DNA of 63,805 nucleotides, filler included, from Octopus bimaculoides (taxonomy: Eukaryota), in the NCBI RefSeq assembly GCF_001194135.2. It is 5 parts of 5 records of this genome, joined end to end, with 100 filler letters (N's around TTAATTAATTAA, not from the genome) between each part and the next. Parts side by side here need not be neighbours in the genome. Positions count along the whole stretch, not along the records: positions 1 to 18,298 come from NC_068986.1; positions 18,399 to 38,220 come from NC_068992.1; positions 38,321 to 50,552 come from NC_068984.1; positions 50,653 to 60,861 come from NC_068998.1; positions 60,962 to 63,805 come from NC_069006.1. One strand, written 5' to 3'. Positions within the stretch are counted from its first letter, which is position 1. Each line of letters starts with the position of its first letter. Under the pieces are notes generated by a model. It saw only the letters and a list, made by a program, of their open reading frames with translations, had not been told where the DNA came from and did no database searches. Position numbers and translations under genes: made by a program. This document shows, piece by piece, positions 1 through 63,805 of this stretch.

Positions 1-31
<31 letters not shown>
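1..31. repeat. (TA)n microsatellite
   Basis: Direct read; one of many (TA)n, (CA)n, (TACA)n and (TAA)n tracts in the window. Confidence 0.95.
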
Positions 32-32
<1 letters not shown>

Positions 33-33
<1 letters not shown>

Positions 34-420
34 CTGGCAATCAAGATCTGTCCCACAGGAGTTTAAAAACGTGTCTATTGTCCATCTTTCTAAGCACAAA
101 GGCAATAAATATGAGTGTTACAACCTTACAGGTATCGTTGTTTTGTGTATTGCCAGGAAGATCTTTGGAAGGGTTATCCTAAAACAGACTACATAATGCC
201 CTTGCCAGCCTAGCTTTATCCCAATCTGAATGTGGATTTCGGGTTGGTAGAGGCACAGAGGATATCATTTTTAGGCAGCTGCAAAAAAAAGGGCTTGTGA
301 GTATAGCCAACGTCTTTTTGTTACATTTATGGATCTAATTAAAGCTTTAGACAGAGTATCTGGGGTGCTCTTTGGATTGTCCTCAGAAAGTTAGATGTTC
401 CTGAAAAGACTCTCAATGTC
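33..420 (+). mobile_element. RTE-clade LINE reverse transcriptase fragment (degenerate)
   Basis: Frameshifted translation SVPQEFKNVSIVHL..KGNK..ARKIFGRVIL..SQSECGFRVGRGTEDIIF..RQLQ..FMDLIKALDRV matches RTE RT motifs. Confidence 0.8.
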
Positions 421-438
421 ATCTATCTATCTATCTAA

Positions 439-515
<77 letters not shown>

Positions 516-531
516 CATCTATCTATCTATC
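421..531. repeat. (TCTA)n microsatellite
   Basis: Direct read. Confidence 0.95.
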
Positions 532-1214
532 TGCGTGCGTGTGTGTGCGAGTATGTATGTGTGTGTATGTGAGCATGTGTGTAAGTTTATACGCTCGTGC
601 ATCTGACTACACTGGTATATGTGTAGTTGGATTGTTGAGTTTATATCTGACCTATTTGTGCTTTTCGTCGTACATGTATTCGTTATCACTGTCATGTTAT
701 TGCTGCTATTCATTCAATTACATTCCTACTTAAACGTACGTACGTCTCATTCGTCGTCTGCGCACAGTTCTCTGAATTACTTCGAGAGAATTTGCTTAAA
801 GGAAACCTATTGTTATAATGGCGTTTCTTAATGTTTTGTTTCAGGTAAAGTCTCACTTGTAAGACGCTATTCATTTATTACATTTCCTTGCTGATTACTA
901 ATTTCAATGGGTAATGTAATTTCATTTAATTTTCTAACCATTTTAAATTTGTTCTCTATGCTTCTGTTTAATTTAATCGTGAGATTTTTGCAATTTCAAA
1001 TGTCTTTTTTAATGTAGAATACACATTAGAAAAATAGATTACATTTGCCATTACACACACACACACACAGAGACAAACACACACACAAACAATAACACGC
1101 CTACCCACCCTTACACACACGCACAGGCACACACGTACACACACAGGCATATATAAACACAGACACATACATACAAATATATATAAACACACACACAAAC
1201 AAATATATATAAAC

Positions 1215-3075
1215 ACGGACAATATGCACACCGTTCATAATTTGAAGGTGACGCCGATTTTAAATTCGGATCACAAAATAATAGAGCTATGTATGGAACA
1301 AACGTATCCACAGACATACATCCTAAAGGAAGTACCCAAAGTCTCTCCAGCCTGAACCTCCGCAAAGCGGACTAGAAATCGATTCAAGAAACAGATCCTC
1401 AGACAGGACTGGCCGAAATATCTCTCTACACCAGACATCGGCATGAAACTAGAGTATTTCATGTCTTTTATGCAAGCCGTGTGCTGCAAATATGTCCCAG
1501 AGCACAAGGCCAACCCCAAAAAGAACAGGATTCCAAGGAAGAAGATTCTCATGAGATGTCGGCCAAAGGTTGCGAATCACGTCAACCAACATCCCAAATG
1601 TAGTGAAAAGCACCGCTTAAATAGAAAACTAATGGAGATTGAAAAAGTCTGCAACAATCCCATGTGAAAGAGAGAGCCAACAAAAAAGCCTGGGTCATAA
1701 AATCATAACGTCAAACCCTAAAGCTTTCTTTCATTATGCCAAAGAAACAGCCTCAATACGCTGCCAAATAGGACCCATTCTTTTCAGAAGGATGGCTCCC
1801 TCGCATATAACATAACCAGGATCTGTGAAGTACTGAATGACCAGTTCAAAAGTGACATTGCTACAAGGTTGGGATTTCTTTGCTGCTTCACCTATACCCA
1901 GGGAGGCAGTTGCGAAAAATTACATCGACATTGGTCAAGAATATATAATATTAACCATCGATGAAGTGAGCACAAACTCAGCTGCGGGCCCTGATGATTT
2001 CCCAGGAATCCTCCTCAAATCATGCCCTGGCGAAACCACTACATATTCTCTTCCAGAGCTTTCTTGCAAATGGCAAGATGCCGCGCAAACTGAAGGAGGG
2101 AACAATATACCCAATTTAGAAAGGAAGAATCAGAGCAGATGCCAAGCACTATTGGCCCATCTCTCTGATTTCACACCCCAGGAAAGTCATGGAACAAATA
2201 ATCAGGGGGAAACTGATTGCATACCTTGAAAATAAAAGGGACTTGCTGAGTGATACCCAGCATGGTTTCGACTAGGAAGGATCGGCCTGTTCCAGCTCCA
2301 ACAGCATGATCACTGGATGTTGAAGTAATTACTCGATAACTCAATTGTGGACGTGATATTCCTTGACTTTGCAAAAGCTTTTGATAAAGTTGATCATGGT
2401 ATGATATGCCACAATCTGCGCGAAAACTTCGGGGCGCGGTTACAGGCCAATGGATTCACCTCAAAGGAAACACAAATAGTGAGTGGTGGTCCACAATGCA
2501 CTGTCTTGGGACCACCTCTTTTCAGAGTGGCCCTCTCAGATATGCCATATCTGCTCTGATAGTCACACTTGCTAGCTACACAGACGATATGAAAACCTCG
2601 CAGAAAATACAAAATCCTAGTGATGTTGCACGCCTGCGGCAGGAATTGGATGCAACTGATAGACGTGCTAAGGACAATAATATGCAGGTTAATGCTGGAG
2701 AATTCCACGCCCTGCCTTACCAGCACCCACAATTGAACGAAAAACTTACAGGGTACACTGGGCCAGTGGGGTGGGGTGCATTACAATCCCAAAATCTAAA
2801 TTAGTGCTTGACCTGGTTATCGACATAAGTGATGATACCTCTTTCAAAGTGCACATTACCAAGATGGCGACGAAGTGGAGATTGCTGGCTGGATCCTTAG
2901 AAACTTAACAATCAGAGCAAAGGATACCGCTGCCCAAACCTCAGGGCTTGTGCCTTTTCTACAAAGGTTTATTATAAGCAAATAATTCATTATAGAGGCT
3001 AGATATGCAAGCAATACCACTGAAACCAACACTTTTACCACATAGACATAACTGTGCAGTAAGAACACTCAGTTT
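1215..3075 (+). mobile_element. Jockey/CR1-group LINE remnant (end of APE endonuclease plus RT), multiple stops and frameshifts
   Basis: LNSDHKIIEL (APE SDH motif); KSAGPDD-like AAGPDDFPGILLK; DVIFLDFAKAFDKVDHG; degenerate SGVPQGTVLGP; ASYTDDMK (YADD). Confidence 0.8.
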
Positions 3076-3200
3076 CAACTGTTTAAGTTCTGGTTCAGTC
3101 CCACTGTGTGGCACATTGAACAGGTGTCTTCTTCTATAGCCTTAGCCTAATCAAAGCTTTGTGAGAGGATTTAGTAGACGTAAATTGAAAGACACCCGTA

Positions 3201-3244
<44 letters not shown>

Positions 3245-3394
3245 GACAAGCAAGCGTGACGTTCCATATGGGACAGTGCTACTAACGTTTATAGCCCCAG
3301 GAAGACAGCTCTTCCAGCTGGTTAACATACACATTCTGTGTCCGACTAGTATTTGCGATGGGAGGTCATCGCTCACACCTCTAGCTTTACGTGA

Positions 3395-3443
3395 TACACA
3401 CGGACTCGAGTTTCTGGGTGGTTACCCCTCCTCAGCGTGTGTT
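3395..3443 (-). ncRNA. Minimal type I hammerhead ribozyme motif, core intact
   Basis: Minus strand: acacacg CTGAGGA gggg taacca ccc a GAAA c tcga GTC^cgtgtgt; 7-bp stem I, GUC triplet, palindromic TCGA loop. Confidence 0.8.
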
Positions 3444-3554
3444 AATCACCAGCTGCTGATGACAACTCATTCTACTTGCAAAATACTATAGGTTTTTTCC
3501 AGCGGTAAACTATGCATGTATGTGTGCGTGTGTGTGTGCGTGTGTGTGTTTGTG

Positions 3555-3785
3555 TGTGTCCTTGTATCTTTGTTTGTCCCTCGCCACCACTAAACAAACA
3601 TTTTAAGTTTGCTCTCCTCCCCGTAACTTAGTGGTTCATTAAACGTCCAATACAATAAGTGCCAAACTTAAAACAAAACAACAAAAACACTGGAGTCGAT
3701 TCATTTGACTAAACGTTCTTCAATGCGATGCTCCAGCATGGCTGCAGTTCAAGGAGGGGAATAAATAAAAGATAAAAGATAAAAG
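3555..3785 (+). mobile_element. SINE 3' portion (family ending in ctccagcatggc...taaaagataaaag)
   Basis: Similar to copies at 22960-23140, 46240-46430, 50420-50545 and 52810-53000. Confidence 0.65.
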
Positions 3786-3900
3786 ACTGATATAGAAGCC
3801 GGTCTCAGGTAAGCTTTCATGCGAAAACGCCGTAACCTACAGCCTCAATTCTACTTCGATTCCTTCGTATATATCTTATTTTTTTTTTTTTACATTTCAG

Positions 3901-4043
3901 AAATGGATCAAGTTGACTGGAATAACCCACCGAAATGCTACGATGAACGCAATGGAAAACGACAACATGATGTAGGAATGCAATGCATCCAACCCTCTGA
4001 ACGGTTGGGTTTCCAGCACTTCAACCTTTTCTGCCATCAGTAG
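3901..4043 (+). CDS. Candidate coding exon (E)MDQVDWNNPPKCYDERNGKRQHDVGMQCIQPSERLGFQHFNLFCHQ*, identity unknown
   Basis: Strong acceptor (T-rich tract then acatttcag at 3899-3900); repeat-free ORF; AATAAA at 4184-4189; HDVGMQC loosely resembles an SRCR domain end. Confidence 0.3.
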
Positions 4044-4725
4044 ATGGTGATTTTCGTATAGGTCGAATATTAAACAACAGTATTTCAAATATCTGGACGG
4101 GCGTTCCATCAGGAATCTTTGAAAAGCAATGTTTAATTTCCTATAGAGGTGCTTGTTTACTGCTAGTATATTGGATTTTATTCAATAAAGTCCTCTTGCA
4201 TACAGGCATGATTCAGTTCAATAAGATATTGAAGTGGAAATATATTTCTAATATATCTGCTATGCTTTTTATGTGTTTCTCATGACCATTATTGATATAG
4301 ATGATATAACGTATCTAAAACGTCAAACTAGAATTGCTTTAGAGTTACACTTCATTACAATCATAAGTCTACACGTCAGCCAACTATAGTTACGTAACAT
4401 CTACAATAATAATCATAGCTATGATCATCTCGATCAAAAGAACGAAGTGTACAATGCCTTTATAGTAACAAATACAATGCATACATGCGTACATATGTGT
4501 GTGTATATATATCTATGCGTAAAATGTATATGTATAAACATATATACATGTGGTGTGTGGATTTCCAGCTAGACCGTTGGGTCATTTCCTGCAGAAAGTT
4601 TCGAATCGAAGCAAATGAAGAAAGTGACCAAGGAGGTAAAAATGTCGGCCAAACTCTCTTCAGTGTAGTTATAATGGTGAAAAGAATGCAGGCAGACGCT
4701 AACTGCCTCTACGTATTTGTATGAC

Positions 4726-4769
<44 letters not shown>

Positions 4770-5269
4770 GGACGAGCTCTCTACCCTGTCAATTTGCAAC
4801 ACCGGCTTTCCGGTGACTTTAGCTGAGGAAGAAATAACAATTCAGAAAATGCATGCATGCGACAGACTGGATAAGGAGAGCTAGAAGCTGAGTCAGTGTG
4901 TTTACACATGTGTTTGTCCCCAGAGATAAATTTTCTCCTTGACAAAATACATGGAATTATGTCAGCATATTTGAACTGGTGACAAGTTTGTATTCATATA
5001 GCTACACCCCCCCCACACACACACATTAATAAAATATATACATACACTATTAGATATGTACATATATAACAAAGTGTACTACATGAGTATCTACATCGCT
5101 AAAAAATAGAAGTCGAAAAATACTTCTGCACGACCGAAGAGTCACAAACCTATTACAGACATGATAAGGAAAAAATATCAGTGAACAATAATAATGTCTT
5201 ACCTCTACTGGGTCAGAACAAGTAAATGCTGGTCAACTTGGTACTGGTTTCGAAATTTAGCGCCATACA

Positions 5270-5319
<50 letters not shown>

Positions 5320-5338
5320 CATACACACNNNNNNNNNN

Positions 5339-5387
<49 letters not shown>

Positions 5388-6078
5388 GTGTGTGTTTATA
5401 TATTTGCTTTCCAGGTTCCTGATGTGAAGATGTGTTTTGCAGCAGGTATAGTTATACTTGAGGTTGGTTCATTTTTGCAAATTACAAAAAAAGCACTATT
5501 TATTTGATTGTCAGTTTAGTTTTCTTAATATTTCTTTTAGTGATTGTCAAAGTCTGTCAAGTGTCTGTCAAAGTTCTTTCGTAACATATTCTCTGACCTT
5601 TCCAACGACTCTCTGTCCCATGTATCTCCTTTTGACCTGATTATTCTATTTTGTCCTCCTGACAAAAGGGTAAAATGAAATATACATACAAACATACATA
5701 CATACATACAAACATACATACATACATACGTACATGCATACATACATACATACGTACATGCCACGTGACTGGTGTTTGGCCAGCCATGATATTTCAACGC
5801 GTCTTGTGTCCATCTCCCATCTTCCTGCCTTTAGGCTTTTACTTCATACACGCGAGCTCAATTTCAATCGTTCTCAATCGAAAAACGCCGGTTGTTATTT
5901 CTTGTTTGTATTCGTAATTGTGTGCCATGTTCTCCATTTTTTGTTTGTTTTTTTTTTTCTTCGTCTTTGTTGCCGTACATATTCGCTAAGATGTGTGAGG
6001 ATGGCAAACATAAAAAAAAAATTTTCTTCTTATCTCTAGGACGAAAAACGGATAAATATACAGCCTAGAATGAATAAG

Positions 6079-6130
6079 CTAGAACTCGAGTTTCGGACTT
6101 TCCAGAAGATGTTTGTCCTCTTCAGTTAGG
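6079..6130 (-). ncRNA. Minimal type I hammerhead ribozyme motif
   Basis: Minus strand: cctaa CTGAAGA ggac [16 nt] gtcc GAAA c tcga GTT^ctag; perfect 4-bp stem II, weak stem I. Confidence 0.65.
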
Positions 6131-6398
6131 ATCACTAACTAGGTACCTGTTAGTGCATGTTTTCACCCATGTGTGTTAAGTACAACATTGGAGCATTTTA
6201 GCTGTAATTTCTAGCAAGTTAGGAGTTTCTTGACTCCCTAGTCACATTTAGTGACAGTTGTAATTCTTCTTTTGGGTAAAACGTTTCAATCTCCTGTTTA
6301 TAACAACAACACACATACACAAACATATATTTGTTGCTAAAACGCCGACATCTGTCGTCAAGCGATGGTTGGGGACAAACGCTGGCACACACACACCA

Positions 6399-6451
<53 letters not shown>

Positions 6452-6458
6452 CATATAT

Positions 6459-6620
6459 ACGACGGGTTTCTTTCAATTTCCGTCTACCAAATCCACTCGG
6501 AAAGCTTTGGTCGGCTCGAGGCTATAGTAGAAGACACTCCCCCAGGTGCCACACAGAGGGACTGAACCCGGAACCATGTGGTTGGTGAGCAAGCTACTTA
6601 CCACACAGCCACACCTGCGC
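6459..6620 (-). mobile_element. tRNA-derived SINE (family starting gtggctgtgtggtaag)
   Basis: A-box-like and B-box-like (ggttcagtcc) motifs; related copies near 10860-10980, 18160-18290, 23180-23330 and 46070-46615. Confidence 0.75.
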
Positions 6621-6691
6621 TTATGTATTTTTGTGTGTGTATATGTGTGCATGTATAGTTAAAGCTTGTATTTTAATATAAACAAAAGATA

Positions 6692-6842
6692 AGGCGGCGT
6701 GATGGCAGAAACTTTAGCACACCGGGCGAAATTATTAGCGGTATCTAGTCTGTCTTTACGTTCTCAGTTCGAATTCAGACTTTGCTTTCGTCCTTTTCGT
6801 CCCCAAAAATTTCGGGCCTTGTGCCTAGAGTAGAAAAGAATA
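6692..6842 (+). mobile_element. tRNA-derived SINE (family ggcggcgagctggcagaa...gttcaaattccgccgagg)
   Basis: A-box and B-box (gttcgaattc); around ten related copies in the window. Confidence 0.75.
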
Positions 6843-7339
6843 TAAACGAAAGATATAAAAATGGTAGTTAGAGAAATAGAAATGCGATGCCATACGAAGG
6901 AACATTATTTGTCTTGCATCAAATTGCATCTATTGTTGACACCGTTGCTGTTAGAAATATATCTGACCAAAGAGTAGCCTCTTGAAAATTTGTGAGCAAG
7001 ATATTTACCATTTACCATTGCTATAATGTTGAATCAAGTAAATAACTGTTTTTCCAAAATAATTTGACACTAAACATACACCTCAGATAATGAAATATTT
7101 AATTGTTGTTCAAATATTCTCGTCATTGAAAGCTCTAAGAAAATATTTACTTTCATTGCGTTCGCAAATACGTTTGTGTTTAAAGATAAAGCAATATGGT
7201 GGCTCGCTTTAACTCATACCTTTCATAATGCACATACGGAACAAATTTTCAATAATTAATCTTTCTGGCTAGTTTAGGGTGTTGATTACCGTTTATAGCC
7301 AGACGTTCCTAAATGTCTCTAAGAAATATGAAATATTGG

Positions 7340-7550
7340 TTCGAAATTTTGTAGCAAGGTCTGCAGTTTTTGAGCGTTGGGTACATCGTTTATATTGATC
7401 CTAGTTTTCAACTGGAACTTATTTTACCAGCCCCGAGAAGATAAAATTCATACTGGACATCATTAAGGTCTGAACTCAGCAGGTAAAAGTCGACGAAATG
7501 ACGTTAAGCATTTTGTCCGGCGCGTAATAATTCTGCCAGCTCACCGTTTG
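7340..7550 (-). mobile_element. tRNA-derived SINE, same family as 6692-6842
   Basis: Reverse complement of the ggtgagctggcagaatt...acgccggacaaaatgcttaac head. Confidence 0.65.
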
Positions 7551-8449
7551 ACAAGCATTAAATATTAATAATAAAATTCAATGTTGAATAAGATGATATC
7601 GTGAAATACTGTGCTGTTCTCCGATATATTTATATGACTGCAACATTGGATTACATAATGAACGTTTCAGAACTTTCTGGCGAAATATTCCCCCTAAAGT
7701 GTTGGTCATCTTTTCTTCCTCGAGGCATAATTTTTTCCACATTTTCAGCTCTTTCTATTAAAATAGATTATATTTGCGTGAAATGCTGCGGTGTGCCGTA
7801 CAGAAATTTCACATGAAGTTTAACAGTGTTAATGAAGTGAAATAGATTAGCTTCAACAGTGAATTCATACTTCTACTTTGATTCAATTTGTCTGGAGCTG
7901 AGTTCTTGTTCTTCAGAACTAAAATTGATCGCATGTCAAACGTTGAACATTAATTCTAAAAATCTTTTATTTTCGATTAATGCATTGCGGTATAAAAACA
8001 AATTTTGTGCTTAGAAATATATTGGTGCTTAAGAGTCACTAAATTTCAACTTAGAAAAATGAAAATCGTCAATCTACCTCGAACTAAAATAAAGAAAAAA
8101 GATAAATAATAATGAAAGTAAGACATAAAAAGAACTCAGAAAAATGCATTTAGAATTTAAACGTAGCTCTTAACAAAGGATTGCAGGAATGGATAGCTGG
8201 AATTTTAAAATATATACTAAATAAATGTTGCGTTTAAAATTATCGCTTCAAATGGCAGATGGAAGGTTAAATAAAATTTAAAAAAGCAACATTGACAATG
8301 AAAATAAAGAACGCTAAAACGATATCACTTAGGAATTGTAAAACCTTGTTAGTTAAAGGTGATATACAATGCTCTACCTAAATATTCAAATATAGCCCCT
8401 GCGAGTGAAATATTTCGATTAGAAATTAAACAATTATCGTATTCAGAAT

Positions 8450-8600
8450 GGTGGAATGGCGCCTAAAAAAAAAAAAAGAAAATTCAGCAAGGTTTACACA
8501 AACAAAAAAGGAAAGGAAAAGGAAACGCCATTCATATATTGCTTAAAAAACATCAAATATATATGGCGTCTAGAAATCAAATATGGCGCTTCCAAATCAA
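8450..8600. promoter_or_regulatory. Cluster of ATGGCG (YY1-like) motifs, possible promoter-proximal region
   Basis: aatggcgcc, aacgccatt, tatggcgtc and atatggcgct within about 140 bp of non-repetitive AT-rich DNA. Confidence 0.25.
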
Positions 8601-8918
8601 ACGCAGCACTGAAGTGAAATGAAAGGAAAGGGTAATAAGGAGAAATGGATGCAGGAAATATAGTTCTTTATTAATTCGTTTTCTCTTTCTCTTTTATTCT
8701 TAATTTATTTTAGTTTCGTTTAATTTTCTTTGTTCTCCTCCTGACTTCTTCGGCAGATGTTTCGAATTAAATTAAGCCGCTTTTCTTTCTGAAGCAATTT
8801 ATTAAATTGAATTCCGTTTTGCTGTGAGGACACGCGCACACACATACACATGCACACAAACACGCACATATAAACACACACATTACAGAACGAGTAGGAT
8901 GATAATAAAAATATGGTG

Positions 8919-8957
<39 letters not shown>

Positions 8958-9469
8958 AAATAGCAGCGATGATACGAAAAACGTAATACTTATAATAATG
9001 ATAGCAATAAAAATAATAAAGAAGAAAATAACATTAATATTAATGATAATGATTTCTAATAAAGAAGATAACACAATAGTAGTACCAGTGGTCGTACTAT
9101 ATATANNNNNNNNNNNNNNNNNNNNNNNNNNNNNNNNNNNNNNNNNNNNNNNNNNNNNNNNNATAGGGAGAGAGAGAGAGAAAGATTCGTATATGTATAT
9201 ACATATATAAGTATATAATATATCTGTGTATGAATGTAGATGCATATATATACAGGCAGATGTAATTAAAAATAATCATAAATAATATGTTGATGATGAT
9301 GAGGAGGGAGAGTAGAAGAAAGAAGACAAGGAGGTTAAGGCGGAGAGAATAGTGGAGGAGGAAATGGAGGACGTAAATATTAAAAAAAAAGAATGAATTA
9401 CCTACAAGAGCTTCTGTTGGTTCCAACGAAGTGGACGCAGTGGGCAATTCAATCTTACCATTACAGTTT

Positions 9470-9486
9470 TAATAACGATAATAACG

Positions 9487-9580
<94 letters not shown>

Positions 9581-9617
9581 TAATAATAATAATTATTATT
9601 ATTATTATTATTATTAT
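9470..9617. repeat. (AAT)n directly abutting (ATT)n
   Basis: Direct read; self-complementary junction near 9591. Confidence 0.9.
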
Positions 9618-9938
9618 AGTGTTTTGTACTATAGGCACAAGGCCTGAAATTTGGGGAGAAGGGACTAATCGATTTCATCAACCACAGTATTTCCCTTAAT
9701 TTATCGACCCCAAAAGGATGAAAGGCAATAATAAATGTCATCTACTTTTTCATTATGCTTTAAAAAAATTGATAAAATTCCTCGTGTAGGTCTCAATGAG
9801 CGCCAGGTAAGTGACTATTGGATGACTGAGATATGTTGTGTTCGCTCGAGTTTGTATTACCTGGTATCAATTATCTACTATTTTTCACTTATTTCAGTCA
9901 TTAGACTTTGGTTATGGTGGGGAAACTATTCTGCACAC

Positions 9939-10020
9939 GGATGTATGGCCTAGTGGTTAAGAGCGCGGGCTACTAACTCCAAGATTCCGAGTTCGATTCC
10001 AGGCAGTGACCTGAATAATC
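9939..10020 (+). mobile_element. Short tRNA-derived SINE head
   Basis: A box TGGCCTAGTGG, B box GAGTTCGATTCC; anticodon and acceptor stems do not close. Confidence 0.6.
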
Positions 10021-10516
10021 ATTTTATTATTTACATTATTTACAATATTTACAACAAACACGATGAGGACAAATATCCGTCAAATTTAAATAATGTAAAT
10101 AATGTACATAATTCCGCATCTCTTAAATACAGAACTGCATCATTGAAGAGTTGTTATTAACAAGAGAGAAAAAAAAATCCCAGTAATTACTTTACAGGGT
10201 AGGAGCACTAATCAGTGATATGTATAAATGCAATGTTATTACCAGTTCAAATATGCTTATGGCACATACGAACTCGTAAGAAAACCATTGTTATGGGCAA
10301 AATTTATCGCAATAGACAATTGGTGTAAATACAGCGCCACCGATTCAAGCTGTAAGATGCAAGCATTTCGAAGTCGTTATCTCCTCTTCATTAACAGATC
10401 CGTAATTTATTTATTGTGAGTCACCGATTTGCGCTACTACTCATCAAACGATGACTGGAATAGCATGAGAGTGACAATCTCACTCATTAGCCATAAGCAC
10501 CACCTGTCCAGTTTTT

Positions 10517-10556
10517 GTTACTGAAGAGGCGATAACCACTCCGAAATACAGTCTAG
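10517..10556 (+). ncRNA. Degenerate hammerhead ribozyme motif
   Basis: gtta CTGAAGA gg [11 nt] cc GAAA taca GTC^tag; core intact, stems weak. Confidence 0.45.
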
Positions 10557-12831
10557 GTAGGTGGCGCAGTGAGTTGATTTCGGTGCATTTACACAATGTT
10601 TCTACAGTGAAAATTTTCTCCATGATATAAACATAGTGAATGCCTTCCTTACGAGTTCAGACGTGTTACAAGCATATTTGAACTGGGAATAACGTGGCAG
10701 TAACTATTATGTGTTCAAGCCTGGTACTTATTCTGTCTTCCTCTTTTGCTGAACCGCTAACTTATGGGGACGCGATTATAACAGTACCGGTTGTGGAAGA
10801 CAGACGCGCGCACACGCACAAACACACACAGATATAAAAACGACAGTCTTCTTTCAGTTGCCGTCGACCAACTCCACTCACAAGACTATAGAAGAAACTT
10901 GCTAAGTTTCCATCTCGCAGTGAGATTGAAAGCCGTATCATGTGGTTGGGAAGCAAGCTTCTTACCACATAGCCACACATAGGCCTATCATGTTGAAAAT
11001 GAACAGATACATGCCTTGTAAAACATCTACTTTCACCACTTCTATTCCACAATGATTATATGATACAGCTCAAACAATATACTCAGTAATACTTTTTTAT
11101 GACATATTTGCTTGCCTCATTTTAATTCACGATAGTCATGTTGTAGGGCGATAGATAAATAGGTCATCTGTAGCCCTTTTCGGTCTTATTCTTCATATAA
11201 AGATTTAATTAAATATTTGTCCTCAATTAATTAGGAGGCTGTTGATGAGATTCACTAAAGGATAGTGAAGTATGTTAAATAATTACTCACAAACGATTTC
11301 AAGGATACCAGCTCTAGGCATCAAGCTGTTTCCCAATTATTTTCAGTACAAGTTTAATATCCGATGCTGTACATTTTGGAGAGATATTTCTCATATATCA
11401 ATGCTGCTTTTGAGTGTTATTCTAGGCAGTTATGACTTTTGATATATCCGTTTTGAAATATGGTTTTCAAATAAACTTCTACATTTTCTAAAATAATGTA
11501 GTCTTATCTTTTTTTGCTTGGCGATTCCCCTCTCTGTAATGTTCGTAGTTTTTCTTTAGGAATTAGTTTGAGAGAATGTTGCTACCTCACATTATATGCT
11601 TTCAATCTAATATTTGTGGCATATAGTGATATGTTAAGCATTGAAGGGCTTGAAGCCATGTTTACGCATCCTTTCTGTTATGCTTATTTCTCCGAATCTA
11701 TTATTCTTCATTCTGCCGTGTTGTATTTGCTACGCTAGATAGAGATTATATTCTATATTTTAGTTTTCCCTTCGAATCATATACAATATATTATTGACTT
11801 ATCGTTTGCAACGTTAAAATGTTTACCTAAGACCTCATCTCCCAGTTGCTGTGAGAATGCGTTCTTAAAGGAAATCATTTAATTCATTTTACATCACTTC
11901 ATATCAATATGTTATAATGTCGGATATATCCTTGCGTATTGCCTATTGGACATTTAATATGGTTTGGTAATTCAGAGATGCTTTTCCTAAGGTCTATCTG
12001 TTATACTTTAGGGTTATTGTGATCTGTTCGATAGGCCCGAAGTGGAGATTGAAACTTCACTCCATTAATCACAGGTATATACATAAAATATTTAGAGCCG
12101 GAGAAAAATCACTGCGGTAACTAATATCTACAGCTATTCATACCAAGGCTAAAATGCACGAAAATCTGAATGCTGGCCAAATATCATATTGATTTTAAAG
12201 CCTTAAACATTGAAAACATAGAAAAAAGAAACAAATCTATAACCTGCTTTGTACCTCTACAAATATTATGATTCTAGGAACGGTAATTATTGACAAAGTT
12301 ACCATAAAATAAAAGATACAGAGCGTAAGCCTTTATTCGCAAAAGTAAATAATAAAGAGAAAACAAGAGTATGAAACATTGAAATAAATTATAATGGAAT
12401 ATATATACATATACATATACATGAATATACATGCATATCTATACATACAATCATATATATATATATATATATATANNNNNNNNNNNNNNNNNNNNNNNNN
12501 NNNNNNNNNNNNNNNNNNNNNNNNNNNNNNNNNNNNNNNNNNNNNNNNNNNNNNNNNNNNNNNNNNNNNNNNNNNNNNNNNNNNNNNNNNNNNNNNNNNN
12601 NNNNNNNNNNNNNNNNNNNNNNNNNNNNNNNNNNNNNNNNNNNNNNNNNNNNNNNNNNNNNNNNNNNNNNNNNNNNNNNNNNNNNNNNNNNNNNNNNNNN
12701 NNNNNNNNNNNNNNNNNNNNNNNNNNNNNNNNNNNNNNNNNNNNNNNNNNNNNNNNNNNNNNNNNNNNNNNNNNNNNNNNNNNNNNNNNNNNNNNNNNNN
12801 NNNNNNNNNNNNTATATATATATATATGTAT

Positions 12832-13598
12832 AACAATAAGAAAATGGAGGGATCAAGAGGTGGTATTCAACTTTTAGACATTATATTATGTCTGTTTATT
12901 TCTTAAAAAAAACATTATAACAATATACATACATGTATACCATATTATGCTTTACATATACAATATATAAAAATACCAGTAATTATTGAAATACATAACG
13001 TAGATCACAGGAGGCTAAAGTACACCAATCTACTTATCTCCCTTCAGTGAACTGAAGTATTTGGTAGATAAGATTTAGGTAGTTGGGTGTGTCGCTGGGC
13101 TTCGTCAGAGAGTTTAGAAAGTTCATAAGCATAAGTTATAAATACAAAGACATACACATATGCACACTTATACATATACATACGTACACAAAAAACATAA
13201 ATAAACACATGTACATATATTTTTTATATTTTTATACTCATATGCATATGTATATGTATATGTATATTACTATTAGGTGTATTATATTATTCTTATTAGA
13301 TAAAGTATAAACAGAGGAAGGAGACAGTTGTCAAAAGAGAAATAACAGTGGAATATAAAAACAATATATCCTAAGATTATTGTAGTGATGTAGGAAGTAA
13401 AAGGTATATAAATGAGGCATAAATAAACATATATACATATACATACACATATATATATATATACATACATATATATTTGCGTACAAACATAGCCATAGGT
13501 ACATACATATTACATGTTTTGGTTTTCTAAATAGACATAATATATTGTCTAAAAGTTGATGAATACCACCTCTTAATCTCCTCCATTTAGTTATTGTT
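12832..13598. repeat. Inverted repeat pair (about 70-bp arms, 12832-12900 and 13529-13598)
   Basis: aacaataagaaaatggagg..aagaggtggtattcaacttttagaca recurs reverse-complemented. Confidence 0.8.
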
Positions 13599-13795
13599 GT
13601 GTAATTTGAGGGTAAAAAACTTTTTAACCCTCACCCATTCATAACATACAGTAGTGTAATTGCCATACAAATAAAAAATAACACTTGTGTATTAATAACT
13701 GGGTTTTATACCAGCAGTATATTGGATAGAAATTATCCCTTAGTTGGTTGAATTAACAACATCTAACTCTTTTGGAATAATTATATATATATATA

Positions 13796-14227
13796 TAAAT
13801 GAAACATTCAAACACTAAGATCTGAAGTTAGATGTTACTACTGTTCATATCATCTGTGGATAAATTATAACTTTGATGATATCACCAGTAGTGACATGGG
13901 TGGATCGCAGTTATAATACTTTTAAATAGCTATGAATTATAAATTTACACGAAGCGTAATGATGCTTAACAAGAGCTAGAAATAAGAGCTAAGTCTTAAA
14001 TTAATCCACCGTAGCGCACCAATATAGGAAAGAAAAACAGTATGCGAAGAAAACAGAAAGACTTAAAACATTTAACAGCACAAATAAATTCATAGCTATT
14101 TAAAGCTATTATAACTGCGATCCACCCATGTCACTACTGGTGATATCATCAAATTTAGAATTTATCCAAAGATGATATGAACAGTAGTAACATCTAACTT
14201 CAAATCTCAGTGTTTGAATGTCATTTA
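13796..14227. repeat. Inverted repeat (about 145-bp arms, 13796-13940 and 14084-14227), foldback/MITE-like
   Basis: Arms align with over 90% identity by eye. Confidence 0.9.
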
Positions 14228-15896
14228 TGCAATTTTATGCACCATGTGCTCTGTTTTTGGCGCAAAACAAAACCAGTTGCACAGACAGAGACTAACTTGA
14301 ACAGTCACGGATTTAAACTGGTAGTCCACACTGACGTGGGTCAGGGTTAAATGCTTAAAAGCAGAAACCTGGTTTGTGAATATCCCTAATTGCGTAATAT
14401 TTTTCTTTGTACTGTTAAATGTTTTAATTCTTTCTGTTTTCCGCGCATACTGTTTTTCTCTNNNNNNNNNNGCACATGCGCAAAGGTCTGCCTGTTTTAT
14501 GTTGGAATGTGTATGTGTGTGCATGTGTGTGTGTGTGTGTGTGGCGAAAGTGGAATACTGAAATAGGGTATGAGAAGAGAATGTGTGAGAGTAGGAATAC
14601 ACAACCGTCAGGAATGTGATTAAAAAAAACGTTTACTGAGAGAATTGAAACGTTGCAGAACTTATACAGAAAATCCATTTTCGAATGTCATAGCACAGCT
14701 GGTTTCGCGTTGATGCGTATAAGCAAAGACTTATGAAGTCCGAATTTACTTTTCAGTCGTGTACATAGAAGTCTATGAGAATATTTGATTTACTTCAAGT
14801 TCGGAAAAATATATTAAAATTATGAAATAAGGTATCATATATGACCAATATAGTCAGGAATAGGACAACTAATTTATTTTTTAGCATATATAAGTATATA
14901 TACATATACATGCATATATATANNNNNNNNNNNNNNNNNNNNNNNNNNNNNNNNNNNNNNNNNNNNNNNNNNNNNNNNNNNNNNNNNNNNNNNNNNNNNN
15001 NNNNNNNNNNNNNNNNNNNNNNNNNNNNNNNNNNNNNNNNNNNNNNNNNNNNNNNNNNNNNNNNNNNNNNNNNNNNNNNNNNNNNNNNNNNNNNNNNNNN
15101 NNNNNNNNNNNNNNNNNNNNNNNNNNNNNNNNNNNNNNNNNNNNNNNNNNNNNNNNNNNNNNNNNNNNNNNNNNNNNNNNNNNNNNNNNNNNNNNNNNNN
15201 NNNNNNNNNNNNNNNNNNNNNNNNNNNNNNNNNNNNNNNNNNNNNNNNNNNNNNNNNNNNNNNNNNNNNNNNNNNNNNNNNNNNNNNNNNNNNNNNNNNN
15301 NNNNNNNNNNNNNNNNNNNNNNNNNNNNNNNNNNNNNNNNNNNNNNNNNNNNNNNNNNNNNNNNNNNNNNNNNNNNNNNNNNNNNNNNNNNNNNNNNNNN
15401 NNNNNNNNNNNNNNNNNNNNNNNNNNNNNNNNNNNNNNNNNNNNNNNNNNNNNNNNNNNNNNNNNNNNNNNNNNNNNNNNNNNNNNNNNNNNNNNNNNNN
15501 NNNNNNNNNNNNNNNNNNNNNNNNNNNNNNNNNNNNNNNNNNNNNNNNNNNNNNNNNNNNNNNNNNNNNNNNNNNNNNNNNNNNNNNNNNNNNNNNNNNN
15601 NNNNNNNNNNNNNNNNNNNNNNNNNNNNNNNNNNNNNNNNNNNNNNNNNNNNNNNNNNNNNNNNNNNNNNNNNNNNNNNNNNNNNNNNNNNNNNNNNNNN
15701 NNNNNNNNNNNNNNNNNNNNNNNNNNNNNNNNNNNNNNNNNNNNNNNNNNNNNNNNNNNNNNNNNNNNNNNNNNNNNNNNNNNNNNNNNNNNNNNNNNNN
15801 NNNNNNNNNNNNNNNNNNNNNNNNNNNNNNNNNNNNNNNNNNNNNNNNNNNNNNNNNNNNNNNNNNNNNNNNNNNNNNNNNNNNNNNNNNNNNNNN

Positions 15897-15939
<43 letters not shown>

Positions 15940-15942
15940 CTT

Positions 15943-15986
<44 letters not shown>

Positions 15987-16451
15987 AATATCTAGCTATG
16001 TATTTACATATTTACATAGAAATTCAAACATACACAAATTCACATTTATCTGTATATATATGCGTAAGTAAAATATTCTTATTCATACTATTACACACAC
16101 ATGTTATGCAACTTGCTTTTAGTTTATCAATGTGTTTAGTAATTTACTGACATAACAGACCAACAACGTGCAGCTATTATTTCAAACACTATCTATTAAA
16201 GGACATATATCATATCGGAAATTCTTATACAAAATAATCGCTCGCTCTATCTCTCTCCTATATATGCGTATGTACACACATATGTATATATGTTCCTACA
16301 TACACGTATATATATATATACATATGTATGTGTGTATACGTTGTAATTTATGTGGTTTGTTGCACAATCGCATACACATCCAATCATAACAAAATGAAAA
16401 CCGTGTTAGAAAAAAGATAGATTAAGGAAAGACGAGATAATNNNNNNNNNN

Positions 16452-16489
<38 letters not shown>

Positions 16490-17122
16490 CATATGTATGT
16501 GTGTATACGTTGTAATTTATGTGGTTTGTTGCACAATCGCATACACATCCAATCATAACAAAATGAAAACCGTGTTAGAAAAAAGATAGATTAAGGAAAG
16601 ACGAGATAATTAGTGTGAGAATATAAAGTACAATGATTTTAGATGGTACTGGAGGAAAAGGATGGTAAGTTAGTTGTTAGTTGTTATGTTGTAATTCAAT
16701 TAGCAGTCTCTGTCGATATAGAAGTGGGTATCGATACAAAACTATTGATTGTACATTCATTATCGTCTGGAAAGACACTTTTCACAATACATCACGAGTT
16801 TTCTTTAGTTCTGTATGAAAACTCTATACTAATTGCTATTGAAAATATATTACAATTCCATGGAGATTTCAATGATTATAAAATAATATTTACAATTTAA
16901 TGAGTTCTCACTAGACGTAGATTCTATAAACCACTTTCTCTATAATTTTATCTTACAGCCTATTTATTTTCTCTCCTCACACCGTTTTGGAATCCTCTTT
17001 TTATTTTTACCCTGTTGTTGTTCCATGTTTCCACCCTGTTTTTGTGATGACACACGCTGATACACACAGCGGTATAGGCATATACACATAGATACACGTG
17101 TGCGTAGATGTGTGCAAGGGTG

Positions 17123-17176
<54 letters not shown>

Positions 17177-17291
17177 NNNNNNNNNNNNNNNNNNNNNNNN
17201 NNNNNNNNNNNNNNNNNNNNNNNNNNNNNNNNNNNNNNNNNNNNNNNNNNNNNNNNNNNNNNNNNNNNNNNNNNNNNNNNNNNNNNNNNNN

Positions 17292-17338
<47 letters not shown>

Positions 17339-17511
17339 TTATGTGTGCAAATATACACTGTCTATCTATCTATATATATATCTATATATCTATCTATCTA
17401 TCTACCTTTCTGTCTGTCTGTGAGTCTGTACTATGTATCTCTATGTCTATCTGCCATCTGTCTGTCTGTCTTCCCGTATGTCTTTGTATATATATGTGTG
17501 TATGTGTGTGG

Positions 17512-17603
<92 letters not shown>

Positions 17604-18476
17604 GTGTGTGCGCGCACATGCGTGAGTGTGTGATGACTGGAAGCTAATATTTATAAAAGAAGTACCTGGAAATAAGGAAATATTAATTCTTCAGTCTCAC
17701 TTGGTTGTGTCGCAGAATTAATAGATGGATGTATTGACCATTTCCCCATCAATATTAAAAGAACCAAACATAATTTGCCCTAGTTAAATATAACAAACTA
17801 AAATGAAAATATATATGCAGCGAATTAAAATATTATGATAGAAGGCACGTGAAGAGAGAAAAGATACAAGGTATGAGAATGTATAAAACGATCATTACTT
17901 ACGGCATCAAGCGAATGAGATTTCTAATTTACAACAGCGAAATAGAACGAAATATATTTGTAGTGTTTAAATGTAAACCCCGATCACAAAAATACGACTG
18001 ACCGTCTCTCGTCACTGGACTGAGACGCTTGTTCTTTTAACATCGAGAACTTAAGTTTATTGTTATTTAATTTGATGATTGCATTTACTGCAACCAAATG
18101 CAAGTAACTGAACAAAGAATCAATGTTCTCAATAAATAAAATTGAAAATAAATGCAAGCGTGGCTGCGTGGTAAGAAGCATCCTTCCCAACCACATGGTT
18201 CCAGGTGCAATCTCTTTGAGTAGTACCTTCGGCAAGTGTCTTCTACATGAGCCGATCTAGTTAGCGGAAACTGATAGAAGACAGTTTCATATATATATNN
18301 NNNNNNNNNNNNNNNNNNNNNNNNNNNNNNNNNNNNNNNNNNTTAATTAATTAANNNNNNNNNNNNNNNNNNNNNNNNNNNNNNNNNNNNNNNNNNNNTA
18401 TATATACATACATAATATATACATATATATATATGTTTGTATATATATATATACATACATACATATATATATATAA

Positions 18477-18523
<47 letters not shown>

Positions 18524-19810
18524 TTTTGTTTTTTGTGAGACATTTTGTTCTCTGTATAATTAAGAATAAAATAAGAATTTGTTCATATTTCTTCCACTGT
18601 TGTACACTAAATCCTTTTTACATTTGTTCCATGCGTTCCATATGGAACAGTGACCGACTTAATAGATGTTTGTGATTCAAAAGAGCAACTATAGAAGGAA
18701 GCACTTAATCTAGTTCAATTGGCTCGGAAAGCGCTTGGATGCTTTTGTTGTTGGAAGGAAATATTACTTTCCACTGAAATACTATTGCCTGTTTCTGCTA
18801 CCTCTATCCGCATAATATTGTTATCTACAGTCGCGGTCATTTTACTCAAATGGATACTCTGGTATACTCTCTTCCGATGATCTGAACAAGCAGCATCTAG
18901 AAAAATGTTCTAAAACTATCGGCAAAGAGGTGGTTTGCACTTCTAATATTTTCTTCATTCTCAGTGTGAAAAAGTATATACTAATATTTTACTAATTAAA
19001 ATAACTACAATTAAAAGAAATGTTAGCACATATTTAAACTGATTATTAAGAGAAAGGAATCATGTCTATGTTTTTTCTTCAAGTGTGTATTCATGAAGCT
19101 GATGTGACTCGTAATCAATGTGTAAGAAATGTTTTCTCTATAGAAATTATTTTAAACTCATTTTGTTTTAACATACTTCTTATACGAGGAACTTCGCACA
19201 ATTCTGTTCTAAACAATCTTTAATTGATTTTTATTACAGTTGTTCCACTGCTCTTTGTCAAATAGTTTGTCTCAATGATTTCGACAAAAATGTAATACCA
19301 CATACTTCTGTTTCCACTTCAGTATTAGATATTTGTCAAATTCTATCCCGTCCATTATGTCCGAAATGTAAGGGTAAGTATTAAATATTTAGCCTTATCC
19401 AAATATGTATATCAATGGACACATTTTGATCTAAGTTACTTCCCAACTAAATTCTCACCACATCCTTGGTCTTATGTTTTTACTTTCTCCTTGCCTATAT
19501 GTCTTCATTATTTTCTACTATCATTTTTTCATTTACTATTCCCTTTTTCCTTTCTTCCTTATTTCATACATTACTTTTATCGAAATTCTCGTTATTTGCT
19601 TCTTTCCTTCTTTGTATAATTCTAAACTATTTTTCATACAACTTATTTTTTCTGAAGATATCAACATGATGGAAACAAATTTATAATCACATAAAGTAAA
19701 TTTTATATAAATTACATTTACCTATTCTTCTTGAACAATCGAGAAACATATGATAATCAATTTCATAATGTTAATGTGTGTGCATGTGTGTATGTGTGTA
19801 TGTGTGTGTA

Positions 19811-19891
<81 letters not shown>

Positions 19892-20059
19892 CATTCTTCT
19901 ATTGTTCTAGCTCATTAAAGCTGCGATAACCTTTGCTTTCAAGAGAATATTTTTTCATTATATTGATATTCAGAATTATAGTTACACCACAAGAAAGGGA
20001 GGTGAAAGTTGACATTTAATATCTAAATGTAAACGGATGTAATGAAACGCCACAATATA

Positions 20060-21296
20060 TTAGGTTGGTCCGAAAATAATGGCCGATTCCAGAAACACAA
20101 TTTTATTCTGGAAAAATTAACAATAGAAATGTTTTGATTAGTCAAAGTATGAGCCATGAGCATCTATACATCTCTACCATCGATCAACGAGATTATTTAT
20201 GCCTCATTGATAAAAACTTATTAGCTTTGAAGCTAAGAGATCTTTGAAAGCTGATTCCAACTCTGGTTTGGACTTCAAAGTTTTATCATTTCAAAACGTA
20301 TTCAAAAGCCTGAAAAATGGTAGTCCTTGGCTGAAAGATCAGGAGAATATGGAGGATGTGTTAAGTCTTCTATCTCAAGTCTGTGAGTTTCTGCAGCATT
20401 ATTCTTGCAACATGAGGATTTGCATTATTGTGGAACAGAATTGGGCCACGCCGATTCACCAATGCAGGTCTCATTTTTTTGGTAGCAGCAAACCTCTGCT
20501 GCAATGCTCTGATTGACTTCCAGAAAGCTGTAATGGACAACACCAACTGCAGACCACTAGACAGTCACCATAATCTTTCGCCGATGCAACTTTGGCTTTG
20601 GGAAATGTTTGGGGGACACAACACGATCAAGCCATTAACCTGACCGCTTACGGTTATCATAAAGGATCCACTTTTCGTCAGAAGTGACTATTCGGTCATG
20701 AAAAGGATCATTGGTCTTTCGCAGAAAGAGTACCGAGCACACTTCAAAACACCAAACGTTTTCACATTCATTGAGCTCATGCGGTATCCATTTATCGAGA
20801 TTTTTTTCACCTTACGCAGATTGCGTGAGACCGTTGCAATACCAACACCAAGTGATTGAGACATTTCTCTGACACTTTAACGTGGGTTTTGTTCAACAAT
20901 TGCTTTAATTGTTCATTGTCAAGACTTGCATGACCCTTCTCTACTTTCTTCATCTTCAAGGCTCTCATCACCATTACGGAATTTCTGAAACCACCTTCGT
21001 ATTGTGCGATCACTTGTGGAGCCCTCTCCTCATGCTTTATTGATATTGGCAGCAGCTTGGGAGGCACTGTGCCGTAGCTTGAACTCATGCAAGAAAAGTA
21101 AGTGAAGGTCCTGTTTTGTCATTAAGGACGCCTGCGCTTCAAGAATGTTTTCTGTCTAAAATAAGTAGAAAATTATTAAAGTGCATACATCAATTAGTAA
21201 GTCGAAATTCACCTAAAATATAATTAAAATACTATGATAGATATGCGTTTCAAAACACAACATTTAGAGCGGACATTATTTTCGGAATGACCTATC
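20060..21296 (-). mobile_element. Near full-length mariner (DD34D) transposon, pseudogenised
   Basis: Left TIR ttaggttggtccgaaaataatggccgatt after TA; degenerate right TIR cggacattattttcggaatgacctat at 21270-21295; about 1.24 kb; mariner-like translation fragments on the minus strand. Confidence 0.8.
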
Positions 21297-21431
21297 GAAT
21301 ATCCTATTCGACAAGCTTTTTCATTTGGTTTCCGCTGACAAAGGTTCCGTTTGGTGTGAGTGAACCCGGAATTACGTAAGCGAGGGTACTGCGCACTTGT
21401 ACACAAATATACGCATACGCATACACATATT

Positions 21432-21486
<55 letters not shown>

Positions 21487-22554
21487 NNNNNNNNNNNNNN
21501 NNNNNNNNNNNNNNNNNNNNNNNNNNNNNNNNNNNNNNNNNNNNNNNNNNNNNNNNNNNNNNNNNNNNNNNNNNNNNNNNNNNNNNNNNNNNNNNNNNNN
21601 NNNNNNNNNNNNNNNNNNNNNNNNNNNNNNNNNNNNNNNNNNNNNNNNNNNNNNNNNNNNNNNNNNNNNNNNNNNNNNNNNNNNNNNNNNNNNNNNNNNN
21701 NNNNNNNNNNNNNNNNNNNNNNNNNNNNNNNNNNNNNNNNNNNNNNNNNNNNNNNNNNNNNNNNNNNNNNNNNNNNNNNNNNNNNNNNNNNNNNNNNNNN
21801 NNNNNNNNNNNNNNNNNNNNNNNNNNNNNNNNNNNNNNNNNNNNNNNNNNNNNNNNNNNNNNNNNNNNNNNNNNNNNNNNNNNNNNNNNNNNNNNNNNNN
21901 NNNNNNNNNNNNNNNNNNNNNNNNNNNNNNNNNNNNNNNNNNNNNNNNNNNNNNNNNNNNNNNNNNNNNNNNNNNNNNNNNNNNNNNNNNNNNNNNNNNN
22001 NNNNNNNNNNNNNNNNNNNNNNNNNNNNNNNNNNNNNNNNNNNNNNNNNNNNNNNNNNNNNNNNNNNNNNNCCCTAAACGATATATAATTTTTCATATTT
22101 TCAAGTAAGATTGTAATGCTTATCTATTAAATTTTTAGTACATGGGTTATCTGCTACAATTTTCAGTTAATGTAATATTTCGTATACTTTTTGTTAAATA
22201 TTTTCTAAAATTTTTACTCATTTCTTTCTCTTGAGACAAAAAAATTACTGTTTCTTAAATGAATTTTCTGTTTCATTAATCTAGATTGTCGTTGTTTTGA
22301 AATGTATTTCACTTCGGCGCGGTTTTCTCAACAGCCTCAATAAATCTTTCCGAAGAAATATACAAAGAATTTGTTGTAGTGTGTGTCCACAATTTTGTGA
22401 TTACATTCCTCAAAGGTGTTGAGGACATAAGAAAACTGATGTGAAATACCTTCGACCTGTACTTGAACGAATATTGCACTAAATAGCGTGTAAATATTTT
22501 CAACACACCAAATCACCAATTAACATAGCTTCTAATATATTATATCGCCCTAAG

Positions 22555-22770
22555 ACTGTTAGTTGGCAGAATCGTTTGCACTCCAGGCTAAATGATGAGC
22601 AGCGTTTCGTTCGTATTTACATTATGAGTTCAAAATCCACCGAGATTGACTTTGCCGTTCATCCTTCCGGCGTCGATAAAATACATACATATCAGTTAAG
22701 AACTCGGGTCGATGTAATCGACTTACCCCTCCCCTGAACTTGCTAGCCTTGAGTCAAAATTTGAAATAAC
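22555..22770 (+). mobile_element. tRNA-derived SINE
   Basis: ttggcagaatcgtt...gagttcaaaatccaccgagattgactttgcc; same family as 6692. Confidence 0.65.
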
Positions 22771-22959
22771 TGAGATATGTCACCTTTCTACACACATATT
22801 TATATATAAAGGTGTTGTTTCACTTTTACACATATATACATATTTACATACATACATACATACGTACATACATACATACATACGCACATACATACGCACA
22901 TACATTCACATGGTTTCTACGGTATGTGCATGTGCATGCAAGAAATTTATGAATTCTTT

Positions 22960-23151
22960 TATTCCTTTACTTGTTTCAGACATTTGACTGCGCCCATGCT
23001 GGAGCATCGTCTTTAGTCGAACAAATCGACCCAAGGACTTATTCTTTCTAAGCCCAGTACTTATTCTATCGCCGAACCTATAGTTTACGGGGACATAAAC
23101 ACACCAACATCAGTTGTCAACTGATGGTAGGGAGGACAAACAAATACATAC

Positions 23152-23182
<31 letters not shown>

Positions 23183-23330
23183 CGACGGGCTTCTTTCAGT
23201 TTCCGTCTACCAAATCCACTTACAAGGCTTTGGTCGGCCGAGGCTTTAGTAGAAGACACAAGGTGCTACGCAATAGGATTGAACCCGGATCCACGTGGTT
23301 AGAATGTAAGCTTCTTATCACACAGCGACA
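22960..23330 (-). mobile_element. SINE with internal (TA)n/(TACA)n
   Basis: Head and tail match the family at 6459-6620 and 3555-3785. Confidence 0.7.
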
Positions 23331-23544
23331 AATTATGAATATCGAAGTATCACCTTTATATATAGGGGTTTTAACATTAAATTCGATATCAGCAACTTAA
23401 ATCTCGGTAATCAAAGTCAGTCTGGTTTCCATCAATAAATATTTACGCACGAAAGTGAAATATTGTTTAGCAAAGACGTTGTAACACAGTGGTCACAAAC
23501 AAAGGATACGATATTTTAGGCACTGAGCAATCCCTCTCTTAACA

Positions 23545-24005
23545 CTGTATGCATAGTGGGAATTGAAGTTGAGGTATCGTCCAGTAAAGGTCGACTCGCG
23601 GTATACGGATGTCCTGAATCCATACTTGGTGCGTGTCATTAATACGTCCAAGAATGCCTGAGAACTGTAGGAATGGCTTTATTGAGTTCACACGATCTAA
23701 CAGCACTTGGACATCTTCTTGGTGGGGCCAGGCCAGAGTATAAAGGTGTCATCAACATATCGTAGCCATAATGTTGGTTTTAGTGGTGTTGATCCTAAAG
23801 CCAAATTCTTACACTATTCCATATATATATTGGCTATTAGCGATGATAATGGCGAACCCATAGCTAAACCCTCCTCCTGTCGATATATATCAGTGTCGAT
23901 TCTGAAGTAGGTAGTTTCTACACAGAAGGTCAACATTTCCATTGAACTTCTTATTGGTATACTAGTGCGTTCTTTTAGATGGGTGTTGACACTAGTTTTG
24001 CTTGT
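23545..24005 (-). mobile_element. Penelope-like element reverse transcriptase fragment
   Basis: TTYFRIDTDIYRQEEGLAMGSPLSSLIANIYME; KPTLWLRYVDDTFILW; FLDVL; SVYRESTFTGRYLNFNSH, all PLE-type RT/thumb motifs. Confidence 0.85.
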
Positions 24006-24009
24006 ATCA

Positions 24010-25190
24010 CTGATACTGCTTCACCAGTTGGGACTTTGAAGCTGTCAACACTTGGGCGGTTTTACTACTTAGATATGGAGCAGAGGTAATCGCATGCATA
24101 ATAGTCGAACTAAACAACTTAGACAGAAAGGCAAGGAAGTTGCTGACTAGATATGGGATATTCCACCCAAAATGTGGCACAGACAAGAAAAGAGGACTCA
24201 TTGGATGCGAACACAGCATTAGAGCAGAAGAGAACAACATAGCATGGTATGTAAAAACATTCCACAGAACCGCTATTATTGGAAGAAGTAAGAAAGTAGG
24301 ATGGACGATTGCAAAGGTAAAGTGCCGTATAAGCCCTTGAGAATGAATGAAACTGAAAATAGTTGGATAAAGACTAGAATGCATGCACAATTTCATAGGG
24401 ATCTTGAAGATAAGACAGGCAAAGAAAAAACATGGCTATAGATAATTAAAGTGATTTAAAACCGGAAACGGAGGATGTAATATATGCTGCCCAAGAGCAA
24501 GCATTAAGAAGCAATTATATCAAATACAGAATAGTCAACACATCAGAAAGTTATAAGTGCAGAAATTGTGAACAAAATGGTGAAACGGTATGGCATATTA
24601 CCAGTCAGTGTACGCCACTAGCCCAGAAGAAATATAAGAGACGTCACGACAATATAGCAAGGCTTGTCCGTTGGACTCAACAGAGCAAAAAATGTGGTAC
24701 GAGCTTAAACCCGAACTCATCATCAAAAATGATAATGCAAAGATCCTATGGGATTTTATGATACAGTGCGACCATGGGATAGAGAATAGGAAACCAAATA
24801 TTGTGTTAATTGAGAAAGTACGCAAACTATGCTGGATCATAGATATAGCATGCCCAGCTGACAACAAATTATGCTATAAGGAAGAAAGAAAATTCGATAG
24901 ATATAACAGGTTAGCTTGGGGGTTAAGCAGTTGTGGTCGCTGAAAAATGTGGTAATTGTACCACTAATTGTCAGAACCCTGGTGAGTAAAAATCTTGAGA
25001 AGTACATGGAAGAAATAGGGGTCGCAATGAAGGTGAAGCGCTTGCAGAAAACAGCACTACTTGGAACCGATCGAATACTCTGGATGGTGCTCGAAAATTA
25101 AGGTGTCTTACCTTAGTTCACTGGTAGTGAACAGCTGACACCGTAGGACATCTTCAGCGTTAGAAGTTGTGCAAATACAATAAAAGGATA
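24010..25190 (+). mobile_element. R4/Dong-like (restriction-like endonuclease) LINE, 3' part
   Basis: CCHC knuckle KCRNCEQNGETVWHITSQC; KILWDFMIQCDHGIENRKPNIVLIEK..IIDIACPAD; LQKTALLGT; 3' UTR and A-rich tail. Confidence 0.85.
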
Positions 25191-25204
25191 ATTATCTTTT
25201 CTAA

Positions 25205-25410
25205 TAAAGGCACAAGGCTTGAAATTTGCGGTGAGGAGGCCAGTCGATTATATTGAACTCAGTGTTTCACTGGTACTTAATTTATGGAACCCGAAAAGAT
25301 GAAAGCTTAATAGATCCCGGCGAATTTGAACTCTGAAGGTAGCGACGAGCAAAATACCGCTAAGCATTTCGTCCAGCATGCTAACGATTCTGCCAGGTCG
25401 CACCTCAATA
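25205..25410 (-). mobile_element. tRNA-derived SINE
   Basis: Reverse complement of the 6692 family. Confidence 0.7.
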
Positions 25411-25450
25411 CTACTACTAATACTACTACTAATACTACTACTACTACTAC

Positions 25451-25493
<43 letters not shown>

Positions 25494-25494
25494 C

Positions 25495-27870
25495 CTTGCA
25501 TAGGATTTCCAGTTGCCTTAAGAAGTCTTGAAGTTTCAGTGGGATTGAGCCCAAAGCTTCGATCACCACTGGTATCACTTTTACATTACCCTCTCGCATT
25601 CCATAGTCTTGCCATTTCCACTTTCAATTCAGTTCGGAGTACTTGGTAATATTTTCAACCTCTTTACTCACAACATTCATGTCATTTCGTATGGCTACAT
25701 CAATGATCTGACAGTATTTGTCTCTCTTACTCTATATGACATTATCCGGCCGGCGGTGTTCGATTACACGATCCGTCTGAAAATCATAATCCTAGAGTAT
25801 CGTTACTTTTCCTTCTTCCGGCATAACTTCACTTGGTACATGCTCACACCAGTTCTCTGTTACTTCATATTGGTATTTACGGCATAAGAGCCAATGAAGA
25901 TACACACACATTTTATCGTGGTGATGCTTGTATTCTTTTTGTGCAAGGCTCTCACATTCACTTACTAAGTGGGTCACATTTTCCACACTCTTTCCATAGA
26001 GGCTGCATTTTTGGGTGTCAGAAGTTTTATAGATGTTATACTTCACTGAATTGGTAGTGAGAGCCTGGTCTTGTGTAGCAATGATCAGGCTTTCGGTGGT
26101 ACGCTTCAAATCACCTTGCTCAAGCTATGCCCACGATGTATTATCCTTAACATCCTGTGTATTCCTTTCAAGCTGTCCATGCATTCTCATTTCAAGAAGG
26201 TCTTCTTTTCTCTTCTCCCCAGCTCTTTGGTTATACTCTCCTTTGCCATCATTGTATCTGCATTTACACCCATATCTTTCGCGGCATATTGCAGCAGGTC
26301 TCCATCACTATTTATCAAATACTCGGCAAACGTTCTCCTTTCACTCCTTATACAATGTCACCATTCTTTCTTTCCATATACAGTCTCTAAATATCTATAC
26401 CCACTACTGTCGGGTTTATCCATGGTCTGCCCTGATAGTAACCGCAATCCTCTGCAGGAAGCGTTGTTCCCCTTTTCATATCAAGTACTGATCATCTGAT
26501 GTCCCTACCACACTTCTGGACTGTTTTGGTTAAGGGATCTATCTGTTTTTCAGATTTCCCAAACAATTTCAGGTCATCCATAAACACAAGATGATTCAAT
26601 GATGGGCTTTTCTTCCCACATCGGTAACCCATCTTAACTTTCTTAAGTGTCATTATGGGTATTAGTAAAACTACAAATAGTAACAGAGAAAACGAGTCAC
26701 CTTGGGAGATTCCCCTTTTAAAATTAACCCTCCAGAGAATACATTACATGAGTACAATTTTGTTTTCCACTCTTTCATGTTATGCATCAGAAAATTTGCG
26801 ATGCTGTCAGCAACACCAAACATCTGCAGGTATTCAACGATCCACGAATGACGCATCATATCATACGCCTTCTTAAAGTCAATCCAAGACATAGACATGT
26901 TTGTAAGATGTTTTTTACAATGCCTCCAAGGTGTTTTATCGATGACCACATCCTTTTCGTTCTCTCGGTAGTATTTCTTCCAGTTCCAAGGAAGTATATG
27001 TCCTTGCTGCACATATTTCAGTGAGTATCTTCCAGATTATGCTTAAGCATGCTATGGGACGGTAGTTTCCCACAATATTCCTCTTTCTTCTATCTTTCAT
27101 TATAAGAGTTGTCCTCCCAGTCACCATCCAACCATCTACGCGGGGACTGTACCTTTCTGGCCAAACTCATTCACTTGGGCTGCTAGTTACGAATCCCATT
27201 TGGTCCGGGGGCTTTCCAGTGAGGCATTTTACCCACTTGTTCTCTCACGTCACCCGTGCTTATGATATTGTTTCTTTGTTTCTTTCCACCTTGCTATTTT
27301 GTCTTGATAGTTCCTAGCCACATTGCATCCCTTTTATACACCACATTGTTTCCCCATATTCCGCTGCAGAACTCCTTGGCTTGATTTGCATCAAGAGCAA
27401 TATTTTCCCCATTGTCTCCTTATAACGTTGGGAAGAGTTGCTTTGGGTTATTTTTTAACAATCTGTTTTCCTCAAACTGCTTATTTCTGTTCACAAATCT
27501 TCTGATCTGACTTTTTGCCATGATCCTCTGTTTTAACTGCCCGTTCTTCTGTAATTTATATTTCTCCCCTAATGTTTCTGCGTCGGTGTTTTTCCCCTTT
27601 TTCCAATTTCCTCTTAACTATTGCCAGTTTTTCCTAGATCTTGCCTTGCCCGCATTATGTCCCTTTCAATGCGTCGTTTCCAACATGATTCCTTTGCTCC
27701 ACCATTATTTCTTTTCTCAAGTTGTAATTTCTCCTCAGTAAGTAGTGCAATATTCCGGAGAAGAGTTTTGTTTGCGTTATATCCTCCGTTTGGATGTATG
27801 GTATAACAGTATTTATCTTTTGCGTTACTTTATTCATCATACTTCTATCAACCCTTCTCATATTCATGGA
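25495..27870 (-). mobile_element. R4/Dong-like LINE remnant (RT, CCHC knuckle, RLE)
   Basis: GRTTLIMKDRRKRNIVGNYRPIACL; SWIDFKKAYDMMRHSWI; TESLIIATQDQAL..QKCSLYGKSVENVTHLVSEC. Confidence 0.85.
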
Positions 27871-27875
27871 CATAT

Positions 27876-27900
27876 GTTATTATTATTATTATTATTATTA

Positions 27901-27956
<56 letters not shown>
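27876..27956. repeat. (TTA)n tract, the minus-strand (TAA)n tail of the adjacent LINE
   Basis: Direct read. Confidence 0.9.
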
Positions 27957-28195
27957 GCCTTTGCACAGCTAACGCTGGAGATGTACTACGGTGTCTCGTG
28001 TTCACTACCAGTGAACTAAGGTAACACCTCATATTTTTCGAGCAACTTCCGGAGTATTCAAGCGGTTCCAAACAGTGCTGTTTTCTGCAAGTGTACCTCC
28101 CTTATTGCAGCCTCTATTTGTTGGACGTGCTTCTCGAGATGTTTTTTCTCACTGATCCCAGGGCTCACACAATTATCGGTACTACTGCTACCTTT
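27957..28195 (-). mobile_element. R4/Dong-like LINE 3' end
   Basis: LQKTALFGT and 3' UTR ttaccttagttcactggtagtgaac shared with 25100-25170 and 32742-32820. Confidence 0.85.
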
Positions 28196-28199
28196 TCCT

Positions 28200-30420
28200 C
28201 GAATATAACTGAAGGTTGAGTTGTCAAAGCGAGGGCGCGTGCTCTAAGACATGAGGGGAGGAAAGCTGTTCAATGGGACCGAACGGCAGAAATGCAACGT
28301 GGCAACTAAGCCACAATTCGGTCTTTGACGGGCCGTGATGGGCGTATGCTACTCGAATCCAAGCAGACGTGTGCACAATTTCAGCGACACTTCACTGAAC
28401 TGTTCGGGGCACGCGGTGTGTCGAGGATGGAAGTGGATTTCACCCACCTCGCCAGCATTCTGCACTTTTCAGGCAGGGATGCGGAATCCTAATGGGACGC
28501 GATGACGAGCTGCACAAATGAGAAGTCTCTGGGGCTGGATGGTCTGCCCTTCGAGCTTTATCTTCATATGTCAGACTTGTTTGGTGATCTCATGGTAGAT
28601 GTCAACCACAACTGGCAGCAAACGGGAGAATGCCCAGTGCTTTGAGCCGGGGCGTCGTGGAGATACTGAGAAAGGACCCGAACAAGAGGGACCAAATAGA
28701 TAATCTTAGGCCCATAACTCTTCTGGGCACAGATTATATGATTTTGACCAAAGTGTTAGCCAAGAGGTTGGCACTTGTCATCGATAAGTTGCTCGTTGAC
28801 GTGAAAACATGCGCTATTGCGAAAAGATCTATCCGCAACACCTCACGCGCTACATCATAGAGAGAGTAGGGAAGGAACTTGGCATAGGTGGGGCTCTGAT
28901 CAATTTGGATCAATCAAAAGCTTTTGACAGAATCTCAACCATCAATACTTAGAGTCTGTCCTCGCGGTTGCCAGGTTCGATCCCGTTTTCAGAGGATGGA
29001 TTGATGCAATGTACAGCAACATCTGTTCGGTGGTCAAAGTAAACGGCTACCCATTGGAATTGTTTAGTATCGCTTGCTCGGTCCGTCATGGATGCCCACT
29101 CTCTTCCCTCCTGTATGTGCTGGCTCTCGAGCCATTTCTAAGTAGTTGGATATTTCGAGAGGCATCCCGCGTGAACAAGGATGCAGACGGTTCATGTCGG
29201 CTTTAGCGGACAACATCACCGTTATAGTGTCGTAGAGCTCTGAAATCGAGGTGATCGGTTCTACCTCAAGGGAGTATGAAGCGGTGACAGGAGGAAATAT
29301 TAATCAGTAGAAGTCGGTGGGCCTGAAGCTCGGCACCTGAAGAGGCAGATCTATGCCAACTGACAGTGTTGTAGGGCGCTGGACGGAAGGGTTGATCAAA
29401 TTACTTGGCGTCTGGTTTGGTCCGGACCTCCAGATGAACAAGGACTGCGAAGGGGTGACGAGGAGGGTGGCCAGTCTCACCCAGAGATGGGAAGCGAGGA
29501 AGCTATCCCTGAAGGGTCTGGCGGAGGTGACGAATTCGTACATTGCTTTCGTCGTAATAGTACCGCCTGACCGTCATCCCTTGCCCTACTTCGTGCCTGA
29601 TCAAGCTGGAGCGCTTGCTCTTCCGCTTTCTGTAGAAGGCACGTATTCTGCTCGTTAGACGATCCATCTGCTGTCAACAGCCGCTGAATAGAGGACTAAG
29701 CAAGCCGTGGTTAATTATGCGCAGACATGCGCTGTGGCTGCGACATTTCGTGTTTTCTTAACGGTGAGCGGGTGTGGTAGCCGTTTGTCAGGCAGGATCT
29801 TCTGCAGGTCGTCTCATTGATGGAGCTACAGTCCTGGATTGAGCGTAGACTAACAAAGGGTACTTGGTACCTGGATTGTCAGCAATTTTTCACAGCTTTC
29901 TGCCAGTCGAGCAATACGGTCGGTGGAAGTTCCACTATGGAGTTCTATAGGGGATTAGAGGCGGGAAAGAGTGACGACGTCCTCGGGGAAACTCTGGGTG
30001 TCGGGAATGATCAAATAACTGGTCTTTTCCGGAGGACTTTCGGGCCAGGGACTATGAATAACATCCAGAAATCCCTGGTCTAGCAGTGCTACCGGGATAA
30101 CTGCCGGATCGCGACAAGCTCTACAGACACGGAAGTGCTGTCAGACTAACCTGTCCAAAGTGTGCACAAGGCGATCAAACCGCCTACATGCACTCGTTCA
30201 GTGTCCGTGCATTACTGACTTCATCGAACAGCTGTTGTCGAATGTAGGACGGATCCTAACCCTAACCCTAACCCTAACCCTAACCCTAACCCTAACCCTA
30301 ACCCTAATATTTTGTTAATTGGTTTTGTTACTTATTGTATACATGACATTGTTGAACACCCCACTTGTCCTTTGTATTGTATTGTCCCTATTTGTTTAGT
30401 ATTCGGCCCTTGTGGCCGAG
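28200..30420 (+). mobile_element. L1/Tx1-like LINE ORF2 remnant with 3' UTR
   Basis: SLGLDGLPFELY; NLRPITLLGTDYMILTKVLAKRL; DQSKAFDR; SVRHGCPLSSLLYVLALEPF; KLLGVWFG; 3' UTR cccacttgtcctttgtattg..cggcccttgtggcc. Confidence 0.8.
30255..30307 (-). repeat. Interstitial telomeric repeat (TTAGGG)n, eight full units plus a partial
   Basis: cctaa(ccctaa)8 read directly. Confidence 0.95.
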
Positions 30421-30985
30421 TGCAAGCAATCAAAGTGACACTGAGGTAAAATATATGAGGCTCAGTATACCAATCATGACTACTCGTATGACACGGGTAC
30501 ACCAAGAACATGCATCACAACCTTATGTGCAAGACACGGTGATCTGATATCAAGATAAACAGCGCATGATCTTGCAGGTGGGGCCTAGTTACAGTTTTCT
30601 TCGGGTCAGGTAACCCATCCCGTTCAAAAGCTCCCTGAATAAGGGCTGTTTAAGGATGTTGAACGAAACACCCATGTTTCTAAAGTTTGAATTATCCAAA
30701 CCCCAAATAATTCCTCTCAATACATGGCTATGATGCGCCTCCAGTACTTCTCCACTTGATCAGAGATGCACATATTGTCAGTCACTAAGGGACATGCTCA
30801 ACTGGTCAAGGTCAAACAACTGACAAGCAAATCTGTGGTATTGAGCAGAATATCTGCTGTAGCCCATATTTGAAACCAAGACAAAACAATGTACAAGATA
30901 ACGCAACGCTTCCAATCAGTTAAAATCAGAAGCCATGTGAGTCACTGCCTGGTACTGCATCCGGGCATTTATTATTACTACCATA
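30420..30985. repeat. Dispersed repeat of about 560 bp, copy 1
   Basis: Colinear with 38522-39065. Confidence 0.85.
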
Positions 30986-32245
30986 GACGTCGCACAGTAT
31001 ACAATATCATGAAGTTGTTGATAGAAGAAATTGTGTCTACTGGGGGCTTGTACTGCTTGTCAAGTCACAACAAAGACCTCAGACAGACAGTACTTGACGC
31101 AATATGCGTGCAATTCCAAGTAATGCCAACTTTTGCAAAGCATCTAAATTGTAGGGTATCTCTAAGGTTTTCAGATGTTTTTTTTCAGATTGTGCATGTA
31201 GGCGGTTTGATCGCCTTGTGCACACTTCGGACAGGTTAGTCTGACAGCACTTCCGTGTCTGTAGAGCTTGTCACGATCCGGCAGTTATCCCGGTAGCACT
31301 GCTAGACCAGGGATTTCTGGATGTTATTCATAGTCCCTGGCCCGATGACAATAGGGATAACCTTTATGTTCGACTCTCGTAGCTACCACATCTTAGCGAT
31401 CTCAATTCTCAGGTCTCCATATTTATCAACTTTTTCTCTTTCTTTCATGATGATATGTTAGGCACTTGAGTAGTTTATATTCTTTTTCACTGAGTTGATA
31501 TTCATTGCCTGGTCTTGTGCCGCGATGATTAGGCTTTCAGTATTCTCTCTTAGGTCACCCTTCTGGAGCTACCTCTATGATGCTTCCTGATCTTTTTATT
31601 TGTTGGTTTCGCGGTGTAACTGACCTTGTAATTCCCTACGGAATAGGGTTTCTTCTCTCTCGTTGGTTGTTCTTGCTCGCAGTTCATGAACACTCTCAAG
31701 TTAGCAGCATACTGTAGCATGTCTTCTTTGCTGTTTACCAAATATTCTGCCATGATTCCTCTTTCAATCTTGATGCACTCCCGTACGCTAATCAGCCCAC
31801 ATCCAATCCTTACCTCTCTTCGTGTAGATCTTTTACACGTTTGCTTGTCATTGTCCGCTTGTGTCCATCTCAGGATGGGTGCACTATAGCGGACTACAGC
31901 AACAGCTCATATTTTGATGGCAGTCACAAGGTTTCTTGTGTTAAGCTTTGATTTGAAGAGAAGTTTGAGGCGCTTGAAATATGCAGTGATGACCTTGTCT
32001 TTCATTTCTCTGAGCAAGATATTGATCAGAAAATACTTGTACCCATCATCATCCGGGTCTTCCATTCTCTCTCCGTTTGGCAATTCTATGCTCCTACAAT
32101 TTACTCTTATACCCCACTTCAAAGTAAGCACCGCACACTTCAAGATACCGAAATCCATCTCTATATCCTTGCTGCACATTTGCACAGTCTCAACCAGCCT
32201 TTCCATGTCAGACTCTGTTCTGCGAACAGTTTTAAATCATCCACA
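30986..32245 (-). mobile_element. R4/Dong-like LINE remnant with internal deletions
   Basis: SKDIEMDFGILKCAVL; YFKRLKLLFKSKLNTRNLVTAI; LQKLALLGIARILRQVL*; taataa tail. Confidence 0.8.
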
Positions 32246-32655
32246 AAGAGAAGATGGTTGAGACGAGGACTGTTCTTTCTCAGCTGGGTAATTATCAATC
32301 TGGCTAATTACTTACTTGTTCACAATTATAATTTCACTACCACTACTAAAGTCTCTATCGTATTATTTACTTGTTCACTTCTATATTTTCACAATTATTA
32401 CTATACATATATTATTACTAGAAGGCTGATGGGTCCTAATATTTTGTCCCCTGATTTCTTTAGCCAAATTATGGCAGATTTACGGCTGTTGGTTTAGCTA
32501 CTGCTGATACTGCAGCTTTAATTAGAGAAGCTAATTGACATGACTGGCGGTGCAATGGGGGCGTGTGAGAGTTGATTTTTGAGAATAGCGTCAACAACTT
32601 GGTACTAGCATAGCTAAGATATAGAAATTGATAAACAACATCTCAAAGGTTAAAA

Positions 32656-32723
<68 letters not shown>

Positions 32724-32741
32724 CATTATTATTATTATTAC

Positions 32742-34648
32742 TTTTGAATAGCTTCTAACGCTGTAGATGTACTACGGTATCCGCTGTTCACTACCAGTGA
32801 ACTAAGGTAACACCCCTTATTTTTCGAGCAACTTCCGGAGTATTCGAGAGGTTCCAAGCAGTACTGTTTTCTGCAAGTGCTCCATCCTTATTGCAGCCCC
32901 TATTTGTTCCATGCACTTCTCAAGATTTTTAATCACTTTTCCCAAGGCTTCCACAATTATTGGAACTACTGCTACCTTTTTCATTTACCACAACTGCTTG
33001 ACCTCCCAAGTTAAACTGTCATACCTATCGACTTTTCTTTCTTCCTTATCGCATACCTTCTTGTCAGCTGGGAATGCTATATCTATGATCCAGCATAGTT
33101 TGCTTTCTTTCTCAATTCAGACTATGTCTGGTTTCCTATTCTCTCTCTCATGGTCGCACTGAATCATAGAATCACATAGGATCCTTGCATTATTATTTTC
33201 GATGATGCCTTCCGGTTTGTGGTCGTACCAATTTTTTGCTCTGTCGAGTCCATACTTGTGGCAAAGTGTCCAATGGACAAGCCTTGCTATATTGTCGTTT
33301 CGTCTCTTATATTCCCTCTGGTATAGCGGCGTACATTGGCTCGTAATATGCCATACAGTTTCACCATTTTGTCCACAAATTCTGCGCTTATAACTTTCTG
33401 ATGTGTTGTCTATTCAGTATTTTATCTAATTTGTTCTTAGTGCTTGCTCTCGGGCAGTACAGATTAGAGCATCCGTTTCTGGTTTTAAATCACTTTTAGT
33501 CATCCATAGCCATCTTTTTTCTCTGTCTCTCCTATCTTCAGCATCCCCATGAAATTATCCATGCATTCTTTTCTTTACCCACCTATTTTGAATTTCATTC
33601 GTTTTCAATTGCTTGTGCAGTGCTTTATCCTTGCAATCTTACACAAGTCCATACATTCCATTATATAAGAATGTGGAATCATATCGTATGACATGGCTAA
33701 GTTAGTTTTCCTCCACTTTCGGTCTTTAAGTACAGTTTTATCTACCAGGAGTTGATCCTTGGTACCTCTGCATTTACGCTTGCAACCCTTCTGCTCATGT
33801 GGCAGGAATCCATTTTTTCCCAGATGTTCGTACATTGACTCTGCGAGTATTCCAGTCAATAATTTCCACGTAAATGGCAAACAGGGTATCGGCCGCTAAT
33901 TGTCTACTGTATTGCCTTTTTCGATGTTTTTCAGGCACAGCACTGTCCTACCCAATGTCAACTCCTCTGGTGTTACTTGGTCGGCATTTAACAAAATGTT
34001 GAATTGCGGAGCTATTCGTGCATATGGCATTCACCAAATCTTTTGATCCAGTTGCCTTGAACTCCATCTGGTCCCGGGGCCTTCCAGTTGCTAATTTTTT
34101 TCTTGCTGATTTCCTTCAACAGAACTAGTCATTTCAATTAGTGAAATGGCTAGTTTTGTCTGTTTTGAACAGACTACTGTTTGTTTCAGTTCTTACAACC
34201 ATTCAGCATCCTTCTAGTGCTCCTTGTCTTTGCTCCAGATGTCACTCCAAAACCTTTGACTTTCAATGCTATCTGGTATCAACTTTTCAACTCTACACTC
34301 TCCGTTTATTTCTTTATAGAATCTCTTCTGATCTACTCTGAATAACCTATTCTGCTGGTAACCCTTTATTCTTTGGTTGTGTCTTACCATCTTTGCTTTC
34401 TTTGCAACAAGGCGCTGTTTCAAAAGACACTGGTAATTGCACAACCTGATAATCACTACCTCATATGAATGACAATGAAAACAAAATAGGTTCTGAATAA
34501 CGGTGATAATGAAATTGAAGCCATTGATGGTGACAGTGTTGCACTTGGCATGCTCAGAGATTCTGGTCCGGCTCCAGTCTGTCAATATTCAGAAAGTGAC
34601 CACCACACACAGCGTAGATGGAGCAAGCAAATTAATGCTGTGGTCATG
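32742..34648 (-). mobile_element. R4/Dong-like LINE, internally deleted, with (TAA)n on both sides
   Basis: QQNRLFRVDQKRFYKEI; KAPGPDG; [33 protein letters not shown]; RLE motifs; shared 3' UTR. Confidence 0.85.
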
Positions 34649-34689
34649 GACTATTATTATTATTATTATTAGTAGTAGTAGTAGTAATA

Positions 34690-35339
34690 AGACGGTGAGC
34701 TGGCTGAGTCGTTAGCATTCCAGGCAAAATATATTGCGGTATTTCTCATTCTCCCCCGAAAGACTGTGCTTTTCATCCTTTCGGGGTCGATAAATTAAGT
34801 ACCAGTCAAGTTGACTGGTACCCCACCATCGCCAATTTCAGGCCTTGTGCCGATAGTAGAAAGGGTTATTATTCTTTTCTACTCTAGGCACAAGGCCCGA
34901 AATTTTGTGAGAAGGGAACCAGTCGATTAGATAGACCCCAGTACGCAACTGGTACTTAATTTATCGACCCCGAAAGAATGAAACGCAAAGTCGACCTCGG
35001 CGGAATTTGAACTCAGACAGACGAAATACCGCTAAGCATTTCGCCCGGCGTGCTAACGTTGCTGCCAGCTCGCCGCCTTAGAAAGGATTATTATTATTAC
35101 TATTAAGGATGCGAGCTAGCAGATTGTTAGCACGTTGGACAAAATGCTTAGCAGCATTTCGTCCGTCTTCATGTTTTGTATTCCAATTCCGCCGAGGTCG
35201 ACTTTGCGTTTTATCCTCTCGGGGTCGATAAATTAAGCACCAGTGAAACACTGGGATCGATGTAATCGACTGGTCGTCCCTACGCAAATTTCAGACCTTG
35301 TGTCTATGGTAGAAAGGATTATCATCATCATCATCATCA

Positions 35340-35385
<46 letters not shown>

Positions 35386-35470
35386 GTCGGCGAGCATGTC
35401 GGGCAATATGCTTAGCGGCATTTCGTCAGTCTTCACATTCTGAGTTCAAATTCCTCCGAGGTCGGCTTTG
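34690..35470. mobile_element. Four SINE copies in alternating orientation (+ 34690-34865, - 34875-35085, + 35105-35320, + partial 35385-35470)
   Basis: Repeated head ggcgagctggcag, body ctttcggggtcgataaattaag. Confidence 0.8.
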
Positions 35471-35914
35471 CCGCTCTCTCAAGACGGTACTCCAGCATGA
35501 TCGTAGTTTGATAAATGAGACAAGTAAAAGATAAAAGATACTGTCACACATGATAAGTCTGATAATATTCGTCTATCAGATGATTGCTCACCAATATTTT
35601 AAAGTGATGTACAATGACCTGCGGCCTTCGATTTCTTTCGGATTATTTTATAAGAAATTCTAATTCCAACTGACAGACTGCTACGAAATCAAAACTCTAA
35701 AATTTGACAAACCGTATGTCTCATGACGTTTATGAAATAAAAAAGATATATATATATTCATTCTACGTATATTATGTCAATCAATTCGGGAGAATATTTA
35801 TGATTCATCTTAGTACTACACAAGACAAGGTAAAAGACCAACATCATGATGAAACTTCTGTGGATTATCGAGAAAAGTCTGTGTGAGAGCATATACGCGC
35901 GCGCGCGTGTAAAG

Positions 35915-35973
<59 letters not shown>

Positions 35974-36559
35974 CAGCGTTCAAGTCTTGTGTATATTCAA
36001 TACTCATCAAACTTTACCAAATGCGCTTGTAAAGATTTACTGATGGATGCTGGAAAGTTTAAAGCCTCTTGATATCTAGTAGTTTCAGCTACAACAGGAA
36101 TTTTCTTACTGCGAATCTTTGAGATATGAGGAAATATAGGGAACAAATTGGACTGATAGTAGAGTAAAGTTTGTGACTGGTCTAATTTCGAGGGACATGT
36201 TTTTTTTTTTTTGTTGGTAGTGCGTGGATGCAGGGAAATGAGCGGTAGAAATGGTGAATAAAATTGATATTTGTCTGTCAGGATGAGGGGTTCTAACCTC
36301 TCTTAAGTGAAGTGATAGATTAGAAAATGTGTGTTGGTAGTATAATTTGACTGTGGGTGAAGAATCTTTGGGTGTCAATTTATCTTGAACGGAACTTAGG
36401 TCATCGAGTGAAATAGACTGGAACCAAATCAAAAGATTTCAAACTAATTAAATTATCTATGGGCAAAGTGTAGCTGAGTTCTTCGTATTTTCTTTCTTTT
36501 GAGAGTTTGTGTCGGGATGTGAAATCGAAAATGAAAATGGTGGATCAACTAGAGGTATT

Positions 36560-37790
36560 TATATCGATGACCTTTCATGGTATGAGGAAGATAAAGAACA
36601 AGGCAGGAGACTTGGTGAGGAGACTACAGAGCTACTAAAACATGGAGATGATATAGTAAAGAAGAAATTCACACATCTTTTCAACGTGTTGTGGCATGAT
36701 ATGGAAGTCCTTGAAGACTGGAAGCGTAGATGATCGTCACCCTGCCCAAGAAAGAATGTTTACGTTTCTACAAAAATTGGCTTTGAATAAACTTGTTGTC
36801 TATTCGTGACAAGGTATTTTGCAATATCATTTTGAACCGTTTGACCCATGCAGTAGATAAAGACCTCAAGGATCATCAAGTGGGTGTCCAAAAGAGAGAT
36901 CTTGCATAAAACAAATCAATATTCATCTTTCACAATATTACTGAACAAGGTCGAGAATTTTGGAAATCATTCACAGTCAACTTTATCGATTTAAGAAAGT
37001 CTTCGATATTGTCCACCGCGGGTGGAAATCGCCGAGATCTACGGAGTACCATCAAAATTTGTCAACATCATGTGCTCGCTGTACCAAAAGTCTCGTTACT
37101 GTGCCAGAATCAAAAGCGAAAACACTGCCATGTTCGCGGTTTTCACGGGTGTATTCTGTCGCCGTTTTTGTTCTTGCTAATGATTAACTTTATTACAAAA
37201 CGGTCCGTGAATATCTCGACGTTTGGGATAAGCTGGAGATTCATGAATGTTAACTTTAAAGACAATATCAGTCAGCTCAATGATCCTCCTGAAATCATGC
37301 AAGAGAAGGCAGCAAGTGTTTGTGACTTCAGCACCCGACGTGGTCTCCGTTTCAACTGCTGAAAGACAAACGCTTTATACGGAGGTGAAAATCGACAAAA
37401 ACACCTAGGTGTACAAAATATTGAATTTGTGGATTCTTTTACATACTTAGGCAGTTACATTGACAGATATGGAGAAGTAGAAATTGATGTTAGAACTAGA
37501 CTTGGCAAAGCGATGGCAGTTTTCCAACGATTGAAACCAATATGCTTATCTTTTCTCACGCCAAGGGATAAAACTTCATCAATACATATCCAACGGCATT
37601 GTGTGCATGCGATCCACCAAGACGGGCGAACATGGTTTGCAATATGATGAATGCCTTTTTTTTTATCGCAGATAAATTAGCATTATCCTGAAGATCACTC
37701 AGCGAGACCACACCACAAACAAAATCATTAGAACTTAAGATATCATCACAGATAGAAGAAAGAGGTTGTTTGGCCATGTATTGCTCTTAC
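36560..37790 (+). mobile_element. RTE-clade LINE RT remnant
   Basis: EVLEDWKRR*IVTLPKK; ILNRL; GCILSPFLFLLMI; FTYLGSYI..EVEIDVRTRLGKAMAVFQRLKPI. Confidence 0.8.
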
Positions 37791-38447
37791 TGTCGAGGAA
37801 GGAAAAAAAGAGGCAGACGGTGAGAAAGGAATGAGTGGTGAGACTTAACTGAGATAGTTAACTTTTATCACTGGATGCTCTTTGAGAACTCTCGTCACTG
37901 GATGGTCTGTGACCGAAGCGAGACATCAGTATTATTATTATTATTATTATTATGTTGTTGTTGTTTTTTCTTCTTTCTTCAAATTTTCTTCCATTTCTCG
38001 CCGAGTGTTTTCCGTACACCTAGGGCAGAGAAACACGTTGCATGCATTCCCAGTTTACACATGCAAATTCACAGGTAAAACATGTATTTAAGAAAAAAAA
38101 AAATCATGAATGGATGTTGTTTTCACAGCGATAATGCTCTTCTCAGTACATGAGTCGTTCCAGTTAGCACGATTTTTTGCACTTCCTGTAGGGATGGTAA
38201 GCCTGGTATCATTTTCAAATNNNNNNNNNNNNNNNNNNNNNNNNNNNNNNNNNNNNNNNNNNNNTTAATTAATTAANNNNNNNNNNNNNNNNNNNNNNNN
38301 NNNNNNNNNNNNNNNNNNNNATCTTCGTTAAAATACCGCTTCCTTCAAATCTTCCACCGGTTCTGTTGCCTAATTCCATCGATGTTATTGGATTAGATAT
38401 GTTTTTGTATAGGGAGCCCGGTGTAGCACATCCATGTTGTTATTCAG

Positions 38448-38508
<61 letters not shown>

Positions 38509-38521
38509 TTGAGTGAGAGAG

Positions 38522-39065
38522 CAGTGCATGCCATCAAAGTGACACTGGGGTAAAATATACAAAGCCCAGTATACCCATCATCACTGCCTGTCTGATAAGA
38601 GTACACCAGACACATGCATTACAATCATATGTGCGCGACATGGTGATCTCATATCAAGATAAACAACGCATGACCTTGCAGGTGAGGCCCAGTTAGAATT
38701 TTCTTCAGGTCCAGTAGCCCATACCGCTCAAAAGGTCCCTGAATAAGGGTCGTTTAAGGATGTTGAACGAAACACCCATGTTTCCAGAGGTGAATTATCT
38801 AAACTCCAAAGGAAACCTCTCAACACATGGCTATGATGCTCCCTCACAACTTCTGCTCATGATCAGAGATGGACATATCGTCAGCCACTAAGGGAGATGC
38901 TCAACTGGTTAAGGTCAAGCAACTGACAAGGAAATTTGTGGTATTAAGCAGAATATCTGCTGTAGCCCATTTTTTTATACCAAGACAAAACAATGTACAT
39001 GATAACACTTCAAATCAGTTAAGGTGAGAAACATAAGAACCACTGCCTGGTATTGCATCACGACA
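38522..39065. repeat. Dispersed repeat of about 560 bp, copy 2
   Basis: Colinear with 30420-30985; (TTA)n on both flanks. Confidence 0.85.
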
Positions 39066-39072
39066 TTTTTAC

Positions 39073-39121
<49 letters not shown>

Positions 39122-39465
39122 TCGATAATAATTCAAAGTATAAATATTAGCAACATTATTTTTATCTCGATTTAGTTGATTGTGCAGACTTTGAAAGTGT
39201 TTGTTTATTATGCAGCTAAATGATATCAACACCGTCCTAAACGTTGGTTTCACACGTTGGTTTCACGCAAAGATATTCACAATAATTCACATAAGAGAAA
39301 TCATATATAACTATGCATTTTCTTCTCTTACGTAAAGAAAAAAGTAATGACCTTTATTTTTTTCTCACACTCACTCTTCCACAGGAAAAGGAGGCGATGC
39401 AACAGCAGTTCATTTTCTATTATTTTCATCGGACAAGGGTTTAATGCATTTAACGTTGTTTGAAC

Positions 39466-39526
<61 letters not shown>

Positions 39527-39636
39527 TTGGTGGTGGNNNNNNNNNNNNNNNNNNNNNNNNNNNNNNNNNNNNNNNNNNNNNNNNNNNNNNNNNNNNNNNN
39601 NNNNNNNNNNNNNNNNNNNNNNNNNNNNNNNNNNNN

Positions 39637-39685
<49 letters not shown>

Positions 39686-39727
39686 GGTGGTGGTGGTGGT
39701 GGTGAATGTTTTAATAATAGATTAAGC

Positions 39728-39950
39728 AAGGCGGTGAGCTGGCAGAAACGTTAGCACACCGGAGGAAATGCTTAGCGGTATTCCATCTGTCTTTGTGTTG
39801 TGAGCTCAAATTCCGCCGAGGTCGACTTTGCCTTTCATCCTTTCGGGGTCGATAAATTAAATACGAGCTACGTACTTAGGTCGATCTAATCGACTGCCCC
39901 CCACCCTCCCAAAAAATTCGAGCCTTGTACCTAGAGTAAAAAAGAGTAAT
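39728..39950 (+). mobile_element. tRNA-derived SINE
   Basis: ggcggtgagctggcagaaacgttagcac...gagctcaaattccgccgagg. Confidence 0.8.
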
Positions 39951-40727
39951 AGATTAAGCGGAATAAAAATTAAACGTATATTAAAATAAAGTACATTACT
40001 TTTATATATTTGGTGTGAAATATAATTCAACTCGTATGAAATATATTAGTCTATTACTAGTCATTTGATAAATTACTGTAAAGCAGAGTTTCTTCTTTTC
40101 TAGTAAAAAGAAATGTAAGATCGACACTGGAAACAGAACAAAAATGTTAGCAAATGTGGAATGGGTTAATTGTTAATTGGGCAAATCCACAGAATGAAAA
40201 GAAATTTTAACACAGTTAAAAACATTTATTCTCCGAATCGGCGATCAAGAATTAAAATAACAAATGATGGCTCTGTCTAATAGTTATTGCATGACAGCTA
40301 CCATCTAAAAACAGTGCAATGTGATGATACGTTGGTTCGGTCAATATCAGTATTGCTAAAATAAAATTTTGGAAAGTTATTCCACATAATTTATTTCAAA
40401 ATTTCTGCCTTCACCAAACCTGTCTACCACCATATAGCACAATAACCCAGTCAGTTCAAAACCATTAGTGTGGGAGGGGGTGCGCGTGTGTGTGTACGTG
40501 CGTGTGTATGTGTGAATGAGTGTGTGCGCACGTGTATACATATATATTTGCGAGTACGTGTATGCGCGCGCGTTCACAGACACACACATACATACACGCA
40601 CGCATACACACATACACATATACATGCATACATATATACATATATAATTATACATATATATATATGCATATATACATATATACATACATATATATATACA
40701 TATATATATGCATATATNNNNNNNNNN

Positions 40728-41029
40728 ACACCAAACATTAAGGCAAGACAAACATCTCAAGGACTTATGGACTAACATCTACACTATCGGAAAGCTGAAC
40801 TGTGGACTTTTATGCTTTTTTCTTCTTTTTCTTCATTTCTTTATTCCTTTTCTCCTGTCCTCTGTCATCGTTTCATTAATCTGTACCCTTCACATTTTCC
40901 CTATTTGTCTCCGATGACGGAATATCCCATATTTTGTGTTATCCCAGAAACAGTTGTAAGACTTTGAATTTTTCCGATAATAATAACGTATATGACTTGA
41001 GGTGTTTGTCTTGCCTCAATGTTTGTTGT
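40728..41029. mobile_element. Small element with about 34-bp terminal inverted repeats
   Basis: aaacattaaggcaagacaaacatctcaag (40733-40761) versus cttgaggtgtttgtcttgcctcaatgttt (40996-41024). Confidence 0.75.
40907..40962 (+). ncRNA. Minimal type I hammerhead-like motif (U4 replaced by C)
   Basis: gtct CCGATGA cgga..tccc a GAAAC agtt GTA^agac; 4-bp stem I, 2-bp stem III. Confidence 0.55.
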
Positions 41030-41183
41030 CCTCTTTAACAATTATATATCCGCCATATGGGAAATCTATAATGGTTCCATAACTCCCGTCTCAGCTATGA
41101 CCTTAGAGTCCTGGTAATCCGTTACAGCACTTACCCAGAGTACCTTGTCGTTTAGATCACCTGTGAACTAAACCCCCATACTT

Positions 41184-41226
<43 letters not shown>

Positions 41227-42371
41227 TCGAAAAATAATTGGTCGAATAAGAGTATATATATACAATTGCTTTTCTTCAAACATGCTCACATCCAGAATCA
41301 CTTGTGCTGCGTTCCAACNNNNNNNNNNNNNNNNNNNNNNNNNNNNNNNNNNNNNNNNNNNNNNNNNNNNNNNNNNNNNNNNNNNNNNNNNNNNNNNNNN
41401 NNNNNNNNNNNNNNNNNNNNNNNNNNNNNNNNNNNNNNNNNNNNNNNNNNNNNNNNNNNNNNNNNNNNNNNNNNNNNNNNNNNNNNNNNNNNNNNNNNNN
41501 NNNNNNNNNNNNNNNNNNNNNNNNNNNNNNNNNNNNNNNNNNNNNNNNNNNNNNNNNNNNNNNNNNNNNNNNNNNNNNNNNNNNNNNNNNNNNNNNNNNN
41601 NNNNNNNNNNNNNNNNNNNNNNNNNNNNNNNNNNNNNNNNNNNNNNNNNNNNNNNNNNNNNNNNNNNNNNNNNNNNNNNNNNNNNNNNNNNNNNNNNNNN
41701 NNNNNNNNNNNNNNNNNNNNNNNNNNNNNNNNNNNNNNNNNNNNNNNNNNNNNNNNNNNNNNNNNNNNNNNNNNNNNNNNNNNNNNNNNNNNNNNNNNNN
41801 NNNNNNNNNNNNNNNNNNNNNNNNNNNNNNNNNNNNNNNNNNNNNNNNNNNNNNNNNNNNNNNNNNNNNNNNNNNNNNNNNNNNNNNNNNNNNNNNNNNN
41901 NNNNNNNNNNNNNNNNNNNNNNNNNNNNNNNNNNNNNNNNNNNNNNNNNNNNNNNNNNNNNNNNNNNNNNNNNNNNNNNNNNNNNNNNNNNNNNNNNNNN
42001 NNNNNNNNNNNNNNNNNNNNNNNNNNNNNNNNNNNNNNNNNNNNNNNNNNNNNNNNNNNNNNNNNNNNNNNNNNNNNNNNNNNNNNNNNNNNNNNNNNNN
42101 NNNNNNNNNNNNNNNNNNNNNNNNNNNNNNNNNNNNNNNNNNNNNNNNNNNNNNNNNNNNNNNNNNNNNNNNNNNNNNNNNNNNNNNNNNNNNNNNNNNN
42201 NNNNNNNNNNNNNNNNNNNNNNNNNNNNNNNNNNNNNNNNNNNNNNNNNNNNNACAAATGTATGATTGTGTATGTGAGTAGATGTGGATGGAAGTGCACG
42301 CGTGTGAGTGTGTTTATAAGTGTGTGTGTATTTCTGCATGTGTATATATGTGCGCGTGCGTGCGTGCGTGC

Positions 42372-42409
<38 letters not shown>

Positions 42410-42410
42410 A

Positions 42411-42447
<37 letters not shown>

Positions 42448-42999
42448 CCGCGCGCGCTTATATTGTGTTAAATTTAAATGTGCTGCAGATTGTGATATTT
42501 ATTTTACTACGTAACTGGTAACTTGACGTCAATTGTTCAATGGTGAACACATATTTTGAGAAGTATATTAGTTGACTTGAACTCAAGGTCCATAGGATTG
42601 GTCCATCCAGTTATCGGGCTGTTGCTGATACATTCCGGTGTTGGCACGTGGGGGAGCATCCATAACTAATCTTTGACCGCTACTACCATGTTGATAACTC
42701 TGCAAAAGACATGTTAAACATATACATATATAGAGAGAGAGACATATATATTTATATAAATAAGGATTAGATCGTTATTTAAAATACCGATCCTATCAGG
42801 AGGCCAGCATGGGAATAAAAACCTCAAAAGGTAATAACTATTATTAGAATTATAATTAAGGGTATCTAAGAGATACCACCGTGCTTGAAATAGCAGCCAA
42901 AACTTGACTCTAAAACCACATTAAATGTTCCTACAGCACCAGGAGAAAAGACAAAAAGACAAAATAAACTAGCAAAAAAAAAAAAAAAAATACTAGATA

Positions 43000-43058
43000 A
43001 TTCCAGATCCCGGATTTCTGGCTCTGCATAAGAAATGTTCTGCCTTCATCAGTGGAAT
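43000..43058 (-). ncRNA. Type I hammerhead-like motif in the left palindrome arm
   Basis: attcca CTGATGA a ggc..gcc a GAAA tccggga TC^tggaat; 6-bp stem I. Confidence 0.6.
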
Positions 43059-43206
43059 ATACTCAGATAGCACATAAATACAGATATAAATATATACAAC
43101 ATACGAATACTTACATATAGGTGCATATATATGTATGTATACGTTCGTATATGTAAGTATTCGTATGTTGTATATATATATCTGTATTTATGTGCTATCT
43201 GAGTAT

Positions 43207-43265
43207 ATTCCACTGATGAAGGCAGAGCATTTCTTATGCAGAGCCAGAAATTTGGGATGTGGAAT
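43207..43265 (+). ncRNA. Mirror hammerhead-like motif in the right arm, cleavage site mutated
   Basis: attcca CTGATGA aggc..gcca GAAA tttggga TG tggaat; G at position 17. Confidence 0.45.
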
Positions 43266-43417
43266 TATCGAGTAATTTTTTTTTTTTTTGCTACTTTATT
43301 TTGTCTTTTTGTCTTCCCTCCTGGTGCTGTATGAACATTTAATGTGATTTTAGAGTCAAGTTTTGGGTGCTATTTCAAGCATGGTGGTATCTCTTAGATA
43401 CCCTTAATTATAATTTA

Positions 43418-43495
<78 letters not shown>

Positions 43496-43511
43496 TGCAT
43501 GCATACATACA

Positions 43512-43547
<36 letters not shown>

Positions 43548-43589
43548 TACATATATATTTGTATTTATTTTTATGAATATTTAGGAGAA

Positions 43590-45900
43590 GGAACAGAATG
43601 ACTCTAGGGTCGAGAGTTTCGTGCGTTTCCTATATTTGTATTTACTCTCAGCCCTTCAGTGCCTCCGACGCCATCAAGATATCTTTATCAAAACGACTGA
43701 CAAAGGTGGAGCTGTTGAGGCCCAAATATTCTCTCAGTTCACCGGTCACAATCCCGAGCCATACGGTCATTACATTGACAACTGTATCAGCGCGACCTTA
43801 TTCTCCGCAAACAACTCGACTCCTTCCTCTCTTGAATTTCCCACCCTTGAATTTTCCTGATCTGTCTCCAACACTTTTATCAACTTCCACCACTCTCTTA
43901 CCACTTCCATCTACTATAAACCCACAGACTCATACACTTATCTCAAGTTATTCTCCTCCCATCCTACCCATACCAATCTGTCCATACCTTACTCTCAGCT
44001 CTTTTGTCTCCGTCGACTCTGTAATGACGACCATGACTTTAGGACACATTCCCAACTCATGGTTCGCCATTTCACCGAATGAGTATAGCCCACCAACGTC
44101 ATCCAAATAGCCCTCACCTGTGCCGATCTGTTGACCGTGCATCCACTCTTTCTCCCGCACCTTCCCCACTCTTATCCACCTCCCTTTTCCTATAATTTCC
44201 CACCACTCAACCCTACTCCTCCAACAGACCGTTTTAAGTGCTTTATGCTAATTCCTTTCTAATCCCTCCATCTTCCAAATCTTCTTCAACCCAACCTTCC
44301 TCTCCTTGAAACACGCCTGTAACCTATATGACCTTCAGGTCTGCAGCTGCTTTCCCACTCCAGGTACTCAAAGTACTCACCGGCACCTATCATCTCCCCT
44401 ACCACATCACCGACTCATTCACCTGCACCTTCAGCAATTTAGTCAACTGCATCCTCTGCTATCTATCTTTCACTTTTTTCTCTCTCTGTCTCTTTCTCTC
44501 TCTCTCTCCCTCTCTCTCTCTCCCCCTCTCTCTCTCTCTCTCTCTCTTTCTCCCCCCTCTCTCTCTCTCTCTCTCTCTGTAACTCTCTGTACATTGGTCA
44601 ACTGTACAACTGGCCAGCGTTTGGCTGACCGGTTTGCCGAACATCTTCGGGAAATTAGACACGGTGATGACATCCCAGTTTCGCGCCACTTCCACTCGAC
44701 TGACCATTCCCTGCAACATCTGCCTGTGTTCGGACGAGCCTCACACAGAGGCCACCCGTACTTCCACCTCCGTCGTAAGTAGAATTTCATTTTATCTCCA
44801 TTTCTCAATTTTTCATTGTCTCAGCTTCATCTCTGTTCATCTAAACACGCTTCTACACACATTTACACATCACATACCTTCCACATTCCACTACTCCACC
44901 TCGTCTTCCCCCACACACACCTCTTTACACAATTTACATACACCGCACAAACCATTATTCTCTTACAGCATATACATACAGCTGCACACACGCACGCTCC
45001 TTCTTCACACACACGGGCACCCACACTCTCATTACCTTATCCTCACGCATAGTAACATGCATATAGTCACACCCTACACCTCCCAACTCCTGCCGCATCT
45101 GCCACCCTTACTCTACCGGACACATCCAGAATACTCACACACATACTAACTCCATACAGAAACACTCTATCCAACAGACCCATATACAAGCCAACTGAAA
45201 ACAGAAACATACACACGCGCTCACATGCATGCAAACACGCATAAACACACACAATATTCACGTATAAACACATAATATATATACACACAATAGCATCACA
45301 CACACATGTGCCTGCACACATACATCTGAAAGCCTCAAATACACACAATTGATAGCCTTACACGTCATACGTTAGACAGCCTCATAAACGCTTCCACACA
45401 CACGCGCACACACACACACATAAACACACGGAGTACACACGCACTTATCGCTTCACACACACGTACAAGTTCGCACGCACACACACACACATGCAAACAC
45501 GCGCATACATATACATATATACGCTCACATAATCTTTATACTCGTTCACATGCTTGCCAACTACACATACGCGCTCGCCCATACACACATATGCTCACGC
45601 ACGAATTATCCTCATATACAAACATATGCTTGCGTACACACATACTTTAGCTCGGTCACAGTTGTTTCCCTTGCCAACCACACTTCCTACCATTTCCTTC
45701 CTTCCAGTTAATTCAACATGAAGCACCGTTTATTCAGACACGTATTTTCCTCTCAATTTCTCCTCTCTCCGTCTGTTTTCTCTCCGCATTCTTTTCTGTA
45801 GAAGAGCATAGGCTCGAAACATCTAAAGAATTCTTCCATTTTTCCTGGGCGTCAAAATAATACAACCTGTTTCATGTTCTTCTATCTGTCTCTGTTTTTT
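43590..45900 (+). mobile_element. Penelope-like element remnant: RT, GIY-YIG endonuclease and terminal repeat
   Basis: IKTTDKGGAV; degenerate YIDD motif (YIDNCISAT); FTCTFSNLVNCILC..TGQRLADRFAEHLREIR..PVSRHF; (TC)n inserted in the endonuclease region. Confidence 0.8.
45788..45831 (+). ncRNA. Degenerate hammerhead motif at the PLE 3' end
   Basis: attctttt CTGTAGA a gagc atag gctc GAAA ca TC^taaagaat; A6 replaced by U, 7-bp stem I after one mismatch. Confidence 0.5.
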
Positions 45901-46032
45901 GTATATTTTTTTGTATATTCTTGAACCATATATAAATATATATACATGTGGTCCATATATACGCACACTCACGCAGTTACAGATAAGGAGCTATCATTAA
46001 ATAAAGTCATAAGACGATAAGACAATCTTGTT

Positions 46033-46069
<37 letters not shown>

Positions 46070-46072
<3 letters not shown>

Positions 46073-46615
46073 TTTATTCAGTTTCCTTCTACCAAATCCA
46101 TTTGTAAGGCCTTAGCTGGCCTAAGGCTATAGAGGACGCTTGACCAAGGTGCTACGCAGTGGAAGTGTACCCAGAATCATGTGTTTAGGAAGCAAACTTC
46201 TTACCACACAGCCACACCACAACACTTTTTTTCTTGTATTTGTGTCAGTCATTAGACTGCAGCCATGCTGGAGCATCGCATTGAATGGTTTAGTCGAAGA
46301 AATCGACCCCAGTACTTATTTTTTTCTAGTACTTTTTCTATCGTCCCATTTTACTGAATAGCTAAGTTACGGAGACATAAGCAAGCCATCACCGGTTGTT
46401 AAGTGGTGGTGGAAAAGAAACAAAAATAAAGACACACTCACACACACACACACGCACACATGAACACATATATACGACAGGCTTCTTTTAATTTCCGTCT
46501 ACCAAATCCACTCACAAGGTTTGGTCGGCTCGGGACTTATGTAGAAGACACTTGCCCAAGAGGACATGCAGTAGGACAGAACTCGGAATTATATGGTTGG
46601 GAAGTAGACTTCACA
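46070..46615 (-). mobile_element. Two nested or adjacent SINE copies (6459 family)
   Basis: Repeated ttccgtctaccaaatccac and head motifs. Confidence 0.7.
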
Positions 46616-46727
46616 AGGTATAATGTTTAACAGGAACTTTAAGCAGATATAAACAATAGAATCAATCCAAAGAGAATATCAATGAGTTTTGCAGTCTATA
46701 GAGGAGTGAGGGGTAACGCTATAAAAA

Positions 46728-47345
46728 TACGAAGGAATAGAATACTTTATGTACATTGAGTCAAAAGATTTGCAATATTTTGGTAACTTATTCGCTTTAT
46801 TCGTCAAGTTACATCAAGAGCGACTTAGCATTCGAATCAGAGGCCATCGTGTTGCACCATCTGGTGTCACCTTTCTCCAGTTCTTTGATCCCACGCTGAT
46901 ACACGTTCTTGCCATTCGAGTTGAACAACTCCTTCACTGAAGCTTCCATCTCCTCTTGGTCCATGACACGTCGCGCGTGCAGGAAGTGAGCCTTGGATCG
47001 GAACAAGTAATAATCCAAAAGACCTAGGTTCAGACTAAATGCTGTATTGAATATGACATCAGTTTGGTGCTCTCAAGTTCCTGGAGTTTATTCCGGTCAT
47101 TCGAACGGTATGATGGCACATGTCTTCCTTCAGAAAATATCACTTTCTGTTAACCAATACCAGGTGTGTTTGCCGCACAATGGCATACATCCGCTTCAGC
47201 TCTTTGGAGTACAGGTTGGCATCACTGGTTCGACCATCCAGAACGAACTCGAAGTGAATCATCTCCTCATAAATTCCACCAGATGCAGAGCATCACTGTG
47301 TTCAAAATACCCATGTTTGGCGACAAGTTCCTGAAGCTGACCCTT
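46728..47345 (-). mobile_element. mariner transposase C-terminal remnant
   Basis: VMLCIWWN; DYYLFRS..EEMEASVKELFNS..YQRGIKEL. Confidence 0.8.
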
Positions 47346-47375
47346 GCTTAAATAACCATTGCTTAAATATCTCCC

Positions 47376-47500
47376 TCAGATTATTACGTGTTCCGACCCA
47401 TGGCTCACTTCCTGCACTCGCGACCAAGAATAAGTGAAAGATTCAAGGAAGATTTCTTCGCCTCGAAGGAGAAGAATTGCTATCAGCATGGGATCAAAGG
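47376..47500 (+). mobile_element. Second mariner fragment in the opposite orientation
   Basis: YVFRPMAHFLHS..FKEDFFASKEKNCYQHGIK, homologous to the minus-strand copy. Confidence 0.7.
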
Positions 47501-47999
47501 GCATATATATATATATATATATNNNNNNNNNNNNNNNNNNNNNNNNNNNNNNNNNNNNNNNNNNNNNNNNNNNNNNNNNNNNNNNNNNNNNNNNNNNNNN
47601 NNNNNNNNNNNNNNNNNNNNNNNNNNNNNNNNNNNNNNNNNNNNNNNNNNNNNNNNNNNNNNNNNNNNNNNNNNNNNNNNNNNNNNNNNNNNNNNNNNNN
47701 NNNNNNNNNNNNNNNNNNNNNNNNNNNNNNNNNNNNNNNNNNNNNNNNNNNNNNNNNNNNNNNNNNNNNNNNNNNNNNNNNNNNNNNNNNNNNNNNNNNN
47801 NNNNNNNNNNNNNNNNNNNNNNNNNNNNNNNNNNNNNNNNNNNNNNNNNNNNNNNNNNNNNNNNNNNNNNNNNNNNNNNNNNNNNNNNNNNNNNNNNNNN
47901 NNNNNNNNNNNNNNNNNNNNNNNNNNNNNNNNNNNNNNNNNNNNNNNNNNNNNNNNNNNNNNNNNNNNNNTATCGTGGGTCATTCTGAAGGTGGACTTC

Positions 48000-48700
48000 A
48001 ACGTAAAATAGCAAAAGAACCTTGGGATCCCGCTTTCTACAGTTAATAAAGTGATTGTGCAATTCACCAATGAGGGAAAGGAGTCCACATGACGTCGACC
48101 AGGAGCCTCTGACAGGACCCTTCGCTTTGTTATGAGAAGTGTGGAGGATAATCATCGTTGCAAGGGCTCTGACATAGCAGAACAAATTGATGTCAGTCCC
48201 AGAACAGCTATCATATATCTCCATAAACTTGGCTACTATGGCAGAGCAGCAAGAAGGAAGCCACTTCTTTGACCAGCCAATATCAAGCGCAGAAAAGATT
48301 GGGCCAGTGAGATTGTGGAGTAGCCACTAGCATTTTGGGACACTGCCATATTCTCTGATGAGTTCAGATTTGCTGTATTTTCTGACAGTGGTCAAGTGTG
48401 GGTCCGGAAACTCTGATCAAGAATTTGACGTGAAAACATTGCTGCCAACAATGAAACATGGTGGTTATTCTGTGATGGTCTGGGGAGTAATTTGCGGCAA
48501 TGGTCGATCAGTGCTGGTGAAGTGTGAGAAAAACATAAGCTCAGATATATATGTGTCCAAATTGCAGAAAGGACTCCTAAGTTTCTCCAGTGGTGAAATG
48601 ATTAAAGAAGACTATTTATGGGATGGGGCTCCTTGTCACATGGCTAAAAAGACCCAAAATTAGTTGGACCACACGTTGCTCACGTTCCTTCCAAACATAA
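48000..48700 (+). mobile_element. Tc1-family transposase remnant
   Basis: RAARRKPLL; WDTAIFSDEFRF; PTMKHGGYSVMVWG; DGAPCH. Confidence 0.85.
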
Positions 48701-49928
48701 TCCAAATATGCAAAATATATAAAAAGTCAGGGTATAATATGCACCTGCCTGCTTGAAAGAGGAGTTAAAATCCTCCAAAACCACGCATTTCTCACAATAT
48801 TTAAACACGCACGGAAAATATAGCAAATATATTTCTCCGAAACAGTCCTCCCACTTGCAAATGCAAATAGTAAAATACAAATAGGAACATAGACAAGTGC
48901 AAACTGGTGCATATTGTACACTGACTTTATATATATATAAGTCAGTAAATAGTGGGGTTGTGTTAACCGCACGTGGAGAAATAATAGGAAAATGAAAAAA
49001 CTCTCAACTCTCATGCATCCTTATTTTTCCTACCACTATATACATGAACTACTATTGAACTTCAAAAGCTCAAAGACAATATAATGTATGGGTATATTTA
49101 TTTTTTTATATAATATTGTTTTNNNNNNNNNNNNNNNNNNNNNNNNNNNNNNNNNNNNNNNNNNNNNNNNNNNNNNNNNNNNNNNNNNNNNNNNNNNNNN
49201 NNNNNNNNNNNNNNNNNNNNNNNNNNNNNNNNNNNNNNNNNNNNNNNNNNNNNNNNNNNNNNNNNNNNNNNNNNNNNNNNNNNNNNNNNNNNNNNNNNNN
49301 NNNNNNNNNNNNNNNNNNNNNNNNNNNNNNNNNNNNNNNNNNNNNNNNNNNNNNNNNNNNNNNNNNNNNNNNNNNNNNNNNNNNNNNNNNNNNNNNNNNN
49401 NNNNNNNNNNNNNNNNNNNNNNNNNNNNNNNNNNNNNNNNNNNNNNNNNNNNNNNNNNNNNNNNNNNNNNNNNNNNNNNNNNNNNNNNNNNNNNNNNNNN
49501 NNNNNNNNNNNNNNNNNNNNNNNNNNNNNNNNNNNNNNNNNNNNNNNNNNNNNNNNNNNNNNNNNNNNNNNNNNNNNNNNNNNNNNNNNNNNNNNNNNNN
49601 NNNNNNNNNNNNNNNNNNNNNNNNNNNNNNNNNNNNNNNNNNNNNNNNNNNNNNNNNNNNNNNNNNNNNNNNNNNNNNNNNNNNNNNNNNNNNNNNNNNN
49701 NNNNNNNNNNNNNNNNNNNNNNNNNNNNNNNNNNNNNNNNNNNNNNNNNNNNNNNNNNNNNNNNNNNNNNNNNNNNNNNNNNNNNNNNNNNNNNNNNNNN
49801 NNNNNNNNNNNNNNNNNNNNNNNNNNNNNNNNNNNNNNNNNNNNNNNNNNNNNNNNNNNNNNNNNNNNNNNNNNNNNNNNNNNNNNNNNNNNNNNNNNNN
49901 NNNNNNNNNNNNNNNNNNNNNNNNNNNN

Positions 49929-49968
<40 letters not shown>

Positions 49969-50049
49969 GGTGAGATGGGTAAATTGTCGCGATTTTACAT
50001 TTTTTGTGCATACGCATTGTTTGCTTTTGAGTTTATCGACTACACAGTA

Positions 50050-50420
50050 TAGTAGGGTCAGTTGAGCACCATTTGTGAGAAAAACAGCACCATGATGCAA
50101 TTCTCTCTGCCAGAAATTTGGAAACATCATGCTGTACTACTTGGCATTCGCATCGGAAGCTACAATACGAACATTTTGGAGTGTTTGGGTGTCAACCTGA
50201 GGACAGTGCAATGTGAGGACACGTACCGAGAGTGATAACAATCAAATATTCAGTCAACATCATGGTGTTTTGAGTGATCACTAGTGATCGAGACCTTATG
50301 CCTCCATTCATCTTCCCACAGAGCCTCAGACCCAACACGGAGGCCTACATCTATTGCCTGGAGGACGTAGTGCTGCACTGGGTCAAAGGGGTGGCTGTCA
50401 GACAATTTCTGCAACTGATA
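50050..50420 (+). mobile_element. Tc1/mariner-superfamily transposase remnant
   Basis: VNIMVF.VITS..LMPPFIFP..LRPNTEAYIYCLEDVVLHWVKGVA. Confidence 0.7.
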
Positions 50421-50686
50421 GAATAAGTACAAGGCTTACAAAGAATAAGTCATGGGGTCGATTTGTTCGATTAAAGGCGGTGCCCTAGCATGGCATGGCC
50501 GTAGTCAAATGACTGAAACAAGTAAAAGAGTAAAAAAAAAAGAGTATATATANNNNNNNNNNNNNNNNNNNNNNNNNNNNNNNNNNNNNNNNNNNNTTAA
50601 TTAATTAANNNNNNNNNNNNNNNNNNNNNNNNNNNNNNNNNNNNNNNNNNNNTATAAAAATAAAACTACTGAACAATAATAAAAAT

Positions 50687-50945
50687 AATTCCTATCATAG
50701 TAGGTGCCTTAGGTATAATAAAAAAATATTCAGACAAATACATAACAAAAACACCAGGACTTACAAATATATATAACATACAGAAAATTGCACTACTGGG
50801 CACTGCACACATCCTACGCAAAACACTTTCAATACAGTAACCATAAGAGCATCACAGCAAACCACAGCACATACCCAAGGCACACAGAGCTGCGCTCGGT
50901 AGTGAAGTGAAAGCACGTTATAAAAATAAAACTACTGAATAATAA
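50687..50945 (+). mobile_element. R4/Dong-like LINE 3' end, preceded by the tail of another copy
   Basis: PIIVGALGIIKK..NIQKIALLGTAHILRKTLSIQ*, 3' UTR, (AAT)n tail. Confidence 0.85.
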
Positions 50946-51163
50946 TAATAACAACACATTCCACTTGATGCACACAGCCTGAAATTTGAGAGAATGCTTA
51001 GTTGATTATATTGATTGAGCCCAGTGTGGTACTTATTTTATCAACTCCAAAAGGATGAAAGGCAAAGTCAACCTGGGAAGAACTTGGACTCAAAACAAAA
51101 AGACAAACAAAATGATTAACAACATATTGTCTGGCATGCTAATGGATCTACCAGCTTGCTGCT

Positions 51164-51225
<62 letters not shown>

Positions 51226-51447
51226 GGTGGTAGTGGTGGTTCTAATTTAGACACAAGGCCAACAATTTTGAGAAGGGTGTTGATACCATTAACCCCACTA
51301 TTTGACAGCTACTTTATTTCATTAAACCTTGAAGGATAAAAAACAAAGTTGAGATTCAAATTCTTTCTGAGTTCAAATCACGCTGAAGTCAACTCTGATT
51401 CGAAGTAAGTACTATTGTTATTATTATTATCATTATTATTATTGTTG

Positions 51448-51848
51448 TTCAGTAGTTTTATTTTTATAACGTGCTTTCACTTCACTACCGAGCGCAGCTC
51501 TGTGTGCCTTGGGTCTGTGCTGTGATTTGCTGTGATGCTCTTATGGTTACTGTATTGAAAGTGTTTTGTGTAGAATGTGTGCAGTGCCCAGTAGTGCAAT
51601 TTTCTGTATGTTATATATATTTGTAAGTCCTGGTGTTTTTGTTATGTATTTGTCTGAATATTTTTTTACTATACCTAAGGCACCTACTATGATAGGAATT
51701 GTTTCTGTTTTTAGATTCCACATTCGAGTTACCTCTATTTCTAGGTCTTTGTAGTTTGAAAGTTTTTCCATTTCTTTTAGGGAAACGTTGTCATCTGCTG
51801 GTATTGATACATCAATTAGAAAGCATTTTTTTTCTTCATGATCTTTGA

Positions 51849-51850
<2 letters not shown>
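51448..51850 (-). mobile_element. R4/Dong-like LINE 3' end, inverted relative to 50687-50945
   Basis: FLIDVSIPADDNVSLKEMEKLSNYKDLEIEVTRMW..IPIIVGALG. Confidence 0.85.
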
Positions 51851-51887
<37 letters not shown>

Positions 51888-52809
51888 CATTATTATTATT
51901 ATAGTTTCAAACATTTCCAAAAAGAGATAAATTTTAGGGGATAGTATAATCAATAAATTCAATTCAAGAATTTGATGATGTTTATTTATTCAATCTCATA
52001 CCCTAGTAAGATTTGAACTCAGAAAATAAAAGTACACAACTAAATATTACAAAGAATTTAGTCCAAGGCTATATCATTTCCACTGTCTGCTGCCAGTATC
52101 ATAACAGTATTTATCATATGAGAATCATTATATTATATATTATTGTATATTGTATTATTGATCAGTGATAATAACACATGAAATTATGAGATACACTCAT
52201 AAACAATATGCAGATAAGTAATAAAGAAAGGTAAGTGGACAGACAGACATGAGTGATCAATACACACATCTACATAAAAACACAAACACATCAGTATGCA
52301 CAAATGTACATACTTGTATGCATACATAAAACCACACATGTACACACACACCTACGTATAGAGGCTACAAAGCAAATAATGGTAATACCTATCTTTAGCA
52401 TTCAATAAACTTTCCATGCCTTTATTTACACACTTGCAATGCAATTAAAATATGTAAAGAGTTTCGTAGGCTGACATCTGAGAATACAAATTGCTTTTAT
52501 AGATATCAATAATTTGTATACTGATATACATCTATACATCTATACATACACACACACATATCTCAGAGAATAATTTCTTTTCCGTATTAAAGATAGGGTG
52601 ACACAAAGCGCTTGTTTTGATGAAATGGAACTATCCAGAACTAGCTAAAAATTATTCACTGCTTATCAACCATGTTATTTCTATTGACTGCAACTTTCTG
52701 ATGCATATATACAACAGAAAATAGCATAGTGGTTAAGTAAGTTAAGCTTACTAGCTTCATAATGTGTTGTGGAGATAAACTGAGTAACAGGTATACATTC
52801 TTGTCCATT

Positions 52810-53000
52810 TATTGTTTTGTCCTTTTACTTGTTTCAGTCATTTGACTGTGGTCATGCTAGAGCACCACCATAAAATGTTATAGTCGAAGAAATCAACCCC
52901 AGGACTTATTCTCACCTAGTACTTATTCTATCAGTCTCTTTTGTCAAACTGCTAAGTTATGGGGACATAAACACACCAGCATTGGTTGTTAAGCGATTGT
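52810..53000 (-). mobile_element. SINE 3' portion
   Basis: Matches the family at 22960-23140. Confidence 0.7.
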
Positions 53001-53021
53001 GTGTGTGTGTGTGTGGGGGGG

Positions 53022-53106
53022 AGAAACACAGGAAACAAAATAGAAGCACAGGAAACAAAATAGAAACATGGGAAACAAAATAGAAACACAGGGAACAAAA
53101 TAGAAG
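53022..53106. repeat. 20-bp minisatellite agaaacacaggaaacaaaat, four units plus a partial
   Basis: Direct read. Confidence 0.9.
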
Positions 53107-53595
53107 AGTTGGAGTAGTTTTCAATGAACACAGAGATCAGAGGTTCATCTTGTCACTGATGCTAGATCCACTTAGCTCTAAGCTTCTGTAGCCACTGCAG
53201 GGCAACTCTGATTGAACAGACTTGTAATCAAAGGCATTCCAGCTGTTGCATCTCACTTTTTTTAAGGGTATGTAGGGCTACAATATTTAATGTGTTCATT
53301 TTTTATTTAAAACAGTAGCATGTGATTTGAGGAAGATTTAGCAGCTATGTCTCACAGGTTTCCTTGTTGGCTTGCCTAGTTCTAAGTATGTACCACAGGC
53401 TGGTAGCTACTATGTCACAGCAAGTACTAGCATTGGTTAGTTTGCAGTACTGAGCTCAGTTCCTTACTATCTGTGGTAATCTAACATCCTATTAAGAAAG
53501 AGATCTATTTCTTTATCACTTAACATTTCAAAGACCACAGTTAAAAGTAAACCTCATGATTCTTATGGTCTGGAAACACTTAATAGAGTGGTTAC

Positions 53596-53770
53596 CTTTC
53601 ACCCAGAGATCATCTCTTAAAGCTTCAGCAAGCAGCATAGCACCATGGTCTCCAATCATTGGGTTATCATTTAGTGTAATCCGACGTAACCCGGTCATGC
53701 ATTCTAAATCTGGTTGACGGTAGCGTAAACTGTTTTTCCAAGCTTCATTGTGACGGACCAATGATTGATG
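53596..53770 (-). CDS. CEP78: Internal coding exon of centrosomal protein CEP78 (LRR region): HQSLVRHNEAWKNSLRYRQPDLECMTGLRRITLNDNPMIGDHGAMLLAEALRDDLWVK
   Basis: Matches the recalled CEP78 signature W..SLRYR.PDLD.M.GLRRITLN.N..IGD.GA...A..L..DLW; polypyrimidine-AG acceptor at 53772-53771 and GTAACC donor at 53595; 175 nt, phase 0 in and phase 1 out. Confidence 0.9.
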
Positions 53771-54991
53771 CTAAAGAGGAAAAGAAAAATATTATATTAT
53801 TTTTAGCATATAACAGATAACGCACTTAGAAAAACTAGTATCTATGCCAAGCAGTTTAGTGAACTGTCAAACATAGAAAGAAATGTGTAAAAAAAGGAAT
53901 CATGAAATATACCTTTAAGAATATCAATCCGTTAATTCTACAGAATAGAAATTTAACCTTACTCTCAAATAACATTGGAGAGATCATAAAAGTCTGGTGC
54001 AAATAGAATCATGTATCTTTCAGCTAGGTTTCTCATATATTAAGAAATTGCCTGAATAAATTACTTGGCAATAAATCTATAAGATAAATATAACCTGCCA
54101 CAGAATATATGAATTAATTCAACATAAGATTACTGTATTAGTCTCAAGAGAGGTAGTTGACAATTCTGCCTTGCAATGTTTTCTTTTTATTCTGACATTG
54201 AGAAAATATGTTTTTATTCTATGAGACCTAATTGCAGCTAAAAGAAGGTTTGCATGGGGAGAGATTAAAAGATAATATTTGCCAAGAAAATATTGTAAGT
54301 AAATCCAATGACTTATACTTCAGTGCTGAAAAATAAGAATATATATATTTAACTTCGCATTTTTTAAATTTTATTTATTTGTTTTTTTTTTTTTAGAACA
54401 ATGCTCATATATATATATTCTTCTATAGAATTAATCTGATTAAGTAACCTGCTCAAAGAGAAAATAAATTGATGCATAACCTTAAAGAAAAGTAACGAAA
54501 TTATTCATGAGCCCAAAGAGACAATGAACTAAGTCATAAGTTCAAAGAGACAAATGTCTCTTAAAACTCATGAAGTTGCATAGCTCTGGTTTCATAAAGT
54601 TAGAAAGATAAATGATAAATCAATCCTGGATAAGATTCCAATCAATTTCAAGCAACATTTCTAGGAGAGCCAGTACCTGTTTCCAACAGCTATGAAAATT
54701 GAAGCATGTTGAATTAATTTACTACCCAAACACACAATTAAATATCTACAGTGGATTTGAACTTCGGACCACTGTGTTGACCTTCCAGTACCTAATCCAG
54801 TGAGCCACTTTTACATTTACCCACTTTGGTTGGATATTTATCTTATTCTGTGAATAAGAAGCCACAATGACAAATATTTGGTGATAATTGTTTAAAAATA
54901 AGTATCTTATCTTTATTAGTTTTGTATCTTATCTTTATGACTAAATTTTAACTGAGTGCAATAAGATTAACTTCACTCACTAACAAAATCA

Positions 54992-55232
54992 CAGTCATAG
55001 CCAAAAATTTGGAACATTATTTAAAAAATTAAAATTGTTATGCCCTAGTACAATTTGATTCAAATATATACAATGTATATATTTGGGCATTTAATAAAAA
55101 AATTTTAATTTTCAGACCTATGTTCCAAACTTTTGACCAAGAAATAATATATTGCAAATTAAACATAACTTTAGGCATTTCATATAAAAATTCTGATTTT
55201 GGACCAATGTTCCAAACTTTTGGCCATGACTG
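54992..55232. mobile_element. Tc1-derived MITE (about 240 bp)
   Basis: TIR cagtcatagccaaaaatttggaacatt versus aatgttccaaacttttggccatgactg followed by TA; internal partial TIR copy near 55121-55140. Confidence 0.8.
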
Positions 55233-55379
55233 TACATAACAAAGGAGTAGATTAAATCAGACCACTTCTTCCTGAAGTCATCATCATTCTCATAAACTTC
55301 AGTATACACAACTATCCTTGGTTAAGTGCACTCATTCAGCTAATTCAAAAACCAAATCATTGCAAACAGTCTGCACTAG

Positions 55380-56190
55380 TTAGTATTCTCATTTACCTGT
55401 AATTCTAATGAACATTCCAACTCTCAAAGCATTTCTATCTATCTCTCACTTTCAAACTCAATCTTCAACCAGTTGTCCCCATCTCCAATACCTAATCTCT
55501 TGCTCTGCTATATCACACATCAGTAAAAAAAAAAAAAAAGCACTGCTTTTGCTGATGTTTTGAATTCTCAAAAATCTTCAATGATGCCTGGCAAAAGAAC
55601 TTCCAAACTAAGCTACACACTTATATGATTCATTTGTCTCCCATATCTTAGATTGGGAATTTTCAAATGTACATTGATGGAACTTACTCTAACCCACATT
55701 TTATCAAACCCATGGTAGGGTTACTCTAATAGAAATCCAACAACCAAGTCTTCAAACAGTTTGAAGACACAATCATTGCATGAAAATTATCTTGCACTAC
55801 AACTATCCAATCCCTTAAAGTTACACATATGCTAGGTTCCAAAATTTTTGATGATCTTTCATAATAACTTCAAAATATATTGTTGGGTTGAGCTAACTCA
55901 GATTTCTCAATTTTTCTGTGGCTGAATCATATATATGATTGCCAGTTCTATAAATGTAAAAACCTAAATGTATCTGATCAATATTGTTGATGTGATTCTA
56001 TCTTCCGGTATCTTGCAAATTTCAGCGATAATCATTGCTTTAACTGATTCCTCTGCTGAAACTGTACATTCACCATGCTGCTTCTCACAGTTTCACACAT
56101 GGATAATTGCCAAAATCTACATCTTAAAGTCTAGAATTCTTCTTCAAGGTCAGAAAATACTTCAGCTCTAATAACTTGCTAATCATCAAT
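55380..56190 (-). mobile_element. Highly degenerate LINE RT remnant
   Basis: Weak motifs GFDKMW (cf. AFDKV) and NLRYG (cf. NLRYADD); many stops. Confidence 0.35.
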
Positions 56191-56366
56191 GAAGCTCAAA
56201 TGTGACTCACCTTACAGTACAGATCACAGTGGCATAGTACGAGTATGTGCCACCAAGAGAAGCCCTTGATTTTGTTATCCCTAGCCTATACAGGCTTATG
56301 CAGCAGACTGTTCCCAACTCCCCAACCTCCAGCTTTGCTATTGCAGAAATCAGAATAAGTTCTGGC

Positions 56367-56513
56367 TCAACCCTTTTGTTACCATATTTGTTTTGAAATA
56401 CACATCCTTCGTTTCAATTAATTTTTAAAATGAAGAGTTTAATAAGATAACATGATCATTATTAAACTGGTTTTTGGAACATAAATTAGCGTGAACTTTT
56501 AACGGAAGGTTAA
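56367..56513. mobile_element. Possible piggyBac-type MITE
   Basis: Ends aacccttttgttacc and taacggaaggttaa resemble TTAA-CCC termini. Confidence 0.4.
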
Positions 56514-56924
56514 GGAAGAATCAGGGGCAGTCTGAGGCAGGTTGGTGTTGAAAGGGATAATGAGCCAGTAAGCTCAAGACAGTGGTATGAATACAGTGTC
56601 CACTGTTTAGGACACCCACTGAGTTTGCTGCACCCTATACAAGCTTACACAACAGACCCAAAAGTGCCACCCGCATAAAAGTGTCGGCCAGGGCTGGATT
56701 AAGACCCATAGAGGCCCTAAGCACTTAAACGGTTTTGGTGCCTTCAAGTATATATAAATGGTTCAAAATGTAAACAAAAATAATTCAAAATATAAATGAT
56801 AATAAACCATAAAATAAATTTTTAATTCTTAAAATGAAACAAAATTCACAGTAAGATGGACAATAATGTTCATTTTTGTATGCTTCCATTTTGTTTATAT
56901 TTGAAAAGTTTTTGTTTTTTTGTG

Positions 56925-57179
56925 CCGGTGGCATGTAAAAAGACACCATTTGAGCGTGGCCGTTGCCAGTACCGCCGGACTGGCCCTCATGTCGGTGGCA
57001 CGTAAAAAGCACCCACTGCACTCTCGGAGTGGTTGGCATTAGGAAGGGCATCCAGCTGTAGAAATTCTGCCAGATCAGATTGGAGTCTGGTGTAACCATC
57101 TAGTTCACCAGTCCCCAGTCAAGTCGTCCAACCCATGCTAGCATGGAAAGCGGACGTTAAATGATGATGATGATGATGA

Positions 57180-57180
<1 letters not shown>
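56925..57180 (+). mobile_element. SINE-like repeat with (GAT)n tail
   Basis: ggtggcacgtaaaaagcacccact..ggagtggttggcattaggaagggcatccagctgtagaaa; related to 58420-58550 (-) and 59630-59955 (+). Confidence 0.75.
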
Positions 57181-57232
<52 letters not shown>

Positions 57233-58639
57233 TGTATATATATCAATAACATTGTGTTTATGAATGTGTTTATATGTATTTATGCATTTTTATGTGTGTG
57301 TGTGTACACAAACATTGTGAATGTAGGAATATATGTTTATATCTACAAAAGTGTATGTATGTATATGCATGTATATATGCAAGCATTGGGGGGGGGGGAG
57401 GCGCACGTTAGTGCATGTCTGTGTAGATGTATGTTTATATAAGGTATGATTACATGTGTTTTTGTATTCATATATTTATATGTGTATATGACAGACAGAA
57501 GGGGAGAGAGGGAGAGGGGGGGAGAGAAAGAGACAGACAGATGGACGGACGGATAGACAGAGAAGGAATCAGAGTATGTGTGAGAAGAAGCAGCAGCAAC
57601 AGGCCGCAATAGCCACCCTTCCACCAACACTATTGATAACCTCCCCACTACAATTATTGACTTGTTTGTGTTGGCAGAAAATCTAAAATATCTTCAGAAA
57701 GAGGAAGGAAAACAAAGATGTGACATTTTTATGCCTTTCTTAAGGGATAATAGTAACAATGTAAAGTGTATAAAAAAAGGAGTACAATTGCTGCAATCTC
57801 TCCCTACTCTGCTTGCAATTGAAAGCCATGGCAACATCACCAGCTCTCCAATCCCTGTGACCATCCCATCCAGGAAAATTCGCAGGAGAGGTGACTGGCC
57901 ACAACTCAACAAACGTTTTGACACATGATTGATGAATTATAGCTTTTAAGTATCTTGAATGCCCATTGGGTATCAACAAACATAGTGAGAGTATGTGGGT
58001 GGGTGTGAGGAAGAAAGGAGAGAGACTGTTTCTACTATGATTTATTGTATTCTTCGTGTCCACATACCCCCACAGCAGCCAAAACTATCAGTTTAGTGGG
58101 GGGAGGGAGAAACTATTTACTTAACCTATACATTTTATTCAAGAGGGTTTAACCAATGTTTTATATTTTTTATCTTTTACTTGTTTCAGTCATTGGACTT
58201 GGGGCATGATAGGGTGGGTGGAGATGTTGAGGCACTGCATTGAAGGTTTTGTTTTAGTCAAACTTGGTACTCATACTATTGATCTCTTTTGCAGAACTGC
58301 TTAGTTACAAGAACATAAAGAAATCACCCCAGTTGTCAAGTAGTAGTGGATGACAATCACACACACAACATTTTTCTCGAACTCTTTAGTATTCAGATTT
58401 CTTCTGTTAAATCATCATCATCATTTAACGGCCATTGTCTATGCTGGCATGAATTGGATGGGCTGACATGCTGTACCAGACTCTAGTCTCATTTGGCACA
58501 GTTTTCTATGGTTGGATACCCTTCCTAAAACCAACCACTCTGAGACTGTAAAATCAAATTCTCTGTTAGAATGAATTTTTTGTTAGTTGTGCCTTGATAA
58601 TGATAATGACTGCATGAAGCTTTTATATCATACCACAGT

Positions 58640-59340
58640 ACAATAGTTATCAAAGGGTAACTGTGTTGTTCATTTTCTTGAACTTGTTTGATACAATAGC
58701 GGATTTTTTTCAGAATACTTCACTAACCACTTCTCTGATTGTTTCAAAATGTGATACCTTTTCCTGAGTGACATCTTCGCCAAACTAAATGATCTCAGTA
58801 TGTTATTGCATGGGAATCAAAAAACATTTGTCGATTCTAAATCGTCCATTACTGCCTGCATTTCTAAATTAGCACTATATAAGATGAACATTTCAAGATG
58901 TCAATACCACCAGTTTCAATGATTTAATAGCTTGAAAGATGAATTGGTTGAAGACAATATCATTACATATTGCGATTATTTACAATCATTGTATGATGAC
59001 ATGGTACAGCGATTTCAGGATATTATCACATTGCCTGTTCCAGTTGGTTATAACAGCCTGTTTGAAGTCCAAGTAATTGATTGCAAAGATGATGTGCAGG
59101 AAGAATTGTTAGATTTATTATGCAGTATTGGCTTCTCAGTAAATATGGCTTGTGATATCATCAAAGTATAATGACATCCCTATCTACAGAAGCACTTGAA
59201 GTTGATTTTGTTTGCCTTCCCAATGTCCTACTTGGTAGAAGCTGGATTCGGCCATATTAATACCTTGTTATCTAGAGGTGGATATAATCAAGTGAGGTGA
59301 CTTGTGGTTAAAAAGTAACTAATTTTAAACCAAATGTATC
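58640..59340 (+). mobile_element. hAT (Charlie-type) transposase C-terminal remnant
   Basis: LSDIFAKLNDLSMLLHG; YLQSLYDDMVQRFQDI; FPMSYLVEAGF. Confidence 0.75.
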
Positions 59341-59386
59341 TGCACTGGCTGCATCACACCAGACACAGGGGTCACACTGATGATAC

Positions 59387-59429
<43 letters not shown>

Positions 59430-59629
59430 GTCAATTCAATAAACGAATTAAAAAAATGTATTTTAAAAAACGGATGAGAGGACATGCACAAAAAATGTAT
59501 TAGCTTGACATTCAGTGAAAGTAGTGAGTTTGATGTTTTGAGCATAGCTCTTTGTTGGAAAGGAGAAAGGGAAAAGTTCAAAGATGGAAAAGAAATCACT
59601 AAAGACAGTGTTGCTATATAAAAAAAGCT

Positions 59630-59955
59630 AGTGCTGGTGCCACATAAAAAGCACTAGTAATGGCACCATGTAAAATGCACTGGTAATAGTACCATGTAAA
59701 AAGCACTGGCAATGGTGCCATGTAAAAAGCACTGGTGATGGTGCCATGTAAAAAGCACTGGTGATGGTGCCATGTAAAAAGCACCCACTACACTCTGTAA
59801 AGTGGTTGGTATTAAAAACGACATCCAGTCATAGAAACCATGCTAAAACAGTCTATATGGAACCTGGTGCAGCTCCTGGACTTGCTACCTCCTGTCAAAC
59901 TGCCCAACCAATATCAGCATGGAAAACAGATATGAAATGGTGATAATGATGATGA
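59630..59955 (+). mobile_element. SINE-like repeat with about six tandem 27-bp units (gtgccatgtaaaaagcactggtgatg)
   Basis: Direct read; same family as 56925-57180. Confidence 0.75.
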
Positions 59956-60001
59956 TATTATTTACACTGGACAGATAGGTGTCCTCACTAAAATTCCACC
60001 A

Positions 60002-60046
60002 GGACACCTGATGAAGGCTGGAGAGTAAATCAGCTGAAACATTGTG
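60002..60046 (+). ncRNA. Degenerate hammerhead-like motif enclosed by a 15-bp stem
   Basis: ggacac CTGATGA a ggctg [10 nt] cagct GAAA cattgtg; stem III degraded. Confidence 0.45.
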
Positions 60047-61124
60047 GTAACAACAAACAAGGTGAGGACACCTATCCATCCAATGTAAATAATGTACATA
60101 ATTCTTCATCTCTAAAATATAGAACAATGATGATGATATTAGTGTGGGATAAAAGTCATGTACAGAATACATTCAATACATTGAGGAATTGTCAAAGACA
60201 TGCTTCAAACACACACACACACAACTTGGACATTTACACTTTACTGTATCTAACAGTTGGTTAGTTCTTACAGGTTATAATAGAAGTGTCCAATTTTCAA
60301 TAATTTTTTTTTTTATTCTATTCCCTATCTTCCACAAATTCTTGCTGGAATTGAAAAAGGGCATTTTGTTTGTTTTTCTTTCACTCTCTCTCTCTCTCCC
60401 TCTCTCTCCCTCTCCCCCCTCTCTCTCTCTTGAGACTTCTTTGTGTGAGACACACATATACATATGAGCATATCCACTTATATGTTAATGTACATCTATG
60501 CATGTGTGTGTGTGTGTATGCATGCATGCATTTATGTCAGCATGTGTACATTAGTGTATGCATGTGTGCAGGTATGACTATCTGTGTGTGTGTGTGTGTG
60601 TGTCTGCTGTATAAATGATGTCTCTACATACATGTTAACGTATGCCTATACATGTATGTGTGTATGCATGTGCATGTGAGTAAGTGTGCATGCTTATATT
60701 AGTGTTTGCATGTGTGAATGTATGACTATATCTGTGTTCGTGAGTATGCAGTTATATGTATGATACATAAATATGTGCATACGTGCATGTTAACGTATGT
60801 CTATACACGTATGCGTATGCATATATGTGTGTGTGTGTGCACTTGTATATTAGTGTTTGTANNNNNNNNNNNNNNNNNNNNNNNNNNNNNNNNNNNNNNN
60901 NNNNNTTAATTAATTAANNNNNNNNNNNNNNNNNNNNNNNNNNNNNNNNNNNNNNNNNNNNTTTTCTACTGTAATTTTCTGCATTTTCGTGCAGCTGAAG
61001 ATTGCTCTTCATATTGCATTTAATGTAATGCTCGCATTACTTAAATAAATTGGAGTAGCATGAAACGTGCGTACTGCAATCACCTTTGAAATCCGTGTTG
61101 CTTATTTTTTTTATTTTGATCACC

Positions 61125-61164
<40 letters not shown>

Positions 61165-61369
61165 CTGACATACCCTGTCATTTCCAGAATAGCGTGTCTT
61201 ATCCTTTGGTCCCATTCTCATAACTGCTTCGTTAATCCAATAGCAGCAATACAAAGTATGTAGCCCTTAAAACGGTTTTTGTGTATTTACAGAGAATACC
61301 GAAGAGCCTTATATAGGATCTTGTTTTTAGGAAATCCCAATAAGTTATGAATACCCAAATTTATAGGAC

Positions 61370-62400
61370 ACTGTGTATGAAAACGAAGAGGATAGCGTTG
61401 GCATCCAGGGATGCCATCGAGGAATGCCCAAAACCAATATGGAGCAGAATTGAGTACAGGAACAGAGGGAAGAGGTTTGGCACGGTAGAGGTGCGATTCG
61501 CCTCAGAGAAGTAATAACCTTAAAGTCGACAAAGATAATGCTGCTGCCAACTTATCTCGGAAAAATCACGGCTAAAATCTCCATCGAAGGAATTTCACCA
61601 GAAATTAAGACGGAGTGACTGATACCAGCTGTATTTGTTAATATAAATGTAAACATCCTTCAAACTTCCGAAAACGGTAAACAGAACTGGTGCTGAAAAA
61701 GTTTAAGCCTAATAATTCAAGCCACTACTAACGATCTGGAAAAAATGTCAGAATTTGTTGTATTACCAGACAACAATAAATCAAGGAAAATGGTTCAGGG
61801 CAGAAGACCAAGGTGCTTCAAGTGCGGTCTAAAATGACACATGAAGGCAACGTGCCCCCACGACCTGAAACTTAAAGTACACCCGGCTACAAACAACCCA
61901 GCACAGCCAGACAGCCAGAAGGAGGAAAAGGAAACTTACACATCACAGACAGACAAACAATATGAAGAGAGGACATTGACCTCTGTGTTTAACTCTCCAT
62001 GAAAGAAGATAAGCAAGAAGACCATATCAGGGAAGCCTATGGGGAAAAAGGAAGGGACCCAGAAACAGACACCAAAATATATGCCATCAACCTCAAATGA
62101 GGCCAGTAACGAAGATTGGACTATGGTTAAGAGGAAAAGGTAAACGAAAAACAACCTACCTCACACCGACATAAATAAATCAAGCATACAAAATCCAGCA
62201 TCCACAACATTGACACACACATCTTACTCGCACACACATAATTTACACACAAGACACAAAAAACGTTCTCCTTTCTATCCAAGAGATCTAATTACTATTC
62301 CCTCACTCAGGACATAACACCACCAGTATCACCCAGAAAACCACCTTTGCCACATACTGAGATTCATGCATCGACCCCCTTCCACAACTGAACACATAAC
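61370..62400 (+). mobile_element. LINE ORF1 (gag-like) remnant, probably L1/Tx1-like
   Basis: CCHC knuckle GRRPRCFKCGLK*HMKATCP; EDWTMVKRKR. Confidence 0.65.
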
Positions 62401-62554
62401 GTGCTCAAAACTATTGCATAGTTTTTACATTAATTGCTACCTCTTCTCGAACTGCGATTGATATGCTGTTCAAAATTATTTGTTATTCTCAGTAATTCAT
62501 TAGGAACTCTATGTCATCCCTTGGTGATTAAAGAGAATTCATATTTGTGCATGT

Positions 62555-62845
62555 GGAGGCGCAATGGCCCAGTGGTCAGACCAGCGGACTCGCGGTTTCG
62601 ATTCCCAGACCGGGCGTTGTGTGCGTTTATTGAGCGAAAACACCTAAAGCTCCACGAGGCTCCGGCAAAGGGGGGGGTGACTCCTGTTGTACTCTTTCAC
62701 CCCAACTTTATCTCACTCTTTCTTCCTGTTTCTTGAGTAAAGCTGCGATGGACTGGCGTCCCGTCCAGCTGGTGGGGGGAACACATACGCTATAGAAACC
62801 GGGAAACTAGCTATGAGATTGGCTACGCTTTGAAAGGGCACATAA
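62555..62845 (+). mobile_element. tRNA-derived SINE with a MetaSINE-like central domain
   Basis: A box tggcccagtgg, B box ggtttcgattccc; ctgcgatggactggcgtcccgtccag..gctatagaaaccggga resembles the recalled Meta domain. Confidence 0.6.
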
Positions 62846-63507
62846 ATTTTTAAAAAAATATTTGTGTATGTTTTGTTAACAAAGAAAATAAAGAAGGAAA
62901 AAACTTAAAAACATATTTTCAGCAAGGATTACGCTATGATTCTTATTTTTTAACAACTATCAAACAGATGGCTAGATTTCAAAACCAGGCGTGCAATTAA
63001 ACGGTCGTCTAATAGGCTTGATTTTATCGTTGTATATTTTCAGGAATGTAGATAAAAATTTATCATTGCACTTTATGTTTGACACTATTCTGGATTCCTG
63101 ACTTGAATACCTTCTTGCAATTTATGATGGATATTATTCTGGATTACTTTTACCTTTAATAGATTCACTATCTTATTTTCTAATTTGTTATTTATACAAT
63201 CATATTTTCTCCACGCATTTTCTTCATACGCTTTCATACTCATCGTTCTTTACAGATTTTTCACAAGTTTTTATATGTATATGTATGTATTTTCTAATAA
63301 CTTCAGATATTTTGTACTGAAAGCCCTGGTAGTTTAGTATGTATTTATTCATGTCCAACACGGTGTAAATATATGGGGATGATATAAAGTTGCTCGCCCA
63401 ATATACATGTTTTATTTTTTAACCACTGAGTTTATATATATATACATATATATATGTATGTGAGTGTGTACTTGGAAATAGATGCGTTGCGTTAAATTAA
63501 ATAATAT

Positions 63508-63544
<37 letters not shown>

Positions 63545-63557
63545 GATACACACACAC

Positions 63558-63749
63558 ATGGGTATAGGATGTCACCAACAGTACAACGAATTTGAAATAC
63601 GTAAAGAGTTCATTGCTCGGAATAACGAATAGATAGAGAGCCGACAACTGTTGAAGGGTCCTTTCTGTGTGCTTATTTCTGGTTTCCGTTTATTCTCGTT
63701 CTTTACGTATTTCATGTAATTTGCACCGTTGATGACGTCCTGTACCCAT
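63558..63749. mobile_element. About 190-bp element with about 49-bp imperfect terminal inverted repeats
   Basis: atgggtataggatgtcaccaac..tgaaatacgtaaag versus ctttacgtatttca..gttgatgacgtcctgtacccat. Confidence 0.7.
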
Positions 63750-63755
63750 ATATGC

Positions 63756-63805
<50 letters not shown>

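Follow-up and report, generated by a model that had tools for sequence, protein, structure and literature searches.

Hammerhead motifs of Octopus bimaculoides as probable 3' pLTR remnants of several PLE families

Results

A varied set of type I hammerhead motifs

The window, a 63,805-nt stretch of Octopus bimaculoides DNA joined from parts of five genomic records, contains all eight hammerhead motifs reported in a preliminary description, at the places given there. The first bases of their cores, by which we name them, lie at 3435(-), 6125(-), 10521(+), 40911(+), 43052(-), 43213(+), 45796(+), and 60008(+). All have type I topology. The CUGAnGA/GAAA core, previously claimed for the whole set, is exact in six and carries one change in two, 40911 (CCGAUGA) and 45796 (CUGUAGA). 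A ninth motif, 10391(-), with the core AUGAAGA, had been overlooked. The motifs had also been described as not being copies of one repeat. This does not hold for 43052 and 43213, which form the arms of a single repeat (91% over 300 columns), so that there are at most seven families, but several repeat families are indeed present. Motif density in the window is about one per 7 kb.

Every hammerhead feature is retained in only two of the eight motifs. An unpaired extra base lies between positions 9 and 10.1 in six, and the G10.1-C11.1 pair is found in seven (60008 has G-U instead), four of which need an extra A before GAAA. This extra A, between stem II and GAAA, characterizes three families (3435, 40911, and 43052/43213). 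Stem III, expected to be palindromic, is perfectly so in 3435 and 6125, nearly so in three motifs, and broken in the remaining three.

As assessed against 300 local dinucleotide shuffles of the window, the hammerhead motifs are real and far above chance. An exact descriptor (CUGAnGA and GAAA flanking a G-C-closed stem II, with an optional base on either side of the stem), composed with the motifs already known, gave six matches, whereas the shuffles averaged 0.11 and never exceeded 2. Five of these are motifs of the preliminary description and the sixth, at 4823, has no stem I; 60008 is missed because its closing pair is G-U. A relaxed descriptor (at most one core change, at least four of six stem I pairs) gave eight matches (shuffle mean 0.67, maximum 3), which are seven of the earlier motifs or their partners and a doubtful one at 61012, with 6125 and 60008 absent. 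A stricter first version of the descriptor had given 2 matches against 0.07 (equaled in 0 of 100 shuffles) and 4 against 0.82 (1 of 100). The observed counts were unmatched by any of the 300 shuffles at all six tiers.

In Rfam, no hammerhead is found among the 150 of 157 matches listed for the whole window. When short stretches, picked afterwards, were scanned, RF00163 (gathering score 34) found 3435 and 6125 below threshold only, and the 60-kb motif was unmatched. Among the 40 of 80 differences listed for the 43-kb family, none falls in the core or stem II, and no compensatory stem change was seen.

Two solo motifs

The intact type I hammerhead at 3389-3450(-), with its core at 3435, is matched by RF00163 with 20.8 bits (E 0.007, on 3397-3441). 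Stem I consists of 7 Watson-Crick pairs, a bulge, and 5 more pairs, stem II of 4 bp above a G-A mismatch, and stem III contains the palindrome ACUCGAGU; cleavage is predicted after the C at 3403. The long bulged stem I forms within its flanks (pairing probability 0.6-0.9), and a 174-nt stretch around the motif has only a small folding advantage over shuffles (z -1.8, 6/200). The second solo motif, at 6079-6129(-), has a canonical core, a 4-bp stem II, and the same stem III palindrome, with a damaged stem I (mismatched closing pair, 3 of 6 pairs); RF00163 scores it at 17.7 bits (E 0.074). Both have a 2-bp stem III with a palindromic tetraloop, and the alignments span 45 (3435) and 41 (6125) of the 45 model positions. 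They resemble canonical type I ribozymes more than the other motifs do. Their flanks do not align with each other, and no inverted arm, tail, or clear target duplication was found at either site.

Hammerhead units are unequal head-to-head fold-backs

Inverted units had been reported for four motifs. The units stand, but they hold five of the eight motifs because 10391 is the head-to-head partner of 10521. All four inverted hammerhead units are head-to-head with 3' ends outward and arms unequal, and the same geometry is seen in a fifth copy, at 10026, which has no hammerhead.

The clearest case is a complete small insertion at 59945-60141(+), which contains motif 60008 (stems I and III damaged). 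A perfect 16-bp target duplication (59945-59960 and 60126-60141) encloses a short inverted arm (59961-59990) and a long arm that runs to 60125 and ends in a tail (60094-60125). The unit is 59961-60125, not 59974-60076 as previously delimited. A shorter second copy of this family lies at 10026-10135(+), with arms at 10026-10044 (inverted) and 10051-10135 and a 32-nt tail whose final base is the same as in the 60-kb copy. Both copies have a 32-36-nt one-sided tail and the same two ends, with a different fold point.

An old head-to-head pair is found nearby, with its left arm at 10190-10396(-), containing the dead motif 10391, and its right arm at 10516-10697(+), containing 10521. The latter has an exact core, a stem II mismatch, a broken stem III, and a weak stem I. 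The two arms align at 63% over 255 columns. A weakly defined stretch of about 39 nt (10190-10228) is likely to be the tail, and there is a weak candidate for a 9-bp target duplication (10181-10189/10698-10706, one mismatch). The fold-back at 40728-41029(+), with motif 40911 (4-bp stem I), has a short inverted arm (40728-40761) and a long arm with a tentative right end. A 10-N gap interrupts the outer end of the short arm, and the tail length is not readable owing to the N gap.

Insertion flanks are AT-rich, and at the other seven hammerhead-family sites examined target duplications are weak or unreadable in TA repeats. Unequal arms and a fold point that varies between copies indicate that these are not fixed terminal repeats. 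A MITE or Foldback DNA element was considered and rejected, as the arms are unequal and the junctions differ in the 43-kb and 60-kb families. The window also contains fold-backs that lack hammerheads and derive from other repeats. Among 43 tandem repeats at score 80 none has a period above 26, and the window contains no retrozyme array.

The 43-kb family is abundant and has recurrent ends

The 43-kb fold-back consists of a long left arm, 42769-43118(-), with the intact motif 43052, and a tail-less right arm, 43119-43418(+), with motif 43213, which ends in a TA microsatellite. Its left bound is not 42848, as previously given, since the unit extends at least to 42769; the one-sided tail (42769-42847) is thus at least 79 nt long, and by a comparison that left out 42714-42766 the outer left end lies between 42714 and 42769. 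Cleavage of 43052 is predicted after the C at 43006, and 43213, read in the register of its twin, has a G at the cut position. Stem III in this family is a 9-nt near-palindrome; in other copies, as read from loose ends, its flanks are kept and the center base is variable. The arm has a T run and no frame.

Summed contig depth relative to the unique flank is ∼6000x over the 3' part and 1200-1900x over the ribozyme, ratios that do not equal true copy number, and the family is present at roughly thousands of copies. At 42848, 35 and 32 contigs stop in unlike AT-rich sequence, and the family also extends to 42769. The inverted arms of other copies end at 42876, 42901, 42940, and 42949, not at 43118. 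Six joints restart at 43115-43119 with 0-18 letters between, which is where the right arm starts at this locus; these restarts hint that one 5' start may be preferred. Head-to-tail junctions may account for two joints to 43119 on the opposite strand. A common upstream sequence with a TATA-like motif is found at loose ends at 43117 (20 and 19 RNA reads, 9 contigs), and further loose ends lie at 43107 (152 and 85 RNA reads).

Inside the fold-back, the stem I/II pairing probability of 43052 drops to 0.00, versus 0.3/0.66 alone, and the ribozyme is predicted to be trapped by its antisense arm in a hairpin of 290 bp. In two ordinary RNA-seq runs, RNA ends did not accumulate at 43006, where depth is low and a masked repeat adjoins. 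RNA reads, a splice acceptor, and an open frame to a stop point to 42583-42699(-) as the probable final coding exon of a host gene, which places the fold-back ∼70 nt inside an intron. At 42699, 37 RNA reads (run X22) diverge into one common sequence; the partner exon was not found in the window.

A decayed PLE gene precedes motif 45796

An internally deleted, decayed PLE gene lies at 43648-44755(+), with a DKG motif, the end of the RT, a thumb, and then a GIY-YIG endonuclease that is interrupted by a CT microsatellite. The gene contains stops and frameshifts. It is identified by tblastn (E 3e-25 and 9e-8) and by profile search (E 2e-39 and 1e-6), and RVT_1 and GIY-YIG occur together in five of nine long matches among its relatives. 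Motif 45796 (4-bp stem II, 7 stem I pairs after a mismatched closing pair) lies downstream of this endonuclease in the same orientation, at a distance of about 1 kb and within the likely PLE 3' end (45789-45927(+)). We infer that gene and motif are one continuous copy across ∼1 kb of CA-rich low-complexity DNA, with only a weak TA-rich duplication.

The RT and GIY-YIG gene is tied to only one of the seven families, that of 45796. In the profile search no PLE protein signal was found near the other motifs, and the other six families are too short for a gene. The window contains no full tandem pLTR-gene-pLTR copy, nor direct pLTRs around the gene.

Discussion

We consider it probable that the motifs, at least nine and mostly damaged, are 3' pLTR remnants of about seven PLE families and that the fold-backs are by-products of insertion. 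Type I motifs from several families with PLE derivatives as the likely source had been proposed in the preliminary description, and this stands. The further suggestion, that fold-backs bounded by inverted terminal repeats form an undescribed class, is not supported: the geometry is already published for PLEs, the arms are unequal, and the junctions are variable. The elements instead look like PLE terminal repeats: 45796 does so directly, the 60-kb and 43-kb families through their architecture.

By analogy with a lizard PLE (PMC11167929), the PLE protein would cut both strands of AT-rich DNA and copying of the RNA would begin at two nearby internal sites. One strand would yield the tailed arm and the other the tail-less arm; since both copies would stop early, the truncated copies would meet and join head to head. 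The hammerhead would be carried along because of its position close to the 3' terminus of the RNA being copied. In an active element, hammerheads would act as dimers, through the palindromic stem III, to cleave tandem transcripts. The genomic copies are likely inert: in six of the eight a core base, a stem, or the cut site is gone, and hairpin locking is predicted for 43052.

Published systems offer close parallels. Minimal type I hammerheads were defined in the pLTRs that metazoan PLEs carry (Cervera and De la Pena 2014, PMC4209133), where motifs are mostly solo and highly heterogeneous, with opposite-strand pairs 100-700 bp apart. Ours share the topology, the unpaired 9/10.1 base (six of eight), the tiny stem III, palindromic or nearly so in five of eight, and the many unrelated families per genome with mostly solo copies and similarly spaced opposite-strand pairs. 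They differ in the extra A before GAAA in three families, which the consulted portions of that paper do not mention, in the 9-nt near-palindrome of the 43-kb family, and in that most copies are damaged. Insertions of endonuclease-bearing PLEs have an inverted 5'-truncated copy beside the pLTR and a tail at one end (Craig et al. 2021, PMC8557442; Arkhipova et al. 2013, PMC3846280). The octopus units likewise show a head-to-head truncated copy, a one-end tail, a target duplication, and microsatellite or AT-rich targets, and a long gene-to-3'-pLTR spacer is possible in both. The 60-kb tail (32-36 nt) is within the published 30-40-bp scale, as is, weakly, that of the 10-kb pair (∼39 nt), but that of the 43-kb family, at 79 nt or more, is roughly twice as long, and the 16-bp duplication of the 60-kb unit exceeds the 8-10 bp of the rotifer examples. 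The two-start-site mechanism was shown in vitro for PAc only, an Anolis Poseidon element (Frangieh et al. 2024, PMC11167929). The octopus families agree with what two internal start sites would predict, in that each has two recurrent 3' ends and the targets are AT-rich, and as with PAc no RNA ends are seen at the ribozyme cut site. Unlike in PAc, relatives of the gene have a cysteine-rich RT-endonuclease linker, and by the PMC8557442 description of this one character the gene would be Neptune/Nematis-like.

Other readings have to be weighed against PLE remnants. That the motifs are chance matches is scarcely credible, as the shuffles never attain the observed counts and the damaged motifs occupy the expected place in repeat units; however, once one core change is permitted, up to 8 core-plus-stem-II matches arise in shuffles and 6 in the reversed window, so that a single damaged motif (45796, 40911), taken by itself, could be a chance match. 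An undescribed class of fold-back retrozymes that have true inverted terminal repeats and move as entire hairpins would explain why five of eight motifs lie within inverted units. This is very improbable, given the unequal arms, the one-sided tail, junctions that vary across copies in two families, a ribozyme predicted not to fold inside the hairpin, a geometry published for PLEs (PMC8557442, PMC4209133, PMC3846280), and the non-hammerhead fold-backs from other repeats. Metazoan non-LTR retrozymes are tandem 150-450-bp repeats, cut and circularized by type I hammerheads (Cervera and De la Pena 2020, PMC7229834; bioRxiv 10.64898/2026.07.22.740005). The octopus repeats are also short and non-coding with type I hammerheads, but they are head-to-head, not head-to-tail, and form no tandem arrays here. 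For 3435 and 6125 alone, an origin as solo retrozyme monomers rather than PLE ends is a serious, if less favored, possibility: the near-complete RF00163 alignments, the palindromic tetraloop, and the long bulged stem I of 3435 point that way, and monomers are common (bioRxiv 10.64898/2026.07.22.740005). Against this, neither motif has a tandem unit around it, both scores are under the gathering threshold, the 3435 stretch outfolds its shuffles only slightly, and a small palindromic helix III is also described for PLE hammerheads (PMC4209133).

Finally, some families, the 43-kb one first, could be short non-coding PLE parasites with their own promoter and defined 5' start; copied in trans by the PLE enzyme, they would show the same head-to-head, one-tail geometry. 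Such non-autonomous derivatives have been described (PMC8557442; bioRxiv 10.64898/2026.07.22.740005), and the six restarts, the TATA-like sequence upstream of 43117, the long tail, the T run, and the lack of a frame all fit. We nevertheless regard this as unlikely. A pLTR with a promoter predicts the same picture, and 3'-biased depth fits truncation of a longer RNA. Since the compared stretch stopped at 43150 and lacked sense sequence from upstream of ∼43117, earlier starts would be visible only as loose ends, and such ends do appear at 43107. A fuller version is more doubtful still. In it, the 43-kb family would parasitize PLEs as a non-coding element of ∼375 nt that has its own promoter, a preferred 5' start, an unusually long tail, and an N-A-mismatch-closed stem II hammerhead (extra A before GAAA), and that has reached thousands of copies through head-to-head fold-backs, leaving long dsRNA in introns beside host exons.

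PLEs are abundant in octopus genomes (PMC13282606, PMC8967140). In the literature searched, we found no paper describing cephalopod PLE hammerheads; the only related figure is one of 235 Rfam hammerhead loci for the giant squid. The PLE remnants reported here are likely octopus additions to a known PLE pattern described in 2013-2021, rather than a new element class. They call for caution, as PLE stubs can pass for small inverted-repeat elements. If the density in the window is typical, the genome is rich in natural hammerhead variants, of which the extra-A form and the 9-nt stem III would lend themselves to in vitro tests; with two 3' ends in each family, there would also be many natural checks of the two-start-site model.

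Hammerhead motifs in the window exceed chance expectation

The window is AT-rich animal DNA that is rich in microsatellites, gaps and decayed repeats. Of 16 protein matches to a young retroelement fragment, the one with a named organism is from Octopus bimaculoides (89% identity, covering 74% of the query), and we accordingly regard the DNA as octopus-type. All eight hammerhead motifs of the preliminary description were found, with first core bases at 3435(-), 6125(-), 10521(+), 40911(+), 43052(-), 43213(+), 45796(+) and 60008(+). As assessed by 300 local dinucleotide shuffles of the window, their number exceeds that in shuffled sequence. Using a descriptor composed post hoc, with the motifs already known, we counted six motifs with an exact core, a stem II closed by G-C and GAAA (shuffle mean 0.11, maximum 2), and eight when one core change was allowed and four or more of six stem I pairs were required (shuffle mean 0.67, maximum 3). 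The reversed window gave 1 and 0 in the same two tiers. When the two motifs near 43 kb, which lie in the arms of one fold-back, are taken as one, the exact tier falls to five; with the 10-kb pair of arms also taken as one, the looser tier falls to six. A stricter earlier descriptor found two motifs versus 0.07 expected and four versus 0.82 expected, with 1 of 100 shuffles reaching four. Other hits, including those at 4823, 22235 and 61012, were dismissed, as they lacked stem I or lay in low-complexity DNA, and one ATG microsatellite supplied 5 of the 20 loose-tier hits.

Hammerheads were absent among the 150 of 157 Rfam matches listed for the whole window, and the microRNA matches, every one under the gathering score, are microsatellite hairpins. 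When hand-picked short stretches were compared with RF00163 (gathering score 34), the motifs at 3435 and 6125 scored 20.8 and 17.7 bits, and that at 60008 gave no match. Scanning metagenomes with a 20-base motif returned 11 loci, judged to be chance because matches were at most 35 nt long and hammerhead flanks were absent; a scan of viral sequences returned no loci. The hammerhead motifs in this window are real.

Two of the eight motifs are fully intact

Most of the cores have the claimed CUGAnGA sequence, the exceptions being 40911 (U4C in hammerhead numbering) and 45796 (A6U). The motifs had also been described as not being copies of one repeat, which does not hold for 43052 and 43213, since these lie in arms of a single repeat that are 91% identical. 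Only 3435 and 43052 have kept core, stems, palindrome and cut site. Stem I is broken in 6125, stems I, II and III are damaged in 10521, and in 60008 the closing pair is G-U and stems I and III are broken. In 43213 the cut position is a G, which hammerheads are not known to accept there; an alternative register without stem III fits too.

Immediately upstream of the motif at 6125 there is a near-perfect 23-nt palindrome (6140-6162), which resembles the palindromes at the 5' ends of Penelope-like element (PLE) terminal repeats (pLTR) in PMC3846280. A weak inverted match upstream of the same motif (score 23) is at chance level.

Hammerhead fold-backs are head to head

Every hammerhead fold-back is arranged head to head, with the 3' ends outward. 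Four motifs had been placed in inverted units; this is correct for those four and an undercount, as 10521 pairs head to head with a motif that had been missed, at 10391(-), the two arms being 63% identical over 255 columns. In this 10-kb pair, a tail of 39 nt is possible, and a 9-bp duplication with one mismatch is weak. In the 60-kb unit (59945-60141), the duplication is 16 bp and perfect, the inverted arm is 30 nt long, and the long arm overshoots the short-arm end by 32-36 nt. A second copy of the 60-kb family (10026-10135) has both ends the same, and its fold is shifted ∼60 nt downstream, to a point beyond the ribozyme. For 9650-10780, RNA data sets containing the sequence were looked for and none was listed, a result that is uninformative about expression. 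In the 40.9-kb unit (40728-41029), a gap cuts off the outer end of the short arm.

Fold-backs in the window extend beyond the hammerhead-bearing repeats. Two (13795-14228 and 63504-63805, with arms 94% and 71% identical) adjoin TA microsatellites, and no hammerhead was found in them; they could be PLE families without a ribozyme. Inverted non-LTR pairs occur at 50675-50954 with 51433-51906 (arms 96% identical), 24307-25195 with 32722-33638, and 27877-28196. These elements, which we take to be R4/Dong-like, carry restriction-like endonuclease ends and adjoin (ATT)n tracts. In addition, a retroelement fragment is present as a 154-nt inverted duplication (30040-30193 and 31192-31345, 99% identical), of which the left copy continues into a row of nine CCTAAC repeats that resemble telomeres (30255-30307). 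The joins between parts (18299-18398, 38221-38320, 50553-50652 and 60862-60961), each a 12-base spacer with 44 N's on either side, were picked up by the repeat finder as spurious inverted repeats.

A decayed PLE gene lies upstream of the motif at 45796

Translation of 43550-44850 revealed DKG and YIDD-like motifs, a thumb and a region of GIY-YIG, the PLE endonuclease, interrupted by stop codons, frameshifts and a CT repeat. A HMMER library search with a 73-residue piece of this gene identified 1745 relatives at E values up to 0.001. Among nine long relatives scanned, five have RVT_1 and GIY-YIG, one RVT_1 only, one GIY-YIG only, and two neither. The relatives map back onto 43648-44196 and 44609-44755, with ∼200 reverse transcriptase (RT) residues deleted, and a profile built from 33 of them matches the gene pieces with E values of 2e-39 and 1e-6. 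The decayed PLE pieces of the window went unrecognized by Pfam, whereas the HMMER library search did recognize them; a word-based protein search with the thumb fragment returned no matches.

The motif at 45796 is 1 kb downstream of this gene on the same strand, with a TATA flank 130 nt beyond the motif. It is placed where the hammerhead of a 3' pLTR would be expected, and we infer that motif and gene form one element across a CA-rich kilobase. The ∼90 nt from the TA flank to the DKG motif (43559-43647) have no protein-profile match; their 61% likeness to the 3' end at 45.8 kb is of low complexity and unconvincing. A second decayed PLE RT fragment, 23454-23966(-), is less closely related to the search set than the 43.6-kb gene is, and no hammerhead was found beside it. 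Within the window, the PLE protein profile gave no signal near motifs other than 45796.

The 43-kb fold-back belongs to an abundant family

Copies were sampled from read alignments of the 43-kb family (fold-back 42769-43418) alone. Two RNA runs, each sampled at ∼6%, and two sets of DNA contigs were aligned to 42500-43150 at 80% likeness. Unique flank depth was 40.5 and 9.8, relative to which summed depth peaks near 6500- and 6000-fold over the 3' part and is 1900- and 1200-fold over the ribozyme, ratios that are rough and are not copy numbers. Family sequence starts at or before 42769, at least 79 nt past 42848, where the right arm stops; this outer end is given as a bound because the read alignment does not cover 42714-42766. 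Because the sequence reaches at least to 42769, yet 35 and 32 contigs end at 42848 and give way there to dissimilar AT-rich DNA, we assign two 3' ends to the family. The 15 of 22 joints listed comprise five fold-back joints at five different points, four internal deletions, two that may be head-to-tail joints, and four joints to 43149-43150 that are artefacts of the end of the aligned stretch. The RNA table contains one additional fold-back joint. In six joints, the sequence resumes at 43115-43119 after no more than 18 letters, which hints at a fixed 5' end there, although many reads also continue upstream. Among the 40 of 80 difference rows listed, there are no changes in core or stem II and no visible covariation.

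RNA reads on the family (328 and 351) cover both strands. They come from other copies, since most are <90% alike, and the library looks unstranded because family and host-exon reads both cover both strands. No pile-up of RNA ends was seen at the 43006 cut site in the two RNA runs, where depth, and hence power, is low.

Run X22 contains 37 reads spliced at 42699; the minus strand there carries an acceptor and an open frame of 38 codons that ends with a stop. Therefore, 42583-42699(-) is likely the last coding exon of a host gene, and the 43-kb fold-back is likely intronic. The partner exon was not found in the window; the host intron may be longer than 21 kb, or the upstream exon may lie in a gap. 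Folding predicts a 290-bp hairpin (-424 kcal/mol) with a pairing probability of 0.00 for the ribozyme stems. Lying ∼70 nt from the splice acceptor, this near-perfect hairpin might undergo A-to-I editing.

The fold-back architecture is that of known PLE insertions

The preliminary description proposed a possibly undescribed fold-back class of retrozyme-like elements. We consider this proposal very unlikely: the architecture is the known PLE insertion pattern, and the fold point differs between copies of the 60-kb and 43-kb families. Craig et al. (PMC8557442) report that a pLTR is often adjoined by an inverted 5'-truncated copy, and that a tail of 30-40 bp, confined to one end, is frequent. Cervera and De la Pena (PMC4209133) describe minimal hammerheads that number in the thousands per genome, are heterogeneous and mostly solo, and also occur as opposite-strand pairs 100-700 bp apart. 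Retrozymes, as described in PMC7229834, are tandem; no tandem array was found in the window. The motifs at 3435 and 6125 may be retrozyme monomers.

At AT-rich sites, the protein of a lizard PLE cuts both DNA strands and extends them, and copying begins at two internal RNA sites bounding the tail (Frangieh et al., PMC11167929). By extension from this system, one cut strand would give the tailed arm and the other the tail-less arm, and both copies would truncate and then meet head to head. The proposal in PMC3846280, self-priming on an antisense template, would be another way to arrive at this shape. Ribozyme cleavage was dispensable for the lizard PLE in vitro (PMC11167929); in a live element, by analogy, the ribozyme might cut tandem transcripts as a dimer (PMC4209133, reviewed in PMC6765202).

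PLEs are abundant in octopus genomes (PMC13282606, PMC8967140). Our literature searches turned up no description of cephalopod PLE hammerheads; published supplements may already contain the families or the extra-A variant. The architecture of these fold-backs is already known, and the ribozymes of the families in the window have probably not been catalogued. The following merit a genome-wide look: the 43-kb family, for its long tail and a start that may be preferred; the extra A that precedes GAAA in three families; and the canonical-looking solo motifs 3435 and 6125.
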